A stretch of 64,000 bases of DNA from Comamonadaceae bacterium (GTDB lineage: Bacteria; Pseudomonadota; Gammaproteobacteria; Burkholderiales; Burkholderiaceae_C), in assembly GCA_031421855.1 (NCBI GenBank), contig JANOPN010000198.1, forward strand, positions 2,397 to 66,396, read 5' to 3'. This document shows positions 1-64,000 of this stretch, one piece after another. The notes beneath the pieces are model-generated. The model saw only the letters and a list, made by a program, of their open reading frames with translations. It searched no databases and was not told where the DNA came from. The translations under genes and the position numbers were made by a program. How positions within the stretch are numbered: the first letter of the stretch is position 1; the number at the start of each line of letters is the position of its first letter.

Positions 1-1
1 G

Positions 2-583
2 CCAGCCGATGCGCTGAGAATCCGAGGGCGACACAACGCCAACAATGCGTTGGCCGCCTTGGCGCTTGCAGCCACGACAGGTGCGCCGCTGGCGGCAATG
101 CTGTACGGCATTCGCGAATACCGTGGCGAGCCGCACCGTGTTGAGTCGGTGGCCACAATCCACGGTGTTGAGTACTTTGACGACAGCAAAGGCACCAACG
201 TCGGAGCGACCCTCGCCGCAATCAAAGGCTTGGGCGCCGAGCGCAAACTGGTGTTGATTCTGGGTGGTGTGGGCAAGGGTCAAAACTTCTCACCTCTTGC
301 GGATGCTGTCACCCAGTACGCCCGAGGCGTGATTTTGATTGGCGCTGCGGCAAACGAGATTCGTGACGCGCTGACGCACAAACTCAGCCAATCGGTTATC
401 GCGCAAGCATCGACCATGAACGATGCGGTCAAACAAGCCGCAGAAATCGCCCAAAGCGGCGACGCGGTCTTGCTGTCCCCGGCTTGCGCAAGCTTTGACA
501 TGTTTGACGACTACGTGCATCGCGCGCAAGTTTTTGTATCGGCGGTGCAAGATCTCGCCACAGAAGCAGGAGATTGCGCATGA
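2..583 (+). CDS. murD: UDP-N-acetylmuramoyl-L-alanine--D-glutamate ligase, C-terminal part (5' end lies outside the window)
   Basis: Open frame runs from the window edge. C-terminal Mur-ligase residues [39 protein letters not shown]. Stop TGA 581-583 overlaps the ftsW ATG. Sits directly upstream of ftsW as in dcw clusters. Confidence 0.85.
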
Positions 584-1902
584 GCAGTCTGGCATCTGAA
601 AATCGCGGTGTTGACGAGGTGGGCAGCTGGCTGTCCCGGGCGCGGAAGGCACTTGCCAATCAAAAGTCGAAACTATTTGGCTACGGATCGGACCAGCACA
701 ACAGCGTCGACGATTTGCCGGTTCGACTTGGCCAGCAACACGTGCGGGTGTCCACCTCCCCCGGCGGCTATGCGAAATTCGATCAGTCACTTTTTTGGAT
801 GACTTTTGCAATCGTGGTTTGGGGCGCCGTGATGGTCTACTCGGCATCGATCGCGTTGCCAGATAACCCTCGATTTGCTCGCTACAGCCACACGCATTTT
901 TTAGTGCGTCACTTGCTATTTCTCGCAATCGCACTGGTCGCTGCGTTTGTGGCGTATCAGATATCGATGGATCGTTGGGAGCAATTCGCCAGACCACTGT
1001 TTGTTGCGTCACTTATCTTGCTGATCTTGGTTTTGATACCCGGAATCGGAAAAGTGGTCTACGGCGCTCGTCGCTGGATATCGCTGGGCTTCATGAGCTT
1101 TCAGCCCAGCGAATTGGCCAAGTTTTCGATCCTGCTTTATGCGGCCAACTACATGGTGCGCAAACTGGACGTCAAAGAGAGCTTTTACTCGTCGGTGCTA
1201 CCGATGGTGATCGCTGTCGCAGTCGTTGGCATGTTGCTGCTCGCAGAGCCGGACATGGGCGCGTTCATGGTCATCGCCGTCATCGCCATGGGGATTTTGT
1301 TCCTTGGTGGTGTCAACATGCGCGAGGTGATTTTGATCTTGATCGTGATGGTCGCTGCTTTCGCTATCATGATTTGGTTGAGTGAATGGCGACGTGAACG
1401 AATTTTTGCCTACCTAGATCCTTGGGATCCAAAGCACGCGCTCGGTAAAGGCTATCAGTTGTCGCACTCGCTGATCGCATTTGGACGCGGCGAGGTATTC
1501 GGCGTGGGTTTGGGTGGTTCGATCGAAAAGCTTCATTGGTTGCCAGAAGCGCACACCGACTTTTTGCTCGCCGTGATCGGTGAGGAATTTGGTCTCGTTG
1601 GCGTGATTTCGCTGATTCTGGCATTCATGTGGATGGTGCGGCGAATCATGATGATTGGTCGCCAAGCCATCGTTTTGGAGCGAATTTTCTCTGGGTTAGT
1701 GGCGCAGGGGATCGCGCTTTGGATCGGTTTTCAAGCCTTCATCAACATGGGGGTGAATCTGGGCGCCTTGCCAACCAAAGGGCTGACGCTGCCATTGATG
1801 AGCTACGGCGGGTCTGCCATGTTGCTCAACTTCATTGCACTTGCAGTGGTTCTGCGAATCGACGCAGAGAACAAAATCATGATGCAAGGCGGACGGTTGT
1901 GA
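580..1902 (+). CDS. ftsW: SEDS-family cell division peptidoglycan polymerase FtsW
   Basis: Polytopic membrane protein with [30 protein letters not shown] and [10 protein letters not shown] motifs. ATG 580 follows AGGAG (568-572) and forms an ATGA overlap with the murD stop. The TTG 574 start in the ORF track is less likely. Confidence 0.9.
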
Positions 1903-3023
1903 ACTCGGTCAACAAGCCCAGCAACGAAGCGCCCCACGCCATGATCATGGCTGCAGGCACGGGCGGGCACGTGATTCCTGGACTTGCAGTTGCCCGCGAA
2001 TTGCAGTCAAGAGGCTGGACCGTCAGCTGGCTCGGCACAGCCGCAGGCATGGAAAACAGGCTGTTGTCATCAACCGGGATCGAGATGGATCGCACCGATT
2101 TCAATGGCTTGCGCGGCAAAGGTGGCTTAGGTATGCTGAGTGGCGCGATCAAATTGATCAAAGCGTTTGTGCAGTGCGCCGGGTTCATTCGCAAGCGCCG
2201 CCCAAGCGTCGTCATTGGCATGGGAGGCTATGTTTGCTTTCCAGGTGGATGGACGGCTGCCGCGATGCGAAAACCGGTGATTCTGGTGAATGCGGATGCC
2301 GCGCTGCTTTTATCCAATCGCTCGCTACTGCCCATAGCAGACGCAATCGCATTTGGATTTGATGGTCCAGGTACAAAGTCAACCCGAGGTGCCGTCGTCA
2401 GTGGCAACCCGGTTCGTGCCGAGATCAGCGCAATGGCTCCACCAGCGGCGCGGTTTTCCGGACGAAGCGGACAGCTCAAAATTTTAGTCGTCGGCGGCAG
2501 CTCGGGCGCGAAAGTGTTGAATGAAACCGTACCTCAGGCACTTGCATTGCTGCCTCGCGAGGCGAGGCCGATGGTCATCCATCAAACAGGAATCGCCCAT
2601 GCCAGCAGCGTACACGCCAGCTACGCTGCGCTGGGTGTGGAGGCCGACATTCGGCCGTTCATTGAGGACATGGCGGTTGCACTTTCTCAATGCGACGCCA
2701 TCGTTTGCCGCGCCGGCGCCATCACCGTGAGTGAGCTATGCGCAGGCGGCGTCGCCAGCATTTTGATCCCATTGGTCATTTCAACCACCAGCCACCAACG
2801 CGACAACGCGCAATGGATGGCGCAACGACAGGCAGCCATTCACATGCCTCAGACCGACTTCAACCCGCAAAGTTTGGCTGAACTTTTGACATCTTTGACG
2901 CGCGAAAAGCTGCTGACGACTGCGCAAAACGCCAAAAAACTAGGCAAACCTGATGCGGCACGCGTGGTTGCAGACCTGGTTGAAGGCGTTTTGCCCAGCC
3001 GCGTAAAAAGGTCAACGACGTGA
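1899..3023 (+). CDS. murG: UDP-N-acetylglucosamine--N-acetylmuramyl-(pentapeptide) pyrophosphoryl-undecaprenol GlcNAc transferase
   Basis: GT28 N-terminus [26 protein letters not shown] and C-terminal [14 protein letters not shown] 1899 overlaps the ftsW stop; ATG 1941 is an alternative. The 1629 start in the track would lie inside ftsW. Confidence 0.9.
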
Positions 3024-4432
3024 AGCACGCGATTAAACACATCCATTTTGTCGGTATTGGCGGCTCAGGCATGAGCGGCATTGCCGAAGTGCTTCACAAC
3101 TTGGGCTACTTGGTGAGCGGCTCAGATCAAGCCGCTAGCCCGACGCTGACTCGGCTCGCCGCCATGGGTGTGCTCACGCATGTCGGTCACTCGGCTTCCA
3201 ACGTCAAAGGCGCTCAGGTTGTGGTCACGTCCAGTGCCATCCAGCTCCTTAATCCCGAGGTCAACGCAGCGCGCGAAGCGCACATTCCGATTGTCCCGCG
3301 TGCGGTCATGCTGGCTGAGTTGATGCGATTCAAACAAGGCATTGCCATTGCTGGCACCCACGGCAAAACAACGACCACCAGCTTGGTAGCAAGCATCTTT
3401 GCGCAAGCCGGGCTAGACCCCACGTTCGTCATCGGCGGCCGACTCAACAGCGCGGGAACTAACGCGCGATTGGGTAGCGGAGACCACATCATCGTCGAGG
3501 CCGACGAGTCAGATGCCTCGTTTCTCAATTTGCTGCCGATGATTGCCGTGGTTACCAACATCGACGAAGACCACATGTCGACTTATGGTCACAGCCGCGC
3601 GCAGCTCGACGATGCCTTTGTCGCCTTTTTGCACCGCATGCCCTTTTACGGGCAAGCGGTCATGTGCATCGACGACGCGGGCGTTCGGGCGGTCTTACCC
3701 CGAGTTGAAAGGCCGGTTGTCACCTACGGTTTTGACGCTTTAGCAGATGTGCGAGCCGTTGACGTCCAGGCGAAAAACGGGACCATGCAGTTTTCTGTGC
3801 AACGCAAAGACCAAGCCGATCAAGACTTCACGCTAAATTTGGCGGGCGAGCACAACGTACGAAATGCGCTGGCTGCAATCGCCATCGCCGGTCTTTTGCA
3901 GATCGACGGTCAAGCCGTGGCCGACTCGCTTGCACAGTTCAAGGGCGTTGGTCGCCGCTTTCAATTGGCGGGACAAGCCGCAACCGAAGATGGCGGTTTG
4001 GTCAGCATCATTGACGACTACGGCCACCACCCTGTAGAGATGGCGGCCACGCTTGCCGCCGCGCGCGGGGCATACCCTGGCAAGCGCTTGATTTTGGCCT
4101 TTCAACCCCATCGTTTTAGTCGTACCCGCGACTGCTTTGAAGATTTTGTTCAGGTTTTGGGCACTGCGGATTTGGTTCTCTTGACTGATGTCTACGCCGC
4201 CGGCGAGGCACCCATCGTGGCCGCAGACGCCAAAAGCCTGGCGCGCGCCGTGCGAATTCAAGGTAGGGCCGAGCCGATCTACGTTGCGCGCGTCGACGAT
4301 TTACCGAGTGAGATTTTGCGCGTCGCTCGTGACGGCGATGTGGTGCTTTGCATGGGCGCGGGCTCGATCGCGGCAGTTGCCGCCAATGCGGTGGCACTCG
4401 CCCCAGCACGAACCGGAGCGGAAGCTACGTGA
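3020..4432 (+). CDS. murC: UDP-N-acetylmuramate--L-alanine ligase
   Basis: [17 protein letters not shown]-terminus and Mur-ligase P-loop [14 protein letters not shown] 3020 forms a GTGA overlap with the murG stop. dcw synteny. Confidence 0.93.
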
Positions 4433-4441
4433 CGCGTCGAA

Positions 4442-4496
4442 CTACTAAATTTATAGCAACAAACTCAATGAATCCGGTGACCAAGGGGCGATATTA
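4442..4496 (+). repeat. Family-A interspersed repeat, copy 1 (core ATAGCAACAAACTCAATGAATCCGGTGACCAAGG at 4453-4486)
   Basis: Fills almost the entire 64-nt murC-ddl gap. Its core is identical to copy 2. The 3' AAGGGG (4483-4488) lies 8 nt upstream of the ddl ATG. Confidence 0.9.
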
Positions 4497-5477
4497 ATGA
4501 AAAAAGGTGCTTTTCGAACGTTGGCAACCCCAAAATCGATGGGGCGAGTCGCCGTGCTGATGGGCGGACGCTCTGGCGAGCGCGAGGTGTCGCTGATGAG
4601 TGGCCGTGGCGTGCTCGACGCGCTCACGTCAATGGGAGTCGACGCGCATGCGTTCGATCCCGCAACGCAGGCCCTCGGCGAGCTGCAAAGCGAAGGTGTT
4701 CAACGAGCGTTCATCAATTTGCACGGGCGACTGGGCGAAGACGGCTCTATTCAAGGCTGCCTGGAGTGGCTGGGCATCCCGTACACCGGTTCAGGCGTCA
4801 TGGCTTCGGCCATTGCAATGGACAAAGTCATGACCAAACGGCTTTGGATCGCGCAAGGTCTACCCACACCACGCCACGAAGTTTTGAGCAAACAGCATCA
4901 CGCACCCGCGTTTACGCGACTGGTACCGGACCGATTGGGCCTGCCTTTGATCGTCAAGCCACCGCACGAAGGCTCTAGCTTGGGCGTAACCAAGGTGATG
5001 GGCTATAGCCAAATGCAAGAGGCCGTGCGAATCGCTGCAGCCCTAGACCCAGACGTGCTGGTTGAAGAATTCATCGAAGGGCAGGAGGTGACCTGCCCAA
5101 TTTTGGGTGAAGGCGATACCGCCCAAGCCTTGCCAGTGGTGCGGATCGCCGCGCCCGGCGGCAACTACGACTACCAAAACAAATATTTCACCGATACGAC
5201 TGGCTACCACTGCCCCAGCGGTCTACCCGACGGCGAAGATGCTGCGATCCAAGCCCTGGCGCTCAAGTCGTATCAGTCTTTGGGGTGTCGCGGCTGGGGC
5301 CGCGCTGACTTGATGATCCGCGCCAGTGATCGCAAGCCGTTTTTGCTGGAGATGAACACCTCGCCCGGCATGACCAGCCACTCGCTGGTGCCCAAGTCAG
5401 CGTCGGCTGCCGGCCTCAGTTACCCCGATCTTTGTCTGTACATCCTGAGCCTTGCACGGCTCGACACCAACTGCTGA
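4497..5477 (+). CDS. ddl: D-alanine--D-alanine ligase
   Basis: ATP-grasp protein with [19 protein letters not shown] and C-terminal [10 protein letters not shown]. Sits between murC and ftsQ. Confidence 0.93.
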
Positions 5478-5496
5478 TCCATCGCACCTAACCAAC

Positions 5497-6285
5497 ATGA
5501 ACGAGCCCATTCCGACCGACATACGCCTCATGAACGCACTCAGCGCGGCATTCGTGTTCGCGCTCGGTTTGGGTGCGCTCGCTTGGGGGGCGCACACGCT
5601 CGTCACCCACAACCAGTTTGCCGTCAAACGCATCAGTGTCGAGGGCGACTCACAACACAACAGCGCCTTGACCTTGCGCGCAAACGTCGTCCCCAAACTC
5701 AAGGGTAACTTTTTTACAATGGATATGAACGATACGCAGCGCGCGTTCGAGCAAGTGCCATGGGTTCGTCGCGCGGTCGTTAATCGGGACTTCCCCAATC
5801 GGGTTCGGGTTCGCGTGCAAGAGCACACGCCCGTGGCCATGTTCGGTATCGATAGCGAATCGAGAATGGTTAACAGCTACGGCGAGGTTTTTGAAGCCAA
5901 CGCGGCTGAAGTCATCACCGAGTTGCCGCGCTTGGTTGGGCCTGAGGCCCAAGCGGCTTACATGCTGCGAACGCTCAAAACCATTGAGCCCATGTTTGAG
6001 CCACTCGAATTCGCAGTCGATCAACTGGAGTTGTCCACTCGAGGGTCGTGGCGAATCACCTTGGATAACGCCGCCACGATTGACGTGGGCCGAACCGACG
6101 AAGCAGAAATGGTCAGTGTGCTCAAGCGCTTCATTGCTGGCTTGACCCAAGCCACATCCCAACTGGGTCGGAAAGTACAGCACTTGGAGTCGGCAGACCT
6201 GCGCTACCCCAATGGCTTTGCCATCAAGCTGCAGGGTGTGACGACACAGGTCCCAGTCTCCAAAACCAACATCAGAAAAAACTGA
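5497..6285 (+). CDS. ftsQ: Cell division protein FtsQ
   Basis: Short cytoplasmic N-terminus, a single TM (ALSAAFVFALGLGALAWGA), then a POTRA-like FAVKRISVEGDSQ segment. ATG 5497 is the first start after the ddl stop. Position ddl-ftsQ-ftsA. Confidence 0.85.
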   Translation: MNEPIPTDIRLMNALSAAFVFALGLGALAWGAHTLVTHNQFAVKRISVEGDSQHNSALTLRANVVPKLKGNFFTMDMNDTQRAFEQVPWVRRAVVNRDFPNRVRVRVQEHTPVAMFGIDSESRMVNSYGEVFEANAAEVITELPRLVGPEAQAAYMLRTLKTIEPMFEPLEFAVDQLELSTRGSWRITLDNAATIDVGRTDEAEMVSVLKRFIAGLTQATSQLGRKVQHLESADLRYPNGFAIKLQGVTTQVPVSKTNIRKN

Positions 6286-6293
6286 GGCTCCAC

Positions 6294-7523
6294 ATGCCCA
6301 AAGAATACAAAGAACTCGTCGTCGGACTCGACATTGGTACCAGCAAGGTCATGGTGGCTGTTGCCGAAGTGCTTGCCGACGGCAGCCTCAAACTCGCCGG
6401 CCTGGGTGTCGCCAACAGCAACGGCTTGAAGCGCGGGGTTGTGGTCAACATCGAAGCGACGGTGCAGAGCATTCAGCAAGCACTCAAGGAGGCCGAGTTG
6501 ATGGCGGACTGCAAAATCACGCGCGTCCACACCGGCATCACTGGGAGCCACATCCGAGGCATTAACTCGAGCAGCATGGTTGCCGTCAAGGACCGCGAAG
6601 TCGGCGCATCCGATGTGGCACGCGTGATCGAGGCAGCCAAAGCCATCAGCATCTCAACCGACCAACGACTTTTACTCGTTGAGCCTCAAGAATTCATCAT
6701 CGACGGCCAAGAAGTTCGCGAGCCCATCGGCATGAGCGGCATTCGGCTTGATGCACGTGTGCACATCGTGACGGGTGCGCAAAGTGCTGCTGAAAACATC
6801 ATGAAGTGCGTTCGTCGTTGCGGTCTTGAAGTTGACTCGTTGACCCTGCACCCACTGGCATCAAGCTACTCGGTACTGACACAGGATGAACGCGATTTGG
6901 GGGTTGCCTTGGTCGACATCGGCGCGGGCACGACCGACGTCGCGATCTTTACCGGCGGCGCAATTCGACACACCTCGGTGATTCCGATCGCGGGCGACTT
7001 GATCACCAGCGACATCGCAATGGCCCTGCGCACGCCAACCAAAGACGCTGAAGAAGTCAAAGTCGAAAGCGGCTACGCGAAGCAGCTGCTCGCAGACGCC
7101 TCGGCCCAAGTCGAAGTGCCCGGACTTGGCGACCGCAGCCCCCGACTGATCGGCAAGCAAGCACTGGCGGGTGTCATTGAGCCGCGCGTTGAAGAGATTT
7201 ATCGCCTCGTCGCACAAGTTGTGAGGGAGTCGGGCTTCGAAGAGGTGCTATCCAGCGGCATCGTCATCACTGGGGGCTCGGCCGTCATGCCCGGCATGGT
7301 TGAACTCGGCGAAGACATTTTCTTGAAACCCGTGCGGCGAGGTTTGCCGCAGTACCGAGGGTCACTCGCTGACATGGTTGCGCAGCCCCGGGCCGCCACC
7401 GTCATGGGTCTACTTGAAGAAGCCCGCTTTGCCCGCTTGCGTGGGCACAAAGTGGCACAAAAAGCCGGATCACTTCGCACAACGGCTGGTCGGGTCAAAG
7501 ACTGGTTTGTAGGGAACTTTTGA
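6294..7523 (+). CDS. ftsA: Cell division protein FtsA (actin-like ATPase)
   Basis: VGLDIGTSKVMVAVAE and VDIGAGTTDVAIF phosphate-binding motifs. GAGG lies 6 nt upstream of the ATG. Confidence 0.95.
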   Translation: MPKEYKELVVGLDIGTSKVMVAVAEVLADGSLKLAGLGVANSNGLKRGVVVNIEATVQSIQQALKEAELMADCKITRVHTGITGSHIRGINSSSMVAVKDREVGASDVARVIEAAKAISISTDQRLLLVEPQEFIIDGQEVREPIGMSGIRLDARVHIVTGAQSAAENIMKCVRRCGLEVDSLTLHPLASSYSVLTQDERDLGVALVDIGAGTTDVAIFTGGAIRHTSVIPIAGDLITSDIAMALRTPTKDAEEVKVESGYAKQLLADASAQVEVPGLGDRSPRLIGKQALAGVIEPRVEEIYRLVAQVVRESGFEEVLSSGIVITGGSAVMPGMVELGEDIFLKPVRRGLPQYRGSLADMVAQPRAATVMGLLEEARFARLRGHKVAQKAGSLRTTAGRVKDWFVGNF

Positions 7524-7683
7524 TGAACTCAAGTCACGCCCCTCTCAAATCAGACCAGCCTCATGCCAGCGCTGCAGGCCCGCCGAAAAACACCACCTGG
7601 CACGGACTCCACGGACCACCAGGCCAGTTTCACACATCCAAAATTCGCACCAACAACCCATTTGCATTCGACGGAGAAACACA

Positions 7684-8943
7684 ATGATGATCGAAATGAT
7701 TGACAGCAGCAATTTTGAAAGTGGCACCAAGATCAAAGTAATCGGTGTCGGCGGCGGCGGCGGCAATGCCGTCGAGCACATGATCCGCAACAACGTCCAG
7801 GGCGTGGAGTTCATTTGTGCCAACACAGATGCACAAGCGCTCGCGGCCAGCGGTGCGGATCGCACGATTCAGCTTGGCGTCAACGGCTTGGGAGCTGGCG
7901 GCAAACCGGCCAAGGGCAAAGAGTCGGCCATCGCCCGCGAGCAAGAGATTCGCGATGCCTTGGAAGGTGCCGACATGCTGTTTGTGACTGCCGGTATGGG
8001 CGGTGGCACCGGGACAGGCGCTGCACCGGAAGTCGCCCGCATTGCCAAAAGCATGGGCATCCTCACCGTGGGCGTGGTGACCAAGCCGTTCGAGTGGGAA
8101 GGCAGCCGCCGCATGTCGAACGCCGACGCCGGGTTGCAGGAATTGGAGGCCAATGTTGACTCGCTGATTGTTGTGCTCAACGAAGAGCTGCAGTCGGTTT
8201 TGGGTGACGACATCGCGCAAGATGAGGCATTTGCGCACGCCAACGACGTGCTCAAAAACGCGGTCGGCGGCATCGCCGAGATCATCAATGTGCCAGGGCA
8301 CGTGAACGTAGACTTTGAAGATGTCCGCACGGTCATGGAAGCACCCGGCAAAGCCATGCTCGGCACGGCAACGGCCAGTGGCCCATCGCGTGCCGAAATC
8401 GCGGCAAACGAAGCCGTCAAATGCCCGTTGCTTGAAGGCATCCACCTCTCCGGAGCCAAAGGGGTTTTGGTGCTGGTGTCAGCGGCGCGCGGCTCACTCA
8501 AACTGAGTGAATCAAAAATCGCGATGAGTGCCATTTGCACCTACGCCTCGCGCGATGCACACGTGATCTACGGCACGGCCTACGATGACTCATTGGGTGA
8601 CCAAATCCGCATCACGGTGGTTGCAACGGGCCTCAGCGAGGCCAGCAGCAACAAGCAAAACCTGCGAATGGTCGAACCGGCTCGCCGCACCGGCACCGAC
8701 AATGTCGATATTCCCACGTTGACACAGCCGGTCGGGCACGCGAACCCGCTCGGTGCGACGACGCTTGGCGGCACAGCGATGGCGCCCAACGCGATGCGCC
8801 CTGCAGCTGGCGCATCGACGGCTGGGGCAAGCCCCCAGGTTTGGACGATGCGGACCACTGCGGCCGAACGGGTGAACGCCTTGTCGTCCAGCGGCATGGA
8901 AGATGTGGACATTCCTGCCTTTTTGCGCAAGCAAGCGGACTGA
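7684..8943 (+). CDS. ftsZ: Cell division GTPase FtsZ
   Basis: GVGGGGGNAVEHM and the tubulin signature TAGMGGGTGTGAAP. C-terminal DIPAFLRKQAD peptide. Confidence 0.97.
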   Translation: MMIEMIDSSNFESGTKIKVIGVGGGGGNAVEHMIRNNVQGVEFICANTDAQALAASGADRTIQLGVNGLGAGGKPAKGKESAIAREQEIRDALEGADMLFVTAGMGGGTGTGAAPEVARIAKSMGILTVGVVTKPFEWEGSRRMSNADAGLQELEANVDSLIVVLNEELQSVLGDDIAQDEAFAHANDVLKNAVGGIAEIINVPGHVNVDFEDVRTVMEAPGKAMLGTATASGPSRAEIAANEAVKCPLLEGIHLSGAKGVLVLVSAARGSLKLSESKIAMSAICTYASRDAHVIYGTAYDDSLGDQIRITVVATGLSEASSNKQNLRMVEPARRTGTDNVDIPTLTQPVGHANPLGATTLGGTAMAPNAMRPAAGASTAGASPQVWTMRTTAAERVNALSSSGMEDVDIPAFLRKQAD

Positions 8944-8983
8944 TTGGCCTTGAATTGAGCCCAACCTAAGGTTAGCCCGAAGA

Positions 8984-9025
8984 CCGAGAGCGCCAAATCG
9001 ACGATTTGGCGCTCTCGGCGCTTTT
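8984..9025 (+). terminator. Rho-independent terminator after ftsZ
   Basis: Near-perfect hairpin CCGAGAGCGCCAAATCG / CGATTTGGCGCTCTCGG followed by CGCTTTT. Confidence 0.75.
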
Positions 9026-9036
9026 AGAATAGCGGC

Positions 9037-10026
9037 ATGCTTCGCCAACGAACCCTCCGATCCACTGCAAGCGCCACGGGTGTCGGCGTTCACAGCGGCA
9101 GCCGGGTTCAGCTCGTGCTGCGACCGGCTCAGCCCGACACCGGCATCGTGTTTCGACGGGTCGATCTGAGTCCGCCGGTCGACATACCCGTCGATGCAAG
9201 CGCCGTTTCTGACACCCAAATGGCGACGACCGTATCGGCTGGAGGCGCAGTTGTCCGCACCGTCGAGCACATTTTGTCGGCCTGTGCGGGTTTGGGGCTG
9301 GACAACCTCATCATCGACATCGATGCTGAAGAAGTGCCCATACTTGACGGATCGGCCTCGGGATTCGTTTTTTTGCTCAACAGCGCGGGGGTGGTTGACC
9401 AAGCCGCGCCCAAGCAGTTCATTCGCGTGCTGCGCCCTGTCGAAGTGCGAGTGGGTGACGGCGCAAATCTGAAATGGGCTCGACTTGAGCCTTTTGATGG
9501 CTACAAGCTGAGTTTTGAGATTGAATTTGACCACCCAGCGGTGAGCGCGTCGGGTCAGTCTCATGTCTTCGATTTCGCCACAGGCGACTACGCCCGAGAC
9601 ATTTCGCGTGCGCGGACATTTGGCTTCACGGGAGAAGTCGAGTGGCTTCGAAGCAAGGGCCTGGGCCTTGGCGGCGGGCTCGACAACGCAATCGTCATGG
9701 ACGACGTCCGTGTGCTCAACAGTGGTGGCCTGCGTTACGACGACGAATTCGTCAAACACAAAATGTTGGATGCGATAGGCGACATGGCGCTTGCGGGCAA
9801 GCCGCTGCTGGCCTCGTACAGTGCCTACCGAGGCGGACACGCGCTCAATAACCAATTGCTTCGCGCTTTGCTCAGCCAAACCGATGCCTTTGAGACCGTG
9901 CGGTTTGCGCCGCTGTCGGGCCAAGGCGCTGCGGGTCACGGCGCTGCGGGTCACGGCGCGTCGAACCCCGCCGCCTCGTTGGTAAAACGCATCAACCCTC
10001 GGTTTGGATTGGCGAGCCCGGCATGA
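9037..10026 (+). CDS. lpxC: UDP-3-O-acyl-N-acetylglucosamine deacetylase with an extended C-terminal tail
   Basis: [35 protein letters not shown]-terminus and HKMLDAIGD motif. 329 aa, so roughly 20-25 aa longer than typical LpxC as I recall it. Confidence 0.93.
9925..9960 (+). repeat. 15-bp tandem duplication (GGCGCTGCGGGTCAC x2 plus a partial unit) inside the lpxC tail
   Basis: Direct reading of the sequence. Encodes [12 protein letters not shown]. Confidence 0.9.
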
Positions 10027-11792
10027 CCACCACGCAAAAGCTCACTGCCAATCGCACCGCTGAAACGCAGGCCGTTGACGCTCTCAAATTGAAATCGTCG
10101 GACACGCTCAGCATCAGGCCCGGAGATTCTGATCAGGCGAACGCGTTTGCGCTTGCCCAGCGTCAACAAGTCAACCGAGATGCACAAACTGAGCTGGCGA
10201 TCGACAGTGCTTATCGGGCAAAAGAGCAAGAATTGGTCACTGCGCAGTTTGCTGCGCGCAAAAGCGCCCAGGAACGCGACATCCTAACCAAGCAGATCAG
10301 CGCCCAAGAAGCCAACACGAGCCGGTGGCAGCTGCTAAGCGGCGCAGGGGCAGTGGGCACACTCTTGGCGGGCGCACTTTGGCTGCGCACCCGCCGCCAG
10401 TTGCGCGAAGCCCCGATCGCGCCAGATTCTTCCGACACGGGCGATTTGTTTGACACGACCAACTCGGACGACGCGAACACGTTGGCAACCCAATCGGCCC
10501 TGCTTCCCGGCTCAGAATTTGACAGCCACACCGAGCTCGACATCCGCGACGGCCTGTGGAGTGCCGACGAAACGGATGATTTGCCATCGCACGCCACGCT
10601 TCACGAGTTTGATGATGCCGCGCCCTATGCACGAGCAAATCACGGACGCGTGCGCGCGGATGTGCCAGCCAACGATGAACGCTCAGATGCGGCCCACACC
10701 ACATCACCCGGCACGCTGTGGCCGATGACGCAGGCAGCGGGCGAAGATACGGGTAACTCGGATTTTGATGAAATCAATGCGGTTGAAGAAGTCGCTGCGC
10801 AACCTCCTTTGGTGACACCCATCGGCAGCTTACAAACGCCACCGGATCAGTTGTCTGCACAAGCATCACCCCCCGAGATCGCACGGGTAGCCTTGTCGAT
10901 TGACGACGATCGAGCACCCACCGCAACCGCAGCCCCGGCGAAACTCGACCCCACCGCCGATCTGGATACCGCCTCAACCGAGTTGAAGGCGGGCCTGCAA
11001 ACGCCTCCTACCTCACCTTCGCTGCAACCAGTGCCTGCGTCGAAGGACGTCGCGACCTTGACGGACACACCGGCTGTGCCCGAGTGGCTGCAGTCGCCTG
11101 CCACCACAGCAGCGCACGCCACGCCGGAGCCGCAATCCCCGACTCCGATCAAAGACCTGCGGCAAGCATTGTTCAATTCGCTCAAGCGCACGCCGACAAA
11201 ATCTGGCGGTTCAAGCTTCGCCGCCACGGCCATGCCGTCCCACGCTGACATGATGCTCAGCGACGGCTTCAGTTTTCGGGAATTGGCCGATGTGCAATGG
11301 GTTCCGCAGCCGATGCAAGACCTGTTGTTGCTCTACCGCGGGCTGCAAGAGTGGGAAGGCTCGGCTCGATTTGGGGTTGCTGAGCAGGCAATTTTGCATC
11401 ACATCAACCTCCACACCGCAACCAGCGGCTGGGTGTATTTGGAGCTTTTGTACATCTATCGGCGCCTGGATCAACGCAAAGCCTTTGACCAATGGGCCGA
11501 CACGTTCAGAACCCGCTTCAATCGTTTGGCCCCCACATGGACCGATGCGCAAGACATGGGCAAGGAGCTGCTTCGATACGATTTAGCGACCTTGCAACTC
11601 ACACAAGCTTGGGCGAACAACAGCGTCATTTGGTTGCTTGAAGAATGGCTGGTCGGCGAGCCGCACATGCGCCGTTTGATGGACATCAACGCATTTCGCG
11701 ACGTGCTGATGTTGTACGAGCTGTCGCTCATGGTGAACGATAACCCCTACAAACCGATCACACGCCCCAAACGCCCGGCTCAACCGGGTTGA
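10023..11792 (+). CDS. Hypothetical single-pass membrane protein: coiled-coil N-terminus, TM, long acidic/Pro-Thr-Ala-rich linker, ~190-aa globular C-terminal domain
   Basis: ATG 10023 forms an ATGA overlap with the lpxC stop. [22 protein letters not shown] is followed by RTRRQLR. Low-complexity region spans aa ~130-400. No family recognised. Confidence 0.7.
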
Positions 11793-11804
11793 CGCTTTGG
11801 CAGG

Positions 11805-12359
11805 CTAATAGGTTCTGCCGTCTTTGTACATGGCGCTCGCGCGTCGATCCAACACATTGGCAGTTGACAGGCGAGCCATCGACTGCCCAGCATGCGCATG
11901 CGTGATGGCCATTCCCAGGGCATCTGCCGCATCGGGGCCCGGCAACCCGGGCAGTGCCAGCAGCCGCTGAACCATCGCTTGAACTTGGTTTTTAGCCGCT
12001 TTGCCATGGCCGGTCACGGCTTTTTTCATTTGCAGCGCCGTGTATTCGGCAACATCCAGCTTGGCCGCGACCAACGCGCAAAGAGCAGCGCCGCGCGCCT
12101 GTCCCAGTAGCAAGGTTGACTGTGGGTTGACGTTCACAAAAACGATTTCAAGTGCGGCTTGGCTGGGCGCGTAGGTCTTGATCACCTCGGATACGCCATC
12201 AAACAGCACGCCGATCCTGGCTGGCAAGGCGCCGGTTGCCAAGTGGGTGGTTCGAATCGTACCGCTGGCCACATAAGTCAACTGGGCACCGGCCACGTCG
12301 ATGACGCCGAACCCGGTGGTTTGTAGTCCAGGGTCGATTCCCAAAATTCGAATGGTCAA
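11805..12359 (-). CDS. ruvC: Crossover junction endodeoxyribonuclease RuvC
   Basis: N-terminus (M)[20 protein letters not shown] with the catalytic Asp motif; 184 aa. The start codon is apparently TTG. Confidence 0.9.
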
Positions 12360-12369
12360 AATGAAACCA

Positions 12370-12434
12370 TCATATTCATAGCAACAAACTCAATGAATCC
12401 GGTGACCAAGGGCCAAAAAGTCATAAAAATGACC
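12370..12434 (+). repeat. Family-A interspersed repeat, copy 2 (core 12378-12411)
   Basis: 34-nt core identical to copy 1. Tail is GGCCAAAAAGTCATAAAAATGACC. Fills the gap between ruvC and the CdsA-like gene. Confidence 0.9.
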
Positions 12435-12436
12435 AT

Positions 12437-13417
12437 TCAAAGCTCAAAATACCACCGCACCGAGTGAAAAAACACCGGCGCGGCGAAGCACAGGCCGTCA
12501 ACCTTATCGAGCAACCCGCTCGCACCGGTGGTCGAGCTGATGTGGCCGCCCCAATGCTTGACTCCGCGATCACGCTTTAAGGCTTTCATCACCAAATGCC
12601 CAAAACTGCCCGATGCACACGCAATCAAAGCCAAGACAAACGCCTGCCCAGGCTTAAACGGCGTGATGCCCGACAAAATCGCGCCGATCACGGCGGCAAA
12701 AAACAAGCCATACAGCCAGCCTCGCCAATGAAAACTGCGACTCACGTCGGGCGCGACTGGCTCATAGGCCAATTTGCGGGAGATGAGGTGCTGAATCACC
12801 AAACCGCCTTGCACCACAAATACCAAGAAAAACACCAAAAACGCGCCCTTGCCCTCGTACCCGTCAAAGTCAAGCAGCAACAATGCGGGCACGTGACTCA
12901 TGCCGTACACACAAACCATGATGCCCCACTGCAGTTTGGCGTTGCGCTCCAAAAACCGCTCGGGGTCGTTTGACAAGGCACTCACCACCGGAATCGCCAA
13001 AAACACGTAGACCGGAATGAACACCGTGAACAAATCGAAATGCTCGGTCGCCACCAAAACGAACTGGATCGGCAAAACGATGAAGAACGCCAAAATCATG
13101 CTGCGGTGGTCGCCCCGGCGCGTGGGCGAAAGCGTGATGAACTCGCGCAGCGCAAAAAAGGCCACCCAAGCAAACAGCACCGTGGCAGCCACCTCACCCA
13201 GCGCCCAACCGATCCAAAACACGCCAACCATCACCCACGAATTGCGCAACAAGCGCCGGTACTCGTACAAGTCTTCGGTGTATCGGCCATTGATTCGCTC
13301 ATCTTTGAGTGACAGCGCCAAAATCGCCAGCGAGGCCAATGCCAGCAAGCCAAACACCACGACAAACAACAACCCAACTTGGTGATTAGGCGACAAATTG
13401 CGCAAAAAACTGACCAT
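12437..13417 (-). CDS. CDP-diglyceride synthetase (CTP-transferase 1) family membrane protein, YnbB-like
   Basis: Multi-TM protein with a C-terminal SGSFGHLVMKALKRDRGVKHWG...GASGLLDKVD region resembling the CdsA signature. ATG 13415-13417 follows a GAGG. Paired with an acyltransferase as in E. coli ynbAB-type clusters. Confidence 0.7.
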   Translation of the reverse strand: MVSFLRNLSPNHQVGLLFVVVFGLLALASLAILALSLKDERINGRYTEDLYEYRRLLRNSWVMVGVFWIGWALGEVAATVLFAWVAFFALREFITLSPTRRGDHRSMILAFFIVLPIQFVLVATEHFDLFTVFIPVYVFLAIPVVSALSNDPERFLERNAKLQWGIMVCVYGMSHVPALLLLDFDGYEGKGAFLVFFLVFVVQGGLVIQHLISRKLAYEPVAPDVSRSFHWRGWLYGLFFAAVIGAILSGITPFKPGQAFVLALIACASGSFGHLVMKALKRDRGVKHWGGHISSTTGASGLLDKVDGLCFAAPVFFHSVRWYFEL

Positions 13418-13419
13418 AT

Positions 13420-14100
13420 TCAAACCTCGCGCAAGTCAACGACGGCGGTGCGAGCGCGGTCTAAAAACTCGCGCCGATCTTCGTCAGTTCGCAAGGCAAT
13501 CGGCGCGCCAAACGTCACCGAGCACAGCACTGGCACCGGAATCACCTCGCCCTTGGGCAGCAAACGCTGGATGTTGTTGATCCAGGCCGGCACCAACACC
13601 ACATCTGGAAAGCGCTGAGCCAAGTTGTACAAACCCGCCTTAAACGCGCCGGGGTCAACTTGGTTGCCCCGCGTTCCTTCAGGAAACATGATGATCGAGT
13701 CACCATTACTCAAGGCCTCAATCAACGGCTCCAACGGGTCAGCGTCGCCTGAGCGAACTCGGTCAACATAGACCGCGTTGAACACCGCTGTCGTGATCCA
13801 CTGCTTGAACGGCGATGCGGTCCAGTAATCTTTTGCAGCGATCGGGCGGGTGATGTGGCGCAGCTCAGTCGGCAGCGCTGCCCAGATCATCACCAAATCA
13901 GCATGACTTTGATGATTCGCAAAATAAATGCGCTGCTCCGCCTTGGGCGGGCAGCCCCACCACCGTGCCTGCGCCCCCGTGAGCACGCGCACCAGCCCCA
14001 ATAAAAACCAAGTCATCAATTTTGCTGCCATGGCCCAATGATAGAGCTTGAGCCAAGCGCCCTTTGGCGCGCCCGCTCTCGTCGGGCTTTGCCTGCGCAC
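13420..14100 (-). CDS. Lysophospholipid (1-acyl-sn-glycerol-3-phosphate) acyltransferase family protein
   Basis: HX4D motif HQSHAD and FPEGTRG motif. Start is uncertain: GTG 14100 or ATG 14031. Confidence 0.75.
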   Translation of the reverse strand: MRRQSPTRAGAPKGAWLKLYHWAMAAKLMTWFLLGLVRVLTGAQARWWGCPPKAEQRIYFANHQSHADLVMIWAALPTELRHITRPIAAKDYWTASPFKQWITTAVFNAVYVDRVRSGDADPLEPLIEALSNGDSIIMFPEGTRGNQVDPGAFKAGLYNLAQRFPDVVLVPAWINNIQRLLPKGEVIPVPVLCSVTFGAPIALRTDEDRREFLDRARTAVVDLREV

Positions 14101-14149
14101 GCCGCAAGCGACAAAGGGCCTGAATGCCGACGATTTAAGTTATCAGAGT

Positions 14150-14212
14150 CAAATTTATTAATATATTGGCTCTTGGTCACCGGATTCATTGACTTCGATG
14201 CTATGAATTTTA
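14150..14212 (-). repeat. Family-A interspersed repeat, copy 3 (core 14172-14204)
   Basis: Reverse complement reads TTCATAGCATCGAAGTCAATGAATCCGGTGACCAAGAGCC. Confidence 0.85.
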
Positions 14213-14224
14213 ATCAATCGAACG

Positions 14225-14259
14225 CAAAAAAGCCGCGCACGCTTGACGCGTGCGCGGCT
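14225..14259 (-). terminator. Rho-independent terminator of the hydrolase gene
   Basis: Perfect 12-bp stem AGCCGCGCACGC / GCGTGCGCGGCT with a 5-nt loop. Followed on the minus strand by TTTTTT (14225-14230). Confidence 0.8.
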
Positions 14260-14283
14260 GAGTGGGTCCGCTATTAGGTCAGA

Positions 14284-15816
14284 TCACGGTGCCGGGCAGG
14301 CGGCCGTGGTTGCCAAAATAATGGGGCGCAGGGCCCGGACAGCACCGCCATCGTCCGCGCCAATGGTGTTGTTGGTGTGGGTGCAACCGTATGACGGCGA
14401 AGCCACGACCGATGCCGTGACCACGTCGTCACCGGCAGGCTTGGCACCGCCGGCTTCCCACTTGATCATGTCGTCAAAGGCTTTGACCTGCTCCGCAATG
14501 GTGAAGTCGCAATGCGTGGCACCGCGAATGGCGCGCTGAACCAAGAACGCGCTGTTGCCTTTGGCCGCAACCCGCTTTTGGTAGACCTGCTGCATGCTGA
14601 ACGGGACAAACAGGTCGCCCAGGGTATGAATGCTGACCACTGGAATCTTCGAGTCGCCATTGACCTTGGGAATCCAACGCAGGCCATCGCGGCGCAGACG
14701 GTTGGCATCAGCTGCAGGTGTCAGCTTTTGCACACTCGCATTCAACGCGGTGGTCCCGGCGGCGTCGCCGTCAATTGTGTACGTCATGGCGGTGGTGTCC
14801 AGAACGTTTTTGTTCAAGATACCCGTGACCGAGCCGTCGCTGCCCCAAGTGCCGTACGCGCTTGGGAAACTGCCGCCAGCGGCCAAGCCCAGCGCAAACA
14901 AGGGTCGTTCGCCGCCGGTGATGTTTTTAAGCACCGAGGCGAATTTTTGGCCGTTTGCCGTCAACCCAACCTGCGCGTTGGGCGTAGCCGCAGACGGGAA
15001 GGTCGTGAACAAGCTTCCATGAACCAGCCCAAAGATCTCGCTGTACTTGGCTGTTGGGTAGCTGGGCACGCCAGCAATCGCCTGCGCAGCGACTTGCATC
15101 GCGGCAAACTGATTGAACAGCTCGGTGTCGCCCATCACACCGCACATGGGCACAGCGCCAGCGTACTTGGTTTTATTGATGGCAGTCGCGGCGGCTTCGT
15201 CGTCAATGGCTGCGCCAGTGACGTGACCACCCATCGAAATCCCGGTGATGAATATCTTGCTGGGTGCGGCCAAGGTGCGGCCGTTTTTGGTTGCAATTGC
15301 AACAAACTCGTTGGCCAAGGCGTTGGTATCTTCAACACCGGCGCGAACGTCGTAGTAGTTTTTGCTGTAGCTCGATGCCGCCCAAGCATAGCCATTGGCC
15401 AGCAGATAGCGGCGAATGGTGGGGTTTTGCACGGCCACGGCCGAGCCATTGCCGGCAAAGCCGTGCGCATACATCACCAAGCGACCATTCCAATTCGGTG
15501 GCACCTCGACTCGGTACGCCGCGCCCTTGAGCACGCCCGCCCAGCGACTGGTCGTGGCTAAGTCAAACGCATCGCCAGCGACTGCGGTCATGGCCGTGAA
15601 GGTGGTCGCAGCGGCATCTGCGGGTGCAAAAGTCCGCGTGTCGTGCTCGCGGGCTTCTTCAGGAACGGGGGCGGGCGGCGGAGGTGGCGGTGCAACAACC
15701 ACCGGCGGGGGCGCAACCGGGGCTGGGGGCGGCGCGTCTGACCCGCCGCCGCAGGCACTGAGCAGTGCAAACATGGCGACAAGAGAGAGTTTGTGCGGGT
15801 TGGTCAACTGTGGCAT
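14284..15816 (-). CDS. Secreted alpha/beta-fold hydrolase lipoprotein with a poly-proline linker
   Basis: Lipobox signal MPQLTNPHKLSLVAMFALLSAC, then the linker PPPAPVAPPPVVVAPPPPPPAPVP. Nucleophile elbow GISMGGH. Start is ATG 15816 (GAGG 9 nt upstream) or 15825. The longer start in the track runs into repeat copy 4. Confidence 0.7.
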   Translation of the reverse strand: MPQLTNPHKLSLVAMFALLSACGGGSDAPPPAPVAPPPVVVAPPPPPPAPVPEEAREHDTRTFAPADAAATTFTAMTAVAGDAFDLATTSRWAGVLKGAAYRVEVPPNWNGRLVMYAHGFAGNGSAVAVQNPTIRRYLLANGYAWAASSYSKNYYDVRAGVEDTNALANEFVAIATKNGRTLAAPSKIFITGISMGGHVTGAAIDDEAAATAINKTKYAGAVPMCGVMGDTELFNQFAAMQVAAQAIAGVPSYPTAKYSEIFGLVHGSLFTTFPSAATPNAQVGLTANGQKFASVLKNITGGERPLFALGLAAGGSFPSAYGTWGSDGSVTGILNKNVLDTTAMTYTIDGDAAGTTALNASVQKLTPAADANRLRRDGLRWIPKVNGDSKIPVVSIHTLGDLFVPFSMQQVYQKRVAAKGNSAFLVQRAIRGATHCDFTIAEQVKAFDDMIKWEAGGAKPAGDDVVTASVVASPSYGCTHTNNTIGADDGGAVRALRPIILATTAACPAP

Positions 15817-15927
15817 ACGGGTCATCCTCGAAGTGGTTGGTTTAGCAACGCATCGTGCCCCCAAGCCCGCGCGCCAAAACATCGGAAAACCCTTTGTTTC
15901 GTCACATCGGTGACGACAAGCACTCAC

Positions 15928-15990
15928 CAATTCATAGCACCAAAATCAATGGAATCGGCGACCAAGGGCCAATAAGTCCGATTTTTTGCG
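15928..15990 (+). repeat. Family-A interspersed repeat, copy 4 (core 15934-15967)
   Basis: TTCATAGCACCAAAATCAATGGAATCGGCGACCAAGGGCCAATAAGTCC. Confidence 0.8.
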
Positions 15991-16010
15991 CCGCCGCGTC
16001 CAAACGCACG

Positions 16011-17183
16011 CTACTTGGGCCGAACCTGTTTGGGTCGCGTGCCGGGGCTGAGCTTCAGCTTGAGTTTTTCGCCTTTGCGAAGCACCTCAAACGCAGCCTC
16101 CTCAGCCGGTTTGAGCGCAGCCACTGCGGCCAGCATTTGCGGCACGTTGGCAACCGCACGCCCGGCAACCGCCGTGATCACGTCCCCCGGCTTGACGCCG
16201 CCAATCGCGGCCGGGCCGTTTTGCAACACGCCCGTGATGACCACGCCGGTGTCAACTTTCAAGTCAAAGGTGTCGCGCAGTTCCGCATTGATGTCTTGCG
16301 GCTCCACACCGATGTAGCCGCGCGTGACCGAGCCATCTTTGACCAGGGCATCCATCACTTGCTTGGCCGTGCTGACCGGAATGGCAAACCCGATGCCCAT
16401 GTTGCCGCCCGAGCGGCTGTAAATCGCCGTGTTGATGCCCAGCAATTGCCCCGCTGAGTCAACCAATGCCCCGCCCGAGTTACCGGGGTTGATGGCCGCA
16501 TCGGTTTGAATGAAGTTCTCAAACGTGTTAATGCCCAATTGATTGCGCCCGGTGGCGCTCACAATGCCGCCAGTCACGGTTTGCCCCACCCCAAAAGGGT
16601 TACCAATGGCCAAAACCGGGTCACCAATTTGGAGCGAATCGGAGTTGCCAAAGACGATCACCGGGAGTCGTTCAAGCTCAATCTTCAACAGGGCCAGGTC
16701 ACTGTCGGGGTCGGTGCCGATGACTACTGCCTTGGTGCGGCGGCTGTCGCTCAGCACCACTTCAATCTCGTCGGCTCCTTCAACCACGTGGTTATTGGTC
16801 AACACGTAGCCCGACGCGCTGACAATCACGCCTGAGCCCAAACCTTCTTGTGGGCCTTGGTTGGCGTCGCGCTCACCAAAGAAAAACCGAAACCAGGGCT
16901 CGGCCGAGTTCGGGCCACTGCCCGACCCACGTGACTTGCGCGCTTTGCTGGTGTTGATGCTGACGACCGCGCTAGATGCCCGCTGGGCGGCGAGCCGAAA
17001 CGACCCAGCCGGTGCAGGCACGAGCTCGGTCCCGGTTGGCGCTTGAAGCACCGGCACACCGCTGGTGCTGGGTAACGCTACCGCACCCCGGTTGAGCCAC
17101 TGCGGTTTGAGCGTGGCCACAACGAAATAGCCCGCCAGCAAGACCGTGACAGATTGGGAAAACAGCAACCAAAGTTTTTTCAT
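16011..17183 (-). CDS. Membrane-anchored HtrA-family serine endoprotease with one PDZ domain (DegS/AlgW-like)
   Basis: N-terminal TM, then trypsin-fold motifs TNNHVVEGAD, DLALLKI and GNSGGALVD. A single C-terminal PDZ-like region. Confidence 0.85.
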   Translation of the reverse strand: MKKLWLLFSQSVTVLLAGYFVVATLKPQWLNRGAVALPSTSGVPVLQAPTGTELVPAPAGSFRLAAQRASSAVVSINTSKARKSRGSGSGPNSAEPWFRFFFGERDANQGPQEGLGSGVIVSASGYVLTNNHVVEGADEIEVVLSDSRRTKAVVIGTDPDSDLALLKIELERLPVIVFGNSDSLQIGDPVLAIGNPFGVGQTVTGGIVSATGRNQLGINTFENFIQTDAAINPGNSGGALVDSAGQLLGINTAIYSRSGGNMGIGFAIPVSTAKQVMDALVKDGSVTRGYIGVEPQDINAELRDTFDLKVDTGVVITGVLQNGPAAIGGVKPGDVITAVAGRAVANVPQMLAAVAALKPAEEAAFEVLRKGEKLKLKLSPGTRPKQVRPK

Positions 17184-17184
17184 T

Positions 17185-17286
17185 AGGACTTACGCAAAAT
17201 CGTTCCAGCAAGGCGCAGCGACGACGACAGTGCGGATAGCACGGCTAGGAGCTGCAACGCCGCTGGGGCGGTTTTGCGTAAGTCCT
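17185..17286 (+). repeat. 102-nt long-hairpin element (family B), copy A
   Basis: 15-nt terminal inverted repeat AGGACTTACGCAAAA / TTTTGCGTAAGTCCT. About 93% identical to 28117-28218. Begins 2 nt from the ATG of the DegS-like gene. Confidence 0.9.
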
Positions 17287-17374
17287 GTTCATGTGAGGCA
17301 CACCGGTTCAGTTGGCGAATTGTGTCAGTGAACGAGCCAGCACAGGCCGGCCAAAACAGTCGTTTCGTGTCACT

Positions 17375-17445
17375 TTGAGCATTTTTTGTGAGTTATTGGC
17401 ACTTGGTCTCCGTATCTATTGACTTTGTTGCTATTATTTTTGAAT
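17375..17445 (-). repeat. Family-A interspersed repeat, copy 5 (core 17402-17434)
   Basis: Reverse complement reads TTCAAAAATAATAGCAACAAAGTCAATAGATACGGAGACCAAGTGCCAATAACTC. Confidence 0.85.
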
Positions 17446-17627
17446 TATCAAAATCTAGGGCTAACCCTCGCTTGGCTTAGAAACGCCGCTCTAATCCGCA
17501 CGAAAAGCCCCGGATTGGGAGTCTCTTGGATGCGAGCAATCGCAAAACTGACACAAAATAGCACGACCGTTCTTTTTTGTGATCAACTGGCATTTCACGA
17601 TAAATCACGGCATCGACCAACCAACAC

Positions 17628-18305
17628 ATGACCATCACACCGATTCTTCGCTCAACTTCAGTCGTCACGCCCGCTGCGCAAGTGGTCAGCACGGATGCGC
17701 CCAGCCGCGCCGCTCAAAAGGGCACGCAGACCAAAGCGGCCATCATCGATGCTGCTTTGGGGCTGGCCACGCACGTTGGGCTCGAGGGTTTGAGCATTGG
17801 CGCGTTGGCTGAAGTGACGCAAATGAGCAAGTCGGGCGTTTTTGCTCACTTTGGCTCGCGTGAAGAGTTGCAAATCAGCGTGGTGCGCGAATACCACGAC
17901 CGTTTCGAGGCCGAAGTCTTCATTCCGGCGTTGGCCGAAGCCCGTGGCCTGCCGCGCCTACGCAAACTTTTTGATAATTGGATGACCCGTACCTCGATGG
18001 AAATCGACTCCGGTTGCCTCTATATCAGTGGCGCAGTCGAGTTCGACGACCGCCCGGGCCCCGTGCGCGATGCGTTGGCATCCAGCGTTCGCACCTGGTT
18101 GGCGGCGATGCACAAAGCGGTATCGCAAGCGCAATTGCTCGGTCAAATCGACGATGAGACCGATGCACAGCAAATTTTGTTTGAAATCCACGGCCTGATT
18201 TTGGCCCTGCATTTTGACGCGCGATTTCTCAAAACCAGTGGCAGTGCAGCCCGTGCGGTCACGGGTTTTGAACACATCTTGGCCCGATACGGCCGCAACG
18301 ATTGA
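17628..18305 (+). CDS. TetR/AcrR-family transcriptional regulator (head of the beta-oxidation operon)
   Basis: HTH region AIIDAALGLATHVGLEGLSIGALAEVTQMSKSGVFAHFGSREEL. Immediately upstream of an acyl-CoA dehydrogenase. Confidence 0.88.
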   Translation: MTITPILRSTSVVTPAAQVVSTDAPSRAAQKGTQTKAAIIDAALGLATHVGLEGLSIGALAEVTQMSKSGVFAHFGSREELQISVVREYHDRFEAEVFIPALAEARGLPRLRKLFDNWMTRTSMEIDSGCLYISGAVEFDDRPGPVRDALASSVRTWLAAMHKAVSQAQLLGQIDDETDAQQILFEIHGLILALHFDARFLKTSGSAARAVTGFEHILARYGRND

Positions 18306-18362
18306 GCCTGCAAGGCTTCAACAAGACATTTTTCTTGGTTTCACTTCCTCAAGGACTACGCA

Positions 18363-20159
18363 ATGGCTTCCTACACCCCCCCACTTCGTGACATGCAATT
18401 CGTGCTGCATGAGTTGTTGCACGTGACGGATGAATACAAAGGCATGGCTGACCACAAAGACGTGGACATTGACACCATCAATGCCGTGCTCGAAGCCGGC
18501 GGCAAATTTGCCTCTGAAGTCGCGTTTCCGCTCAACCAAAGCGGCGACCGCGAAGGCTGCAAGCTTGACAAGGTCACGCACGAGGTCACGCCGCCCAAGG
18601 GCTTCAAAGAGGCATACCAACAATTCACGGCAGACGGCTGGGCGGCATTGAGCTGTGACCCTGCCTACGGCGGCCAGGGTTTGCCAATCGTGCTAAACCA
18701 AGCCATCTACGAAATGCTCAACAGCGCCAACCAGGCTTGGACCATGTACCCCGGCTTGACCCACGGATGCTACGAAGCACTTCATGCCCACGGCACCCCC
18801 GCCCAAAAAGATACCTATTTGCGCAAACTGACCAGCGGCGAGTGGACCGGCACCATGTGCTTGACCGAGCCACATTGCGGCACCGACCTCGGGATGTTGC
18901 GCTCCAAGGCTGAGCCACAAGCCGATGGCACGTTCAAAATCACCGGTGGCAAGATCTTCATCAGCTCGGGCGAGCACGATTTGGCCGAAAACATCGTCCA
19001 TTTGGTGTTGGCCCGCACGCCCGATGCGCCAATTGGCACCAAAGGCATCAGTTTATTTGTGGTGCCCAAGTTTTTGGTCAACACCGACGGCAGCTTGGGC
19101 GCTCGCAATCCGATTTTTTGCTCAGGCTTAGAGCACAAAATGGGCATTCATGGCAATTCAACTTGCCAAATGACGCTGGACGGCGCTGTCGGCACCATGG
19201 TTGGCGAGCCCAACAAAGGGCTCAACGCCATGTTCGTGATGATGAACGTCGCTCGGCTTGGCGTGGGTAACCAATCCTTGGGTTTGACCGAGGTCGCCTA
19301 CCAAAACGCACTTGCCTATGCCAAAGACCGCCTCCAGTCGCGCAGCCTGACAGGCCCCAAATCGAAAGACAAGCCCGCCGACAGCATCATGGTGCACCCC
19401 GATGTTCGCAAGATGCTGCTCACCGCAAAGGCTTACGCCGAAGGCGGTCGGGCGTTGAGCATGTACACGTCGCTGCTGGTGGACCGCCACTTGAGCCACC
19501 CCGACGAAGCCGTGCGCAAAGAGTCCAATGAAATGGTGAGCATGCTCACGCCCATCATCAAGGCGTTTTTGACCGACAACGGCCACACGGCAACCAATGC
19601 GTGCATGCAAGTCTTTGGCGGCCATGGTTTCGTCTCGGATTGGGGCATGGAGCAATACGTGCGCGACAACCGCATCAACTTGATCTACGAAGGCACCAAC
19701 ACCATCCAAAGTCTGGATTTCTTGGGCCGCAAAGTGCTGCAAAACAACGGCGCAACCCTCAAGAAATTTGGCAAGCAAATCGGCGCATTCGTTGAAGCCA
19801 ATGGCGTGAACGAACAAATGGCCGAATTCATCAACCCGCTGGCCTACTTGGGCGACCAAGTCACCAAGCTCACAACCGAGTTGGGCTTCAAGGCCTTCCA
19901 AAACGCCGATGAGGTCGGCGGCGCAGCGGTTGACTATTTGCGTGTTTGCGGTCACTTGGTGTTCAGCTACATGTTTGCGCAAATGGCCAAACTGGCCTTG
20001 GACAAAATCGCCGAGGGCAGCACCGACACCTTCTATTTGGGCAAGCTCCAAACCGCGCGCTTTTACTTCGCCAAGCTGCAACCCGAAACCCGAAGCCTGA
20101 TTGCACAGGCAAAAACCGGGGTGAAACCCTTGATGGACACCGAAGCCGTTTTTGCTTAA
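18363..20159 (+). CDS. Large (598-aa) acyl-CoA dehydrogenase with a C-terminal extension domain
   Basis: ACAD core with GTMCLTEPHCGTDLG and the FGGHGF..EQYVRD region. AAGGA lies 7 nt upstream of the ATG. Confidence 0.88.
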   Translation: MASYTPPLRDMQFVLHELLHVTDEYKGMADHKDVDIDTINAVLEAGGKFASEVAFPLNQSGDREGCKLDKVTHEVTPPKGFKEAYQQFTADGWAALSCDPAYGGQGLPIVLNQAIYEMLNSANQAWTMYPGLTHGCYEALHAHGTPAQKDTYLRKLTSGEWTGTMCLTEPHCGTDLGMLRSKAEPQADGTFKITGGKIFISSGEHDLAENIVHLVLARTPDAPIGTKGISLFVVPKFLVNTDGSLGARNPIFCSGLEHKMGIHGNSTCQMTLDGAVGTMVGEPNKGLNAMFVMMNVARLGVGNQSLGLTEVAYQNALAYAKDRLQSRSLTGPKSKDKPADSIMVHPDVRKMLLTAKAYAEGGRALSMYTSLLVDRHLSHPDEAVRKESNEMVSMLTPIIKAFLTDNGHTATNACMQVFGGHGFVSDWGMEQYVRDNRINLIYEGTNTIQSLDFLGRKVLQNNGATLKKFGKQIGAFVEANGVNEQMAEFINPLAYLGDQVTKLTTELGFKAFQNADEVGGAAVDYLRVCGHLVFSYMFAQMAKLALDKIAEGSTDTFYLGKLQTARFYFAKLQPETRSLIAQAKTGVKPLMDTEAVFA

Positions 20160-20194
20160 ATGCGTTCCTTCGAACTACTTTTTTGGATATCCCC

Positions 20195-20632
20195 ATGAAC
20201 ATCAAATTCATCGCAGCCGTTGCCAGCCTTGGCCTCAGCTTCACCGCGTTTGCGCAAAACACCCCGGTTGGCAAATGGCACTCCATTGACGACAAAACCA
20301 AAGAGGCCAAAGCCGAAATCACCATCGTTGATTCGCCAGCGGGCTTGAGCGGTCGAATCACCAAGCGCTTGAGCAAAGACGCCAAGCCTGACGAGGTCTG
20401 TGACAAATGCACCGACGCGCGCAAAGACAAACCGATTCTCGGCTTGGAGATCATCAACGGCGCAAAAAAGGATCCAGATGAAGCCGTTTGGTACGGCGGC
20501 AAGATTTTGGACCCCGAAAACGGCAAAAACTACAGCTTGAAGCTCACGCCAGTCGACGGCGGCAAAACTTTGGCCGTTCGCGGCTCGATTGGCCCCTTTG
20601 GCCGCACGCAAACCTGGGTTCGCGTGCCCTGA
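20195..20632 (+). CDS. DUF2147-family secreted protein
   Basis: Signal peptide MNIKFIAAVASLGLSFTAFAQ. Characteristic GKW..IDDKT, C.KC, GG.ILDPENGK.Y and VRG..GPFGRTQTW pattern. The upstream part of the track ORF (from 19946) overlaps the ACAD gene. Confidence 0.8.
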   Translation: MNIKFIAAVASLGLSFTAFAQNTPVGKWHSIDDKTKEAKAEITIVDSPAGLSGRITKRLSKDAKPDEVCDKCTDARKDKPILGLEIINGAKKDPDEAVWYGGKILDPENGKNYSLKLTPVDGGKTLAVRGSIGPFGRTQTWVRVP

Positions 20633-20717
20633 ACGTCATGTCCGCTGGTTTGGGCGAGTGCGTCTCGCGCCTCGCCCTAGCCAGACCCAACCAATACTCA
20701 ACAGAAACAAAGCCATC

Positions 20718-23117
20718 GTGAACCGATTCAATCCCAAAAAAGTGGCCGTGCTAGGTGCCGGCGTGATGGGCGCGCAAATTGCCGCCCACCTGGTCAACGT
20801 CAAAGTTCCGGTGGTTCTGTTTGACCTCGCTGCCAAAGAAGGCCCAAAAAATGGCATCGTCTCCAAAGCGATCGACGGCCTCAAAAAGCTCAAACCCTCG
20901 CCGCTGGGCGTGGCTGACGATGCCGCCCTGATCGGGCAAGCCAACTACGACGAACACTTGGAGCAGCTCAAAGACTGCGACCTGATCATCGAGGCCATCG
21001 CCGAGCGCATGGACTGGAAGCACGACCTGTACAAGCGCATTGCGCCGTTCATCTCGGCCAACGCCATTTTGGCAAGCAACACATCGGGCTTGAGCATCAC
21101 GGCTTTGGGCGCCGATCTGCCCCTGGAATTGCGCGAGCGCTTTTGCGGCATTCACTTCTTCAACCCGCCACGCTACATGGCCCTGGTCGAATTGATCGCC
21201 ACACCGCACACCGATGCTGTGGTCGTGGACCAGTTGGAGGCGTTCGTGACGACGACACTGGGCAAATGTGCCGTGCGTGCCAAAGACACACCCAACTTCA
21301 TCGCCAACCGCATCGGCATCGCGGGCATGCTGGCCACGATGAAAGAGGCCGAGCAGTTTGGCCTGAGCTTTGACGTGGTGGACGACCTCACCGGCAAAAA
21401 AATGGGCCGCGCCAGCTCGGGCACCTTTCGCACCGCCGATGTGGTGGGTTTGGACACCTTGATGCATGTCGTCAAGACACTGCAAACCCAACTCACTCCA
21501 GAGACCGATCCGTTCTACGGCAGTTTTGGCACGCCACCGGTGTTGGCCAAACTCTTGGAACTGGGCAATTTGGGTCAAAAGGCCAAGGCCGGGTTTTTCA
21601 AGAAAACGGGCCGCGACATTGGCCGGTTTGATTTGGCGACCGCAACTTATGTGCCATCGGGCGACAAAAGCGACGAGGTTTACGCGCGGATGCTCAAAAA
21701 GCCAGCCGCCGAGCGCTTGGCTTTGCTTCGCGGTGCCACCGGCTTGCAAGGCCAGTTTTGCTGGGCCATCCTTCGCGACGGCTTTCATTACGCTGCCGTT
21801 CACTTGGCCAGCATCGCCGAGACCGCCCGCGACGTTGACTTCGCCATGCGCTGGGGCTTTGGCATGAAGCAGGGTCCGTTTGAGCTGTGGCAATCTGCCG
21901 GTTGGCTGGCTGTGGCCAACATGATCAAAGAAGACATCGCGGCGGGCAAAACCCTGTGCAGCGAGCCGCTGCCTGATTGGGTATTTGGTGACGCGGTCAT
22001 TAAAGCCGGTGGTGTTCACAGCGCAAACGGGTCGTTCAACCCCGAAACCGGTCAGTTTGTTGCCGCGCGCAGCAACGCCACGCTTGCGCGCCAGCACTTC
22101 CCGGAAGTCGTTCACGGCTCGAACGCGGTCGGATTTGAGTTTGCGGGCAAAACGCTTCACGAAGATGACGCCGTTCGTTTGTGGACGCTTGACGACGAGG
22201 TCGTCATCGCCAGCATCAAGACCAAAATGCACGCGATCAGCCCTGACGTGGCTGAGGGCCTCAACATGGCCGTCGATTTGGCCGAAAAGTCGTACAAAGG
22301 CGTGGTGATTTGGAGCGGCGACGAGCCCTTCAGCGCCGGTGCTGACTTGCAAGCCATGCTGCCCGCGTTCATGATCGGCGGCCCCGGCGCGGTTGAAGAA
22401 GCCGAGCATGAGCTGCAAAAAACCATGCTCAAGCTGCGCTACGCCAGCGTGCCAGTCGTCAGCGCGATTCGCGGCTTGGCGCTCGGTGGCGGCTGCGAAA
22501 TCGCGGTCCACAGCGCCCGCCGCGTGGCTCACATGGAGAGCTACATCGGTCTGGTCGAGGTCGGCGTAGGCTTGGTACCCGGCGCGGGCGGCTTGACCTA
22601 CATCGCCCGCCGCGCAGCCGAGTTGGTCGCCACGAGCACCAACAAAGACATCCTCGCGTTTTTGACCGAGCCGTTCAAGTGCGCGGCGATGGCCACCGTG
22701 GGCACAAGCGCGCTTGAAAGCCGAAAAATCGGCTACTTGCTCGACAGCGACATCATCGTCGCACACAAAGATGAGCTGCTGTTTGTCGCCATCGCGCAGG
22801 CCAAATCGATGTTTGACTGTGGCTACCGCGCCCCGCATCGCTCGATGATCCCCGTGGCGGGTCGCAATGGCTTGGCCACGATCACCGGCAGCTTGGTCAA
22901 CATGCGCGATGGTGGCTTCATCAGCCAACACGACTTCCACATCGCGCGCCTGATTGCCAATGTGGTTTGCGGCGGCGATGTCGACACCAACACCGTCGTC
23001 ACCGAGGAATACCTCATGGCGCTGGAGCGCAAAGCATTCACTTCGCTGCTCAGCCACCCAAAAACCCAAGAACGCATCATGGGCATGTTGTCCACGGGCA
23101 AGCCTGTTCGCAACTAA
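20718..23117 (+). CDS. Bifunctional 3-hydroxyacyl-CoA dehydrogenase (N-terminal) / enoyl-CoA hydratase (C-terminal), FadB'-type reversed domain order
   Basis: N-terminal Rossmann KKVAVLGAGVMGAQIAAHL. C-terminal crotonase segment VVIWSGDEPFSAGADLQAM ... GLALGGGCEIA. In-frame GTG 20718 gives 799 aa. Confidence 0.88.
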   Translation: MNRFNPKKVAVLGAGVMGAQIAAHLVNVKVPVVLFDLAAKEGPKNGIVSKAIDGLKKLKPSPLGVADDAALIGQANYDEHLEQLKDCDLIIEAIAERMDWKHDLYKRIAPFISANAILASNTSGLSITALGADLPLELRERFCGIHFFNPPRYMALVELIATPHTDAVVVDQLEAFVTTTLGKCAVRAKDTPNFIANRIGIAGMLATMKEAEQFGLSFDVVDDLTGKKMGRASSGTFRTADVVGLDTLMHVVKTLQTQLTPETDPFYGSFGTPPVLAKLLELGNLGQKAKAGFFKKTGRDIGRFDLATATYVPSGDKSDEVYARMLKKPAAERLALLRGATGLQGQFCWAILRDGFHYAAVHLASIAETARDVDFAMRWGFGMKQGPFELWQSAGWLAVANMIKEDIAAGKTLCSEPLPDWVFGDAVIKAGGVHSANGSFNPETGQFVAARSNATLARQHFPEVVHGSNAVGFEFAGKTLHEDDAVRLWTLDDEVVIASIKTKMHAISPDVAEGLNMAVDLAEKSYKGVVIWSGDEPFSAGADLQAMLPAFMIGGPGAVEEAEHELQKTMLKLRYASVPVVSAIRGLALGGGCEIAVHSARRVAHMESYIGLVEVGVGLVPGAGGLTYIARRAAELVATSTNKDILAFLTEPFKCAAMATVGTSALESRKIGYLLDSDIIVAHKDELLFVAIAQAKSMFDCGYRAPHRSMIPVAGRNGLATITGSLVNMRDGGFISQHDFHIARLIANVVCGGDVDTNTVVTEEYLMALERKAFTSLLSHPKTQERIMGMLSTGKPVRN

Positions 23118-23133
23118 TCAGCCGTCAACTCCC

Positions 23134-24339
23134 ATGAAACAACTCACAGAAGCCTACATCGTCGCCGCCACGCGCACCCCGATTGGCCGCTCGCACAAGG
23201 GCAGCTTCAAGCATTTGCGCCCTGACGACTTGCTGGCTCGCGCCATTCGCTCGGCGCTGGCTCAAGTTCCCGGGCTGGACTCCGCTTCGATTGAAGACGT
23301 GATCGCCGGTTGCGCCATCCCCGAAGCACAGCAGGGCTTAAACGTGGCGCGCATTGGCGCGGTTTTAGCTGGGCTGCCCACGTCAGTCGGTGGCATCACC
23401 GTGAACCGCTTTTGCGCCTCGGGCATCAGCGCGGTTCAAATGGCGGCTGATCGCATCCGCGTGGGAGAAGCTGACGTCATGATTGCCGCTGGCTGCGAAA
23501 GCATGAGCATGGTGCCGATGATGGGCAACACGCCGAGCTTGTCGCCCAGCATTTTTGGCAACACCGACAACGTAGACGACTACGGCATTGCCTACGGCAT
23601 GGGCTTGACGGCTGAGAAAGTCGCCAACCAATACCAAGTCAGCCGCGACGCGCAAGACGAGTTTGCCTACAAAAGCCACATGAAGGCCATCGCCGCCATG
23701 AAAGCGGGGCATTTTTCGGCTGAAATCACACCGATCGAAGTGACCGAGCGCAGCGTCAACCTGGACACCACCGAAGTCAGCTTGAACACCAAAATTGTGA
23801 GCTTAGACGAAGGCGCACGCCCTGACACCACGGTCGAGGGCCTGGCCAAGCTGAAGGCGGTTTTTGCTGCTCGCGGCTCGGTCACGGCTGGCAACAGCTC
23901 GCAGACATCCGACGGCGCAGGCGCACTCATTTTGGCCAGTGAATCCGCCGTTAAGCGCTTCAATTTGAAGCCGCTGGCCCGGTTTGTCAGCTTTGCCAGC
24001 AAGGGCGTGCCCCCGCATTTGATGGGCATTGGCCCCATCGCCGCGATCCCGGCTGCGCTCAAATCGGCTGGCTTGCACCTGGACGACATCGACTGGTTTG
24101 AGCTCAACGAGGCGTTTGCGGCGCAGTCCTTAGCCGTCATCAACACCCTGGGTCTCAACCCCGAGCGCGTCAACCCCATGGGCGGCGCGATTGCACTGGG
24201 CCACCCATTGGGCGCCACCGGCGCGATTCGGGCCGCGACCGTTGTCCATGCGCTGCAACGCACGCAAGGGCGCTTCGGCATGGTCACCATGTGCGTGGGC
24301 ATGGGCCAAGGCGCTGCGGGCATTTTTGAGCGCGTTTAG
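23134..24339 (+). CDS. Acetyl-CoA C-acyltransferase (3-ketoacyl-CoA thiolase)
   Basis: AYIVAATRTPIGRS, active-site region VNRFCASGISAV, C-terminal [17 protein letters not shown] and MCVGMGQG. Confidence 0.93.
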   Translation: MKQLTEAYIVAATRTPIGRSHKGSFKHLRPDDLLARAIRSALAQVPGLDSASIEDVIAGCAIPEAQQGLNVARIGAVLAGLPTSVGGITVNRFCASGISAVQMAADRIRVGEADVMIAAGCESMSMVPMMGNTPSLSPSIFGNTDNVDDYGIAYGMGLTAEKVANQYQVSRDAQDEFAYKSHMKAIAAMKAGHFSAEITPIEVTERSVNLDTTEVSLNTKIVSLDEGARPDTTVEGLAKLKAVFAARGSVTAGNSSQTSDGAGALILASESAVKRFNLKPLARFVSFASKGVPPHLMGIGPIAAIPAALKSAGLHLDDIDWFELNEAFAAQSLAVINTLGLNPERVNPMGGAIALGHPLGATGAIRAATVVHALQRTQGRFGMVTMCVGMGQGAAGIFERV

Positions 24340-24344
24340 TCGTT

Positions 24345-24410
24345 TTTTATGAGAAATTAACCATTGGTCACCGGATTCATTGACTTCTATGCTATTTAAT
24401 TAGTAGCAAA
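24345..24410 (-). repeat. Family-A interspersed repeat, copy 6 (core 24362-24395)
   Basis: Reverse complement reads GCTACTAATTAAATAGCATAGAAGTCAATGAATCCGGTGACCAATGG. Confidence 0.85.
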
Positions 24411-24423
24411 ATTGAGATCAAAC

Positions 24424-25242
24424 ATGCATGCCTTAGATCAAGCGCTTCAACTCAAACCCAGCGGCGACGCGCAACTGGGTCATTTTGTTGGGCAACCGCA
24501 TCCGGCTTGGGCCAACTTCATTGGGCCATTTGGCGGCATCACGGCTGCACAAATGTTGCAAGCGGTGCTGCTGCACCCAAGGTGCTTGGGCGAACCGACA
24601 ACGTTGACAGTCAATTTTTGTGCGGCGGTGGCAGACGCGCCGTTTCGCATCGATGCCACGCCGATGCGCACCAACCGATCAACCCAACACTGGCTGATCA
24701 CGCTCAGCCAAGCCGACGAGGTCGTGATCACTGCCACCGCCGTCACCGCCGTGCGCCGCGAAACCTGGAGCGGGCAAAACGCCCCTTTACCTGCCGACCT
24801 CACGCCACCCGAACACGTCGCCGCGCCGGACCCCCGGCTCACGCCGCCGATGGCTTGGCTCAAACAGTACGAGCTTTTGCCACTGGTCGGGTATTTTCCG
24901 CAGTGGAATGGCGAGGAATCACCCGACAGCTTGACTCGCATGTGGGTCCGCCTGCGCGAGCCGCGCCAGCTTGACGCACTCGCACTCACCGGCATTTGTG
25001 ATGTGTTCTTTCCTCGTGTGTTTTTGCGCCGCGCAACCGCTGTGCCCGCCGGAACCGTCAGCATGACGATCTACTTCCACGCCGACGCAGCCGAGTTGGC
25101 AGCGGTCGGCACCGACTATTTGCTCTGCCAAGCCCAAGGCCAGCGATTCAAAAACGGGTTTTTCGACCAAAGCGCTTTAATCTGGGGCCGATCGGGCGCG
25201 TTGCTGGCATCGACGCATCAGGTGGTGTACTACAAATCGTAG
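24424..25242 (+). CDS. Acyl-CoA thioesterase, TesB-like double hot-dog family
   Basis: N-terminal FVGQPHPAWANFIGPFGGITAAQMLQAV pattern typical of thioesterase-like 4HBT_3 proteins. ATG 24424 preferred over TTG 24412. Confidence 0.65.
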   Translation: MHALDQALQLKPSGDAQLGHFVGQPHPAWANFIGPFGGITAAQMLQAVLLHPRCLGEPTTLTVNFCAAVADAPFRIDATPMRTNRSTQHWLITLSQADEVVITATAVTAVRRETWSGQNAPLPADLTPPEHVAAPDPRLTPPMAWLKQYELLPLVGYFPQWNGEESPDSLTRMWVRLREPRQLDALALTGICDVFFPRVFLRRATAVPAGTVSMTIYFHADAAELAAVGTDYLLCQAQGQRFKNGFFDQSALIWGRSGALLASTHQVVYYKS

Positions 25243-25254
25243 CCTGAGATAATC

Positions 25255-25320
25255 CCATTTTGATAGCATCAAACCCAATGAATTCGGTGACCAAAGGCTA
25301 AAAATGCATCAAAATGACCT
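25255..25320 (+). repeat. Family-A interspersed repeat, copy 7 (core 25263-25297)
   Basis: GATAGCATCAAACCCAATGAATTCGGTGACCAAAGGCTAAAAATGCATCAAAATGACC. Its tail contains the SD-like AAAGG and the ATG (25304) of the downstream SDR gene. Confidence 0.85.
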
Positions 25321-26086
25321 CAAACCCAACCCAAGCCGCCCGGTTGCACTCGTCATCGGCGCGGGAGACGCCACTGGCGGCGCAATCGCTGAGCGCTTTG
25401 CTCGCGGTGGCTTTGCGGTGTGTGCGACGCGGCGCGAGCGCTCGCGGCTTGACGCATTGGTCAGCAAAATCGAGGCCGCTGGTCACGTCATCCATGCTTT
25501 TGGCAGTGATGCCCGTGACGAGGCGTCAGTTGTCGCATTGATCGAGCACATCGAGCGCGACATTGGCCCCATTGAGGTTTTGGTGTTCAACATCGGTGCC
25601 AACTCGCCCATGAGCGTGCTGACCGAGACCGCGCGACGCGTCACCAAAATGTGGGAAATGGCTTGTCTGTCGGGCTTTTTGAACGCCCGCGAAGTGGCGC
25701 TGCGCATGGTCAGCCGCGAGAAAATCGACCCCCAAGTCGGCGCGAAACACGTTGGCACCATCATTTTCACGGGTGCGACTGCTTCGCTGCGTGGCAGCGC
25801 CGGGTTTGCCGGTTTCGCCATCGCCAAACACGGGCTGCGCGCCTTGGCCCAAAGCATGGCCCGAGAGCTCGGCCCGCGGGGTATTCACGTCGCCCACAGC
25901 ATCATCGACGGCGCGATTGATACCGAATTCATCCGAAACCTTTTCCCCCAACGCTACGCCCTCAAAGAGCAGCATGGCATCATCGACCCCGCCAGCATTG
26001 CCGAGCAATATTGGCAACTGCACCAGCAAAGCCGCGATTGTTGGACGCACGAGCTTGATCTGCGACCCTACCTCGAAAAGTTTTGA
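25304..26086 (+). CDS. Short-chain dehydrogenase/reductase family protein (atypical: Phe at the catalytic Tyr position)
   Basis: Rossmann VALVIGAGDATGGAIAERFARGGFAV. Active-site region TGATASLRGSAGFAGFAIAKHG, where FAIAK replaces the usual YxxxK. Confidence 0.8.
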   Translation: MHQNDLKPNPSRPVALVIGAGDATGGAIAERFARGGFAVCATRRERSRLDALVSKIEAAGHVIHAFGSDARDEASVVALIEHIERDIGPIEVLVFNIGANSPMSVLTETARRVTKMWEMACLSGFLNAREVALRMVSREKIDPQVGAKHVGTIIFTGATASLRGSAGFAGFAIAKHGLRALAQSMARELGPRGIHVAHSIIDGAIDTEFIRNLFPQRYALKEQHGIIDPASIAEQYWQLHQQSRDCWTHELDLRPYLEKF

Positions 26087-26104
26087 CCATACCCCTTGCG
26101 CACG

Positions 26105-26698
26105 ATGAAAACCATTGAATTTTTCTACGACTACGGCAGCCCAGCCGCGTACTTGGCCTGGGCTCGCCTGCCCCAACTCGTGGCCGATACCGGCGCCGGA
26201 CTTCGCCGCCAGCCCATGCTCTTGGGCGGCGTGTTCCAAGCCACTGGCAACCAGTCGCCCGCCGCCGTGCCCGCCAAAGGCCGCTACACCTTCACAGACT
26301 TCAGCCGGTTTGCCAAACGCTTCAATATTGCCTTCGGCCACAACCCGCACTTCCCCATCAACACCCTCACCCTCATGCGCATGGCTGCGGGCTTGCAGTT
26401 GACCGCACCTGAGCGCTTGGTCGCGTTTGACGCCGCCGTTTTTGACTCAATTTGGGTCAAGGGCGACAACCTCAACGACGCAGGCGTTGCCGGGCAAATG
26501 CTGGCTGCGGCGGGCTTTGACCCTGCCCAAATGATGGCACTCGCCAGCGACACCGCGACAAAAGACCACCTCAAAGCGGCCACCGCTGAGGCTGTCGCGC
26601 GCGGCGCGTTTGGCGCGCCCACTTTTTTCGTTGGCTCCGACATGTTTTGGGGCCAAGACCGGCTGGACTTCGTTGCCGAAGCCGCTAAATCCAACTGA
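26105..26698 (+). CDS. 2-hydroxychromene-2-carboxylate isomerase / DsbA-like thioredoxin-fold protein
   Basis: IEFFYDYGSPAAYLAW N-terminus and C-terminal GAFGAPTFFVG..MFWGQDRLDF. Both are typical of the HCCA isomerase family. Confidence 0.8.
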   Translation: MKTIEFFYDYGSPAAYLAWARLPQLVADTGAGLRRQPMLLGGVFQATGNQSPAAVPAKGRYTFTDFSRFAKRFNIAFGHNPHFPINTLTLMRMAAGLQLTAPERLVAFDAAVFDSIWVKGDNLNDAGVAGQMLAAAGFDPAQMMALASDTATKDHLKAATAEAVARGAFGAPTFFVGSDMFWGQDRLDFVAEAAKSN

Positions 26699-26711
26699 TT
26701 ACCTCCTAAAA

Positions 26712-27482
26712 ATGGCCATGCAAGACATCAAAACCCACATCGAACAAGGCGTTCTCACGCTGACCTTCAACCGCTTAGACAAGAAGAACTCAATCAATGT
26801 GGCCATGTACGCGGCCTTGGCCGAAGCGCTGAGCCAAGCCGTCACTGACCCCGCGATTCGGGTGGTGCTCATCCAGGGCGACGCGACGATTTTCAGCGCT
26901 GGTAACGACATGGGTGACTTTTTAAACAACAAGCCCACGACCACCGAGTCACCTGTGTTTCGGTTTTTGCATGCGCTGGCGCAGTTCCCTAAGCCGTTGA
27001 TCGCGGCGGTTTGCGGGCCTGCGGTCGGCATTGGCACCACCTTGCTGTTTCACTGCGACTTGGTCTACGCGGGGGACAATGCCGCGTTTTCAATGCCTTT
27101 TGTGAACCTTGGTTTGTGCCCCGAAGCCGCCAGCAGCGTGCTCGTGCCGCAAATGCTGGGCTACCACCGCGCCGCAGAAGCGCTGTTGCTGGGTGAGCCG
27201 TTCATGGCAGAAGCTGCCCTTGAGGTCGGCTTGGTCAACCGCGTGCTGGCCCCAACCGAGGCCAACAACTACGCTGCAGGTGTCGCGAAAAAGCTCGCGG
27301 CCAAACCCCTGAGCAGCCTGATCGAGACCAAGCGCCTGATGAAAAAGGGCCAAGCCAAGCTGATCGCCGACGTCATCAACGAGGAAAGCGTCAGTTTTGG
27401 CCGCATGCTGGGCGAGCCGGCAGCCCGAGAAGCCTTGGGGGCATTCATGGAGCGGCGCAAACCCGATTTTTCCAAGGTTTGA
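26712..27482 (+). CDS. Enoyl-CoA hydratase/isomerase (crotonase) family protein
   Basis: LTLTFNRLDKKNS, IFSAGNDMGDF, AAVCGPAVGIGTTLLFHCDLVYA. Confidence 0.88.
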   Translation: MAMQDIKTHIEQGVLTLTFNRLDKKNSINVAMYAALAEALSQAVTDPAIRVVLIQGDATIFSAGNDMGDFLNNKPTTTESPVFRFLHALAQFPKPLIAAVCGPAVGIGTTLLFHCDLVYAGDNAAFSMPFVNLGLCPEAASSVLVPQMLGYHRAAEALLLGEPFMAEAALEVGLVNRVLAPTEANNYAAGVAKKLAAKPLSSLIETKRLMKKGQAKLIADVINEESVSFGRMLGEPAAREALGAFMERRKPDFSKV

Positions 27483-28111
27483 GCAAGGTGTCGAGCCCGC
27501 CAACTCGGCAAATGTCGCTGGCTGAGGCGCAGGCCAGTGGCGAGTTTGTTGCGTTGGCCAGCATCGCAGGCATTCGGGTGGATTTGCGATACGCGAGCCC
27601 GCACAATTTTCTAGGCCGAAACATCTACGGCGACATGGACTGCGCTTGGCTACACCGCGACGCCGCGCTGGCCTTGTCTCGGGCACAAGCGCAACTCAAC
27701 CAACTCGCACCCGGCGCGCAGTTGCTGGTGTTGGACGCGCTTCGACCGCATCGCATCCAAATTGAGCTGTTTGAGAGCCTGCGTGGAACGGGCCTTGAGC
27801 TGTATTTGGCCCCACCTGAGCGAGGCTCGATTCACAGTTTTGGCATGGCGCTTGACGTCACCATCGTCGACGCCAAGGGCTGTGAGGTGGACATGGGCAC
27901 GGGCTTTGATGCCATGGTGTCCGCCTCTCACCCTGAGTTTGAAGCCGCAAGCCTGGCCAGCGGTGAGCTAACCCCGCAACACATTGAGGCGCGTCAACGG
28001 CTGCGGCAAGTCATGACCGGCAATGGCTTTCAGGGCATAAGCACCGAATGGTGGCACTTTGACTGCGGCAACAAAGACCAAATTCGGGCTCAGTACGCTC
28101 GCGTAGACTAA
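27479..28111 (+). CDS. D-alanyl-D-alanine dipeptidase (VanX/DdpX, peptidase M15D)
   Basis: VDLRYASPHNFLG, SIHSFGMALDVTIVD and EWWHFD zinc-site motifs. Start is uncertain: TTG 27479 overlaps the upstream stop, with GTG 27488 and ATG 27512 as alternatives. Confidence 0.85.
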   Translation: MSKVSSPPTRQMSLAEAQASGEFVALASIAGIRVDLRYASPHNFLGRNIYGDMDCAWLHRDAALALSRAQAQLNQLAPGAQLLVLDALRPHRIQIELFESLRGTGLELYLAPPERGSIHSFGMALDVTIVDAKGCEVDMGTGFDAMVSASHPEFEAASLASGELTPQHIEARQRLRQVMTGNGFQGISTEWWHFDCGNKDQIRAQYARVD

Positions 28112-28116
28112 TTAAT

Positions 28117-28218
28117 AGGACTTATGCAAAATTGTCCCAGCAAGGCGCAGCGACGACGACAGTGCGAACAGCACGGCTAGGAGCTGCAACGCGGCTGGGG
28201 TGGTTTTGCGTAAGTCCT
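28117..28218 (+). repeat. 102-nt long-hairpin element (family B), copy B
   Basis: Same architecture as 17185-17286. Lies between the convergent ddpX-like and dacB genes. Followed 3 nt later by family-A copy 8. Confidence 0.9.
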
Positions 28219-28220
28219 AA

Positions 28221-28283
28221 TTAAAATAATAGCAACGAACCCAATAGATCCGGAGACCAAGGGCTGATTTCACTCAAAAAATG
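28221..28283 (+). repeat. Family-A interspersed repeat, copy 8 (core 28229-28262)
   Basis: TTAAAATAATAGCAACGAACCCAATAGATCCGGAGACCAAGGGCTGATTTCACTCAAAAAATG. Ends at the dacB stop codon. Confidence 0.85.
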
Positions 28284-29849
28284 TCAAAAATCAACTTCCA
28301 GACTGATTTTTGAGCCGCGCGACTTCGCCGCCCATTCGATCACTGCGTCCAGCACGGCGCGGGCGGTTTTGCCTTGGACTTTTTCATCGTTGAGCATGGC
28401 CACCACCACCAAGGGCTGGTCGGCTGCATCGCGCACATAGCCGGCCACGGCGTAGGCATTTCTGAGCGTTCCGGTTTTCATGCGGGCGCGCTCTTGGGCT
28501 GCGGTGTTTTTGAGCCGATTGCGCATGGTGCCATCCACCCCCACGATGGGCATGCTGGCTTGCAACTCGGGCGCCCACCGGCTCGCGCCGGCCACTTGCA
28601 AAACCTGGCCGAGCGTGCGGGCGCTGATGCGCTCGCTGCGCGACAAGCCGGAGCCATTGTCCAAAACCAAACCCGTGGTGTCGATTTGGTTGTCAGTCAT
28701 CCAGGCTTTGACGCTGGCTGCCGCCCGGTCGGCTGTGTGGTTCGCCCCCACGGCTGCAGACTGCGTTCCCAACGCCAAAAAGGTCATCCGGGTAATCGGA
28801 TTGTCGCTGATTTTGTTGATCTCGCGCAGCAGTTCAGACAAGGGGCGAGCGCTGCTGCTGGCCAAGATTTGTCCAGCTGGCAAAACCTCTGCGGGTGTCG
28901 CTTCGCGCACCGCGGCAGACCAAACACCGCCCATTTGCCGCCAAAGGCTCGCCAAAAAACCATGGGCAAACCGGGTGCGATCGAGCACGTTGAGCTGGGT
29001 TGATGCCTTGCAGTTGCGCGGAAAAGTGCCCGACAGCTTGACGGTTGCCGTGCCATTGGCTTCAACGACAACGGGCAAAACCCATCCGTTTTCCCAAGAC
29101 GGGCAGCTCGCGTCGATCAATTTGAAGTCACCAGTCAGCGCCACACCGGCAAGCGGCGGATCCATCGCCAAGCTCACGGTCGTCGAGGTCGATTGCAGGC
29201 GAACGCCCATCAAGTTCATGTTGAGCGAAAGTGCATCTGGCACGACGTTGTAGCGAAACTCGGGCGCTTCATCGAAGGGCGTGAGGCCCAAATCGGGCCG
29301 CGTCGGCGAGTAGTGCGAACGATCAATCACGACGGTGCCGCTGATCTCACGCACGCCAGAGTCCATCAAACTCTTGAGCCAACGATTCGTGGCTTCAACA
29401 TTCAACTCGGCATGTCCAACACCACGAATGACCGATGTCCCAGCCAATGCCGTGTTTGAGGCGTCAGCCGCACCCGACAAAGTGCCCCGCCACTCGACAC
29501 GCCCACGATGCAGTGGCCCCAAACGCTCCAAAGCGACCACGGATGTGATCAGTTTCATCGTCGAGCCGGGCTGCATCGGCACGTCCACGTTGTACGACAA
29601 CCTGGCTTGGGCGCGCCGATTGAGCGGTTGCACCAAAATCGACACCGAATTTAATGGTAGTTCAGCAGAGCTAATGAGAGCCAGAACGTCGGGTGGAAGG
29701 GCTGAGTTAGTGCGTGGTTCAGCATGCGACAGGGCCGAATGAGAGGTTGCGCACGCACCCAGTGCGCCAATGGCGGCCAACGCGGCTAAGCCAAACACCA
29801 TCCGGCCAGCACGCAACACAAACCGCCCGATCTGTCGAAGTAAAAACAT
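28284..29849 (-). CDS. dacB: D-alanyl-D-alanine carboxypeptidase/endopeptidase (PBP4, peptidase S13)
   Basis: SxxK (PGSTMKL), SxN (KISDNP) and KTG (RMKTGTL) motifs. Signal-like N-terminus MFLLRQIGRFVLRAGRMVFGLAALAAIGALGACA. ATG 29849 with AGGA 9 nt upstream. Confidence 0.88.
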   Translation of the reverse strand: MFLLRQIGRFVLRAGRMVFGLAALAAIGALGACATSHSALSHAEPRTNSALPPDVLALISSAELPLNSVSILVQPLNRRAQARLSYNVDVPMQPGSTMKLITSVVALERLGPLHRGRVEWRGTLSGAADASNTALAGTSVIRGVGHAELNVEATNRWLKSLMDSGVREISGTVVIDRSHYSPTRPDLGLTPFDEAPEFRYNVVPDALSLNMNLMGVRLQSTSTTVSLAMDPPLAGVALTGDFKLIDASCPSWENGWVLPVVVEANGTATVKLSGTFPRNCKASTQLNVLDRTRFAHGFLASLWRQMGGVWSAAVREATPAEVLPAGQILASSSARPLSELLREINKISDNPITRMTFLALGTQSAAVGANHTADRAAASVKAWMTDNQIDTTGLVLDNGSGLSRSERISARTLGQVLQVAGASRWAPELQASMPIVGVDGTMRNRLKNTAAQERARMKTGTLRNAYAVAGYVRDAADQPLVVVAMLNDEKVQGKTARAVLDAVIEWAAKSRGSKISLEVDF

Positions 29850-30065
29850 CGCTGTCAATCCTGTTGCGCTTACGCCTATCGGGGTAAACATGTGTGAAGA
29901 AATGAACACGTAACATTTCATAATGTAAGTCGTGCCACAAGCGCTGCGCCAATCGCCAAATTGCGACCCACCCGTCCCAATTTGAAGCAAGCGGCAAGGG
30001 AAACCATGAGCCGTTTGGCCCGACCTCCTTTCACATCACCCACTCGACCTCAAGGAAAAGACCAA

Positions 30066-32834
30066 GTGAAACTCAACAAAATTGCCCTAGCTGCAACACT
30101 GGGCTGCGCTGCCACCTCCGGTTTTGCGCAAACCGCCGATAACGCCCAAAAGCAAGAGCGAATCGAAATCACCGGGTCAAGCATCAAGCGCGTACAAGAT
30201 GCGACCGCCTTACCGATTCAGATCATTACCCGTGCCGACATCGAAAAAGCGGGCATCGTCAGCGCCGAGCAACTGATCGCCACAATCTCAGCCAATGGCA
30301 CCAGTGCCGATAACTTGAGCTCTAACGTCGGCATTCAGCTGGGCAGCTCCGACCGAAACAACAACGGCAACTCAAGCGCAAACTTGCGTGGGCTAGGTTC
30401 ATCCAGCACCTTGGTCTTGCTCAACGGTCGCCGCGTGTCGCTCCACGGCGCAAAAGGCAACTCGGTGGACTTGAATTCCATCCCGCTTGCTGCCGTTCGG
30501 CGTGTTGAGGTGTTGAAAGACGGCGCTTCCGCCATTTACGGCACGGACGCAATCGGCGGCGTGATCAACTTCATTTTGGAAAGCAACTTCCAAGGCGCGA
30601 CCGTCACCGGTTTTGTGGATGCCACACAGCACGGCGGCGGCAACATTTACCGCGGCTCGGTCACAGCGGGCACTGGTGACCTGGCCAAAGACAAATACAA
30701 CATCATGGGCAGCTTGACGATTGATCGCCAAGAAATTCTGAAACCAGACGATCGACGCAGTTTCGTCAATGGGTTCCAGCCCGAGCGCGGCTTGTCTCCG
30801 GACACCGCCGGCACACCTTACGCCACTCACACTGGCGGCGCCAACACCGCCATTGGTGCCAGCTATCGGCTACCAGCCACGGGCACACAAGCCTACACAC
30901 GCGCAAATTTATTGAGTTTTCAGGGTAAGTGCGACTCGGTCCCCGGACAGTCGCAGTATCAGTTTGTGCTTTGGGACACAGCCAGCTTTCGAAACGCCTG
31001 TGCCTTTGACTACGGTGGTTCAGCGATCCTGATTCAACCCATTGATCGCCTGAATTTGGTGACTCGTGGACGCTACGAGCTAAGCGGCGAACACGCGGTG
31101 ATTGCCGAATTGGTCGCCTCAACCACCAAAGCTGTGAAGCAGTTCGAGGCAAGCCAGCTGACAACCAGCATCGCCGCGGGCAATGCCTACCCAGTCAACG
31201 GACCGTACTACCAAGACCTGTCGGCATTCATTCCGACGTTTGACAAGACAAAACCAATTGCCTACCGCTGGCGCTGCACGATTTGCGGCGGTCGAACGAT
31301 TGAAACCGAGACTCGCGCCCATCGCTTGCTTGTCGGCATGGAGGGCGTGCTGGGCGCATATGACTACAAAGTGGGCCTATCGACCGCTGGCAGCGGCGCA
31401 GACTCAACGCTTGGGCGTGGTTACATGCGCAATACCGACAAAAACGGGGTTCCTGGCCTGAACAGCGTGCTGGGCTCTGGCATTTTGAACCCATGGTTGC
31501 TGCCAGGCCAGACGCAGACCGCTGCGGGTTTGGCTGCCTTGGACGGCGCGCGCGCCGACGGCACCAAGCTGTTTGGTGGACGCGCCAAACTTAGCCAGCT
31601 TGATGGCTCGATCTCGGGCGAGTTGATGAAGCTCCCGGCAGGCCCATTGGCATTTGCCGCGGGTGTCGATATGCGCAGCGAGAGCTACCAGTTCAGCAAC
31701 GCAGCAGTGACGACCGAAGTCATTCGTGATGCGCCGTTTGACCCAGAATTTGCCAAAGTGTCGCGCACCATCAAAGCCGTTTACGGCGAGTTGGCGATTC
31801 CGATCACCAAAACGCTGGAAACATCCCTTGCGATTCGGCACGACAAGTACAGTGATTTTGGTGGCACCACCAACCCCAAAATTTCGTTCAAGTTCTCGCC
31901 CATCAAGGAGCTCGCGTTCCGTGGCTCAGCCAACACCGGCTTTCGCGCACCAAGCTTCTTCCAGCTTTATGGCGCCACCAGTGAGTCACCTGTGCCAGGC
32001 AACGTTGCTGACCCAATTTTGTGCCCCCAACGCCCAGGCGACGTGACAGTGTGCGCGATCCGGCCTTTGGCTCGGTTTGGCGGAAACAAAGACTTGCAGC
32101 CCGAAACCGCCAAGCAACTCACGTTGGGCTTCGTGGTTGCGCCGACCGATTGGATGACGGCCAGCATCGACATGTGGCGCATCGCGCGGCGAGATCGCAT
32201 TTATGAGCTGACTCCACAGCAAGTTCTCGCCAATTACACGACCTTTCCCACGAACTTGGTTCGTGGAACCAATGGTTTGCTTGACGGTCCCGGCGGCTAC
32301 ATCCGCGCAGGCTTTGTCAACGCAGACGGAGACATTCTTCGTGGAACCGAGCTCAGCTTGGCATTCAACGGCAAGGTTGCAGGTGGCAAGTGGACAGCCA
32401 AACTCGACGGTACATACATCGACGAATTCAAGTCGCGGGTCTTCGTGACCGACAAATATGTCGACACCGTGGGGAAATGGAATTCACGCGATTTGTATGT
32501 CCGCTGGAAACACGGCGCAAGTGTGAGCTACGAGACAGGCCCTTGGAGCGTCACCGTGAGCCAGCAGTACACGTCAGGCTATAAAGACGAAGTGCCGTTC
32601 ACGCCACCACCGGGCTTCAGCCCAGATGTGAGCGCATACACAACTTACGGCGCGTCGGTGAGCTACACGGGCATCAAGAACGCGACGCTGCGTTTGGGTG
32701 TCAAAAACTTGTTTGATACCAAGCCACCGTTCACCGCGCACAATGTTGACTTCGCCTCCGGCGCTGGCTGGGATCCACGCGTAGGCGACCCCCGTTTGCG
32801 TGCCTTCACGTTTGGTGCAACCTACAAGTTCTAA
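30066..32834 (+). CDS. TonB-dependent outer-membrane receptor
   Basis: Signal peptide VKLNKIALAATLGCAATSGFAQ. Plug region ERIEITGSSIKR...RVEVLKDGASAIYGTDAIGGVINF. C-terminal FGATYKF. GTG 30066 follows AGGA; ATG 30006 is an alternative. Confidence 0.9.
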   Translation: MKLNKIALAATLGCAATSGFAQTADNAQKQERIEITGSSIKRVQDATALPIQIITRADIEKAGIVSAEQLIATISANGTSADNLSSNVGIQLGSSDRNNNGNSSANLRGLGSSSTLVLLNGRRVSLHGAKGNSVDLNSIPLAAVRRVEVLKDGASAIYGTDAIGGVINFILESNFQGATVTGFVDATQHGGGNIYRGSVTAGTGDLAKDKYNIMGSLTIDRQEILKPDDRRSFVNGFQPERGLSPDTAGTPYATHTGGANTAIGASYRLPATGTQAYTRANLLSFQGKCDSVPGQSQYQFVLWDTASFRNACAFDYGGSAILIQPIDRLNLVTRGRYELSGEHAVIAELVASTTKAVKQFEASQLTTSIAAGNAYPVNGPYYQDLSAFIPTFDKTKPIAYRWRCTICGGRTIETETRAHRLLVGMEGVLGAYDYKVGLSTAGSGADSTLGRGYMRNTDKNGVPGLNSVLGSGILNPWLLPGQTQTAAGLAALDGARADGTKLFGGRAKLSQLDGSISGELMKLPAGPLAFAAGVDMRSESYQFSNAAVTTEVIRDAPFDPEFAKVSRTIKAVYGELAIPITKTLETSLAIRHDKYSDFGGTTNPKISFKFSPIKELAFRGSANTGFRAPSFFQLYGATSESPVPGNVADPILCPQRPGDVTVCAIRPLARFGGNKDLQPETAKQLTLGFVVAPTDWMTASIDMWRIARRDRIYELTPQQVLANYTTFPTNLVRGTNGLLDGPGGYIRAGFVNADGDILRGTELSLAFNGKVAGGKWTAKLDGTYIDEFKSRVFVTDKYVDTVGKWNSRDLYVRWKHGASVSYETGPWSVTVSQQYTSGYKDEVPFTPPPGFSPDVSAYTTYGASVSYTGIKNATLRLGVKNLFDTKPPFTAHNVDFASGAGWDPRVGDPRLRAFTFGATYKF

Positions 32835-32861
32835 ACCAGGACGCGTTAGCACCACCCGATA

Positions 32862-32899
32862 AGCAGGGCGCTCGTAAGAGCGGCCCTGCTTTTTTTATT
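32862..32899 (+). terminator. Rho-independent terminator after the TonB-dependent receptor
   Basis: Hairpin AGCAGGGCGCTC-GTAA-GAGCGGCCCTGCT followed by TTTTTTTATT. Confidence 0.8.
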
Positions 32900-32920
32900 C
32901 CCTTTTCTGAGCCTTTGACG

Positions 32921-34018
32921 ATGCAAAACCGACGACAGGCCATCGCTGCGGTTGCGGCCACCGTGACGACTTTGGCTGGCTGCGCCGCACCCACTGCATC
33001 GGGCTTGGTGACCAAAGCTGCCAATCGACCCACGATCAAACCGCCACCTTTGCGTGCAGGCGACACGATCGGCCTCGTGGCGACGAGCGGTGTGCTGAAT
33101 CCGACTGGCGTGGCACAGCGTGTGTCCAACTTGGAGGGTATGGGCTTCAAGGTGCGCTTGAGTAAGCACTTACTCGCACGCTGGGGCGGCTATGCGGGCA
33201 CGGTTGAACAACGCTTAGACGACTTACATGCGATGTTTTCTGATGCCGATGTGCGCGCGGTTTGGGCTGCGCGTGGCGGCTCGGGCTTGAGTGCGCTTCT
33301 GCCGCACATTGACTATTCGCTGCTCGCCAAAAATCCAAAAATTGTTGTGGGCTACTCCGATGTCACGGCCCTGCACATGGCTTTGTACAGCCAAATTGGT
33401 CTGGTGAGTTTTCATGGCCCCACTGCGGGGTCGACGTTTTCAGAATTCAATGTGCGCAATCTCCGCGCCGTGCTCATGGGCGAATCGCGCGGCTACGCAA
33501 TGGGCCACGCGCCCGAGAATCTTGCCCGCGCGCTGACCGAGTCCGCCTTTAAGCCACGCACCCATGTGGCCGGTCGTGCCGTGGGCGCGCTCTTGGGCGG
33601 CAATTTGAGTGTGCTCGCCGCCTTGGTTGGCACACCGTATTTGACCCCGCTCGGCGGACACTTGCTTTTTTTAGAAGAGATCGACGAAGCCCCGTACCGG
33701 GTTGATCGGCTCATGCATCAGCTGCAGCAAAGCAACGCCCGTGGCCAACGGGCCTTAGGTGAGTTAGGCGGATCGAGCGGCTGCGCGGGTGTCATGGTCG
33801 GTGTTTTCAGCAAGTGCGAAGCTCGACCCGGCGACCAATCACTGAGCCTGCAAGAAGTATTGAGCGAACACTTGGACTCACTCGGTGTGCCAGCCGTGTC
33901 AGGGTACGGCGTTGGCCACATCGCCCACCAAATGACCCTACCCATTGGGATCACGGCCGAGCTCGACACGGCCAAGCAGCAACTGACGCTGCTGGAGTCG
34001 GCGACCGATGCGAGTTGA
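32921..34018 (+). CDS. ldcA: LD-carboxypeptidase (peptidase S66, LdcA family) with a predicted Tat/lipoprotein export signal
   Basis: VVGYSDVTALH nucleophile motif and the LFLEEIDEAPYRVDRLMHQL region. N-terminus MQNRRQAIAAVAATVTTLAGC has a twin-Arg plus a lipobox-like Cys. Confidence 0.82.
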   Translation: MQNRRQAIAAVAATVTTLAGCAAPTASGLVTKAANRPTIKPPPLRAGDTIGLVATSGVLNPTGVAQRVSNLEGMGFKVRLSKHLLARWGGYAGTVEQRLDDLHAMFSDADVRAVWAARGGSGLSALLPHIDYSLLAKNPKIVVGYSDVTALHMALYSQIGLVSFHGPTAGSTFSEFNVRNLRAVLMGESRGYAMGHAPENLARALTESAFKPRTHVAGRAVGALLGGNLSVLAALVGTPYLTPLGGHLLFLEEIDEAPYRVDRLMHQLQQSNARGQRALGELGGSSGCAGVMVGVFSKCEARPGDQSLSLQEVLSEHLDSLGVPAVSGYGVGHIAHQMTLPIGITAELDTAKQQLTLLESATDAS

Positions 34019-34020
34019 GC

Positions 34021-34090
34021 TACTATGTTTTTAGTAGCAACAAACTCAATGAATCCGGAGACCAAGTGCCGAAAAATCCTAAAATTCGAT
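34021..34090 (+). repeat. Family-A interspersed repeat, copy 9 (core ~34034-34068)
   Basis: TTTTTAGTAGCAACAAACTCAATGAATCCGGAGACCAAGTGCCGAAAAATCCTAAAATTCG. Lies between the convergent ldcA and AmpH-like genes and overlaps the latter's stop codon. Confidence 0.85.
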
Positions 34091-35503
34091 GCTGTAGCGA
34101 TGCAAAGCGGTCAAAATGCGCTCTTCGTAGCCAAAGAGCGATGAATAGCGGCCAGGGTCCGAGGCATCGGGGTTGAATCCGGGGCCACCGACCAAAAACA
34201 CCATGCCTGACTGTGTGCTGGGGTCAAGCACCAAGGCCGACGTCAATCCCCAAGCGTTACCCAAATGACCCATGCCTCGGTACCCGCCGGGGGCGATCAA
34301 GCGGTCGCCGCTTGGTGACTTGGTTGTGGTGACGCTGACGTCGGTGAAGTGTTGAACCCCCAAACCCCAGGCCCGCATGAGGCCGCCGTAGCTGTCGCCG
34401 TTGGCACGGCTACTCGATTGACCGCCTGCGGCCTCATTCATGCGCCACTGCGAACTCAACATCAGCGCAACTGTCTCAGGCTTCAAAAACAGCGCCCTGC
34501 CACCAGACGCACCATCTAGCACTTGCCCATTTGCAAGCAACATGCGCAGCACCACACCCAGACCGTTAGCCGACAGGCGCGCCCCACCCTGAGGCCCAAA
34601 AACCGTGCCGTTGCTACCAATGACGTAGCTCGGCCCCGCGCGAGGCACGGGCGCAGCACTCGAGTAGTCATCCACTTGTGGCACCCACGGGCCAGCAGGA
34701 TTCCAAACTTCTTTGCCGCTGACTTCGCTGCGTTTTCGGTACAAAGTGGCCAGTCGTTTCAGCTGGTCCGCTGGAAACGCGGCTGGGTTGAAGCCGCCTT
34801 CTATGCCAAGCGGCACAAAAACCAACTCGTGCATCAGCAAATCAAACCGCTTGCCACTGGCTCGCTCCATCACCGTGCCGATAACGCCCCACGGTAAGTT
34901 GGCGTACTGAAAGTACGCGCCCGGCTCGGCATTTTTGCCCCACATGGCACCCTTGCCATGCAGCGCGCCGCCCAACTGCAAGACATCGCGGATGTTTTTA
35001 CCCGCTTCCCAGTAGTAGTTCGCGTCGTCTCGCAACGACGAGGTATGGCTGAGCAACATCCGCAGCGTGATGGCTGTATCGGGAAAGTTCGGATTTCTAA
35101 GCGACCAACCCAAAACTTCGCTCACATCGGCATCGAGGGTCAATTGCCCCCGCTCAAGCATGCGCATCACGCCCAAGCTGGTGATCAGTTTGGAGATCGA
35201 TGCCACGCGGTAAAGCGTGTCAGACCCAGCCAAGACATCAGGGCGCCCCGCTCCACCCATCTGCGCGCGGCCAAAGCCGCCGCTATAGGCCACTTGGCCA
35301 GCTCGGACCGACAAAACCGCCAGACTCGCCAGCGGCTTGGTCGCATCATTGCAAATGGCAGTGAGCTCCGTGCTCAGCCCAAGAAGAGGCGAGTACACAA
35401 GTGTCGAAGGGTTAGCCTTGGGTTTTGGCGAGTTCATTTGAGCGCAACCTGACAAAGTTGCCGCCGCCGCGACAGAAAAGCAACGCCGATTGATGGGATT
35501 CAT
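34079..35503 (-). CDS. Beta-lactamase-fold serine hydrolase lipoprotein (AmpH/class-C-like DD-peptidase)
   Basis: SxxK (VASISKLITS) and YxN (YANLPWG). Lipoprotein signal MNPINRRCFSVAAAATLSGC. ATG 35503 forms an ATGA overlap with the upstream amidase stop. Confidence 0.8.
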   Translation of the reverse strand: MNPINRRCFSVAAAATLSGCAQMNSPKPKANPSTLVYSPLLGLSTELTAICNDATKPLASLAVLSVRAGQVAYSGGFGRAQMGGAGRPDVLAGSDTLYRVASISKLITSLGVMRMLERGQLTLDADVSEVLGWSLRNPNFPDTAITLRMLLSHTSSLRDDANYYWEAGKNIRDVLQLGGALHGKGAMWGKNAEPGAYFQYANLPWGVIGTVMERASGKRFDLLMHELVFVPLGIEGGFNPAAFPADQLKRLATLYRKRSEVSGKEVWNPAGPWVPQVDDYSSAAPVPRAGPSYVIGSNGTVFGPQGGARLSANGLGVVLRMLLANGQVLDGASGGRALFLKPETVALMLSSQWRMNEAAGGQSSSRANGDSYGGLMRAWGLGVQHFTDVSVTTTKSPSGDRLIAPGGYRGMGHLGNAWGLTSALVLDPSTQSGMVFLVGGPGFNPDASDPGRYSSLFGYEERILTALHRYSIEF

Positions 35504-36291
35504 TTCGTGGTCAACACATCTAATATGGCTGCGGTTTCGCCGTCCATCGCACCGTCGTAGCGAGTCGGTCGGTACTTCATTTGAAACGCCGCCACCACAT
35601 CTCGGGTCAATTTGTCGAATTCGCCATTGCTTGAGACTAAAAAACCATGTTTGGCCAGTTTGCCTTGAAACCATGCCACGTCGGGTAACTTGGCCGTGTA
35701 CATGGGCAGTTTGGCAGCGACGGCAGCAGCGTCTGGCCAAGGAATCAAGCCTTCATCTGCGAGGCGCTTCCACGGAAACTTTGGGCCAGGGTCGGTCTTG
35801 CGAGTCGGCGCGATGTCGCTGTGGCCGACGATGCGGTCGCCTCGAATGTTGTGGCGTTTGACGATGTCTTTGACCAGCTTCAGCACGGCCTCGACCTGAG
35901 CGGGCGGATAGTCAGCATAAGCAAACTGTCCTTGCGCGTTGGGTCGACCACCGCCGTTGACGATTTCGATGCCGATCGAGCTGGCGTTGAGCGAGGTGCT
36001 CCCCTGCCACGAGCTCACACCGGCATGAAAGGAGCGCCGCTCTTCGTCAACCAATTGGTAAATCTCAACAGGGTCGTCGCGCACCAAATAGTGGCTGCTC
36101 ACCGGCCCACCCGTGAGGGTTTTGAGCGACGAAGGAAAGTCGCCCCATGTGTAGTGAATGACCAAAAACTGCACGCGGCTGTCTTGGTTCTTCGACACAA
36201 AGGACTTATCAATTTTCAGATCGGTCGCGCATGCGCCTAAGCTGGCGATTGCGGCCACGGCGAGCAACTTCAAAAAGGATCGAATCAACAT
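35500..36291 (-). CDS. amiD: N-acetylmuramoyl-L-alanine amidase lipoprotein (Amidase_2, AmiD-like) with a C-terminal peptidoglycan-binding-like domain
   Basis: Lipobox AIASLGAC. VIHYTWGDF..SSHYLV...RSFHAGVSSWQG..LNASSIGIEIVN amidase_2 pattern. Confidence 0.82.
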   Translation of the reverse strand: MLIRSFLKLLAVAAIASLGACATDLKIDKSFVSKNQDSRVQFLVIHYTWGDFPSSLKTLTGGPVSSHYLVRDDPVEIYQLVDEERRSFHAGVSSWQGSTSLNASSIGIEIVNGGGRPNAQGQFAYADYPPAQVEAVLKLVKDIVKRHNIRGDRIVGHSDIAPTRKTDPGPKFPWKRLADEGLIPWPDAAAVAAKLPMYTAKLPDVAWFQGKLAKHGFLVSSNGEFDKLTRDVVAAFQMKYRPTRYDGAMDGETAAILDVLTTK

Positions 36292-36295
36292 GGTG

Positions 36296-37240
36296 TCAAG
36301 GCTCCAAAACGGGTGAAATCATGCCGCATGCAGCTAGTTTGGCTGCAGCTTGAGCCAGATTCAGCGGCATCGCACAGAGTACATCAGCGCCAGGATGCAC
36401 TTCACGAATGCGCGCCAAACAAGCTGACTGCACCCTAGGCAACTCGGTCAGTACCCGCCCAGCCAGTGCCAAGGGGCGAAGCCCGTGACTTCGAAACGAC
36501 GCGTTGACAAGTCGTGCCAGTTCTTGGCCGGCACGAGTCAAAATTTGCGCTGACATGACATCCGAATTTTGGGTTTGAGCAACCGCTAAAGTGAGTTTGG
36601 CCACACCGCCGCGCGCGTTAGCCAGCTCTTGCCCGTAGACAAGGGCACGAGTCGCCGCCCAGTCATCGCTGCCAATTTGCTCAAATATGGCATCAGCCAG
36701 CTGAGTTCTGGGCAGGGATTCGCCACTTTCTTCTTGCCGCCAAACCGCGCGAAGGGCTTCACAACCGATCCAAAATCCGCCACCAGCGTCGTCGAGCAAC
36801 GCGCCTCGACCACCGACCCGGTGCAAACGACCAGCGTGGTCCAAATGCGACGCATAGGACCCTGTGCCCGCGTAGAGCACATGTCCAAGACCCGCGCCAG
36901 ACGGAAAATGCACCTGATGGACCAAGGCCATGTCGCTGCGCAAGTGAATCGCATCCGGGTTGAGTCCAAAAGCCTGTGCGGTCATCGACGCGGCCAAAGC
37001 CGCATTTGACCCCGCCCCGGCCCCAGTCAGCCCGAAGAGCACGGCAGCCACAGGCTCCGCGCGCGGCAAGGCTGTTGCGATTGATTTCAGCACCGAGGCA
37101 AACTGCTCACGCCCGTCGCTTGAACTCAGCATCAAACCCGACAGCGTGCCCACCTCGCCATCCGCCAGCACCCGCCCGCCGCCGTTCGCAACCGCCCACC
37201 GCGTGGACGTACCACCGGCGTCGAGCCCCAGGCCAATCAC
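36296..37240 (-). CDS. BadF/BadG/BcrA/BcrD-type ATPase; probable GlcNAc/MurNAc kinase (MurK-like)
   Basis: N-terminal GLGLDAGGTSTRWAV phosphate-1 motif. GTG 37240 forms a GTGA overlap with the upstream stop. Sits in an operon with murQ and nagA. Confidence 0.7.
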   Translation of the reverse strand: MIGLGLDAGGTSTRWAVANGGGRVLADGEVGTLSGLMLSSSDGREQFASVLKSIATALPRAEPVAAVLFGLTGAGAGSNAALAASMTAQAFGLNPDAIHLRSDMALVHQVHFPSGAGLGHVLYAGTGSYASHLDHAGRLHRVGGRGALLDDAGGGFWIGCEALRAVWRQEESGESLPRTQLADAIFEQIGSDDWAATRALVYGQELANARGGVAKLTLAVAQTQNSDVMSAQILTRAGQELARLVNASFRSHGLRPLALAGRVLTELPRVQSACLARIREVHPGADVLCAMPLNLAQAAAKLAACGMISPVLEP

Positions 37241-38874
37241 GGACTAACCTTCACCGATGCCGACACGGTTTGCGACTCGTGACCAAATCGGTCGATGGAC
37301 GACACCACAATGGCATCGGTGCCACCTGCGAGTTTGATCGGCGCACCAGCCGCATGGATACCAAGCTGCCAAGCGCCAGAAACGCGCTGCCAAACCGCTA
37401 GCTTCAGCGGCACGGCACCGGCTTGGTTTTTGGGATGCTCGCTTACAGCAACCAACAAATCGTCGCCGCTGACCCTGAGCAAAGTGGGTGCGGCCAAGCC
37501 TGTTTTAGGCGCGCGAAGCGAGGGCGGAACAAGGGCCGTTTGCGCATAAAGGGGCTTCAAAGCATCGGCAAGGCCGAGTCGATTTTTGTAGAGCGCAATC
37601 CAACTGAAATGCACGTGTCCGTTGAGTAGCGAGTTGGCAGCTGACCGCTCGCGGGTGATGTCGATCTGTCGGGTGATCTCAGGCGGTTGCCATGTCGCGG
37701 TTGATCCGTTGATTCGGCTACTGTACAGGCCCGAAAACACATGCAAACCTTTTGGGTTTTGAGCGGCCCAGTAGTCAAGCAACACCGGAAAAGACTGCGC
37801 CTTTTGATCAATTGCCCAATACAGCTGAGGAACCAAATAATCCATCCAGCCGCGCGCCATCCACAGCTCGACGTCGGCGTACAGCTCGTCGTATTGGCTA
37901 AACCCTTTGATGCCCTCGGGTCGCAGCGCGGGCTTGCCCAAACCAAATGGGCTCACCCCAACACGCAACCATGGCTTGATGGCGCGCACGCGGGTGTCCA
38001 TCTGTTCGACAAATCGGTTGACGTTGTCGCGTCGCCAACCGGCGCGGGTGAGCGTGCCGCCGGTTTGGGTGTACGCGCGCCAACTGGGCTCATCGGGGAA
38101 GTCAAGCTTTACACTCACGGTGACAGACCCACGCGCGGTCGACGGCTGCGCGCTTGTCACAGGGTACGGGTAAAAGTAGTCATCGATGTGAATACCGTCA
38201 ATGTCGTATCGCCGCGCAACGTCGTCGATGACGGCAAGCGAGTGCGCCGACGCTTTGGACTCGCCGGGGTCAAGCCAACCAAAACCGCCATATGTTTTCA
38301 CCAGATCGGGTTGCGTGCGGCTGATGTGGTTCGCGCTCGCGGCAGACTTGGCAGCCACGTGGCGAGCACGGTAGGGGTTGAACCACGCATGCAACTCGAT
38401 GCCAGAGCGATGCGCCTCGTCAATCCATGTCTGCAGCGGATCGAACGCTGCTGTGTTCGTCGGGTCTAGCCATTTGGGCGGCTCACCTTGTTTGCCACTG
38501 AGCACGTCGGCCCACGGCTCCAGCTCGCTGGGGTAGATGGCATCAGCATTGGAGCGTACCTGCAACAGCAAGGCATTGATGCCCAAGGCCTTGGCAGCCT
38601 TCACGCTGTCAACGATCTCGCTGCGCATGGCATCGGCGCTCAATCCAGGCTTACTCGGCCAATCGATGTTGGCAACCGTCGCCACCCATGCTGCCCGAAA
38701 CTCTCTGGGCAGCGCGGGTGCTTGATGGGGCTCTAACACGAAGCCTGGCGACGCTTGGGTTGGGTCAGGCATCGAAGCACTTGAGCCCGGATCGGTTGCA
38801 CAAGCGCTCAGGATCGCCGCAAGGGAAATCCACTTGGGCCATCGCTTCGCGCATCGAGTTAAAGAGATGTTCAT
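37237..38874 (-). CDS. Glycosyl-hydrolase-like 10 (GHL10, YddW/DigH-like) lipoprotein
   Basis: Lipobox LAAILSAC. FRAAWVATVANIDWPSKPGLS...LGINALLLQVRSNADAIYPSELEPW is typical of GHL10. ATG 38874 lies 2 nt after the upstream stop. Confidence 0.8.
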   Translation of the reverse strand: MNISLTRCAKRWPKWISLAAILSACATDPGSSASMPDPTQASPGFVLEPHQAPALPREFRAAWVATVANIDWPSKPGLSADAMRSEIVDSVKAAKALGINALLLQVRSNADAIYPSELEPWADVLSGKQGEPPKWLDPTNTAAFDPLQTWIDEAHRSGIELHAWFNPYRARHVAAKSAASANHISRTQPDLVKTYGGFGWLDPGESKASAHSLAVIDDVARRYDIDGIHIDDYFYPYPVTSAQPSTARGSVTVSVKLDFPDEPSWRAYTQTGGTLTRAGWRRDNVNRFVEQMDTRVRAIKPWLRVGVSPFGLGKPALRPEGIKGFSQYDELYADVELWMARGWMDYLVPQLYWAIDQKAQSFPVLLDYWAAQNPKGLHVFSGLYSSRINGSTATWQPPEITRQIDITRERSAANSLLNGHVHFSWIALYKNRLGLADALKPLYAQTALVPPSLRAPKTGLAAPTLLRVSGDDLLVAVSEHPKNQAGAVPLKLAVWQRVSGAWQLGIHAAGAPIKLAGGTDAIVVSSIDRFGHESQTVSASVKVSP

Positions 38875-38876
38875 GC

Positions 38877-40046
38877 TCAAACCTTCACAAACCAGCGTTT
38901 TTTCCACATCGCCCAAGCTATAAAGAAAAAGCACAGGTTAAATAAACAAGCGAATAGCAGGGACGTGTCGACTGGCGACAACCCGAGAGACTTCATCGGC
39001 ACAAACAAGGCCATCTTCAACGTCACGACGGCACCCCCGCCGCCATCCACTTTGATGAAGTTCAGCATCTTGGCGACCAAACTGGCCAATGCGAACAAAA
39101 ACAGCGCGTTCATGCCGTAAATGGTCATCGGCTTGAGCCACTTCTGTGATGCCGTGCGAACCGATGCGCGCTGACAAGCATCCATGAGCCAATAAAACGC
39201 GCCAAACACCAACCAAGCCCACCCTGTCATGAACACGGCATACGACGGCGTCCACAGGCTTTTGTTGATGGGCATCAACACACTGCCCAGCACAGCGCCC
39301 AACCAAAGCGCGGCCAACCCAGCCAACAACAGCCAGACGGTTTTCTCGGCCGCGTCAACTTTGGCCAGCAACCAATGCCCGGTCAGTGCGCCAAAAAGCA
39401 AACTACCAATGGCGGGTAGCGTGCTCCAAAGCCCCTCGGGATCCCAAGTTTTGACCTTGGCCCACAAATGCCCGCTCATGAGCATTCGGTCCAGGTGAGC
39501 GCCAAAATCACGGCCCGGTTCAAGTACCCCGGCCGCGACCACACCCGTGACATCAGGCACCGCAACCCAAAGCATCGCCGCGCTGTAAATCGCAAACAAA
39601 GCCACGATTGCACCAAGTTGTGCGCGCCATTGGCACAAAACAACCAAAGGCGCAGCCAAGGCCGTGCAAATCGCAATGCGCTGCAACACACCGAGAATGC
39701 GCACGGTGCTGAAATCAAACGCCGGAATCAAACTGAGGACAAACCCAATCGCAAAAATCGTTGCGGCGCGTCGCCACAGGGTCAGCAACAACGCCTGATT
39801 TGTGGCGCTTGACCGCTGCACATCGCCATGCTTGGCGTGCATGGCCAAAACCATGGACACACCGGAGATGAACAGAAAAAACGGAAAAATCCAGTCGGTG
39901 AACGTCCATCCATGCCACTCGGCATGCGCCAATTGCGGATACAACGCACCCCAGTCGCCGGGGTTGTTAACCAGCAACATCGACGCAATCGTGAACCCGC
40001 GAAACGCGTCCAGCGACACCAAGCGCTTGTTGTCCGACGTGCTCAC
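38877..40046 (-). CDS. Polytopic membrane acyltransferase, DUF5009 / HGSNAT-like (heparan-alpha-glucosaminide N-acetyltransferase-like)
   Basis: RLVSLDAFRGFTIASMLLVNNPGDWG..YPQLAHAEWHGWTFTDWIFPFFLFISG N-terminal signature and about 10 TM segments. GTG 40046 forms a GTGA overlap with the ampG stop. Confidence 0.72.
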   Translation of the reverse strand: MSTSDNKRLVSLDAFRGFTIASMLLVNNPGDWGALYPQLAHAEWHGWTFTDWIFPFFLFISGVSMVLAMHAKHGDVQRSSATNQALLLTLWRRAATIFAIGFVLSLIPAFDFSTVRILGVLQRIAICTALAAPLVVLCQWRAQLGAIVALFAIYSAAMLWVAVPDVTGVVAAGVLEPGRDFGAHLDRMLMSGHLWAKVKTWDPEGLWSTLPAIGSLLFGALTGHWLLAKVDAAEKTVWLLLAGLAALWLGAVLGSVLMPINKSLWTPSYAVFMTGWAWLVFGAFYWLMDACQRASVRTASQKWLKPMTIYGMNALFLFALASLVAKMLNFIKVDGGGGAVVTLKMALFVPMKSLGLSPVDTSLLFACLFNLCFFFIAWAMWKKRWFVKV

Positions 40047-41329
40047 TTGCCCTCCTGCGCGCGCTGGCCAAAGGCAGGGTCGATCTTCAAAAACACGGTC
40101 ACCAGCACCGACGGCAAGGTCGCGATACAAACCCAGATGAAGAAGTTCGGATATCCAATGGCTTGCTGAATGTAGCCACTTACCATGCCCGGCAACATCA
40201 TGCCCATCGCCATGAAGCCTGTACACAGCGCGTAGTGCGCCGTTTTATGCGGCCCGTCAGCCACCATGATCATGAAGAGCAAATACGCCGCAAAGCCAAA
40301 GCCGTAGCCAAACTGTTCGACCATCAAGGCAGCCGATATGGCGACCATGCTGGTCGGTTGCGTGTAGGCGAGCACCACAAACAAAATGTTGGGCAAGTGC
40401 ACCGCCAACAACATCGGCCAAATCCAGCGCTTTAAACCATGCTTTGAGATCGCCAAACCACCCAAAATGCCGCCGACCGTGAGCGAAGCCACACCCAGGG
40501 TGCCGTACACCAAGCCCACTTGCTGGGTACTCAAGTTCAAGCCGCCCTTATCCATTGGGTCAAGCAAAAAAGGGGCAACCAGTTTGAGCGCCTGCGCTTC
40601 ACCCAAGCGAAACGTCAACAAGAACGCCAACACAATGAAGATATCTTTGCGCTTGAAAAACGACTTAAACGTCAACACAAACTCAGTCCAAACCGCTGTG
40701 CCCCGAGTTCGAACCGCTTGGTCGGTGCTGGGTCGCGGCAACACAAAGCGGTGATAAACGCTGAGCAGCACAAACAAGAGCGCCAGTACCCAGAAAACGA
40801 TTGACCAGGCCGTCCGCACGTCGCCTGTCCAGTCGCGCAAGCTGCCGGCGAGCCACACCAAAGCCCCTTGCCCAGCGATGTTGGCCAGTCGATAAAACGT
40901 GCTGCGCACCCCGACAAAAGCCGCTTGTTGATGCTGCTCCAGACTCAGCATGTAAAAGCCGTCGGCTGCGATGTCATGGGTCGCAGACGCAAACGCCATC
41001 AGCCACAAAACGGCCAGCGACATTTGCACAAAATTCGATGTCGGCAAAGTCAAAGCAACTAAAGCCATGGCCGCTGCAACGACCGCTTGCAAGGTCACAA
41101 TCCAAAATCGTTTGGTGCGAAACATGTCAACCAGCGGCGACCACAGCGGCTTGATGACCCACGGCAAATACAACCAGCTGGTGTAGGCGGCGATCTCGCC
41201 ATTGCTCAGCCCCAAGTTTTTGAACATGATGACCGACAGCGTCATCACAACCACATACGGAATGCCTTGCCCGAAATAGAGCGTCGGAATCCACGCCCAA
41301 GGGTTTCGTTTTGCAATCGATTGACTCAT
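40043..41329 (-). CDS. ampG: AmpG-family muropeptide MFS permease
   Basis: PWAWIPTLYFGQGIPYVVV...YLPWVIKPLWSPLVD pattern of AmpG/PAT-family transporters; 12-14 TM. ATGA overlap with the murQ stop. Confidence 0.82.
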   Translation of the reverse strand: MSQSIAKRNPWAWIPTLYFGQGIPYVVVMTLSVIMFKNLGLSNGEIAAYTSWLYLPWVIKPLWSPLVDMFRTKRFWIVTLQAVVAAAMALVALTLPTSNFVQMSLAVLWLMAFASATHDIAADGFYMLSLEQHQQAAFVGVRSTFYRLANIAGQGALVWLAGSLRDWTGDVRTAWSIVFWVLALLFVLLSVYHRFVLPRPSTDQAVRTRGTAVWTEFVLTFKSFFKRKDIFIVLAFLLTFRLGEAQALKLVAPFLLDPMDKGGLNLSTQQVGLVYGTLGVASLTVGGILGGLAISKHGLKRWIWPMLLAVHLPNILFVVLAYTQPTSMVAISAALMVEQFGYGFGFAAYLLFMIMVADGPHKTAHYALCTGFMAMGMMLPGMVSGYIQQAIGYPNFFIWVCIATLPSVLVTVFLKIDPAFGQRAQEGK

Positions 41330-42237
41330 GGGGCTTTTCCTTCAAGTGCTTTGCGCACATTGCCGTCCACGCCGTCAAGCAAGGATTTGGCTTGTTCGGC
41401 GCTCAGGGATTTCAAAATAGCAACGATGGCGACCTTGACCGACCCCGCGCAGGCTAGCAAGGTTGAGGCCGCAACGGACTCTTCGGCGTCGGTTGCCAAC
41501 ATCGTCAACCGAATGCTGCGGCGCACCAGCTTGGCATTGGTCGCCTTGAGGTCAACCATCAGGTTGCCGTGAACTTTGTTCAGGCGCACCATGATGCCGC
41601 TTGAAATCGCGTTAAGCGTGATTTTTTGCGAGGTTCCGGCTTTGAGGCGTGTGCTGCCCGAGATGACCTCGGGGCCCGTGTCGAGCACGATGCCAATGTC
41701 AGCCTGACGGGCCACCGGCGCGTCGGCGTTGTTGGCAATGCCGATGCTCAACGCGCCAGCTGATTTGGCTTTTGCCAATGCACCCAGCGCATACGGGGTC
41801 GTGCCAGAAGCTGCCAAGGCAATCACAACGTCGACGGTTTGCACATCGACCGCTTGCAAGTCAATTGCGCCTTGCTCAAAGTTGTCCTCGGCACCTTCAA
41901 CGGCTTGGTAGATGGCTTGTTTGCCACCGGCCAGTAGGGCAATCGCGCGCTCGCGCGGCCACGAGAAAGTTGGATAGAGCTCAACGCTGTCCAGCAAACC
42001 CAGCCGACCCGACGTGCCTGCGCCGACGTAAATCAGTCTCCCACCTTCGCGCAGCCTGGCGGTTGCTGCGTTTACCGCACGGGCAATTTCCTTTGATGCC
42101 GCGCGCACGGCTTCAACGGCTTCGCGCTGATCGTCAATCAAGGCACCGACTAAGTCTTCGGTGGTGTAGCTGTCCAATTGGCTATGCTGAGGGTGCGCTT
42201 GCTCGGTTTGGAGGATGAGGGGAGCAGGGGTCGTCAT
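41326..42237 (-). CDS. murQ: N-acetylmuramic acid 6-phosphate etherase
   Basis: SIS domain with GRLIYVGAGTSGRLG and ALAASGTTPYALGALAKAKSAGALSIGIANN. ATG 42237 is the first start after the upstream stop at 42257. Confidence 0.88.
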   Translation of the reverse strand: MTTPAPLILQTEQAHPQHSQLDSYTTEDLVGALIDDQREAVEAVRAASKEIARAVNAATARLREGGRLIYVGAGTSGRLGLLDSVELYPTFSWPRERAIALLAGGKQAIYQAVEGAEDNFEQGAIDLQAVDVQTVDVVIALAASGTTPYALGALAKAKSAGALSIGIANNADAPVARQADIGIVLDTGPEVISGSTRLKAGTSQKITLNAISSGIMVRLNKVHGNLMVDLKATNAKLVRRSIRLTMLATDAEESVAASTLLACAGSVKVAIVAILKSLSAEQAKSLLDGVDGNVRKALEGKAP

Positions 42238-42256
42238 GTGTGGGTTTTGGTTCACC

Positions 42257-43291
42257 TCAATGGGTGCGAGTGACTTTTGACAAATGCGCCGGCTCATCGG
42301 GGTTCAGACCTCGCAAACGCGCCAACGCCTCGACCATGACATAAAACGACTGCATCGCGCAAATGCCATCAAGCAATGGGTGTCGGCTCTCAACAATCGT
42401 TAAGTCAGATGCAACGCCAGAGACGTTGCCTGACGCAGCAACCAACACCGCAGCACCACGCTCGCGCAAGGCCTTCGACACCGCGAGGGCATCCGCTTGT
42501 CCAGGGCCGCGCGGCGCGATGACCAACACGGCGAAACCGGGCTGCACCAAAGCCATTGGGCCGTGAACGACCTCGGCACTTGAGAAGGCCTCGGCATGAA
42601 TGCCGCAGGTTTCCTTGAACTTGAGCGCCACCTCCATGGCAAGCGGCCAAGCGGACCCACGTCCCAAAACATAGAGCTGATGCACGCGCGCAAGCCTATC
42701 CAAAGCCTTCGACCAATTTTCGGTCAAGGCACGATTCATGGTCTGAGGTAAGGCCGACAACGCGTCGGCCAAATGGTCGTCTTGTTGCCACAAAGCCTGC
42801 AAATGCAGGCCGGCCACCAGTTGCGCCAAATAGCTCTTGGTGGCCGCCACACTCGTCTCAGGACCGGCGTGCAGGTCAAGTGCCCATCGCGCACCCGTCG
42901 CCAAAGGCGATTTCAGGTCGTTGACCCAAGCCACAGTTGGTGACCCGGCGTTTGCGAAATGCGCCATCGCCGCAACCAAGTCTGGGCTTTGCCCCGATTG
43001 CGAGAACGCAAAGGCCCAGGTGTTTGGGCCGCCGCTGGGCGCTTGGAACAAGTTCACCAAGGAGCTTGGAATCGAGGTGATCACACGTTTGCTTGCCGCC
43101 ATCGCGTTGTAGGCAAAAAAACTGGCCGCATGATCCGAGCTGCCGCGTGCCAAGGTGAGCATGGCTTCGCAAGCGTTGGCTCGCAGCTCGCCCGCAAGTT
43201 CGCTAACCGCAGCCGCGTTCGCAGCGAGTTGATGGGCAACGCGTGTTGGAGCCTCGCTCGCCTCCTTGAACATTTGCGTCGGGCTATTCAT
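42257..43291 (-). CDS. SIS-domain sugar isomerase/deaminase (NagB-II-type glucosamine-6-phosphate deaminase, GlmS C-terminal-like)
   Basis: Two SIS-like halves: LARGSSDHAASFFAYN... and LYVLGRGSAWPLAMEVALKFKET. Sits between nagA and murQ. Confidence 0.75.
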   Translation of the reverse strand: MNSPTQMFKEASEAPTRVAHQLAANAAAVSELAGELRANACEAMLTLARGSSDHAASFFAYNAMAASKRVITSIPSSLVNLFQAPSGGPNTWAFAFSQSGQSPDLVAAMAHFANAGSPTVAWVNDLKSPLATGARWALDLHAGPETSVAATKSYLAQLVAGLHLQALWQQDDHLADALSALPQTMNRALTENWSKALDRLARVHQLYVLGRGSAWPLAMEVALKFKETCGIHAEAFSSAEVVHGPMALVQPGFAVLVIAPRGPGQADALAVSKALRERGAAVLVAASGNVSGVASDLTIVESRHPLLDGICAMQSFYVMVEALARLRGLNPDEPAHLSKVTRTH

Positions 43292-43300
43292 CGATCTGTT

Positions 43301-44437
43301 TCACTCAATTCCTTGGACATCAAGCCCAGCAGCGAGCACCCGTTGTAGCTGCAAATTCGCATCGAACACCACCACATCGGCCCAGGCGCCAACCGCGAGC
43401 ACACCTCGGTCGGTCAACCCCAAATAGTTGGCTGCACGGGTCGCCGTCAACGCGCTGGCCTGCGCATAACTCAAGCCCAGAACTTGCACCAAGTTGCGAA
43501 ACGCTTGGTCCATCGTCAACGCCGAGCCCGCCAAGGTCCCATCAGCGAGCCGCACCGCGCCCAGACATTTATGTACTGAATGCGATCCCAATTGATAGCT
43601 TCCGTCTGGCATGCCAGTGGCCGCTGTGGCATCGGTCACGCAAAACGCGCCGGGAATGCAGCGCAAGGCCACACGAATCGCCCCCGGGTGAACGTGAATC
43701 GTGTCCACAATGACCTCAGCGTGGATCGCATGGGCCAAGGCCGCCCCCACCACACCCGGCTCGCGGTGATGCAAGCCCGACATGGCATTGAACACATGGG
43801 TGATACCCAGCGCACCGCGCTTCAAAGCCGCCGCCGCTTGCTCGTAGCTGGCATTGCTGTGACCGATTTGCACCTTAAAGCCCTGAGCGTTCAGGCCATC
43901 GATCAAGGCATCATGTCCAGGCAGTTCGGGGGCCAGCGTGATCACTCGAATCGGCGCAATGGCGTGCAAGCGCGCAATCTCAGCCACGTCGCCGCCTCGC
44001 GCAAAGTCGGGCTGCGCGCCCAACTTGCTTGGGTTGATGAATGGCCCCTCAAGATGAACGCCGAGGATCGTCGCCGCACCGCTTGAACTTGCATCAATCG
44101 CCGCGCGAACGCCCTTAAACGCAGCGACCAGCTCGGGCTCAGGCGCAGTCAAAGTCGTGGCCAGCATGGCAGTCGTGCCAAATTGGGCATGAGCGCGGGC
44201 GATGCGCAAGGCCGCATCGCCACCGTCCATGAAATCGCACCCTTTGCCGCCGTGGACATGGGTGTCAACAAAACCTGGTACGGCGAACGCGGCGCGAGAC
44301 TCGACCACCTCGGCCTCGCTCACTGGCGCGCCCTCGATGCGGTCGATGCGACCGCCGCGCCAACTCACTGTGGCATCAAAAAAACCAGTGGGCATCAGGG
44401 CATAACCCCTGAAGTGGCCCTCGTTGCGACTCATCAT
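43301..44437 (-). CDS. nagA: N-acetylglucosamine-6-phosphate deacetylase
   Basis: PGFVDTHVHGGKGCDFMDG metal-binding motif, GVHLEGPFINP, THVFNAMS. Confidence 0.9.
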   Translation of the reverse strand: MMSRNEGHFRGYALMPTGFFDATVSWRGGRIDRIEGAPVSEAEVVESRAAFAVPGFVDTHVHGGKGCDFMDGGDAALRIARAHAQFGTTAMLATTLTAPEPELVAAFKGVRAAIDASSSGAATILGVHLEGPFINPSKLGAQPDFARGGDVAEIARLHAIAPIRVITLAPELPGHDALIDGLNAQGFKVQIGHSNASYEQAAAALKRGALGITHVFNAMSGLHHREPGVVGAALAHAIHAEVIVDTIHVHPGAIRVALRCIPGAFCVTDATAATGMPDGSYQLGSHSVHKCLGAVRLADGTLAGSALTMDQAFRNLVQVLGLSYAQASALTATRAANYLGLTDRGVLAVGAWADVVVFDANLQLQRVLAAGLDVQGIE

Positions 44438-44545
44438 CCGGTAATCCTAACAAACGCATCCAAAATACCTCACAGTACATTTGCTGAGTCAAAGTCGATA
44501 GCACAACGCATTAAGCACCATCAGCAGCGCTTATGTATCACCAGG

Positions 44546-45796
44546 ATGCCCCCACTCATGGCCCTTGCTTACCTCTGGATCAGTTTTTTCGTCGTCGGAT
44601 TTGTTGCCGCTCTGGCCCAGTGGTTGTTCATGGGTGACGTCGATATTTTCAAAAAAATCGTCGATGGCACGTTTGATTCAGCCAAAGCTGCAGTGATGGA
44701 CATCGCTTTGCCACTGGCGGGCGTGATGACGCTGTGGCTCGGCATCTTGAACGTGGGCGAAAAGGCGGGCGCTATTGACTATGTGGCGCGCGTCATCGGG
44801 CCGTTCTTTTCGCGGATCTTTCCAGAGGTGCCGAAAAACCACCCCGCTACCGGCTTGATGGTGATGAACTACTCAGCAAACTTCTTGGGTTTGGACAACG
44901 CGGCGACACCCATCGGCCTCAAAGCGATGGAAAGCTTGCAGTCGATCAACCCGCAAAAAGACACCGCCAGCAACGCGCAGCTGATGTTTTTGGTGCTTCA
45001 AACCGCGGGTCTCACGCTCATTCCCATCACCGTGATGGCTCAGCGAGCGGTACTCGGTGCCAAAGACCCATCCGACATCTTCATCCCCACCATGATTGCG
45101 ACCTTTGTCGGCACCGTTGTCGCGTTTTTCGCAGTCGCGCTCAAGCAGCGCATCAACGTATTTGACCGCGTCATCATGGGCTGGATTGGCGGTATCAGCG
45201 CCTTCATGCTCGCCATCGTTTGGTACTTCACCCAGGTGCTAAGCCGAGCCGAAATTCAAGTCGTGTCCAAAGTGGCCAGCAACTTGGTGCTGCTGAGCAT
45301 CATCGTGATCTTCTTGCTGCTCGCCGCCCGCAAAAAAGTCAACGCGTACGAGGCCTTCATTGAAGGCGCAAAAGGGGGTATCCAAACCTCGTTGGTCATC
45401 ATTCCGTACTTGGTGGGCATGCTGGTTGCGATTTCGGTGCTGCGCAATTCAGGCGTGTTGGGCTGGGTCGTCAACGCGTTTGCTTGGGGGTTCGCGCAAA
45501 TGGGTTTCAACACCGATTTCACCCCGGCCTTGCCCACGGCCATCATGAAATCCGTCAGCGGCAGCGGTGCCCGCGCCATGATGATCGAAGCCATGAAGAC
45601 CTACGGCGTTGACTCATTCGTGGGCCGCCTGGTGAGCATCATGCAAGGCTCGTCAGACACCACCTTCTACATCGTCGCCCTGTATTTCGGCTCAGTCGGT
45701 ATCGTCAAGACCCGTTACGCGATCACCTACGGCCTATTGGCCGATGTCGCAGGCGTGATTGCGGCGATTTGGGTGGCGTATTTGTTCTTTCATTGA
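44546..45796 (+). CDS. Nucleoside-recognition (Gate) domain membrane protein, fused SpmA/SpmB-like
   Basis: Two Gate-like halves and ~10 TM. N-terminal LPLAGVMTLWLGILNVGEKAG...NYSANFLGLDNAATPIGLKAM pattern. ATG 44546 or 44558. The 44183 start in the track would overlap nagA. Confidence 0.7.
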   Translation: MPPLMALAYLWISFFVVGFVAALAQWLFMGDVDIFKKIVDGTFDSAKAAVMDIALPLAGVMTLWLGILNVGEKAGAIDYVARVIGPFFSRIFPEVPKNHPATGLMVMNYSANFLGLDNAATPIGLKAMESLQSINPQKDTASNAQLMFLVLQTAGLTLIPITVMAQRAVLGAKDPSDIFIPTMIATFVGTVVAFFAVALKQRINVFDRVIMGWIGGISAFMLAIVWYFTQVLSRAEIQVVSKVASNLVLLSIIVIFLLLAARKKVNAYEAFIEGAKGGIQTSLVIIPYLVGMLVAISVLRNSGVLGWVVNAFAWGFAQMGFNTDFTPALPTAIMKSVSGSGARAMMIEAMKTYGVDSFVGRLVSIMQGSSDTTFYIVALYFGSVGIVKTRYAITYGLLADVAGVIAAIWVAYLFFH

Positions 45797-45817
45797 TGCG
45801 ATTTCAGGCGATTCGCG

Positions 45818-46840
45818 TCACAAGCTGACCCGGTTCTCGGTCAGGTAGAACCACTCATTTCCCGGCAATGCGTTGGCATCAGGGAACAAAATTCGGCCGC
45901 TGATTGGGGAGCGCACTTCGGTGCCGTCTGCCCGGGTGCCAATCAAGTCACCCACGCTCAAACTGTCAAAACTGCCCCACGTGCGGACGAAGGTGTCGCC
46001 AGCGTCTAGCCGGTCAATGACGTCGATCATGCTGAGGTACTCGTAGCTTGCTACCGGCACGGGCGGCTGGGCGTCGCTGATGCCCAAATGTGCCAATGTG
46101 TTGCAAATGGCTTGGTACGCCACCTCGGGCGATTGCGGGTCGGCGTGCGAGCCGCACTCCAGCGTGATGGCGTAGCCGCCCATCGCTCGCATGTATTCGG
46201 TGGTGCCCACGCCGTAGCGCGAGTCGGTGTTCAGGGCTGCGCTTTTGCTGTCTTTGCCGCCGACACCGCCTTGGGCCATGCGTTGCGCTCTGCGCATCGT
46301 TCCTTGGGCATAAGTGTTGAGCCAACCATCCACAAAGCGGCCTACGCCCAACCGCAGCGCCATGGCACGCTCCGCTTTTTCGTGTGTAAACGACTGCAAC
46401 ACCCCGTTGTTGTCTCGTGGACCAATCATGGCAAACGCGGGGTTTTGCGCATGGGTTGAGTGGCAATCCAACAGCACATCGTGGGCAGCAAGCTGGGGGC
46501 ACAACCAGTTGGCGATGCCATCTTCAAAGTCTTGCGCTTGATCCGTTGGGAACAGGTTGCGGTTGAGGTTGCGGTCACCCACACGCACCCCGCGCGCATA
46601 CGCCAAAGGGTTCGTTACTGGAACCAAGGTCAACATCCCGGCGCGAATGCGAATGGCTCCGCGCTCAATGTCAGCCATGACGCGGCGAATCGCGATGGGG
46701 CCACAGACCTCGTTGCCGTGCACCGCGCCCGTGACGATCAAACTAAGCCCCGGGCGCTGCCCGTGAAACTGGTGCGACGCGAAATGCAACGCAGCGGCAT
46801 CGATCGGCAAGCCTGCCGGCGTGGTGTATGGAGTGGTCAT
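45818..46840 (-). CDS. Succinylglutamate desuccinylase/aspartoacylase (AstE/AspA) family zinc hydrolase
   Basis: LIVTGAVHGNEVCGP zinc-binding HxxE motif, plus a later His (LLDCHSTH). ATG 46840 preferred over TTG 46846. Confidence 0.72.
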   Translation of the reverse strand: MTTPYTTPAGLPIDAAALHFASHQFHGQRPGLSLIVTGAVHGNEVCGPIAIRRVMADIERGAIRIRAGMLTLVPVTNPLAYARGVRVGDRNLNRNLFPTDQAQDFEDGIANWLCPQLAAHDVLLDCHSTHAQNPAFAMIGPRDNNGVLQSFTHEKAERAMALRLGVGRFVDGWLNTYAQGTMRRAQRMAQGGVGGKDSKSAALNTDSRYGVGTTEYMRAMGGYAITLECGSHADPQSPEVAYQAICNTLAHLGISDAQPPVPVASYEYLSMIDVIDRLDAGDTFVRTWGSFDSLSVGDLIGTRADGTEVRSPISGRILFPDANALPGNEWFYLTENRVSL

Positions 46841-46875
46841 GACCAATTTGGGCGCGCTTGCACCCGTTGAAGATG

Positions 46876-46940
46876 TTCAAAAATAGTAGCAACGAACTCA
46901 ATAGATTTCGAGACCAATGGCCAAAAATCCATCAAAAACA
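46876..46940 (+). repeat. Family-A interspersed repeat, copy 10 (core 46886-46920)
   Basis: TTCAAAAATAGTAGCAACGAACTCAATAGATTTCGAGACCAATGGCCAAAAATCCATCAAAAAC. Confidence 0.85.
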
Positions 46941-46944
46941 CGCT

Positions 46945-47196
46945 TCAATGCTCGTGACGCATACCGCAGTGCTTGCCGATGGCCAGCCCTTTGCAGGCGG
47001 TTTGCAACTCAGCCTGACACACATCGTGTTTTTTGCCGCTTTCAAGGCACTTGGCTGCGGCTTCGTGCGCAGCAGCCATGGCGCGGTGGCGGGCGATATC
47101 GGCTTTGGTTTCTTTGTCGCCGTGCGGTGCGGCCCCGGCGGCCAATGCAAGCAGGGCCAAGCTGGTGGCGATGATGAGGGTGCGGGAGAAATTCAT
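46945..47196 (-). CDS. Small secreted Cys/His-rich protein (83 aa), possible metal-binding protein
   Basis: Signal peptide MNFSRTLIIATSLALLALAAGAA. Mature part has 4 Cys, several His and a C-terminal GKHCGMRHEH. No family recognised. Confidence 0.55.
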   Translation of the reverse strand: MNFSRTLIIATSLALLALAAGAAPHGDKETKADIARHRAMAAAHEAAAKCLESGKKHDVCQAELQTACKGLAIGKHCGMRHEH

Positions 47197-47228
47197 ATTT
47201 GTTCAGTGAGTTGATGGTTAGGCTTGGT

Positions 47229-47795
47229 TCAGCGCCCCAAGCCCCAGCCTTGTTGTGCTGCGGTGGCTTCAAGGCTGGAGATGCGCGCAGCTGCATTGTC
47301 GCGCGCAAGTTGGGCTGTTGCGGCATCGCGGCGCGCACCTGCACGGTCAGCGGTCGGCTTTTTATCGTCGCTGGCGATCGCTTGGGCTTTGCGCACGGCG
47401 TTTTCGGCACGGCTCAAATCATCGTCCGCAGTTTTGAGCACGCGGCCCATGTCATGGGCTCGCAAAAAATCGAAATCAAGCGGCGGCGTGCAAATGTTTT
47501 GGTGATTTGCGCCCTCACGGCCCAATTTGAGCGCGTTGCGCGGCGCGCAGTAGGCGGCAAACCCGCCGCCCCAAGCCTGCTCGAAGGCCGCCTGGTTGAC
47601 GGCAAAACCGGCGACCGCACATTCGCGCGACGCCCGACTCCAGCTGCTGGCCAGTGGCTCGCCGCGCGCAACCGCTCGCGCGCCCGAACGAGCCCAGTCC
47701 GTGTTGGCGCATTCAGCGGCCGTTTTGGGTGCACTTTCGCAACCCGCCACGAAAACAGTGGCGGCCGCCAACGCGCAAAAACTCAATCGATTCAT
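47229..47795 (-). CDS. DUF2799-like lipoprotein
   Basis: Lipobox ATVFVAGC. Repeated C..(T)DW...G.....G and C motifs recalled from DUF2799. C-terminal coiled-coil-like Ala/Arg-rich segment. Confidence 0.6.
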   Translation of the reverse strand: MNRLSFCALAAATVFVAGCESAPKTAAECANTDWARSGARAVARGEPLASSWSRASRECAVAGFAVNQAAFEQAWGGGFAAYCAPRNALKLGREGANHQNICTPPLDFDFLRAHDMGRVLKTADDDLSRAENAVRKAQAIASDDKKPTADRAGARRDAATAQLARDNAAARISSLEATAAQQGWGLGR

Positions 47796-47817
47796 TGCCC
47801 AAACCCTTAAAAATCTA

Positions 47818-47847
47818 TTTTCACCAAGCAAGCGCTTGCTAAAATAA
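47818..47847. promoter_or_regulatory. Candidate TetR operator: perfect 14-bp palindrome AGCAAGCGCTTGCT (47827-47840) in an A/T-rich frame
   Basis: 24-50 nt upstream of the TetR ATG at 47871. 14 nt (CCAAGCAAGCGCTT) plus flanks recur at 62522-62550. Confidence 0.55.
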
Positions 47848-47870
47848 AACCATTCTGATATGGTTCATCC

Positions 47871-48629
47871 ATGCCCCGCGACCCTGACCCCGACCTCAAA
47901 CCCGATGCACCCGATGCACCCGATGCACCCGACGAGCCCGCTGTGCCCAGCGCACGCGCCCGGGGACGTCCGCGCAAAACCTTGAGCGAGCGCGACGACG
48001 GCAATCGCCGCATGGGGTTGATTGAGGCAGCAGCCAAATTGTTCCGCCAAAAAGGCTTTGCTGCAACCGCAACCCGAGACATCGCGTCAGCCGTCGGCAT
48101 GCGCAGCGGCAGCCCGTTTTACCACTTCAAAAGCAAAGACGATTTGCTGGCCGCCGTGATGGAACAAGGCATGACAAGGGCCATTGAAAGCCAGCAGTTG
48201 CGACTGAGTTCACTCCTAAATAGTGAGCAACAAACCCAACAGATTCGGAGACCAAGTGCTGATTTCACGTCAAAAGTGCTGCAAATCTTGGTTCGCAACC
48301 ATTTTGAGGTGCTGGTAGGCCCCGGCAGCGACTTCATACCGGTCATGTTGTACGAATGGCGCTCATTGGGCGACGATGCGCGGGCGCGGGTTCAGGCCTT
48401 GCAAACCCAATACGAGGCCGCTTGGCGACCCGTTTTGTCGGTCCTGCACGCCTCGGGGCGGCTGCGCGGGGATGAAAAACTGGCGCGACTGCTCATTTTT
48501 GGCGCCCTGAACTGGACGGCACAGTGGTATCGAATGGGTGATGCAGGCAACCCCGGTGTCGCCACGCTTGACGAGCTTACCGACAGCGCATTGGCCCTGT
48601 TCCTACACGACCTTGCGCCCGCCAAATAG
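47871..48629 (+). CDS. TetR-family transcriptional regulator (AtuR-like position) carrying an in-frame family-A repeat insertion
   Basis: HTH region LIEAAAKLFRQKGFAATATRDIASAVGMRSGSPFYHFKSKDDLL. 252 aa, longer than the usual ~200 aa because of a Pro/Asp-rich N-terminal tail and a ~20-aa insert. Confidence 0.85.
   Translation: MPRDPDPDLKPDAPDAPDAPDEPAVPSARARGRPRKTLSERDDGNRRMGLIEAAAKLFRQKGFAATATRDIASAVGMRSGSPFYHFKSKDDLLAAVMEQGMTRAIESQQLRLSSLLNSEQQTQQIRRPSADFTSKVLQILVRNHFEVLVGPGSDFIPVMLYEWRSLGDDARARVQALQTQYEAAWRPVLSVLHASGRLRGDEKLARLLIFGALNWTAQWYRMGDAGNPGVATLDELTDSALALFLHDLAPAK
47901..47933 (+). repeat. 9-bp tandem repeat CCCGATGCA x3 (plus a partial unit) encoding PDA-PDA-PDA
   Basis: Direct reading. 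Lies in the N-terminal tail of the TetR gene. Confidence 0.9.
48215..48275 (+). repeat. Family-A interspersed repeat, copy 11, inside the TetR CDS (core 48223-48258)
   Basis: AAATAGTGAGCAACAAACCCAACAGATTCGGAGACCAAGTGCTGATTTCACGTCAAAAGTG, translated in frame as NSEQQTQQIRRPSADFTSK. Confidence 0.85.
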
Positions 48630-48653
48630 ACTGATTCAGGACACCATCACCCC

Positions 48654-50336
48654 ATGACCGCCAGCTTTCAACCCAGCTTCAACACGTCCAGCCCCACCGC
48701 GCTGGCTCGCGCAACCGCGATGCGCGCCAAGGTCGAGTCGCTCAGGGCGCTAGAGGCCCGCGCGACTTACGAGTCGAGCAAGTCACGCGCGACGTTTGAC
48801 AAGCGCGGCCAGTTGCTGCCGCGTGACCGAGTGGCCTTGCTGATCGATCCGCACACACCGTGGTTGCCACTGATGAGCTTGGTCGGCTACGGGCTTGACG
48901 TGGAAACCAGCAACGACCCTGTCGCCCAGGCCAAGGCCCTGTCGCAGTCGATCCCCGGCGGCGGCATGGTCGCAGGCATTGGATTCATCAGCGGGGTGCG
49001 GTGCATGGTGAGTGCGAGCGACTCCGGCATTGAGGCCGGTGCCATCCAAGCAGGTGGCCTACAAAAAATCCTTCGCGTGCAAGAAATCGCGCTACAAAAC
49101 AAACTGCCATTCATCCATTTGGTTGAAAGCGCAGGGGCCAATTTGCTTCGCTACCGGGTTGATGGCTTTGTGCAAGGCGGCGCACTGTTTCGCAATCTGG
49201 CGCGCTTGTCGGCGGCTGGCATCCCGGTGTTGACGATTCAGCATGGCTCAGGCACAGCAGGCGGCGCGTACATGCCGGGCTTGAGTGACGCGGTGATCAT
49301 GGTCGAGGGGCGATCAAGGGCGTTTTTGGCCGGCCCCCCCTTGCTCAAGGCCGCAACTGGCGAGATTGCAGGAGAGGAAGAGCTGGGCGGCGCATTCATG
49401 CACGCCAGCGTCTCAGGCTTGGGCGAGGCTTTGGTGGCAGACGACCGCGAAGCCATTGGCCTGGCACGTGCCTGGGTGGCTCAATGGGAGCATTTCAAGC
49501 CAAATTTGATGCCAAATATGGCCTTGGTCACCGAATCTATTGAGTTTACTGCTACTAATAGCATAGCAAGTGACGACATGCTCGCGCTGATGCCGTCACA
49601 CTACGCCGAGCCGGTTGACATGCGCGAAGTGATGCATCGGCTGGTTGACTTGCAGCTGTTTGAGTTCAAAGCCCTTTATGGCGCGGCGACCATTTGCGCT
49701 CAAGGCCAGATTGGCGGACACAGCGTGGGCTTCATCAGCAACAACGGCCCAATCGACGTGGCCGGTGCCAACAAGGCCACCCATTTCATCCAGCACATGT
49801 GCCAACTGGGGCACCCCATCATCTACTTGCAAAACACCACCGGCTACATGGTGGGTGTGGCCAGTGAGCAGGCTGGCATGATCAAGCACGGCAGCAAAAT
49901 GATCCAAGCGGTGACGAACGCCAGCGTGCCCCAAATCACCATCCAGTGCGGCGCCAGTTTTGGAGCAGGCAACTACGGCATGTGCGGCCGGGCGTTTGAG
50001 CCCCGTTTTTTGTTCAGCTGGCCCGGCGCACAAACCGCCGTCATGGGCGGTGAGCAAGCGGCTGGCACCATGCGCGAAGTCGTCATGGGCGCGTTTGCCA
50101 AGCGCGGCCTCACCCCAAGCCCCGAGCAAAGCGCGAAATTTGAAGCCCAAGAGCGCGCCATCGTGGCCTTGTTTGCAGCGCAGCAAGATGGGTTTATCAC
50201 CAGCGGCATGGGCTTGGACGACGGCGTGATCGACCCCCGAGACACCCGCGCGACGCTGATCGAATGCTTGGACATGTGCGCCCAGGCCGCCACCCGACAA
50301 CTTCGCCCCACGTCGTTTGGCGTGGCGCGCATGTGA
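48654..50336 (+). CDS. Acyl-CoA carboxylase carboxyltransferase (beta) subunit, methylcrotonyl-/geranyl-CoA carboxylase type, carrying an in-frame family-A repeat insertion
   Basis: Two crotonase-like CT halves: GGMVAGIGFISGV...; NKATHFIQHMCQLGHPIIYLQNTTGYMVG; GASFGAGNYGMCGRAF. 560 aa. Confidence 0.88.
   Translation: MTASFQPSFNTSSPTALARATAMRAKVESLRALEARATYESSKSRATFDKRGQLLPRDRVALLIDPHTPWLPLMSLVGYGLDVETSNDPVAQAKALSQSIPGGGMVAGIGFISGVRCMVSASDSGIEAGAIQAGGLQKILRVQEIALQNKLPFIHLVESAGANLLRYRVDGFVQGGALFRNLARLSAAGIPVLTIQHGSGTAGGAYMPGLSDAVIMVEGRSRAFLAGPPLLKAATGEIAGEEELGGAFMHASVSGLGEALVADDREAIGLARAWVAQWEHFKPNLMPNMALVTESIEFTATNSIASDDMLALMPSHYAEPVDMREVMHRLVDLQLFEFKALYGAATICAQGQIGGHSVGFISNNGPIDVAGANKATHFIQHMCQLGHPIIYLQNTTGYMVGVASEQAGMIKHGSKMIQAVTNASVPQITIQCGASFGAGNYGMCGRAFEPRFLFSWPGAQTAVMGGEQAAGTMREVVMGAFAKRGLTPSPEQSAKFEAQERAIVALFAAQQDGFITSGMGLDDGVIDPRDTRATLIECLDMCAQAATRQLRPTSFGVARM
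49505..49567 (-). repeat. Family-A interspersed repeat, copy 12, inside the carboxyltransferase CDS (core 49522-49556)
   Basis: Plus strand reads GCCTTGGTCACCGAATCTATTGAGTTTACTGCTACTAATAGC, the reverse complement of the family core. Translated in frame as ALVTESIEFTATNS. Confidence 0.85.
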
Positions 50337-50362
50337 TTTTTGCCATTTTTTAGGAGCCCACC

Positions 50363-51553
50363 ATGAAGTTCACCGAAGACCACCGAGCCATGCAGCGCAC
50401 GCTTGAGCGGTTCATTGACAACGAGATCAACCCCCATGTCGACGAATGGGAAGCCGCCGAGATATTCCCAGCCCACGAGCTGTTCAAGAAAATGGGCGAT
50501 TTGGGCCTTTTGGGGCTCACCAAGCCCGAAGCCTACGGCGGAAGCGGGCTTGACTACTCGTTCTCAGTCGCGATGGCCGAGACCTTGGGGCACATCAAAT
50601 GCGGCGCAATCCCGATGGCGATTGGCGTACAGACCGACATGTGCACACCCGCGCTGGCCAAATTTGGCTCTGATGCGCTGCGCGAGCAATTCCTCAAACC
50701 CGCCATCGCCGGCGACATGGTGGGCTGCATCGGCGTGAGCGAGCCCGGCGCGGGCAGCGACGTGGCCAGCATCAAGACCTACGCAAAAAAGGACGGTGAC
50801 GACTACGTGATCTCGGGTCAAAAAATGTGGATCACCAACAGCTTGCAAGCCGATTGGATGTGCATGCTGGTCAACACCGCGCCCGTCGAAGAAAAAGGCG
50901 TGCACAAGAACAAGAGTTTGATCATGGTGCCGATGCGCGACGGCAAAAACGGCACCCTGACCAAAGGCATCGAAGTCGCCAAAAAGATCCGCAAAATCGG
51001 CATGAACGCCAGCGACACCGGCCTGATCTACTTTGACGAGGTGCGGGTTCCCCAGGCGTATTTGCTGGGCAAAGAAGGCGCGGGCTTCAGCTACCAGATG
51101 CAACAGTTCCAAGAAGAGCGCCTGTGGGCAATGGCCAGCTGCATTCAGGGCCTCACCAACTGCATCGAATGGACGATCGAGTGGGCGCAGTCGCGCAAAG
51201 TCTCGGGGGGCGCACTGGCTGACCAGCAATGGGTGCAGTTCAAACTCGGCGAAATGATGACCGAGGTTGAATGTTTGCGAGCGCTTACTTACCGGGCGTG
51301 TGAGCTGTACACGAGCGGCGAGGACGTCACCATGCTGGCCAGCATGGGCAAGCTAAAAGCTGGTCGCATGAACCACGACATCCCCCACGGTTGCCTTCAG
51401 TTTTGGGGTGGCATGGGCTACACCTGGGACAACCCGGTGAGCCGCATGTACCGCGACGGCCGTTTGGCCTCCATTGGCGGCGGCGCAGACGAGGTCATGC
51501 TGGGCATCATTGCCAAAATCGCTGGCATTGCTAAGCAGCGGTTACCGGGATGA
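50363..51553 (+). CDS. Acyl-CoA dehydrogenase (isovaleryl-/citronellyl-CoA dehydrogenase-like)
   Basis: GCIGVSEPGAGSDVASI, ITNS, and the C-terminal QFWGGMGY...YRDGRLASIGGGADEV ACAD pattern. TAGGAG SD. Confidence 0.88.
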   Translation: MKFTEDHRAMQRTLERFIDNEINPHVDEWEAAEIFPAHELFKKMGDLGLLGLTKPEAYGGSGLDYSFSVAMAETLGHIKCGAIPMAIGVQTDMCTPALAKFGSDALREQFLKPAIAGDMVGCIGVSEPGAGSDVASIKTYAKKDGDDYVISGQKMWITNSLQADWMCMLVNTAPVEEKGVHKNKSLIMVPMRDGKNGTLTKGIEVAKKIRKIGMNASDTGLIYFDEVRVPQAYLLGKEGAGFSYQMQQFQEERLWAMASCIQGLTNCIEWTIEWAQSRKVSGGALADQQWVQFKLGEMMTEVECLRALTYRACELYTSGEDVTMLASMGKLKAGRMNHDIPHGCLQFWGGMGYTWDNPVSRMYRDGRLASIGGGADEVMLGIIAKIAGIAKQRLPG

Positions 51554-53532
51554 AACGGTTACTGATTGCCAATCGAGGCGAGATCGCGCGCCGTGTCATG
51601 CGCACCGCTTACCAAATGGGTGTGCAAACCGTCGCGGTGTACTCGGACGCAGATGCAAACGCGCTTCACGTCGCCGATGCCGACTCAGGCGTCGCCTTGG
51701 GTGGCAATGCCTCAGCCGACAGCTATTTGCGCATCGACAAGCTGCTGGCAGCGGCAAAAGCCAGCGGGGCCGACGCGGTGCATCCGGGCTACGGGTTTTT
51801 GAGCGAAAGCGCCGAGTTTGCCCAAGCGGTGATCGACGCGGGGCTGATTTGGGTCGGGCCGCCGCCATCGGCCGTGCAGGCCTTGGGCAGCAAGTCAGCT
51901 TGCAAGGCGCTGGCCCGCCGACAAGGCGTGCCAGTCTTGGGCGGCTACGAGGGCGCAGACCAAAGCGACGAGCGCTTTGTGGCCGAGGCCGCTGGCATGG
52001 GCTTTCCGGTCATGGTCAAAGCGGCGGCGGGCGGCGGCGGGCGTGGCATGCGGTTGGTGCATTCGGGTGATCAGCTCGTTGCCTCGCTTGCCAGCGCGCG
52101 CTCTGAGGCCTTGGCAGGATTTGGCAACGCCGAGCTGCTCATGGAGCGCGCCTTGCTTGCGCCACGCCATGTCGAGGTGCAGGTTTTTGCCGACCAGCAT
52201 GGCAACTGCATCCACTTAGGCGAGCGCGATTGCTCAGTGCAGCGGCGCAACCAAAAAATCATTGAAGAGTCGCCCAGCCCTGCCGTCTCGCCCGAACTTC
52301 GCCAGCGCATGGGCGCTTGTGCTGTGGCGCTTGCCCTAGGCGCAGGCTATGTGGGCGCGGGCACGGTTGAGTTTTTACTCGAAGGGGGCGAGTTCTATCT
52401 GATGGAGATGAACACGCGGCTACAGGTCGAGCATCCAGTCACCGAGGCCGTCACCGGGCTTGACTTGGTCGAGTGGCAGCTTCGCATCGCGCGCGGCGAG
52501 GCATTGCCGCTGACGCAAGCGCAGGTCAAGCTCACCGGTCACGCAATCGAGGTGCGCCTGTGCGCCGAAGATGAGCAGTTCAACCCGCACGCCGGTCGCG
52601 TCACCGCGCTGATCTGGCCAAGCGATGCCATCGAATTCGCTCGAGCCGACATGCACGCAGGCGTGCGCATCGATCACGCGCTGGAGCGTGGTTTGGTCGT
52701 GCCTGAGTTTTACGACTCGATGCTGGGCAAATTGATCGCCCACGCGCCCACCCGAAGCGAGGCCATCGAGCGGCTGAGCCATGCTCTAGCGCGCACCGTC
52801 GTCGCCGGGCTACCCACCAACCGCGCGATGCTGTTGGCCTGCTTGGGCCACGCTGAGTTTGTCCAAGGCAATGCCTTGGTGCCTTTTTTGGGCACACATG
52901 CCCAAGGACTGCGTGACACCATCCATGCGCGCGAGACCGCGCTTTTGGGGTTTGCGGTTTCCGCGTGGGTGATGTCGCGCGCTGGCAATACCCGGCCAAG
53001 CGCGTCGCTGGCTTGCCCGTTCATCCGCAGCTTGCGCCTCGTCCACCGTGGCCAGCGCATGGATGTGGCGGTGCTGGAATTGGGCAACGGTCGGCTGCAG
53101 CTGGAAGTCGCCGACTTGGAGGTCATGGCGCAGGTCCGTTGGCGCTCCGATCACGAACTTGACGTGTCGATTGACGGCCTCAATCGGCGAGTGGCGGTCG
53201 CGCCAGAAGGCTTTTTGCAGCTCGACGGGGTGTCGTTTGAGTTCAGCGACGCGACATTTGCGCCCCCGGTCAAGGCAATGGATGCCAACACCGAGCGCCA
53301 AATTGCCGCACCCATGAACGGCAAAGTCGTCTCGGTCAACGTGGTCATTGGCCAAGCCGTGCACGCAGGTGATGTGTTGGTCATCATCGAGGCCATGAAG
53401 CTCCAACACAACATCACCGCACCGCGCAACGGCACCGTTGAGCGCGTACACGCCACCCTGGGTGCGCAAGTTGCACCACGCGCCCTTTTGGTGGAGCTGA
53501 CGACCGCAACCGAAACCCAAACCGCCGCATGA
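51550..53532 (+). CDS. Acyl-CoA carboxylase alpha subunit (biotin carboxylase + biotinyl carrier domain)
   Basis: KRLLIANRGEIARRVMRTA, ATP-grasp MVKAAAGGGGRGMR, EMNTRLQVEHPVTE, and the C-terminal biotinylation motif IIEAMKLQH. ATGA overlap with the upstream stop. Confidence 0.92.
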   Translation: MKRLLIANRGEIARRVMRTAYQMGVQTVAVYSDADANALHVADADSGVALGGNASADSYLRIDKLLAAAKASGADAVHPGYGFLSESAEFAQAVIDAGLIWVGPPPSAVQALGSKSACKALARRQGVPVLGGYEGADQSDERFVAEAAGMGFPVMVKAAAGGGGRGMRLVHSGDQLVASLASARSEALAGFGNAELLMERALLAPRHVEVQVFADQHGNCIHLGERDCSVQRRNQKIIEESPSPAVSPELRQRMGACAVALALGAGYVGAGTVEFLLEGGEFYLMEMNTRLQVEHPVTEAVTGLDLVEWQLRIARGEALPLTQAQVKLTGHAIEVRLCAEDEQFNPHAGRVTALIWPSDAIEFARADMHAGVRIDHALERGLVVPEFYDSMLGKLIAHAPTRSEAIERLSHALARTVVAGLPTNRAMLLACLGHAEFVQGNALVPFLGTHAQGLRDTIHARETALLGFAVSAWVMSRAGNTRPSASLACPFIRSLRLVHRGQRMDVAVLELGNGRLQLEVADLEVMAQVRWRSDHELDVSIDGLNRRVAVAPEGFLQLDGVSFEFSDATFAPPVKAMDANTERQIAAPMNGKVVSVNVVIGQAVHAGDVLVIIEAMKLQHNITAPRNGTVERVHATLGAQVAPRALLVELTTATETQTAA

Positions 53533-54104
53533 ACCGCAGAGACCTTGTGTGCGCTGGCGCTTTGTTGCCGATTGCGAGCGCATGGAGCCAGCCCGATCCG
53601 TGGACACAAGTCTTGCCGGGGCGTATCGTGCTCATGCGCCATGCAATGGCACCCGGCATTGGCGACCCACCTGGCTTTAAACTCAACAACTGCGCTTCAC
53701 AGCGCAACCTCGACGAGGTTGGCAAAGATCAAGCGCGGCGCATCGGCGCGGCGTTTGCCCAGCACGCGGCCAAATCTGGCGTCAAAGTCACATCGGTCTG
53801 GCACTCGCAGTGGTGCCGAACCACCGACACCGCGCAGTTGGCCTTTGGCAATGCCCCAAAGCCTGTAGCCCAAAGCGCGTTCAATTCGTTTTTTGGCAAT
53901 GCCGATGCCGCCCCGCAGCAAACCGCCGCCGCACGCAAACTGCTCATGGCCTGGGTCGCAAGCAAGCCCGTGGGCGTGTTGGTGGTCGTCACCCACCAAG
54001 TCAACATCACGGCGCTGACGCAGATGGGCGCCGCCTCAGGCGAATCAGTGATCGTCGCCGCAGCCGGTCAAAAACTCATCGTCGTCGGCCAACTACCGCC
54101 TTGA
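53529..54104 (+). CDS. Histidine phosphatase superfamily protein with a Tat-like signal
   Basis: MNRRDLVCAGALLPIASAWS signal, RHA motif (LMRHAMAPG) and a distal VVVTHQ His. ATGA overlap with the carboxylase alpha subunit stop. Confidence 0.7.
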   Translation: MNRRDLVCAGALLPIASAWSQPDPWTQVLPGRIVLMRHAMAPGIGDPPGFKLNNCASQRNLDEVGKDQARRIGAAFAQHAAKSGVKVTSVWHSQWCRTTDTAQLAFGNAPKPVAQSAFNSFFGNADAAPQQTAAARKLLMAWVASKPVGVLVVVTHQVNITALTQMGAASGESVIVAAAGQKLIVVGQLPP

Positions 54105-54127
54105 CGCTTCAAAACGGTATCTCAGAG

Positions 54128-54192
54128 AGATTTTTAGTGGAAAATCAGCACTTGGTCACCGTATTCATTGGGTTAGTTGCTATTATTTTTGA
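54128..54192 (-). repeat. Family-A interspersed repeat, copy 13 (core 54151-54183)
   Basis: Reverse complement reads ATCAAAAATAATAGCAACTAACCCAATGAATACGGTGACCAAGTGCTGATTTTCCACTAAAAATC. Its A-rich 5' flank holds the last codons and the TAA stop (54183-54185) of atuA. Confidence 0.85.
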
Positions 54193-55997
54193 TTGTCCAG
54201 CTTCACCCACGCCATCAAACTCGGTGGCACTTTGATCGGCATGTTGAGCAATATTTGAGCCATGCCTTTGCCCAGCGGGTCGTGGCGAAGGCTGGCCATG
54301 CCGCCGCCGTCTAGGGCTTGCTGGCAGACGAAATTGAAAGCGTTGATGCCGGGTAATTCGTATCGCGTGACACTGCCGCTGACGAAATGGGCCAAGTACC
54401 CAGCGACGGCAGCTTCAGTGACTTGAACGGCGATCAAACCGAGCAAGTCTGGGTGTCGAGCAACGATGCCGATGTTGGATGTGTCGCCTTTGTCGCCGCT
54501 GCGGCCATGAGCAACGGCAATCAACGGCACGGTGACGCTATCGGTCAAATCAATCACGGGCCATGCTTTGGGGGTACCAGGCTCGTCGCCCGTATCGATG
54601 CCCGGCGCGACATCAATGGCGGTTGACACATCGCCAATTTTCATCGTTGCGCGCACGAGCGGCTTATCGATCAAGAAGCCAAACTGCTTGATGCAAGGGT
54701 TGACGCTGGGTCGGCCGCCGTCCATGCCAGTCGTACCGGGGCTAAACGACGTACCCGGTGCTGCAATTTCTCGCGCAAAAATCTCAAGTGCGGCTTTCAC
54801 GGGATGGCGAACAGCCAAACGCAAAATGGCCTCGCGCACATGCACGCCATGCGCGTGCGGGCCAAATGCGTTCTCGGTTCCCAGGATTTCAATGTTGGTG
54901 GCGCTGTAGTCGGGCAAGCCCAACCGCGCAAACATCGCGCGGGTGCGCTCCAGCAAAGCCTCACCGGTGCGCCGCGCTTTTGCTGCCGCATCAAACCCGA
55001 TGATTGCGATTTGCACGACGCTTTTGAATCCGTCCATGTATGTCGCGCTGACCTTGTACTGCGCCGGTGCGGGCAACCCACGTGCGCCGGTGACGCGAAC
55101 CGCGTGCTCGCCGACCGCCGCGAGCTGCACATGGGTGAAGTCGCAAATCACGTCCGGCAGCCGGTAGTGCGCCGGGTCGTGAATTTCGTACAGCAACTGC
55201 TCTGCGATCACCGCGGGCGTGACCAACCCACCGGTGCCTGGCGGTTTGGTCGCAATGAAGCTGCCGTCAAACGAGACCTCAACAATGGGGTAGCCGATGT
55301 TGGCCCAGTCTGGCACGTCTTGCCAATCGGTGAACAAACCGCCAGTACCCTGTGCGCCGCACTCAATGATGTGCCCCGCCAAACTGCCTTGGGCCAACTC
55401 ATTAAGCTGATCGGCGCGCCAATTGAAATGGTGCATGAGCGCACCCAGCGTAACGGCGCTGTCGACGCACCGACCGGTGATGACGACATCGGCCCCGGCG
55501 TCCAGCGCGGCCTTGATTGGCAACGCGCCCAAATACGCATTGGCCGTGAGCAACTTGTCTGGCAGCGCGCGCGTGCCGTTGAACTCACGCGTGCCCAGCT
55601 CGCGCAGCAGGGGCAGCCGATCGGTCACATCGTCTCCGAGCACCACGGCGACTTTGAGATCAAGCCCAAGTTCTGCCGCCAAGGCCTCTACTGCTTTGGC
55701 ACACGACTGAGGATTCACTCCGCCTGCATTGCTGATCAAGCGGATGCCCTTGGCTTTGCAGTCTTTGAGGATTTGGCGGCAGGTGACCGTGACGAAATCA
55801 AGTGCAAAACCCGCGTCCGGGTTTTTCATACGCTGCGCGGCCATGATGCTCATGGTCAGCTCAGCCAAGTAGTCAAACACCACGAAATCAACATCGCCAA
55901 ATGCCACCAATTGGGGTGCGCCGACGCTGCTGTCGCCCCAAAATCCACTCGCTCCGCCGATGCGCAGGGGTTTGATTGCTGTGGTGGTGTTGTTCAT
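54183..55997 (-). CDS. atuA: AtuA-family protein (DUF1446, acyclic terpene utilisation; includes the C-terminal DUF4387-like part)
   Basis: N-terminal LRIGGASGFWGDS signature; 604 aa, similar in size to P. aeruginosa AtuA. Next to an atuC/D/F-like carboxylase cluster. Confidence 0.78.
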   Translation of the reverse strand: MNNTTTAIKPLRIGGASGFWGDSSVGAPQLVAFGDVDFVVFDYLAELTMSIMAAQRMKNPDAGFALDFVTVTCRQILKDCKAKGIRLISNAGGVNPQSCAKAVEALAAELGLDLKVAVVLGDDVTDRLPLLRELGTREFNGTRALPDKLLTANAYLGALPIKAALDAGADVVITGRCVDSAVTLGALMHHFNWRADQLNELAQGSLAGHIIECGAQGTGGLFTDWQDVPDWANIGYPIVEVSFDGSFIATKPPGTGGLVTPAVIAEQLLYEIHDPAHYRLPDVICDFTHVQLAAVGEHAVRVTGARGLPAPAQYKVSATYMDGFKSVVQIAIIGFDAAAKARRTGEALLERTRAMFARLGLPDYSATNIEILGTENAFGPHAHGVHVREAILRLAVRHPVKAALEIFAREIAAPGTSFSPGTTGMDGGRPSVNPCIKQFGFLIDKPLVRATMKIGDVSTAIDVAPGIDTGDEPGTPKAWPVIDLTDSVTVPLIAVAHGRSGDKGDTSNIGIVARHPDLLGLIAVQVTEAAVAGYLAHFVSGSVTRYELPGINAFNFVCQQALDGGGMASLRHDPLGKGMAQILLNMPIKVPPSLMAWVKLDNQK

Positions 55998-56026
55998 GTT
56001 CGTCTCGTGCTGTCGAAAGGGGTTGG

Positions 56027-57172
56027 CTAGGCCGCGAGTTGCATCAAAAATTCATCGGCGCGGCAAATCTCGATGGTGTCTAGAAAGTGGCTGTTGCGCA
56101 GGTCGCGCAACACGTGGGTCGCGCGTGCATCGGGGAACTGTTGCGCGAATCGCCGCAGAGCTTTGCTGGGCTTGGGGTCGCTGAGCTTGCACTCGATCAA
56201 GTGCGTGAGTGCGCGACCGTTACTGAGCACAAAGTCAACTTCCGCCTCGTCTTTGGTGCGCACGTAGTGCAAACCACTCGATTGACCCAAGACATCTTGC
56301 TCCCAATCAACGTGTTTTAGCAGCGAGGTGGCGACCAAGTTCTCAAACCGCACGCCCTCGTCGCCGTCAACAAGCCCCGTGTCGAAAAAGTAAGCCTTAG
56401 GCATTTGAAGGGTGGCGCGCGCGATGTTTTGACCCCAAGGCCGCACCAAAAAAACGATGTACAGGGCTTCCAAAATCTCCAAATACCGCTTGAGTGTCGT
56501 GGGCGACAACTGCAAGTCGCGGGCAATGCTGGCCAGCGACAAAGGCGAGCCGACTCGCTTGCGCAAGAGCTCAACAAACAAACGAATCGCGCCCAACTCG
56601 TGGACGCGAGAAAACTCCAGCACATCGTTGCGAATCAAACCATCAAAGTACTGCCTGCGCCAACGATCCGCCTGGGCGGCGCTGTCGGCCAAACACGGCT
56701 CAGGAAAGCCGCCGCGCTCCAATAAATGCGTAAGCGCTCGGTCGGGCGTGGCTGCAAGCGCCGTGCCTGAATGTTGCTCACACCACTCGCGCACCGAAAT
56801 GGGGTGCAGCCGCAGCGCAAAAAAACGCCCAGCCAATGACTCACCGCTTTGGCGAAAGGTGTCTAAGCGCGCACTGCCGGTGACCAAAATTTGCTGCCCT
56901 GCTGGTCTGCCGTCCACGACCCCCTTGAGCCAAGCCTTCCAGTCAGGCATTTTGTGGATTTCATCAAACACAACCAGCGGCGCGCGGGCGCTCCAGAGCT
57001 GGTTGACGATCAAGCCACGGTCTGCCGAGACGTCGTAGTTGAGGTATTGCCCGCCTCGCTCGCTCACCAAGTCATGGCTCATGGTGGTTTTACCGACTTG
57101 GCGTGGGCCGACAAGAAAAACCATTTTCTTGGCAAGATCGGCCTTCACGCGGGCGTCTAGGTAGCGTTTCAT
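56027..57172 (-). CDS. AAA-family ATPase with a DUF4143 C-terminal domain
   Basis: Walker A VGPRQVGKTT, Walker B-like LVVFDEIH, and a C-terminal region typical of AAA_14/DUF4143 proteins. Confidence 0.8.
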   Translation of the reverse strand: MKRYLDARVKADLAKKMVFLVGPRQVGKTTMSHDLVSERGGQYLNYDVSADRGLIVNQLWSARAPLVVFDEIHKMPDWKAWLKGVVDGRPAGQQILVTGSARLDTFRQSGESLAGRFFALRLHPISVREWCEQHSGTALAATPDRALTHLLERGGFPEPCLADSAAQADRWRRQYFDGLIRNDVLEFSRVHELGAIRLFVELLRKRVGSPLSLASIARDLQLSPTTLKRYLEILEALYIVFLVRPWGQNIARATLQMPKAYFFDTGLVDGDEGVRFENLVATSLLKHVDWEQDVLGQSSGLHYVRTKDEAEVDFVLSNGRALTHLIECKLSDPKPSKALRRFAQQFPDARATHVLRDLRNSHFLDTIEICRADEFLMQLAA

Positions 57173-57202
57173 GGGGAAATTTTACGACTTTTTGCCATGA
57201 TA

Positions 57203-57230
57203 TTGGATAAAAGTCGCGACTTTTATCCAA
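57203..57230. promoter_or_regulatory. Perfect 28-bp palindrome TTGGATAAAAGTCG|CGACTTTTATCCAA with extra half-sites at 57236-57249 and ~57184-57197
   Basis: Direct reading. Lies in the 128-bp divergent gap between the AAA ATPase and thioesterase genes. Confidence 0.6.
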
Positions 57231-57300
57231 TTCACTGGATAAAAGTCGCATATTGAGGCTCGTGCCACGCTAAACAACGACTGTCAACGACAATCACCGC

Positions 57301-57783
57301 ATGCACAAAAATGACCCCACTGCCGTCGTGTTCGAACCCGAATTCATCGATGGTGTGCGCGACATTTGGCACAACAAAATTGTGTTCAACCGCACCTTGG
57401 GCTTGGAAGTGATCACGATAGAACCCATGCGTGTCACCGCTCAAATCGCAATGCGGCCCGAGTTGGTCGGCCACTACGCTCACAACCGCATCCACGGCGG
57501 CGTCATCAGCGCGGGGCTTGACGCAATGGGCGGCTTGGCGGTGATGGCTGCAATCGGTGCGCGGCACATGGACGAATCGGTCGCCAAGCGATTGGATCGG
57601 TTCAAGTATCTGGGCACGATTGACCTTCGCATCGACTATTTGCGCCCTGGCATCGGTGAGGTGTTCCGCTTGACGGGCGAAGTGCTGCGCTTGGGGTCGC
57701 GGGTGGCCAACACCCGCATGGCGTTTTTGGGCGACGACGGCAAACTGTTGTCGACCGGAAGTGCCGCGTACATCGTGAGCTGA
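57301..57783 (+). CDS. Hot-dog fold thioesterase (PaaI/YigI-like)
   Basis: NRIHGGVISAGLDAMGGLAV core motif; 160 aa. Confidence 0.78.
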   Translation: MHKNDPTAVVFEPEFIDGVRDIWHNKIVFNRTLGLEVITIEPMRVTAQIAMRPELVGHYAHNRIHGGVISAGLDAMGGLAVMAAIGARHMDESVAKRLDRFKYLGTIDLRIDYLRPGIGEVFRLTGEVLRLGSRVANTRMAFLGDDGKLLSTGSAAYIVS

Positions 57784-57790
57784 ATTCGCC

Positions 57791-59020
57791 TCACGCATGG
57801 ATCGGCATTCGGGCATGCGCCAGTGTCTGTGTGAGCACGTCGCGCTGGGCGTGGCTTCCGCCAAAGGCTGCGGCTTGCTCAATGACGGGCTCAAGCAAGG
57901 CAACCACAGCCGCAAAATCTCGCTTGGCAAACGCTCGCACGCTCAAACACGCGGCGTGCCCGATTTGACTCAAAAAGTGCTGGTTGTCGTGGCTTGGGTC
58001 GGCCAAAGCGGCTCGCTGTGCTGACAACAGTGCCTCAGCATGCGCATCGCGACCGGTCATGGCGAACGCCATCATCGCGTGAAGATCATTGAACGCATAG
58101 CTGCTGATGGTGGCGTGGCGCTCCCAGGCTTTGGCAAGCGGCTCCCACCGAGAGTCGACATCGACGGCGCGAAGGTGCAGCCGCCACAGCATTGAGCTGG
58201 CATCAAGCAAATTGAGGGCAAGGGACTCGTCAGCAGGTGCCAATTGATCGTCGTATCGGGCTAAAACCTCGTCAATGCGGCCGTTCGCCAGATGAAACAA
58301 CGCCCAGTGCCAATGGTTGTGCACCCGAAAGAAGCTGTCGTCGTGCCACTGGGTTGACTGCGCGAACCACTGCTCACCGTCACGCGGGCGACGCTGCATC
58401 TCCATCACATGCGCAACCGCGTGCCAGGCCCAGCCGTCGCGCGGCTCCAACGCCGCAGCGCGCCTGCCCAAGGCCTCGGCTTGTGCGTAGTCGCCGTTTT
58501 CCTCGCAACCAAAAGCATGCATGGCCAAAACGCCGTGGAAGCCTCGCATGTCAGCATCCCACGCCGGCACGGCCTGTTTGATGCGATCCAGCAGCCGGCC
58601 TGGGTTACCGGTGAAGAAGTCAATCTGGTGCCCCACTTGCAAGGCCAGTGCATCAAGCGGTGACGCGAGGTTGATGGCCAATACGCTGTCGCTTGCCTTG
58701 AACCAGTGTCCGCTGGCTAACTCATGCGCAGCGCGCCAGTGCGACTGCTCGCCGCACGACAAACGCAAACCATGGGCTACATCGAGCAGCTTGTGCGCCT
58801 GGGCTGACGCATGGGGCTCTGTGCCCAACAAATGCAACCACGCCATGAGCACATGCGGCATGCCCCAGTGTGGATCGAGCGCGGCGGCCTCAAGCGCACT
58901 GGCCATGGGGTCGCCGCCGTAACGCAGCAGCTGCGCGCAGGCTGAGTCAAAACTGGCTTGTGCGGCAGAGTTCAAATCAGTAACTGACGCGATGCGCGTG
59001 TACGCAGGCAATGGCTTCAT
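57791..59020 (-). CDS. TPR-like protein of the TTC38 family
   Basis: N-terminal A..F..A...LL.YGGDP....ALEAAALDP.. pattern and all-helical repeats. ATG 59020 overlaps the upstream gene's 3' end by 44 nt, so the start is uncertain. Confidence 0.6.
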   Translation of the reverse strand: MKPLPAYTRIASVTDLNSAAQASFDSACAQLLRYGGDPMASALEAAALDPHWGMPHVLMAWLHLLGTEPHASAQAHKLLDVAHGLRLSCGEQSHWRAAHELASGHWFKASDSVLAINLASPLDALALQVGHQIDFFTGNPGRLLDRIKQAVPAWDADMRGFHGVLAMHAFGCEENGDYAQAEALGRRAAALEPRDGWAWHAVAHVMEMQRRPRDGEQWFAQSTQWHDDSFFRVHNHWHWALFHLANGRIDEVLARYDDQLAPADESLALNLLDASSMLWRLHLRAVDVDSRWEPLAKAWERHATISSYAFNDLHAMMAFAMTGRDAHAEALLSAQRAALADPSHDNQHFLSQIGHAACLSVRAFAKRDFAAVVALLEPVIEQAAAFGGSHAQRDVLTQTLAHARMPIHA

Positions 59021-61163
59021 CGCTCAACGCGAAACCAGCGCCGTGGTCGCGGGCCAGCTGGGCAGCTCGCGCGGCAAACACGGGCACACCCATTCCATAG
59101 ACAAATTGCAGCGCACCGCCCGTCCATGCCGGAAAGCCAATGCCAAAAATGCTACCGATGTTGGCGTCGTGTACCGTGGTGAGCACGCCTTCGTGAAGAC
59201 ATCGGATGGCCTCAACGGCTTGCCGATACAAGATGCGGTCTTTGAGCTCAGCAAACGCGGCTGGGGCCTCAAAACCGGTTTTGGCAGGAAAGGCCTGCTT
59301 CAGACCGCTCCACAGCCGCTTTTTACCGCCCTCTGGGTATTCATAAAAGCCGCCGCCCGCGGCACGCCCGCCGCGACCCAACTCGTTGACCATGCGCGCG
59401 ACCAGCAGCTCGCCCGGTGTGTCCACATAGGTTTGCCCTTGCTCCGCCAGGTCAGCACGGGCTTGCGCGCGCACATGCATGCTGAGCGTGAGCGATGTTT
59501 CATCCAGTACCGCCAAACCGCCAACCGGCATGCCGGCCTGTACGCATGCGTTTTCAATGATCTCTGCGGGCACTCCCTCGCCCAGCATCGCCACGGCTTC
59601 CATCACAAATGTACCAAACGTGCGACTGGTGAAAAACCCGCGCGAGTCGTTGACGACGATTGGCAGCTTGCCCAATGCCAGCACATAGTCGTACGCTCGG
59701 GCTAGGGTTTCATCGTCAGTTTCGCGCCCGCGAATGATCTCGACCAGTTTCATTTTGTCCACTGGGCTGAAGAAGTGAATCCCCACAAACTTGGCCGCAT
59801 GTGCACTGGCCTGGGCCAAACCACTGATGGGCAAGGTGCTGGTGTTGCTTGCGAAAAATCCGCCCGGTGCGAGCATGGGCTCGGCATCGGCGGTGACCTG
59901 CGCTTTCAGCGCGCGGTTTTCAAAAACTGCCTCAATGATCAAGTCGCAACCTGCTAAGTCGGCTGCATCCGCCGTCGGTTTGATTCGCGCCAACAAGGTT
60001 TGCTGCTCACCCACGGTCATGCGCCCTTTGGACACGCGCGGCGTGGTCAGCTTTTCGCTGTAGGCCTTGCCCGCTTGGGCTTTCTCAAGGCTGGTGTCTT
60101 TGAGCACGGTTTCAATGCCGCGCGAGGCTTGTGCGTAGGCAATGCCCGCGCCCATCATGCCAGCCCCCAACAGCCCCACCTTTTGCGGTTTGTATCGCGG
60201 CACGCCCTTGGGTCTGGACGCGCCACTTTTGACCGCGTTGAGGTTGAAGAAGAAGGTGTTGATCATGGCGCGCGCATTCGAACCCGTCATGAGTTTGGCC
60301 AAATAGCGGCTTTCGATTCGCAGCGCTGTTTCCACATCAACGCTCGCCCCTTCGATCATGCAAGCCATGATCGCCTCGGGTGCGGGCATCAACCCCCAGG
60401 TGCGTTTGCGCAGCATGGCCGGGGCAACGGCTAAGCCCATGGCGATGCTGGGGCTGGTCGGTTTGCCGCCGGGTATGCGGTATTCGCGCGCTTCCCACGG
60501 GTGGGTGGCTGCTTGCGGGTTGGCTTGATTGGCCTCAAGCCAGACCAAGGCCTGGTTTGTCAAGGCCTGCGCGTCGGCAGCCAAGGCATGAATCAGCCCC
60601 AAGTCAAGTGCCTGCTTCGGGCCAAACAACTTGCCCTCCATCAAATACGGCTGAGCGGCCAAGATGCCCAAGGCCCGAGTCATTTTGGTCACGCCGCTCG
60701 CGCCCGGCAGCAGACCAAGGCCCACCTCGGGTAGCCCAAGCTGGATTTTGGAGTCGTCGACCGCTATTCGGTGGTGCCCGATCAAGGCGACCTCCCAGCC
60801 GCCACCCAATGCTGTGCCATTGATGCAGCTCACCACTGGCTTGCCCAAGGTCTCTATGCGGCGCATGTTGCGTTTGAGCAGCTCAATCTCTTGGTATGCC
60901 CTTGGCGCATCGCTCTCTGTCATGCGCATCACGCCTTTGAGGTCAGCACCTGCAAAAAACGTCGACTTAGCCGAGGTCAGCAAAAAGCCGCAAACGCCCA
61001 GTGCGCTATCTGCTGCGTCATCGGCCATTTGTTGCGACAAAGTCGACATGTCAGCCTGCCAGTCAACGCACATGGTGTTCACGCTTGACTCGGGCTCATC
61101 AAACGTCACCACCCCCACAACACCAAAAGGGTGGGCAACGCGTTCGTATCGAATGGTTTTCAT
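58977..61163 (-). CDS. Fatty-acid oxidation multifunctional enzyme: enoyl-CoA hydratase (N-terminal) / 3-hydroxyacyl-CoA dehydrogenase (C-terminal), FadB/FadJ order
   Basis: N-terminal crotonase FFAGADLKG ... NGTALGGGWEVAL. Central Rossmann KVGLLGAGMMGAGIAYA. 728 aa. Confidence 0.9.
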   Translation of the reverse strand: MKTIRYERVAHPFGVVGVVTFDEPESSVNTMCVDWQADMSTLSQQMADDAADSALGVCGFLLTSAKSTFFAGADLKGVMRMTESDAPRAYQEIELLKRNMRRIETLGKPVVSCINGTALGGGWEVALIGHHRIAVDDSKIQLGLPEVGLGLLPGASGVTKMTRALGILAAQPYLMEGKLFGPKQALDLGLIHALAADAQALTNQALVWLEANQANPQAATHPWEAREYRIPGGKPTSPSIAMGLAVAPAMLRKRTWGLMPAPEAIMACMIEGASVDVETALRIESRYLAKLMTGSNARAMINTFFFNLNAVKSGASRPKGVPRYKPQKVGLLGAGMMGAGIAYAQASRGIETVLKDTSLEKAQAGKAYSEKLTTPRVSKGRMTVGEQQTLLARIKPTADAADLAGCDLIIEAVFENRALKAQVTADAEPMLAPGGFFASNTSTLPISGLAQASAHAAKFVGIHFFSPVDKMKLVEIIRGRETDDETLARAYDYVLALGKLPIVVNDSRGFFTSRTFGTFVMEAVAMLGEGVPAEIIENACVQAGMPVGGLAVLDETSLTLSMHVRAQARADLAEQGQTYVDTPGELLVARMVNELGRGGRAAGGGFYEYPEGGKKRLWSGLKQAFPAKTGFEAPAAFAELKDRILYRQAVEAIRCLHEGVLTTVHDANIGSIFGIGFPAWTGGALQFVYGMGVPVFAARAAQLARDHGAGFALSDEAIACVHAHRVSY

Positions 61164-61179
61164 GATTTGATTTGACTGA

Positions 61180-61255
61180 AAATACTATTATTTATGTAGC
61201 AACAAAGTGAATAGATATCGAGACCAAGTGCCAAAAACACCCAATATTTCACTCA
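61180..61255 (+). repeat. Family-A interspersed repeat, copy 14 (core 61196-61230)
   Basis: TATTTATGTAGCAACAAAGTGAATAGATATCGAGACCAAGTGCCAAAAACACCC. Confidence 0.8.
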
Positions 61256-61276
61256 TTTGCCCGTTTTTGGCTCTTT

Positions 61277-62482
61277 TTAGACCCGTTCAACGATGGTCGC
61301 GATTCCCATGCCGCCGCCGACACACAGCGTTGCCAGGCCATATCGCAGCTGGCGGCGGTGCAACTCGTCGATTAGGGTGCCCAAAATCATCGCGCCAGTC
61401 GCGCCCAGCGGGTGACCCATGGCGATGGCACCGCCGTTGACGTTGACCTTGTCATGCGGCACACCCAGCTCTTGCATGAAACGCATCGGAACCGCCGCAA
61501 AGGCCTCGTTCACCTCAAACAAATCAATTTGGTCGATGCTCAAACCCGCCTTGGCCAGCGCCTTTCGCGCAGCGGGCATGGGGCCAGTGAGCATGATGGT
61601 TGGGTCAGCACCACTCAGCGCCGTGGCCACAATTCGGGCCCGTGGCTGCCAGCCGTATTCGCGCCCAATCGCCTCGCTGCCAACCAGCACGGCCGCAGCG
61701 CCATCCACGATGCCCGACGCATTGCCCGCGTGGTGAACGTGGTGGATGCGCTCGACTTGCGGATAGCGGCGCGCGGCGACCGCGTCAAAACCCATGGCCC
61801 CCATTTGCTCAAAACTGGGCTTGAGCGCAGCCAGGCCCGCCATTGTGGTGCGTGGCTTGATGAATTCGTCTTCCTCCAAAATGACCTGCCCGATCATGTC
61901 GCGCACCGGCACGATTGACGACTTGAAGTACCCCGCAGCGCGTGCGGCGGTTGCGCGCTGTTGTGAGCCCAGCGCGTAGGCATCAACATCGTCGCGGCTG
62001 AACCCGCTCAAGGTTGCGATCAAATCCGCGCCAATGCCCTGCGGCACGAAATCTGTGGCCATGTTGGTTTGCGGATCTTGCGCCCAAGCGCCGCCGTCAC
62101 TGCCCATCGCGACCCGGCTCATGCTCTCAACGCCCCCTGCGACGACCAAATCCTCCCAACCACTGGCGACTTTTTGGGCCGCCATGTTGACGGCCTCAAG
62201 GCCAGAGGCGCAAAACCGGTTGATTTGAACCCCCGCGCAACGAAAATCCCAGCCCGCCTTGAGTGCCGCGACCTTCGGCAAGACTGACCCCTGCTCGCCA
62301 ATCGGCGAGACGATGCCCATGACCACGTCGTCAACCCGGGCGGTATCAAAACCCTTGCGCCGCTGCAATTCAGTCAGCAAACCGGCCAACAAATCAACCG
62401 GCTTGACCTCATGCAAGCTGCCGTCTGACTTGCCTTTGCCTCGCGGTGTGCGAATGGCCTCGTAGATGAATGCTTGGGTCAC
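61277..62482 (-). CDS. Acetyl-CoA C-acyltransferase (thiolase)
   Basis: (M)[56 protein letters not shown] start with AGGA 8 nt upstream. Confidence 0.92.
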
Positions 62483-62521
62483 GGCGTTTTTCCTGTGTGT
62501 GTGTCAAAAAAGAGTATATTC

Positions 62522-62550
62522 TTTTTGCCAAGCAAGCGCTTTGTAAAAAT
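62522..62550. promoter_or_regulatory. Second copy of the candidate TetR operator (TTTTTGCCAAGCAAGCGCTTTGTAAAAAT)
   Basis: Shares CCAAGCAAGCGCTT plus A/T flanks with 47818-47847. Lies in the 83-bp divergent thiolase/ACAD gap. Confidence 0.5.
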
Positions 62551-62565
62551 ACCCGGAAAGTCCAC

Positions 62566-63747
62566 ATGCCTGCCAGTCAATTGATCCCCCGCACCCTGTT
62601 TGACGCCGACCACGAGGCGTTTCGAGACAGCTTTCGCCGATTCATGAACATTGAAATTGCCCCACACCATGCGCAATGGGAGGAGCAAGGCTTCGTTGAT
62701 CGCGGCGTCTGGGACAAAGCAGGAGCAAACGGCTACCTTTGCATGGGGCTACCCGAGCGATTCGGTGGCTGCGGCGCGGACAAGCGCTTCTCCATCATTC
62801 AGATGGAAGAACTCGCCACCGGCGGATTCACGGGCATTGGCTACGGGCTGCACAGCGAAATCGTCGCGCCATACATCGCCCATTACGGCACGCCTGAGCA
62901 GCAAGCCCATTATTTGCCCGCCATGGCGAGTGGCACGACCATCGGGGCAATCGCCATGAGCGAGCCCGCAGCGGGCAGCGACTTGCAAGGCATCAAAACC
63001 ACCGCCATCGACCAAGGCGACCACTATGTGATCAATGGCAGCAAAACCTTCATCACCAACGGCTGGCACGCGGACTTGGTCATCGTCGTGGCCAAAACCA
63101 ACCCCCAGGCAGGTGCGAAGGGGACAAGCCTATTCTTAGTTGAGCGGGGCATGCCGGGGTTTGAAAAAGGCCAACGACTCAAAAAGCTTGGCCTCAAAGC
63201 GCAAGACACCAGCGAGCTGTTTTTCAACAACGTGCGCGTACCCAAAAGCCATTTGCTCGGAGGCGAGACCCAGCTCAACCGAGGCTTCATCTGCTTGATG
63301 GAGCAACTGCCGTGGGAGCGCCTGCAAATTGCAGTCACCGCAGTCGCGGCCGCCCAAGCTGCCATCGACTGGACGGTTGCCTATGTCAAAGAGCGGCAGG
63401 TCTTTGGCCAACCGGTCGCCAGCTTTCAGCACACCCGCTACCAACTCGCTGAGCTACAAACCCAAGTTCAAGTCGCCCGGGTATTTGTCGACCGCTGCAC
63501 CGAACTCGTCTTAAAAGACGAACTCGACACCAGCACCGCCAGCATGGCCAAGCTGTGGACGACCGACTTGCAATGCCAAGTCATGGATGCCTGCGTTCAA
63601 CTCTTTGGCGGCTATGGTTTCATGTGGGAGTACCCCATCACACGAGCCTACGCCGACGCCCGCGTGCAGCGCATTTACGGCGGCACCAACGAGATCATGA
63701 AAGAAGTGATCGCGCGCGGCATGGGTTTGAGCTCGGGTGGGCGTTGA
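62566..63747 (+). CDS. Acyl-CoA dehydrogenase
   Basis: GAIAMSEPAAGSDLQGI, FITNG, and the C-terminal FGGYGFMWEYPITRAYADARVQRIYGGTNEIM. ATG 62566 is the first ATG clear of the divergent thiolase. Confidence 0.9.
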   Translation: MPASQLIPRTLFDADHEAFRDSFRRFMNIEIAPHHAQWEEQGFVDRGVWDKAGANGYLCMGLPERFGGCGADKRFSIIQMEELATGGFTGIGYGLHSEIVAPYIAHYGTPEQQAHYLPAMASGTTIGAIAMSEPAAGSDLQGIKTTAIDQGDHYVINGSKTFITNGWHADLVIVVAKTNPQAGAKGTSLFLVERGMPGFEKGQRLKKLGLKAQDTSELFFNNVRVPKSHLLGGETQLNRGFICLMEQLPWERLQIAVTAVAAAQAAIDWTVAYVKERQVFGQPVASFQHTRYQLAELQTQVQVARVFVDRCTELVLKDELDTSTASMAKLWTTDLQCQVMDACVQLFGGYGFMWEYPITRAYADARVQRIYGGTNEIMKEVIARGMGLSSGGR

Positions 63748-63754
63748 ATGAGTC

Positions 63755-63820
63755 CTAAAGATATAGCAACAGATTCAATGAATCCGTTGACCAAGTGCCG
63801 AAAAGTCATTATTTTTTGTC
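63755..63820 (+). repeat. Family-A interspersed repeat, copy 15 (core 63763-63796)
   Basis: AAGATATAGCAACAGATTCAATGAATCCGTTGACCAAGTGCCGAAAAGTCATTATTTTTT. Confidence 0.85.
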
Positions 63821-64000
63821 CCATGCGACTCCAATCGCATCCCACGGCATCGCCCGGTCGTTTTTGCTCAGGGCCAGCAGGTGTTCAGTGGGCGTAACCA
63901 ACAGCCTCGGCGCAACTTGCAGCTCAGGGTGCGCTTGACGATTGAGTGAAGCGCCAACGCATTTAAATCAGAAGCGCGCATCTAAACAAAAAACTAGGGA

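Follow-up and report, generated by a model that had tools for sequence, protein, structure and literature searches.

A dense family of AT-rich interspersed repeats with genome-specific dialects in uncultured Burkholderiaceae

Results

Repeat copies in the window

The stretch of DNA analysed here, a 64-kb window from an uncultured Burkholderiaceae bacterium, carries 15 copies of an AT-rich repeat of about 75 nt (roughly 70–80 nt), where none would be expected by chance, at a density of about 0.23 per kb or one copy per 4 kb. All 15 had been reported with their positions and strands in an earlier note on this DNA and were found again by a core scan and by nhmmer. In the scan of the window with the 32-nt core TAGCAACAAACTCAATGAATCCGGTGACCAAG, they showed 0 to 8 mismatches and the next best matches 12, while nhmmer returned them with E values of 3e-18 to 7e-14 and found no other match in the window below E = 1. 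The 34-nt core said to be shared by copies 1 and 2 is indeed identical, with no match in 100 shuffles, and the two variants of the 3' tail (CCAAAAA..CAT and CTGATTTCAC) that the note had distinguished are both real. The conserved unit of the repeat amounts to at least 45–78 nt. Based on a gene map drawn from ORFs and Pfam domains, copies occupy 13 of the 22 intergenic gaps of at least 50 nt, which upholds the number of occupied gaps given before and the description of the family as dense, and replaces the earlier total of about 23 gaps. In seven gaps of 60–80 nt, the element makes up the whole spacer. The copies follow each other at irregular distances of 910 to 14310 nt on both strands and with housekeeping genes in between, and a CRISPR array was rejected on these grounds.

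Copy 1 (4441..4512, plus strand; nhmmer E = 4e-17, no core mismatch) fills the gap between murC and ddl in sense orientation, with its 3' end overlapping the annotated ddl start, and copy 2 (12369..12436, plus) fills the gap between ruvC and a cdsA-like gene, antisense to both. The gap between an acyltransferase gene and a 548-aa ORF contains copy 3 in sense orientation (14143..14212, minus), directly downstream of a strong terminator hairpin at 14231–14259; copy 4 (15924..15992, plus), which has the most diverged core among the intergenic copies, lies antisense between the same ORF and htrA. Copy 5 (17377..17444, minus) is located in the divergent gap between htrA and tetR, 90 nt from an unrelated palindromic element, D4a. 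The two junctions around a thioesterase gene are filled by copy 6 (24335..24407, minus), which is antisense in the gap to a thiolase gene and keeps a 5-bp 5' stem (TGCTA/TAGCA), and by copy 7 (25252..25323, plus), which is in sense orientation in the gap to an SDR gene and provides, with the ATG of its tail, the longest-ORF start of that gene. Copy 8 (28221..28285, plus) lies between convergent genes for M15 and S13 peptidases, and D4b interrupts its AT-rich 5' part. Element D4 is itself a true MITE with perfect 15-nt inverted ends and flank duplications. Copy 9 (34022..34094, plus) fills the convergent gap between ldcA and a beta-lactamase-like gene and shows the best 5' stem-loop of the window (GCTACTA/TAGTAGC, 7 bp), copy 10 (46875..46945, plus) is positioned upstream of an astE-like gene in antisense orientation, and copy 13 (54122..54191, minus) fills the convergent gap between a histidine phosphatase gene and atuA. 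Copy 14 (61184..61256, plus) is antisense in the gap between a fadB-like and a thiolase gene, and the stop codon of an acyl-CoA dehydrogenase gene precedes copy 15 (63752..63824, plus) by 5 nt.

In-frame copies and origin by insertion

Two copies had been placed inside coding sequences, and both proved to be in frame and free of stop codons. Copy 11 (48212..48286, plus; detected by nhmmer) is part of a TetR gene (47871–48629), where it encodes SSLLNSEQQTQQIRRPSADFTSKVLQI between the DNA-binding and C-terminal domains, and copy 12 (49495..49566, minus; nhmmer) runs antisense in the gene for geranyl-CoA carboxylase beta (AtuC; 48654–50336) and contributes KPNLMPNMALVTESIEFTATNSIAS to an inter-domain linker. 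The nearest sequenced relative, GCA_965187865.1, carries in-frame copies in MurE, TetR and AtuC. Compared with element-free homologues, extra residues are present precisely at the element, 9–12 in TetR and about 31 in MurE. These alignments, together with the gaps that consist entirely of the element, indicate that it arrived at gene junctions and coding sites by insertion. The net extra length of AtuC and TetR is smaller than the element, which implies that host sequence was deleted or overwritten after insertion; so short a gain is not explained by simple transposition. No clean empty site was found, the comparison at the astE-like gene junction being confounded by differences in the neighbouring genes.

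Anatomy of the element

The repeat begins with a short stem-loop that has GCTAy and rTAGC as arms and about 7 nt between them; in the window genome this structure is largely eroded. It is followed by the invariant block AGCAACAAA. Next come about 20 nt which vary between genomes and are common within one, ending with GACCAA in the window. The 3' part consists of the block KGCCRAWWW and, after about 11 nt, a second A-tract. AGCA and GACCAA are two invariant blocks with a spacing of about 24 nt. Of the 32 columns of the core, 14 show no variation (3.7 ± 1.5 expected), with up to 6 such columns in a row (1.3 expected).

According to the earlier note, the element has neither terminal inverted repeats nor a long stem. 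The former holds, since the longest end-to-end inverted match of 22 copies averages 5.8 nt versus 5.0 ± 0.9 nt after shuffling; the latter holds for most window copies, but copies 6, 9, 11 and 12 (4 of the 15) form a stem-loop of 5–7 bp with the TAGCA motif as 3' arm. The mean 5' stem of the window copies is 3.1 bp versus 2.6 bp in shuffled sequences. In the relatives all seven copies retain the structure as an AT-rich stem of 4–7 bp, with a mean of 5.1 bp versus 2.5 bp after shuffling. The contrast drawn with hairpin-defined REP-type elements is therefore weaker than had been claimed, with a conserved 5' stem-loop in the relatives that has decayed in the window genome. Window copies 9 and 12 and copies R2, R3 and R7 of GCA_965187865.1 carry the motif GTAG/CTAC, but within the stem, and most window copies have ATAG or TTAG. 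Target-site duplications were not found around the copies (longest direct flank match 5.5 nt on average versus 5.1 ± 1.0 nt in shuffles); because the copies are old, such duplications may have decayed.

Orthologous copies and age of the family

The cross-genome comparison was based on seven copies from a single relative, GCA_965187865.1, and yielded four orthologous pairs at the DNA level. By alignment of the flanks, window copies 1, 2, 11 and 12 occupy the same positions as its copies R3, R2, R6 and R7, respectively, and a fifth pair, in murE, is recognised at the protein level only. Only 35–53% of the 4-fold degenerate sites are identical between the two genomes, which amounts to saturation, so a neutral relic would have become unrecognisable. 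The family is also present in related uncultured Burkholderiaceae genomes, and the shared positions indicate that it predates the split from the nearest sequenced relatives. The murE copy of GCA_975325825.1 is now decayed, GC-rich sequence. The L005 lineage has an atuC copy that can hardly be recognised, and no further one was found in 21.6 kb; the sites are therefore dispensable.

Beyond these genomes, the exact 20-mer TCAATGAATCCGGTGACCAA had no match in species-representative genomes, metagenomes or viral contigs, and a blastn search of plasmids in distant mode gave none either. A metagenome scan with the 5' 20-mer returned four matches, one of which (L012) is a real copy representing yet another dialect. 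The other three were discarded as chance matches; their contigs have 31–33% GC.

Genome dialects and mosaic variants

The copies of the window share a mean identity of 0.73 and those of GCA_965187865.1 of 0.66, compared to 0.58 between the genomes and 0.56–0.62 for the orthologous pairs. At six diagnostic positions, which were set from non-orthologous copies only, the window orthologues match the consensus of the window in 24 of 24 cases, and their counterparts in the relative match their own consensus in 18 of 24. Further dialects are represented by GCA_965190865.1 and a JGI contig. P0242 probably belongs to the window genome; its murE copy encodes the dialect of the window (IRRP = ATTCGGAGACCA), and that of GCA_965187865.1 encodes the dialect of its own genome. 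Taken together, these sequences indicate an old family whose copies are kept alike within each genome, i.e., concerted evolution.

The variants are distributed as a mosaic, with all six pairs of four variant characters showing all four combinations. The multi-base tail CTGATTT, present in copies 8, 11 and 13, is joined to both core types, and the two copies with identical 34-nt cores both occupy ancient loci. Such identical cores and the shared multi-base tail exceed what a binding site needs and point to sequence transfer.

RNA, promoter and other readings

The earlier note had regarded the family as a DNA-level element, and our data support this reading rather than one at the RNA level because gene orientation is mixed, no fold is conserved and Rfam gives no match. 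Of the copies inside genes or between co-directional genes, 4 are sense and 6 antisense; convergent gaps contain 3 more and a divergent gap 1. The element is non-palindromic, RNAalifold predicted zero consensus pairs for the window copies, and Rfam contained nothing at the gathering score or at E ≤ 1. Promoter-like sites are not enriched (6 versus 5.0 ± 2.1 expected), and copies 3 and 5 overlap with two of them.

Visual inspection of both strands for several layouts of −35/−10, sigma-54, sigma-28 and sigma-E promoters gave none that suits every copy. A small peptide was rejected with open frames that are not conserved between copies. From sequence inspection we also dropped a tRNA-like 3' end, integron attC, dif/Xer sites, template or variable repeats of diversity-generating retroelements (DGR) and IS200/IS605 ends, because the defining parts are absent (T-arm partner, R''/R' boxes, second hairpin or adenine-specific variation).

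Discussion

Comparison with known repeat systems

Our literature search returned general reviews only and no described repeat family that matches. REPs are 20–40-nt GC-rich imperfect palindromes with an unpaired GTAG head, often arranged in inverted pairs, and gene conversion has reportedly been proposed to keep them alike. The present repeats resemble the REP/BIME-RAYT system in being short, very abundant, mostly extragenic, found in both orientations, genome-specific in consensus and vertically persistent, in forming a stem-loop with GTAG/CTAC in some copies, and probably in depending on a factor encoded elsewhere. In contrast to REPs, they lack a 20–40-nt palindromic hairpin, the AT-rich 4–7-bp stem being lost from most window copies and followed by about 50 nt of conserved non-palindromic sequence. 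They also do not form inverted pairs, and no RAYT gene was seen in the window (64 kb) or in the annotation of the relatives' loci (about 150 kb).

Rickettsia palindromic elements (RPE) are palindromes of about 100–150 bp restricted to Rickettsia, and after insertion they are reported to decay and not to be homogenised; their in-frame insertions in genes are said to be ancient and shared by related species. They have been described as small in-frame insertions in unrelated housekeeping genes and in intergenic regions that are ancient and common to related species (PMC10969869). The present family shares with them the in-frame insertion into protein-coding genes, whereas it is 70–80 nt long, non-palindromic, hosted by Burkholderiaceae and subject to genome-specific concerted evolution. 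The best reading is a family that behaves like REPs and RPEs and is a member of neither.

Preferred explanation and its rivals

The explanation that we tentatively prefer is an old non-autonomous DNA insertion family which is homogenised by copy-to-copy conversion and by constraint on two blocks, and which is recognised by a protein encoded elsewhere. The elements would have inserted into gene junctions and a few tolerant coding spots before the split from the nearest sequenced relatives, and any function they have would be exerted at the DNA and not at the RNA level. Repeated transfer between copies, either by gene conversion or by re-homing into existing copies, may keep them alike within a genome, and constraint on the blocks AGCA... 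and GACCAA would keep the repeat recognisable. Homogenisation together with constraint on two blocks is the pattern expected from recognition by a sequence-specific protein, for which a domesticated transposase, a nuclease or a nucleoid protein with drifting specificity may be candidates. Such a protein would have to be encoded in trans: none of the about 50 ORFs of the window matched a transposase, RAYT or integrase domain in Pfam, in agreement with the earlier note, and the window encodes no protein mobilising or binding the repeat. The two roles proposed in that note, a protein-binding site and a non-autonomous element served in trans, both survive, and our results suggest that they are not mutually exclusive. 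Several points weigh against the preferred explanation. The net gain in AtuC and TetR is smaller than the element, neither flank duplications nor clean empty sites were found, and the comparison covers seven copies and four DNA-level pairs from a single relative. RecA-type conversion should be inefficient between 70-nt copies which are only about 73% alike, and site-by-site selection towards a drifting protein specificity could generate dialects without any conversion.

In a rather unlikely alternative, the copies, whatever their origin, now bind an abundant host DNA-binding protein for nucleoid organisation, domain boundaries or junction insulation. Selection would keep each copy with no need for conversion, and dialects would result as the sites follow shifts in the specificity of the protein. 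The spaced invariant blocks, the phased A-tracts, which suggest bent DNA, the persistence of copies at orthologous loci across saturated divergence, the independence of copy orientation from transcription and the arms of the relatives' stem-loop, which form a palindrome of the dimer-binding kind, are all consistent with such sites. However, the 34-nt core identity between copies 1 and 2 and the tail common to copies 8, 11 and 13 surpass the needs of binding, selection for sites within murE, atuC and tetR is hard to explain, and the murE copy of GCA_975325825.1 and the atuC copy of L005 have decayed or nearly been lost.

It is distinctly less probable that lineage-specific machinery encoded elsewhere rewrites the repeats in place, repeatedly overwriting old copies, including those in essential genes such as murE, with the current master version by means of a nuclease or HUH enzyme or by templating from reverse-transcribed or single-stranded DNA. 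Such rewriting would yield genome-wide dialects and would represent a bacterial system of targeted homogenisation of dispersed sequences instead of the passive decay of selfish DNA.

We regard it as very improbable that the repeat is or contains a DNA uptake recognition sequence, whose preferred version would spread by biased uptake and recombination. The uptake sequences of Neisseriaceae (DUS) and Pasteurellaceae (USS) have cores of 9–12 nt and originate from point mutations, with about one copy per kb, and they are reported to form dialects at orthologous positions, in both orientations, also inside genes and with AT-rich phased flanks after the core. Lineage-specific dialects at orthologous positions, both orientations and some intragenic copies are found here as well, and the GC-richer core with two A-tracts after it, spaced by about 11 nt, resembles the extended Haemophilus USS. 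Against this stand a conserved unit of about 60–80 nt, the lower density of about 1 per 4 kb, and arrival by insertion, with intragenic copies adding extra residues that were not built by point mutation.

A young burst of an IS-derived MITE, in which similarity merely reflects recent insertion, would fit the subfamily structure, the high copy density and the presence of a true MITE in the window. The defining features of MITEs are terminal inverted repeats and target-site duplications; Correia elements combine inverted repeats of 26 bp with a TA duplication, and ERIC forms a palindrome of 127 bp. Like the MITEs (Correia/NEMIS, ERIC/IRU, Chunjie, Nezha), the present family is small, non-coding, multicopy and mostly intergenic, but tests for both defining features were negative, in line with the earlier separation from MITEs, ERIC, Correia elements and CRISPR. 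Conservation is also blockwise and not uniform, and at least four copies are older than a split with saturated synonymous sites, which contradicts a recent burst for the orthologous copies; overall, this origin is extremely improbable. MITEs can also form in-frame fusions or lie in operons that stay intact (PMC10969869). A cis-regulatory RNA or multicopy small RNA gene, in spite of several copies in 5' or 3' untranslated positions and compensatory changes in the relatives' small stem-loop, is already largely refuted by the mixed orientation, missing consensus fold, negative Rfam search and unenriched promoter-like sites, and retains next to no probability.

Dispersed small repeats are usually seen as decaying selfish DNA or as REP hairpins served by RAYT. 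The present family is largely hairpin-free, occupies most gene junctions, is tolerated in frame in essential and housekeeping genes and has persisted at the same loci across saturated divergence, yet is genome-specific. It offers a clean natural test of whether gene conversion, re-homing or co-evolution with a binding protein homogenises such dispersed sequences. Repeat-derived peptides can persist long in enzymes such as MurE. The gene starts of ddl and the SDR gene fall inside repeat copies, and repeats of this kind can mislead gene-start calls, as with these two genes, and break metagenome assemblies.

Copies of the repeat family and their gene context

Scanning the window with the 32-nt core TAGCAACAAACTCAATGAATCCGGTGACCAAG recovered all of the 15 copies listed in the earlier note with 0–8 mismatches each, and the next-best matches, with 12 mismatches, fall by chance in ftsZ and other genes. 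A profile derived from the alignment detected all 15 with E-values of 3e-18 to 7e-14 and no further sequence of the window with E < 1. Copies 1 and 2 are indeed identical over a 34-nt core, for which 100 shuffles yielded no match. The element is AT-rich and lies in a window of 57–61% G+C. Ten copies are on the plus and five on the minus strand, a bias that is not significant. As the GC skew is negative nearly throughout the window (cumulative −0.48), the plus strand probably serves as the lagging one. Two sites match the element's 3' half weakly and in part (GACCAAGTG...CTCAACAAAATTG; E = 3–7): one at 30060–30090, in the gap upstream of a TonB-dependent receptor gene, the other at 57171–57197, at the start of an AAA_14 gene. 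Each could be a decayed copy or a match by chance.

The gene map, drawn from ORFs and Pfam domains, comprises the dcw cell-division cluster (ftsW, murG, murC, ddl, ftsQAZ, lpxC), ruvC with lipid-synthesis genes, htrA, two fatty-acid oxidation clusters, peptidoglycan-recycling genes and the atu (geranyl-CoA carboxylase) cluster. No tRNA is present in the window, and the Pfam search confirmed that no transposase, integrase or RAYT domain is encoded among its ORFs. The earlier count of 13 occupied intergenic gaps stands, and the total of gaps of at least 50 nt is corrected from about 23 to 22. These 22 gaps sum to approximately 3.3 kb, and in seven gaps of 60–80 nt the spacer is essentially the element alone. 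As previously described, the copies take every orientation relative to flanking or host genes: sense (copies 1, 3, 7 and 11), antisense (2, 4, 6, 10, 12 and 14), in convergent gaps (8, 9 and 13) and in a divergent gap (5).

The longest-ORF starts of ddl and of an SDR gene lie within copies 1 and 7, in the 3' tail of each (4497–4540 and 25304–25330, respectively); ddl may in fact begin at the ATG at 4541 (MGRVAVL...), and gene-start calls adjoining copies should be treated with care. Between an acyl-CoA dehydrogenase gene and a fadB-like gene, 429 nt (20160–20588) contain neither a repeat copy nor a Pfam-supported ORF, the explanation being a wrongly set fadB-like start or an unannotated feature. 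Long ORFs without Pfam domains were noted at 10023–11792, 14284–15930, 38877–40226 and 57232–59020 (589, 548, 449, 232 and 409 aa); the 589-aa ORF follows lpxC, and its counterpart of 554 aa occupies the corresponding position in the nearest sequenced relative.

Orthologous copies in relatives

Protein searches placed the source genome within the Burkholderiaceae sensu lato, near Hydrogenophaga, Rhodoferax and Ramlibacter-type lineages, no named organism being closely related. The nearest sequenced relative is a MAG, GCA_965187865.1 (Rel1; loci L001 and L003), whose AtuC and Ddl proteins are 80% and 74% identical to those of the window. We compared 64 kb of the source genome with 42.6 kb of Rel1, which contain seven copies (labelled R), and the profiles of the two sets cross-detect significantly, down to E = 1.5e-6. 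The family demonstrably persists at orthologous loci: flank alignments yielded four pairs at exactly the same places, namely copy 1 and R3 in the murC/ddl gap, copy 2 and R2 in the ruvC/cdsA-like gap, copy 11 and R6 inside tetR, and copy 12 and R7 inside atuC. GCA_965190865.1 likewise carries a traceable atuC insert, as does, though only faintly, a metagenome lineage with 65% GC. At 4-fold degenerate sites, the window and Rel1 are only 35–53% identical, which represents saturation, and a neutral 75-nt relic would be erased at this divergence.

Insertions in coding sequences

The two copies reported to lie in coding sequences, 11 and 12, are both in frame. Copy 11 is located between the TetR_N and TetR_C domains (Pfam) of a TetR regulator, and copy 12, in antisense, in the linker between the domains of geranyl-CoA carboxylase beta (AtuC); at both sites, alignment with homologues of solved structure and with relatives reveals additional residues. 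The MurE protein of Rel1 is longer by about 31 residues between its conserved motifs WWLSQAL and IGTLG; the added residues harbour a repeat copy (L003 816–890) and are absent in homologues from Ramlibacter and others. Because extra residues occur at the copies in TetR, AtuC and MurE, the elements must have arrived as insertions. The gene murE is essential, and its in-frame insert is common to four lineages: Rel1, GCA_013298415.1, GCA_975325825.1, in a decayed, GC-rich form, and that of P0242, a MurE protein of 545 aa encoded on a 4.6-kb contig. P0242 is probably the MurE of the window genome itself, because its insert peptide carries the window dialect, i.e. the form of a repeat segment that differs between genomes and is common within one. 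The TetR ORF also contains, towards its 5' end (47896–47944), a 9-nt tandem repeat (ATGCACCCG, about four units) encoding PDAPDAPDAP, a stretch not present in relatives.

Concerted evolution and constraint

The family evolves in concert within genomes, with block-specific constraint. Over 45 nt, the window copies share a mean identity of 0.73 and the Rel1 copies one of 0.66, compared to 0.58 between the genomes, and the four orthologous pairs (0.56–0.62) are no nearer to each other than unrelated pairs. At six diagnostic positions set from non-orthologous copies only, the window orthologues agree with the window consensus in 24 of 24 cases and the Rel1 orthologues with the Rel1 consensus in 18 of 24. 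GCA_965190865.1 has a third dialect, and a JGI contig has a fourth. Copies 1 and 2, which share the identical core, both occupy ancient loci. Among four variant characters, one of them the multi-base tail CTGATTT, every pair shows all four combinations, a mosaic that would be expected from exchange between copies. Within the core, 14 of 32 columns are invariant, whereas random placement of the 63 observed differences would leave 3.7 ± 1.5 (P < 1e-4), and the longest invariant run is six (GACCAA) instead of 1.3 (P < 1e-4). The invariant blocks AGCA and GACCAA are about 24 nt apart.

The 5' stem-loop

The copies of Rel1 follow the architecture TTGCTAy-N7-rTAGCAACAAA-NNN-TTTAAAyhCGCTGGCTAAsTGCCrAwAA, and all seven form a 5' stem-loop of 4–7 bp with compensatory variants (GCTATA/TATAGC, TGCTACA/TGTAGCA and TTGCT/AGCAA). 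Their mean stem is 5.1 bp versus 2.5 ± 0.4 bp in shuffles, none of 500 being as good, whereas only 4 of the 15 window copies have a stem of at least 5 bp (mean 3.1 versus 2.6 bp; 47 of 500 shuffles as good). Therefore, the earlier description of the element as lacking a hairpin fits the window genome, where four copies keep the stem, and does not apply to the family. JGI contig Ga0208398_106326 (56% GC) carries one copy (L012 1630–1687), whose 5' stem is 9 bp long; the 5' half of this copy is identical to the window type and the 3' half different (ATGAGGGCTATAGGCTGATTTTT), indicating that the family extends to further environmental lineages. In Rel1, a 377-nt convergent gap contains R4 and R5 head to head, with a 13-nt tandem repeat (CGCGTTCGGTCTG, about six units) between them (L001 7811–7888).

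Nature of the family

These data establish the family as ancient, inserted and acting at the DNA level. Copy-to-copy gene conversion or re-homing would keep the copies alike, and the constrained blocks, together with the stem-loop in relatives, may be recognised by a protein encoded elsewhere, candidates being an enzyme domesticated from a mobile element and a nucleoid protein of the host. The family resembles REP/RAYT systems in behaviour (persistent, genome-specific and served in trans) and RPEs in its in-frame insertions, but in structure it does not satisfy the definitions of REP, RPE, MITE, ERIC or Correia elements, as the earlier note had argued for all of these but RPE; no description of it was found in Rfam or the searchable literature. 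Uptake signals share the occurrence of dialects with the family, but an uptake-signal reading fails on the length of the elements and on their origin by insertion. An RNA element was rejected because RNAalifold predicted no consensus pairs among the window copies, Rfam showed no family in the window at gathering score and only one weak, unrelated match elsewhere in it at E ≤ 1, and promoter-like and terminator-like sites were not commoner than in shuffles. A MITE was dismissed as well, since neither inverted repeats, absent also by the earlier account, nor flank duplications exceed chance at the element ends.

A second repeat

A repeat of about 102 nt unrelated to the main family, D4, is present in two copies that are 93% alike; it was not found in the relatives' loci examined. 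One copy (17185–17286) lies 90 nt from copy 5 of the main family, the other (28117–28218) is inserted in the AT-rich 5' part of copy 8. D4 has perfect terminal inverted repeats of 15 nt (AGGACTTAyGCAAAA / TTTTGCGTAAGTCCT), folds as a single long hairpin (DNA −33.9 kcal/mol, z = −7.2) and shows apparent 5-nt flank duplications (ATTAA; TTCAT), which together identify it as a classical MITE.

Follow-up and report, generated by a model that had tools for sequence, protein, structure and literature searches.

The question raised by this locus is whether a TonB-dependent receptor (TBDR) encoded beside genes for peptidoglycan (PG) breakdown marks a system for using PG fragments from outside the cell or whether the same genes serve recycling of the cell's own wall. 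An earlier note on this DNA had argued for the former. We called genes from open reading frames (ORFs) in a 64-kb stretch, here termed the window, and then used Pfam and NCBIfam profile searches and PDB comparisons. All 15 genes of the PG locus are present in the window where they were first described, each named gene being found at its place.

Table 1. Genes and other features of the PG locus, with NCBIfam scores given against model cut-offs
Feature	Position	Strand	Evidence
M15 D-Ala-D-Ala dipeptidase (DdpX/VanX-like)	27512..28111 (longest ORF from 27479)	+	Pfam Peptidase_M15 E 4.5e-29
S13 PBP4/DacB-type DD-endopeptidase/carboxypeptidase, lipoprotein (LGAC), divergent from receptor	28284..29849	-	Peptidase_S13 E 2.1e-66
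Divergent dacB/receptor intergenic region, presumed promoters	29850..30065	.	Sequence scans
TBDR, 922 aa	30066..32834	+	Pfam Plug + TonB_dep_Rec_b-barrel
Intrinsic-terminator-like hairpin + U7, after receptor gene	32861..32896	+	MFE -23.8 kcal/mol, z = -5.6 vs shuffles
S66 LD-carboxypeptidase-like (LdcA-like), exported	32921..34018	+	Pfam Peptidase_S66 + S66C
Beta-lactamase-fold (S12) serine hydrolase, lipoprotein (LSGC), operon's last gene	34079..35503	-	Beta-lactamase E 6.9e-35 (Pfam)
AmpDh2/AmiD-type N-acetylmuramoyl-L-alanine amidase, lipoprotein (LGAC)	35500..36291	-	Amidase_2 + PG_binding_1
BadF/BadG/BcrA/BcrD-family sugar kinase (MurK/NagK-like), cytoplasmic	36296..37240	-	BcrAD_BadFG E 6.7e-12 (Pfam)
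GHL10 glycan-cleaving enzyme (Cwp19/DigH family), lipoprotein (LSAC)	37237..38874	-	Pfam GHL10 E 1.5e-53
HGSNAT/NagX-like polytopic membrane acetyltransferase	38877..40046	-	HGSNAT_cat E 5e-10; NagX_SO_3504 137.9 vs 480
Divergent AmpG-family MFS permease	40043..41329	-	TIGR00901 191 vs 350; PDB AmpG E 3e-26
MurQ, MurNAc-6-phosphate etherase	41326..42237 (alternative start 42297)	-	TIGR00274 307.6 vs 302; NF003915 364.9 vs 168
SIS-domain GlcN-6-P deaminase (NagB-II-like), two SIS stretches	42257..43291	-	Best match NagB_SO3506, 259.7 vs 430
NagA, GlcNAc-6-P deacetylase, operon's first gene	43301..44437	-	TIGR00221 261 vs 225.65
Divergent nagA/Gate intergenic region	44438..44557	.	No regulator gene, no tandem TGGTATT site
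Gate-domain membrane protein, fused SpmA/SpmB homolog	44558..45796	+	Two Gate stretches (Pfam)
AstE/AspA-family zinc amidohydrolase, cytoplasmic	45818..46840	-	AstE_AspA_cat E 1.8e-16; HxxE, H, E motifs readable

The minus-strand run consists of nine genes, encoding the S12 hydrolase, amidase, BadF kinase, GHL10, HGSNAT/NagX-like, AmpG-family, MurQ, NagB-II-like, and NagA proteins. Its junctions had been described as 4-nt overlaps or gaps of at most 20 nt, and we confirmed four overlaps (ATGA at 35500-35503, GTGA at 37237-37240, GTGA at 40043-40046, and ATGA at 41326-41329) and gaps of 4, 2, 19, and 9 nt at the rest; the alternative murQ start would turn the 19-nt gap into a 41-nt overlap. The pathway had also been called complete. 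The kinase, MurQ, NagA, and NagB-II are encoded, but the 64-kb window lacks nagZ, anmK, peptide-catabolic genes of the MpaA, YcjG, and PepD types, and a D-Ala dehydrogenase gene, so that a complete pathway would require these steps to be supplied by housekeeping genes located elsewhere. The absence of nagZ, anmK, and a dedicated regulator, previously stated for the locus, holds for the whole window in Pfam and NCBIfam profile searches.

The enzymes predicted to act on PG are largely exported, with lipoboxes readable in the translations of five of them (DacB, LdcA-like, S12, amidase, and GHL10). DacB starts with ATG at 29849, exceeds the TIGR00666 cut-off (score 168, cut-off 107.8), and has readable SxxK, SDN, and KTG motifs. 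The S66 protein has a twin-arginine-like NRRQAI stretch followed by the lipobox LAGC, and an RR(R)F-type Tat-like signal is found in most receptor-linked S66 homologs; its proposed identity as LdcA stands for the family and the export, but it resembles MccF (PDB E 6e-29) as much as LdcA PA5198 (E 3e-31), and it scores 163 against 378 on NF008424. Similarly, "AmpH-like" is apt for the S12 hydrolase at the family level, but the AmpH model NF007943 gives only 56.7 against 266 and the PDB matches are generic S12 enzymes, D-peptidases (alkaline D-peptidase and ClbP) among them. The amidase, formerly likened to AmiD, is closest in the PDB to Pseudomonas aeruginosa AmpDh2 (E 1.2e-92), with Escherichia coli AmiD second (E 8e-55). 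The "YddW/DigH-like" assignment named the right family for the GHL10 protein, whose closest match is Clostridioides difficile Cwp19 (PDB E 1.8e-59); DigH is described as hydrolyzing denuded glycan (PMC12288456). Lipoboxes occur in 13 of 13 amidase homologs and in 8 of 12 GHL10 homologs. The M15 protein (133 against 176 on NF007557; SxHxxGxAxD and EWWH motifs in the translation) has no signal peptide and is therefore predicted to be cytoplasmic.

The AmpG, NagX, NagB-II, and kinase matches fall below the NCBIfam equivalog cut-offs, the kinase scoring 41 against 370 on NagK_SO3507 and matching the MurNAc/GlcNAc kinase 8zo3 in the PDB at E 4e-6, and these four assignments, like those of the S12 and S66 proteins, are best taken as family-level predictions. 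The Gate protein, whose homologs bear the JGI names SpmA and SpmA/SpmB and for which a 412-aa form is listed with 100% identity across 99% of the query, is a candidate inner-membrane carrier. The AstE/AspA-family hydrolase has only weak PDB matches.

A signal peptide, a TonB-box-like sequence (ERIEITGS), and a C-terminal F can be recognized in the receptor, and the hairpin downstream predicts that its gene has its own terminator. It scores under the cut-off for every NCBIfam receptor subfamily, including 52 against 310 for the Xanthomonas/Caulobacter carbohydrate model, and thus falls outside the siderophore, SusC, and Xanthomonas/Caulobacter carbohydrate receptor subfamilies of NCBIfam; solved structures in the PDB match it in the plug only. 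The label "PUL-like" does not strictly apply, as SusD is missing and the receptor does not belong to the SusC type, and the proteobacterial CUT-locus concept suits the locus except that the window has no regulator. The nearest relatives of the receptor are 62 to 69% identical, forming a conserved family. Its homologs carry the automatic JGI name "iron complex outermembrane receptor."

The earlier note had put forward synteny in other genomes as a check on its reading, and here the result was positive. We compared 80 of 570 candidate loci (±10 kb), a phylogenetically non-independent sample with many Oxalobacteraceae, grouped by identity to the window receptor (at least 43%, n = 29; at most 35%, paralogs, n = 26) and scored for homologs of the window's PG genes. 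Two or more such homologs lie within 10 kb of the receptor gene in 25 of the 29 loci of the first group, compared to even one in 2 of 26 paralog loci (Fisher p = 2e-9). The two groups form separate clades, with the window receptor inside the PG-linked one and its paralog sister clade not beside PG genes. Within the PG-linked clade, a PG neighbor is missing at 10 loci with a receptor 36 to 43% identical and at L019 and L029 (at least 43%). Four loci with at least 43% identity were negative by homology, and two of these hold nonhomologous murein-peptide genes near the receptor gene: NlpC/P60-SH3b, MR_MLE (L-Ala-D/L-Glu-epimerase-like), and RpiR in L021 (Rheinheimera), and in L038 an M15+S12 fusion together with a Tat alanine racemase. 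There are at least nine gene orders around the receptor across Beta-, Alpha-, and Gammaproteobacteria, the linkage being found in Massilia, Janthinobacterium, Duganella, Rugamonas, Undibacterium, Ideonella, Pelomonas/Roseateles, Comamonadaceae, Sphingomonadales, and Gammaproteobacteria. The same architecture occurs on an 818-kb contig (L087; receptor 64% identical), and the operon is retained in the sister genome L085. This pattern indicates that the link between the receptor and PG metabolism is real and far beyond chance adjacency. A coincidental neighbor dedicated to something unrelated, for instance an iron chelate, would fit the heme, B12, and siderophore models that top the NCBIfam receptor matches by E-value, as well as the JGI name. 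However, those matches are far under their cut-offs and mostly plug-only, no Fur box lies upstream of the receptor gene in 29850..30065 (best match 11/19, background level), and PG synteny that is conserved yet rearranged across classes comes near to refuting this explanation already; we consider it extremely unlikely.

The synteny check had been framed around murQ and ampG. Linkage to PG genes was found, but the most conserved partners are instead stem-peptide enzymes: among the 29 loci, the Tat-exported S66 LdcA-like protein neighbors the receptor in 22, S13 DacB in 19, and M15 DdpX in 15, with S12 also among the commonest. An AmpG-family gene is divergent from the receptor gene in L003, L006, L018, L022, L027, and L034, the Gate gene is present in 12 of the 29 loci (an SBP_bac_5 gene adjoins Gate in 14 of 15 loci), and an AstE/AspA-family gene accompanies that of the receptor in L022, L023, L025, L027, and L087. 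Because the most conserved partners act on stem peptides, the substrate feature in common is probably the peptide stem, and an amidase+S12 fusion in L088 together with the M15+S12 fusion in L038 supports a functional tie among these enzymes. The locus could alternatively serve uptake or detoxification of other D-amino-acid peptides (nonribosomal peptide antibiotics or microcin-C-like compounds), with S66, S12, and M15 as resistance or catabolic hydrolases, as the MccF, alkaline D-peptidase, and ClbP similarities would allow. We find this very unlikely given the two fusions, the NlpC/P60 and epimerase-like genes beside the Rheinheimera receptor, and the recurrence with the receptor of the MurNAc-L-Ala amidase, GHL10, AmpG-like, MurQ, and PBP4 families.

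These neighbors also bear on whether this is a Shewanella/Xanthomonas-type locus for GlcNAc/chito-oligosaccharide utilization (Nag/CUT), lying by chance beside wall-remodeling genes. Shewanella NagX, NagB-II, and NagK models are the best NCBIfam matches for three genes, NagA is present, and Caulobacter and Xanthomonas have known GlcNAc-type TBDRs. However, MurQ lies within the operon, Pfam and NCBIfam searches found no chitinase, GH20 hexosaminidase, or NagP, the receptor falls far short on the Xanthomonas/Caulobacter model, and its conserved neighbors are peptidases rather than sugar enzymes, the Sphingomonadales and Gammaproteobacteria loci with any PG neighbor mostly having peptide enzymes alone. 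We therefore regard a chitin-type locus as improbable.

Loci of relatives carry substrate-type regulators (GntR/UTRA, LysR, or RpiR/MurR), and at the nagA/Gate position relatives have both a regulator gene and a tandem TGGTATT site. The tandem TGGTAKT-N4-TGGTATT is found upstream of the receptor gene in three relatives (L001, L004, and L017) and, in UKL13-2, upstream of the nag/mur and the SBP-Gate genes. Within 29850..30065 of the window, we found neither this site nor a sigma-70 match above chance.

Such catabolic-type regulators in relatives argue against consolidated housekeeping remodeling and recycling of the cell's own wall, in which the receptor merely recaptures leaked fragments or is dispensable. 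This explanation draws on the roles that the AmpDh2/AmiD, DacB, LdcA, AmpG, MurQ, and NagA families play when E. coli and P. aeruginosa turn over their own walls, on lipoproteins that face the cell's own sacculus with no secreted lysin, and on Xanthomonas NixC, which is linked to that organism's own stationary-phase PG products (PMC4173781). Yet turnover products in the periplasm need no TonB-energized importer, whereas the receptor is the most conserved partner; the amidase and LdcA-like enzyme are exported here, whereas the recycling AmpD and LdcA are cytoplasmic; NagB-II and DdpX indicate catabolism rather than reuse; and mpl, anmK, and nagZ are absent from the locus. Although the periplasmic enzymes could equally work on the cell's own wall, we judge own-wall recycling rather unlikely.

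What was observed are the identities of the genes, their export signals, their operon-like packing, and the receptor-clade linkage. From these we infer, with a probability of roughly 0.6, that the locus provides envelope-spanning uptake and breakdown of soluble PG fragments, which would be muropeptides, free stem peptides, or both, and the substrates, step order, and physiological role given here follow in the same way. Since the hydrolases all have periplasm-typical lipoprotein or Tat signals and the locus encodes no secreted PG-depolymerizing or lysozyme-type enzyme, the substrate is likely soluble fragments rather than intact sacculi. PG fragments of ~0.9 to 2 kDa are too large for porins, and the TBDR would actively bring them in from outside the cell; they may come from other cells and serve as a C/N source, or may be the cell's own fragments, recaptured or recycled. 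Lipoprotein or Tat-exported enzymes would then dismantle them in the periplasm, with DacB and the S12 hydrolase cutting cross-links as well as terminal D-Ala, tetrapeptides being trimmed by the S66 enzyme, the amidase stripping peptides off MurNAc, GHL10 cutting the bared glycan, and NagX possibly re-N-acetylating de-acetylated sugars. Sugars or muropeptides would enter the cytoplasm via the AmpG-like permease and a peptide-type product via the SpmA/SpmB-like Gate protein, which relatives pair with a family-5 solute-binding protein. There, DdpX would split D-Ala-D-Ala, and the AstE-like hydrolase would cleave an N-acyl-amino-acid bond, which may be gamma-D-Glu-DAP, the bond cut by MpaA. Finally, the BadF-type kinase, MurQ, NagA, and NagB-II would yield fructose-6-P, D-lactate, acetate, and ammonia from MurNAc and GlcNAc.

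Our literature search found no published description of such a PG uptake and catabolism locus. Precedents are the nine-gene ampG/murTKQ operon for scavenging in Tannerella forsythia (PMC7670621) and Xanthomonas NixC, which indirect evidence connects with the uptake of PG products across the outer membrane (PMC4173781). In Burkholderiales, the sugar operon forms a module that accompanies the receptor.

All of the genes that the earlier note had named in this locus were recovered in the open reading frame (ORF) list, the translations, and searches against Pfam and NCBIfam, and the four 4-nt overlaps on the minus strand (ATGA, GTGA, GTGA, and ATGA) were confirmed, with remaining gaps of 4, 2, 19, and 9 nt. 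NCBIfam equivalog cut-offs were passed by MurQ (TIGR00274, 307.6 versus 302) and NagA (TIGR00221, 261 versus 225.65), so that both of these E. coli-type recycling enzymes are found in the locus at curated cut-offs, and by PBP4/DacB (TIGR00666, 168 versus 107.8). The M15 (DdpX-like), S66 (LdcA-like), AmpG-family, NagX-like, NagB-II-like, BadF-type kinase, and S12 proteins are secure in Pfam but fall below the NCBIfam equivalog cut-offs. For the permease, the scores were 191 versus 350 (TIGR00901) and 109 versus 756 (AmpG equivalog); AmpG was still its best family, and it aligned over its full length with AmpG structures (E 3e-26). In comparisons with solved structures, the amidase had full-length homology to P. 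aeruginosa AmpDh2 (E 1.2e-92) and E. coli AmiD (E 8e-55), the S66 protein was equally near to LdcA of P. aeruginosa and to MccF, the BadF-type kinase had a weak match to a MurNAc/GlcNAc kinase (E 4e-6), and the S12 protein had generic matches only. The HxxE/H/E motifs of the AstE-like protein are intact. All start codons are inferred. The absence of a regulator, nagZ, and anmK from the locus, also claimed previously, was borne out by a scan of the 64-kb window that covered every ORF of at least 180 aa except that at 57232-57930 and found no NagZ, AnmK, or Mpl; AmpD was not in the window either.

Lipoboxes are legible in the window translations of DacB and of the S66, S12, amidase, and GHL10 proteins, and we found no signal peptide in the M15, kinase, MurQ, NagB-II, NagA, and AstE-like proteins. 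The amidase, with its lipobox and its likeness to AmpDh2 and AmiD, is not of the cytoplasmic AmpD type, and the S66 protein, in which a Tat-like signal (NRRQAI) precedes the lipobox, is not of the cytoplasmic LdcA type. Among homologues, a lipobox was seen in 13 of 13 amidases and 8 of 12 GHL10 proteins, and most receptor-linked S66 proteins have a twin-arginine signal at the N terminus (for example, SRRRFGGLLAA). These S66 proteins are predicted to make up an LD-carboxypeptidase-like subfamily located in the periplasm, whereas LdcA of E. coli is cytoplasmic. The GHL10 protein matches PF02638 (E 1.5e-53) and the structure of C. difficile Cwp19 (E 1.8e-59) and has the lipobox LSAC; this domain and export signal place it with the peptidoglycan (PG) glycan-cleaving enzymes Cwp19 and DigH. 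Cwp19 is a lytic transglycosylase according to the title of PMC6016235, and DigH, the E. coli family member of GHL10, has been described as a denuded-glycan hydrolase (PMC12288456).

The TonB-dependent receptor is well conserved, with nearest relatives that are 62 to 69% identical over their full length and come mostly from Burkholderiales-type genomes and freshwater metagenomes. The earlier note had raised the question of whether this receptor family is syntenic with murQ/ampG in other Burkholderiales, and a comparison of loci shows that it is linked to PG genes: 25 of the 29 loci with a receptor at least 43% identical to that of the window carry two or more homologues of the window's PG genes within 10 kb, with a mean of 4.2 per locus. 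At least one such homologue was present in 15 of 25 loci at 36 to 43% identity and in 2 of 26 loci at or below 35%, both of them weak S66 matches (Fisher P = 2e-9 for the highest versus the lowest group). One genome was sampled per GTDB species; of 570 candidate loci, 80 were compared, each with 10 kb on either side, and this set is rich in MAG contigs and in members of one family. Neighbors were detected by tblastn with all window proteins (E ≤ 1e-8, query coverage of at least 50%). In a neighbor-joining tree, all sequences at or below 35% form one clade, and all PG-linked receptors, including that of the window, fall in the other. Receptor and PG genes are thus genuinely linked, and the link is conserved and specific to a single clade of receptors.

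Four loci at or above 43% identity lacked homologues of the window's PG genes, and two of these four carry nonhomologous murein-peptide genes. In Rheinheimera nanhaiensis, the receptor is directly flanked by genes for an RpiR/MurR-type regulator, an enolase-superfamily protein of the L-Ala-D/L-Glu epimerase type, and an NlpC/P60-SH3b peptidase, and in the gammaproteobacterial MAG locus L038, it lies between an upstream M15-S12 fusion and a downstream alanine racemase with a Tat signal. In the metagenome locus L088, a single fusion protein joins the products of the amidase and S12 genes, which share a 4-nt overlap in the window. A search based on the Gate (SpmA/SpmB-like) protein agrees, as 3 of 3 contigs have a nagA...murQ-ampG-nagX operon divergent from the Gate gene.

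The linkage also persists through rearrangement, in nine or more different architectures. That of the window (M15 / S13 / receptor / S66 / S12-amidase-kinase-GHL10-NagX-AmpG-MurQ-NagB on the opposite strand) recurs in loci L001, L004, L051, and L087, where the receptors are 64 to 67% identical. In Ideonella sp. A 288 and loci L006 and L018, AmpG is divergent from receptor-M15-S66; Massilia, Pseudoduganella, Rugamonas, and Janthinobacterium have GHL10-kinase-amidase-LysR-M15 / S13-Gate / SBP5-receptor-S66 (SBP5, family-5 solute-binding protein); and Duganella has S12 / MurQ-LysR-receptor-S66. A Comamonadaceae type (L023 and L025) has a Dpp-like ABC system, two AmpG paralogues, and an AstE-like gene, and loci L022 and L027 have AmpG / receptor-(beta-lactamase2)-S66-AstE. 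There are also an Undibacterium type (L007) and gammaproteobacterial types, which include R. nanhaiensis and L038. In Sphingomonadales, the receptor adjoins an S66 or S12 gene, and Allopontixanthobacter has S13-receptor / GntR-MurQ-BadF kinase / NagB-NagA / AmpG-like.

The commonest partners of the receptor are peptide-directed enzymes. In the 29 loci, its neighbors include S66 in 22, S13 in 19, M15 in 15, and Gate in 12, followed by the amidase, kinase, and GHL10 (9 each), AmpG (7), and MurQ (6), with the 10-kb limit under-counting the distal part of the sugar operon. Because peptide enzymes are the commonest partners and because in Sphingomonadales one peptidase is usually the sole partner, the stem peptide is probably the feature common to all receptor contexts. 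The substrate would most simply be peptide-bearing PG fragments. The Burkholderiales versions combine a MurNAc-L-Ala amidase in the periplasm with a GHL10 protein of the denuded-glycan type, which implies that fragments reach the periplasm with the glycan attached.

Other substrates were considered for the receptor. A siderophore, heme, or B12 receptor was rejected, as all such models scored far below their cut-offs (the best at 115.7 versus 323.75) and the best Fur box match in the window, 11 of 19 positions, was at background. We also rejected a SusC-type polysaccharide utilization locus (PUL), given a TIGR04056 (SusC/RagA) score of 18.6 versus 368 and no SusD-family match among the locus genes. 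A chitin locus was rejected on the receptor's score below the TIGR01782 cut-off and on the lack of a NagP permease or hexosaminidase in the locus. Nor was a Shewanella-type Nag pathway found at the equivalog level (NagX, 137.9 versus 480; NagK, 41.4 versus 370; NagB-II, 259.7 versus 430).

The closest functional analogue is the T. forsythia operon Tanf_08345-08385, nine genes including ampG, murT, murK, and murQ that are transcribed as one unit, which scavenges the PG of other bacteria (PMC7670621, PMC5388701). As in that operon, an AmpG permease, a BadF-type kinase, and MurQ are encoded in one operon-like unit in the window, where the three genes lie in one tightly packed same-strand run. In contrast, T. 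forsythia is a member of the Bacteroidota and a MurNAc auxotroph, with mainly biosynthetic use and regulation by the hybrid two-component protein GppX, and neither of these two papers describes for it a dedicated TonB-dependent receptor, a periplasmic S13/S66/S12/amidase set, or NagA/NagB-II (PMC7670621, PMC5388701). MurT of T. forsythia is of the sodium-solute-symporter (SSF) type, whereas the window locus has no SSF-family gene.

The closest proteobacterial concept is the TonB-dependent-receptor utilization locus (CUT) for GlcNAc of Xanthomonas campestris, which comprises NagQ/NagR, NagP, NagA, NagB-II, NagK-II, and the receptors NixA to NixD, and for which NixC was indirectly implicated in 2014 in outer-membrane uptake of PG degradation products (PMC4173781). 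The window likewise has a TonB-dependent receptor system feeding NagA/NagB-II; the receptor has Plug and barrel domains, and carriers and enzymes are present (AmpG-family MFS, Gate, S13, S66, S12, Amidase_2, and GHL10). However, NixC, an orthologue of Caulobacter CC0446, is a receptor for chito-oligosaccharides, and the window receptor scores below the cut-off of the model for this Xanthomonas/Caulobacter subfamily (TIGR01782, 52.3 versus 310). The Xanthomonas genes are scattered in a regulon, while the window locus is without NagP, hexosaminidase, and regulator and has peptidases and MurQ. Caulobacter GlcNAc clusters also use a receptor, but Caulobacter itself lacks MurQ and LdcA (PMC13046382).

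The recycling systems of E. coli and P. aeruginosa (AmpG, AmpD, LdcA, NagZ, AnmK, MurQ, NagA, and Mpl; AmiD/AmpDh2; DacB; AmpH) use the same enzyme families. In the window, however, these enzymes are encoded in one cluster with an outer-membrane receptor, the LdcA-like protein and the amidase are exported and not cytoplasmic, the deaminase is of the NagB-II type, and the kinase is of the BadF type and not AnmK or NagK. The interpretation given in the earlier note is supported in part; as far as sequence can tell, the harvesting of exogenous PG fragments would be the most economical reading, as opposed to recapture and recycling of the cell's own fragments.

Murein peptides and D-Ala-D-Ala are utilized through ddpXABCDF and mppA/opp in E. 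coli and ykfABCD in B. subtilis. Likenesses to these systems are the DdpX-type dipeptidase of the window, its S66 enzyme (B. subtilis YkfA is another), the YkfB/YkfC-like genes (MR_MLE and NlpC/P60-SH3b) at the Rheinheimera receptor locus, and, in relatives, the family-5 binding protein beside the Gate gene. The window differs in having no ABC transporter and an SpmA/SpmB-type membrane protein instead, and we know of no counterpart of the outer-membrane receptor in the ddp, mppA/opp, or ykf systems. The combination of TonB-dependent importer, lipoprotein hydrolases, inner-membrane carrier, and cytoplasmic catabolism follows the logic of a Bacteroidota PUL, but no surface-exposed enzymes are predicted in the window locus.

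In 14 of 15 loci, no more than 400 nt separate the Gate gene from a gene for a family-5 solute-binding protein, and the pair occurs in three arrangements (Gate/SBP5 loci L008 to L016, L020, L023, L025, L026, L072, L084, and L086), and no ABC permease gene was found next to the pair in the Oxalobacteraceae and Betaproteobacteria bacterium UKL13-2 stretches examined. The two proteins may constitute a binding-protein-dependent secondary carrier. The SBP5 gene has been lost from the window and from the sister genome (locus L085). In 10 loci (L008, L009, L011, L012, L014 to L016, L020, L026, and L072), the Gate gene is directly upstream of an S13 dacB-like gene in the same orientation. This order recalls the dacB-spmA-spmB operon of B. 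subtilis and would point to an ancient association of SpmAB-type proteins with DD-peptidases.

No regulator gene, including a dedicated one of the CUT type, was found in the window locus, and none was found in the sister locus, whose Gate protein is 91% identical. In relatives, a GntR/UTRA gene (loci L079, L084, and L086) heads the nagA operon, as in UKL13-2 and L086, or lies inside the cluster, as in Allopontixanthobacter, a LysR gene is present in 10 loci from Oxalobacteraceae and Pelomonas, and Rheinheimera (L021) has an RpiR regulator. A tandem motif, TGGTAKT-N4-TGGTATT, occurs in UKL13-2 in the divergent region between GntR-nagA and SBP5-Gate and upstream of murQ, and it also lies about 190 to 220 nt upstream of the receptor gene in loci L001, L004, and L017; TGGTATT is presumably the NagQ half-site. 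Since the motif precedes both kinds of genes in relatives, the receptor and sugar genes may belong to one putative regulon. In Oxalobacteraceae, AAAGTTATGG-N(14-17)-TTTCATTGGCTGG is found upstream of the receptor instead, together with the LysR gene. The tandem motif and the GntR, LysR, and SBP5 genes of relatives are all absent from the window, and a search for a common operator among the intergenic regions of the locus gave short, chance-level matches only.

Downstream of the receptor gene lies a strong hairpin with U7 (-23.8 kcal/mol, z = -5.6), spotted by eye and confirmed by folding, and the gene is therefore probably its own transcription unit. In a promoter and terminator scan of 27400-47300, counts did not exceed the shuffle expectation, so the scan is uninformative on operon limits. 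The locus is flanked on one side by a cluster for fatty-acid beta-oxidation and on the other by a Liu/Atu-type leucine/isovalerate cluster, and its GC content is the same as in the flanks; Rfam and tRNA scans of the window gave no match. Positions of these and other features are listed in the table.

Positions of features in the window and in the loci of its relatives
Stretch	Position	Strand	Feature
Window	574-10026		End of dcw cluster (ftsW, murG, murC, ddl, ftsQ, ftsA, ftsZ), then lpxC; ~17 kb upstream of PG locus
Window	10023-11792	+	Long ORF without Pfam match, 589 aa
Window	14284-15930	-	Long ORF without Pfam match, 548 aa
Window	26733-27482		Enoyl-CoA hydratase gene
Window	27479-46846		Named genes of PG locus
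Window	30066-32834	+	TonB-dependent receptor
Window	36296-37240	-	BadF-type kinase
Window	40043-41329	-	ampG-family gene
Window	41326-42237	-	murQ
Window	47229-47795	-	DUF2799 lipoprotein (VAGC lipobox), between AstE-like and TetR genes
Window	47871-48629		TetR ORF, repeat copy at 48225-48255
Window	48654-50336		Carboxyltransferase ORF, repeat copy at 49524-49554
Window	57791-59020	-	Long ORF without Pfam match, 409 aa
Window	4454, 12379, 25264, 28230, 34035, 46887, 48225, 54152(-), 61197, 14173(-), 17403(-), 49524(-)		Dispersed repeat copies
L001	9813		TGGTAKT-N4-TGGTATT
L004	9831		TGGTAKT-N4-TGGTATT
L017	9778		TGGTAKT-N4-TGGTATT
L084 (UKL13-2)	8116-8133, 3294-3311		TGGTAKT-N4-TGGTATT
L007 (Undibacterium)	4-633		Enoyl-CoA hydratase homologue
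L038	7937-9916		Peptidase_M15+Beta-lactamase fusion, 659 aa
L085 (sister genome)	11250-12689		NAD-binding oxidoreductase, 479 aa
L087	3768-7588		AstE-like operon
L088	19179-21506		Amidase_2+PG_binding_1+Beta-lactamase fusion, 775 aa

The enoyl-CoA hydratase gene abuts M15 in the window, and a 54%-identical homologue abuts an AmpG-like gene in Undibacterium, an adjacency that is probably a remnant of common ancestry in gene order. The DUF2799 lipoprotein has no homologue in 83 related loci and no called gene at the matching position in the sister genome, and therefore it probably lies outside the system. The sister genome has an additional oxidoreductase gene between the Gate and AstE-like genes that is absent from the window.

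The operator search also yielded a dispersed repeat of about 31 to 60 nt with the core TAGCAACRAACYCAATRRATYYSGAGACCAA, usually followed by GKGCCAAAAA, in 12 copies per 64 kb versus 0 expected. Most copies are intergenic, with three in spacers of the PG locus. The repeat has no Rfam match, its exact core pattern is absent from 84 related loci, and no copy with up to six mismatches was found in the sister locus and five others; it looks like a lineage-specific REP/MITE-like element. Two copies lie within intact reading frames, in variable linker regions where the sister-genome proteins align without gaps and differ in sequence; these copies may stem from an old in-frame insertion or a conversion.

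PG fragments, at about 0.9 to 2 kDa, are too large for porins. In the mechanism that we propose, the receptor would import them across the outer membrane with energy from TonB. In the periplasm, the S13 and S12 enzymes would open cross-links and remove terminal D-Ala, S66 would trim tetrapeptides, the amidase would release peptides, and GHL10 would cut the glycan, while NagX may re-acetylate GlcN residues. Sugars or muropeptides would then cross the inner membrane via the AmpG-like permease and a peptide-type product via the Gate protein. In the cytoplasm, the BadF-type kinase, MurQ, NagA, and NagB-II would yield fructose-6-P, and DdpX and the AstE-like zinc hydrolase would handle the peptide products. 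In locus L087, the AstE-like gene adjoins M15 and is in an operon with genes for an SSF symporter and an EPSP-synthase/MurA-fold protein, an arrangement in which the substrate of the AstE-like enzyme may be some small molecule taken up from outside. It is speculation that N-acyl-amino-acid hydrolysis by this enzyme would suit the gamma-D-Glu-DAP bond, the target of MpaA. A NagZ-type enzyme splitting the disaccharide, AnmK (if GHL10 is a lytic transglycosylase), and the catabolism of L-Ala, D-Glu, DAP, and D-Ala would be supplied from outside the window.

The locus is probably a TonB-dependent utilization locus applied to PG, with several uncharacterized components. We give a probability of 0.4 to the reading that this receptor clade is a dedicated outer-membrane importer of stem-peptide-bearing PG fragments that is widespread in Beta-, Alpha-, and Gammaproteobacteria, with two likewise uncharacterized partners, a Tat-exported periplasmic S66 LD-carboxypeptidase and an SpmA/SpmB-type inner-membrane carrier. 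That carrier, paired with SBP5 in most relatives, may represent a novel type of secondary transporter that moves murein peptides with the aid of a binding protein. A literature search, whose coverage excluded most subscription journals and so leaves absence unproven, returned no description of a receptor-linked PG utilization locus, and TonB goes unmentioned in a 2024 review of muropeptide transporters, which lists no such importer. Passage of muropeptides across the Gram-negative outer membrane is essentially undescribed, and the sole hint that we found is the indirect one for Xanthomonas NixC. The receptor family would offer a testable candidate importer and leads on several proteins without an assigned role (SpmA/SpmB-type membrane proteins, exported S66 enzymes, the AstE-like hydrolase, and NagX), with a bearing on muropeptide signaling and on entry routes for PG-mimicking antibiotics. 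Much carbon and nitrogen in dissolved organic matter and in the biomass of dead bacteria is bound up in PG, and a conserved, readily recognizable receptor family tied to stem-peptide enzymes would provide a genetic marker for cell-wall consumers in metagenomes. If the proposed role is true, free-living Proteobacteria would rely on this system as a main route for feeding on cell-wall necromass from other bacteria.

Follow-up and report, generated by a model that had tools for sequence, protein, structure and literature searches.

A repeated hairpin of 104 bp in a Comamonadaceae genome as a probable MITE with ends of the ISAba11/ISPlag1 group

Two intergenic regions in the genome of a Comamonadaceae bacterium (GenBank assembly GCA_031421855.1, contig JANOPN010000198.1) carry nearly the same long hairpin, raising the question of whether the repeat is kept for an RNA that it encodes or was left there by a mobile DNA. 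The stretch analysed, referred to here as the window, is 64,000 nucleotides (64 kb) long. A preliminary description, made from its letters, proposed a mobile or duplicated element whose structure is selected in the RNA of one orientation, such as an sRNA or a retro-mobile RNA. Its starting observation, of two 102-nt copies that differ at seven positions and both lie on the plus strand, is reproduced by alignment of 17185-17286 with 28117-28218 (7/102). In this article, we describe the boundaries of the two copies, their relatives and probable source of mobility, and the extent to which their fold is conserved.

Alignment of the copies together with their flanks shows that the similarity ends at AGG...CCT, save for one further base on each side. 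The true length of the element is 104 bp, the core plus one base per side (Y-AGGACTTACGCAAAA...TTTTGCGTAAGTCCT-R), and each copy is enclosed by a perfect 5-bp target-site duplication, giving TTCAT|T-AGG...CCT-G|TTCAT for copy A and ATTAA|T-AGG...CCT-A|ATTAA for copy B (Table 1); neither the duplications nor the 104-nt length appeared in the preliminary description. Direct repeats of constant length that enclose an element with inverted ends are the trace left by DNA transposition, whether cut-and-paste or copy-and-paste. The terminal inverted repeats AGGACTTACGCAAAA / TTTTGCGTAAGTCCT are perfect over 15 bp and conserved in at least 90% of the 93 family sequences described below, and in copy A they reach about 25 bp when three T.G positions are counted as paired. 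The element has no coding capacity, its reading frames being limited to an accidental one of 15 codons that opens at a duplicated ATG. Within the window, a family profile (nhmmer) recovered copies A and B only (E=1.8e-29 and 1.2e-28), while a mismatch-tolerant search with the terminal 15-mer returned the four ends of the two copies and one chance match within a gene.

Table 1. Positions of the elements, genes and repeats discussed in the text. Positions refer to the 64-kb window, except where a locus label (L) is given; (-) marks copies on the minus strand.
Feature	Position	Strand	Length	Remarks
Copy A (probable MITE)	17184..17287	+	104 bp	T + AGGACTTACGCAAAA...TTTTGCGTAAGTCCT + G
Copy B (probable MITE)	28116..28219	+	104 bp	T + AGGACTTATGCAAAA...TTTTGCGTAAGTCCT + A
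Copy A, left target-site duplication	17179..17183			TTCAT, read from sequence
Copy A, right target-site duplication	17288..17292			TTCAT, read from sequence
Copy B, left target-site duplication	28111..28115			ATTAA, read from sequence
Copy B, right target-site duplication	28220..28224			ATTAA, read from sequence
DegQ/HtrA-like protease gene	16011-17183	-		flanks copy A
TetR-like regulator gene	17628-18305	+		flanks copy A
D-Ala-D-Ala dipeptidase gene	27479-28111	+		flanks copy B
PBP4-type carboxypeptidase gene	28284-29990	-		flanks copy B
Dense repeat	4454-4489; 12379-12414; 14168-14203(-); 15935-15970; 17398-17433(-); 24359-24394(-); 25264-25299; 28230-28265; 34035-34070; 46887-46922; 48225-48260; 49519-49554(-); 54147-54182(-); 61197-61232; 63764-63799		36 nt	core TAGCAACAAACTCAATGAATCCGGTGACCAAGGGCC
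Near-perfect palindrome	57185-57248		64 nt	CGACTTTTTGCCATGATATTGGATAAAAGTCG / CGACTTTTATCCAATTCACTGGATAAAAGTCG
Short tandem array	47896-47944			9-nt unit ATGCACCCG
Internal-deletion derivatives of the family	L133 832-897; L155; L226; L237		66 nt	AGGACTTACGCAAAATTGTCCCAGCAAGGCGGCGCAACGCCGCTGGGGCGGTTTTGCGTAAGTCCT
Family copies with nested insertions	L100 6963-7156; L077 2250-2517; L127/L195; L237 721-			L127/L195, about 180 nt
Examples of small elements with the same termini	L042 2416-2506; L016 4317-4408; L040 5115-5205 and 7793-7882; L037 5066-5207

The hairpin itself had been described from the letters, and folding reproduces it: the 15-bp outer stem, the adjoining 10-bp stem with its three (copy A) or four (copy B) G.U pairs and the apical GUGC/GCAC stem with loops GGAUA and GAACA are all recovered. 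Predicted free energies in plus-strand RNA are -63.1 kcal/mol for copy A (z = -9.9) and -54.8 kcal/mol for copy B (z = -6.7), against -51.8 and -43.2 kcal/mol in minus-strand RNA, and all four folds lie far lower than those of shuffled controls. Relative to the family consensus, copy A has one derived T-to-C change and copy B two derived C-to-T changes and one pair-breaking C-to-G change. Because the two copies are mutual closest relatives and have in common a rare form of the apical stem, amplification within this lineage is their probable origin.

Relatives were collected by two scans, in which the terminal 15-mer was run against a species-representative genome collection and a family-specific left-end pattern against metagenomes; each yielded at least 120 loci. 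The further copies that the preliminary description had proposed to look for proved plentiful in public genomes and metagenomes: at least 132 two-ended copies were found in at least 240 loci, comprising 93 distinct sequences and having a modal AGG...CCT core length of 101-102 nt. Named hosts include several Undibacterium species, other Burkholderiales MAGs, a Halothiobacillus MAG and a gammaproteobacterial MAG. The search for target-site duplications, also proposed there, gave an equally positive answer. Besides both copies in the window, 68 of the 111 unique insertion sites of the family show perfect 5-bp duplications when read in the 104-nt register, and at 17 others the two repeats differ by a single mismatch, whereas the control registers gave 0/111 perfect duplications directly adjacent to AGG...CCT and 3/111 one further base outward. 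The extra terminal bases are T...A at 66 of these 111 sites and C...A at 29. Target 5-mers are A+T-rich, and the insertions, spread over many genomes, are mostly intergenic. No description of this family was found in the literature searched.

Variants of the element also occur. Internal-deletion derivatives of 66 nt have neither the inner helix nor the apical stem, and some family copies have other short palindromic sequences nested in their interior (Table 1). One Halothiobacillus copy (L028 4545-4665) is flanked by inverted symmetry that continues for about 10 nt past its ends (ggaataatc...gattatttcc) without a direct repeat, and may have been inserted into a pre-existing palindrome. Four family copies lie on three contigs (L001, L055 and L117) labelled 'MAG: Klebsiella pneumoniae isolate LH-02apr19-16'; this bin label, being out of line with the Burkholderiales and Halothiobacillus hosts, may be wrong.

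The termini of the family are also those of complete insertion sequences. Plasmid pBN3 of Paraburkholderia aromaticivorans (L243) carries an intact insertion sequence of 1122 bp, ACCTC|T-AGGACTTACGCAAAA...TTTTGCGTAAGTCCT-A|ACCTC, whose intact transposase of 339 aa scores 412 bits against the NCBIfam model NF049921, 'IS701 family transposase' (cut-off 250). The same ends occur in an ISAba11-like element of A. baumannii (L244; AAGGT duplication) and in an insertion sequence of Moraxella (L245; GAATA duplication). A Roseateles MAG (L093) contains a 1104-bp element, TAGGACTTACGCAAAAC...TTTGCGTAAGTCCTA, with a frameshifted transposase gene, the two halves of which score 204 and 137 bits against the same model. 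When its protein was compared with a plasmid collection by tblastn, relatives were found in Paraburkholderia, Moraxella, 117 Acinetobacter records, Planktothrix and Nostoc, the Planktothrix match being annotated 'IS701-like element ISPlag1 family transposase'. ISPlag1 of Planktothrix is 1306 bp long, belongs to the IS701 group and has the terminal inverted repeat CAGGACTTACGCAAGC... / CAGGACTTACGCAAGCACGC... (PMC2464740).

Compared with these elements, the termini of the window family are identical over 16 nt to those of the Paraburkholderia insertion sequence and over 12-13 nt to those of the A. baumannii and Moraxella elements and published ISPlag1. The duplication is 5 bp long in L243, L244 and L245, as it is in the window family; since the texts searched gave no target-duplication length for the IS701 family, these three elements served for its measurement. 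With the same ends, the same duplication length and the same extra flanking base, the 104-nt element matches the ISAba11/ISPlag1 group. The two have in common the termini (T/C)AGGACTTACGCA...TGCGTAAGTCCT(A/G), the 5-bp duplication and its register, and an occurrence in the orders Burkholderiales and Moraxellales and in cyanobacteria. They differ in that the element in the window is 104 bp long and has no transposase gene, and its sequence is unrelated to that of the insertion sequences examined past about 15 nt from each end. Among the loci collected, there was no full-length insertion sequence with the family's own subterminal sequence (TTGTCCCAGCAAGGC). Nineteen left ends that lacked a nearby right end were considered as parent insertion sequences and rejected as contig ends, 66-nt derivatives or copies with nested insertions; a further candidate (L057), with ends 2.7 kb apart, has ordinary genes between them, and each end belongs to a small element of its own. 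A MITE with a partner transposase elsewhere in the genome had been named in the preliminary description as an outcome that would speak against its RNA-level reading, and such a partner has essentially been found, albeit only in other genomes: tblastn detected no IS701-family transposase in the 64-kb window.

Bacterial MITEs, which have no coding capacity and measure about 50-600 bp, include the Correia elements of Neisseria, ERIC of the enterobacteria and RUP of the pneumococcus. The element described here is likewise short and non-coding, with terminal inverted repeats, a duplication of fixed length and multiple copies dispersed over unrelated sites, and copy A has no counterpart in two fairly distant relatives. 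Copies A and B are thus very probably insertions of a 104-bp non-autonomous MITE, the ends of which match the terminal repeats recognized by DDE transposases of the ISAba11/ISPlag1 group. The combination of inverted repeats, 5-bp duplications and IS701-type ends points to a MITE mobilized in trans rather than to a retro-element or an sRNA gene; the mobile element of the preliminary description, with its inverted termini, duplications and copies over many genomes, therefore stands, and the sRNA gene or retro-mobile RNA is set aside. A group II intron, retron or DGR is likewise unsupported: there was no intron or retron match in Rfam, the inverted repeats and the 5-bp duplication indicate DDE transposition, and no sign of reverse transcription was noted. 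The Rfam search that had been suggested for an RNA family gave nothing meaningful at either threshold, with no match in the whole window at gathering thresholds and chance-level matches only around both copies at E up to 10.

That the 104-bp element transposes is something we infer from these footprints. In the likely course of events, a full-length insertion sequence would provide the transposase in trans, and this enzyme would bind both ends of the element, excise or copy it and insert it elsewhere with a 5-bp staggered cut. The supplying insertion sequence might be located elsewhere in this genome, or might have existed only in the past.

Among described elements, MaeMITEa-h of Microcystis are similarly shorter than 300 bp, non-coding and equipped with terminal inverted repeats and target-site duplications (PMC2779907). 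Like bacterial MITEs in general, the window family is multi-copy and intergenic and forms a hairpin in RNA if co-transcribed. It is distinguished from them by its transposase family and ends, and by an architecture in which a single, almost uninterrupted hairpin spans the whole element, its internal loops conserved and its inner helix hypervariable but complementary.

The window family does not stand alone. Many loci (L003-L120) carry dozens of small elements of 88-270 nt that have the same 12-nt termini, AGGACTTACGCA...TGCGTAAGTCCT, around interiors unrelated to one another and to that of the window family (examples in Table 1). Of 70 such elements among the matches listed, 46 are enclosed by 5-bp duplications that are perfect and in the same register. 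Their hosts are mostly Nostocales and other cyanobacteria (Nostoc, Calothrix and Trichodesmium), but they also occur in Poribacteria, Chloroflexota, Legionellaceae and others. These small elements are independent MITE families, presumably mobilized by the same transposase group, and the window family appears to be one among many that use it. Judged from their shared ends and duplications, they form a phylum-spanning MITE superfamily tied to one group of insertion sequences.

Mobility leaves the regularity of the hairpin to be considered. For this purpose, the 93 distinct sequences were compared over a structure of 40 pairs, obtained by mapping the fold of the consensus sequence onto the alignment and counting pairs, RNAalifold having given a fragmented consensus. 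Standard pairs fill 93.7% of cells, compared with 90.0% in shuffles and 28-43% when the partners are slid. Changes on both sides affect 14 of the 40 pairs (8.8 in shuffles) and 144 cells (40.1 in shuffles), and the structure is accordingly under some constraint beyond chance, as had been proposed. Nearly all of the covariation lies in the inner helix (columns 31-39/68-76), where seven of eight pairs covary and where versions as different as GCGCCG/CGGCGC, GCGCTGCC/GGCAGCGC, GTGTTGCC/GGCAACAC, GCCCAGCC/GGCTGGGC, GTCGCG/CGCGAC, ATGGC/GCCAT and GCTCT/AGAGC are found. Conserved in sequence, on the other hand, are the terminal 25 nt, the AAC bulge, the asymmetric internal loop with its sides ACGMAGRCA and GRCWAGG, and the apical GUAC/GUAC stem, of which the GUGC/GCAC form, present in 6 of the 93 sequences and carried by both window copies, is a rarer compensated version.

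Compensation of this kind might also come from a mutational process acting on the DNA, with no selection on the fold. Template switching in quasi-palindromes at replication, or mismatch correction in extruded hairpins, would copy one arm onto the other; long near-perfect palindromes are established substrates of template-switch mutation, and many of the double changes are exact complements, transversions included, such as the change of C-G to G-C at pair 35-72 in 25 sequences. Efficient homogenization of the arms is argued against by three T.G wobbles, the AAC bulge and the asymmetric internal loop, which persist in more than 80% of copies across many genomes. The placement of the changes bears on the same point. 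Parsimony on a neighbour-joining tree gives 24 double events (Watson-Crick to Watson-Crick), and these are enriched on internal branches, with 14 double against 31 single changes there and 10 against 124 on terminal branches (Fisher p=2e-4), rather than being spread evenly over all copies. Selection among propagating lineages fits this distribution better than does a constant mutational process, and we regard an origin of the complementarity by arm-to-arm copying as extremely improbable.

On terminal branches, pair-breaking changes (78, made up of 32 A.C and 46 other mismatches) outnumber the 46 changes to G.U. We infer that single insertions decay roughly neutrally, while the lineages that kept multiplying retained the fold. 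Selection of the ability to fold back, acting on how the element itself propagates, is the most likely explanation, and a host RNA function selected at each locus is less likely. The standard MITE model, in which a DDE transposase requires nothing beyond the terminal repeats, leaves both the compensatory inner helix and the conserved internal loops unexplained. Speculatively, folding might help to bring together the two ends of a very short and stiff DNA.

The preliminary description had gone further and held that pairing is kept only for a plus-strand RNA. Under this reading, selection would act on the RNA copied from the plus strand of the MITE, either an sRNA or a structured cis-acting module serving as a stabilizer, a processing site or a modulator of translation, and this would account for the G.U-rich stem, in which a minus-strand RNA would have mismatches. 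Several counts across the family lean this way. The plus-strand RNA fold is the more stable in 87 of 93 copies (mean -57.9 vs -50.2 kcal/mol); G.U cells number 329 and A.C cells 50; conserved internal-loop sequence sits beside covarying helices. Among new changes from Watson-Crick pairs, 62 gave G.U and 38 gave A.C (binomial p about 0.02), the ratio being 16:6 on internal branches (p=0.05), and stems differ from unpaired columns (Fisher p=0.008), a contrast that rests on few, poorly alignable loop columns.

Much of this asymmetry is nevertheless inherited. Four wobble positions (16-95, 17-94, 19-92 and 20-91), which represent one or a few ancestral events, account for 253 of the 329 G.U cells, and as either transition from U.G gives a Watson-Crick pair, the turnover of wobbles looks neutral and carries no information. 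On terminal branches, the ratio of G.U to A.C falls to 46:32 (p=0.14), with pair-breaking changes in the majority as noted above, and 55 other mismatches, by transversion, also arose newly from Watson-Crick pairs. Counted by pair, G.U cells are more numerous in 20 pairs and A.C cells in 14; at the level of single nucleotides in paired columns, C>U plus A>G changes number 82 and G>A plus U>C changes 95. The four pair-preserving differences between the window copies are all C/T rather than G/A on the plus strand, a pattern with a chance of roughly 1 in 8 when the strand is picked afterwards. Moreover, G.T is also the least destabilizing mismatch in single-stranded DNA, so that even a true asymmetry would not single out RNA.

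The surroundings of the copies do not favour a plus-strand product either. An orientation bias would be expected of a cis-acting module in plus-strand RNA, and the family counts speak against one: in tandem gene contexts, called by a simple longest-ORF heuristic, the plus strand is co-oriented with the genes in 26 cases and opposed in 28, with 16 convergent and 14 divergent contexts besides. Consensus scans detected neither a sigma-70-like promoter in the element nor an intrinsic terminator within or at it, there being no U-tract after the hairpin; nor, as described above, does it belong to an Rfam family. The 62:38 excess is modest, and selection on the plus strand alone is not established; what is left of the claim is a weak hint that the element acts as a plus-strand RNA, and a transcript as the selected product is very unlikely. 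A related reading would make the interior of the MITE a structured nucleic-acid module, either plus-strand RNA or single-stranded DNA, composed of the asymmetric internal loop, the AAC bulge, the hypervariable complementary helix and the GUAC/GUAC apical stem, and held under strand-specific selection because it is needed for mobilization by, or regulation of, the IS701-family transposase. If true, it would reveal an unrecognized requirement for a DDE-type MITE, but we consider it improbable. For a MITE selected for folding back during its own propagation, any effect on transcripts may be a side effect: co-transcription with neighbouring genes in either orientation would give an RNA with a strong stem-loop, which may change the stability or translation of the mRNA.

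Such effects can be considered at the two sites in the window, whose contexts were read correctly from the start: copy A lies between the divergent genes for a DegQ/HtrA-like protease and a TetR-like regulator, and copy B between the convergent genes for a D-Ala-D-Ala dipeptidase and a PBP4-type carboxypeptidase (Table 1). The target 5-mer of copy A reads ATGAA on the minus strand and includes the start codon of the DegQ-like gene. This ATG was regenerated by the duplication and is now separated by a single base from the hairpin, which precedes it with about -52 kcal/mol in minus-strand RNA. The right-hand TTCAT supplies a second ATG on the minus strand, opening the 15-codon frame (ATG AAC AGG ACT TAC GCA AAA CCG CCC CAG CGG CGT TGC AGC TCC TAG) that runs into the MITE and ends inside it; the former leader of the DegQ-like gene, cut off by copy A, now precedes this duplicate ATG. 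For copy B, the footprint begins within the stop codon of the dipeptidase gene, as the last base of TAA is also the first base of the duplication. To judge from these positions, the expression of the genes next to copies A and B may be affected.

An empty counterpart of the copy A site was sought in relatives of the DegQ-like protein, the closest of which, apart from one identical entry, are 78% and 77% identical, followed by others at about 70% (Rhodoferax, Hylemonella or Comamonadaceae); these distances mark the host as a Comamonadaceae-like member of the Burkholderiales that has been little sampled. In the nearest two (L241 and L242), the start ATGAAAAAACTTTGG (or ATGAAACGACTTTGG) is kept and no MITE lies upstream of the orthologous gene, a comparison that involves fairly distant relatives (about 78% protein identity) and not strains.

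The window contains other repeats. A dense repeat of 36 nt is present in fifteen copies in both orientations (Table 1), twelve of which fill short intergenic spacers, while three (46887, 48225 and 49519) fall within heuristic ORF calls; one copy adjoins MITE copy B, and copy A has another at a distance of about 110 nt. This repeat has no consensus secondary structure and no Rfam match, and it is absent from the other loci collected, save for one diverged copy in the relative L241, where it lies upstream of the DegQ-like gene in the orthologous position. It is possibly a lineage-specific protein-binding or REP-like intergenic motif. In addition, there are a near-perfect palindrome of 64 nt with adjoining arms that are 81% complementary, and a short tandem array of about 4-5 copies of a 9-nt unit.

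A candidate structured RNA repeat is in this way very probably explained as a miniature transposon whose transposase family can be identified. The AGGACTTACGCA termini together with the 5-bp duplication provide an annotation signature for a very widespread superfamily of MITEs in Burkholderiales, Gammaproteobacteria, cyanobacteria, Poribacteria, Chloroflexota and others, usable for masking MITEs or for tracing the activity of the IS701 group. The one non-routine feature of this MITE is the compensatory maintenance of its inner helix, and its concentration in propagating lineages hints that folding back matters to the mobility of very short DDE-dependent elements.
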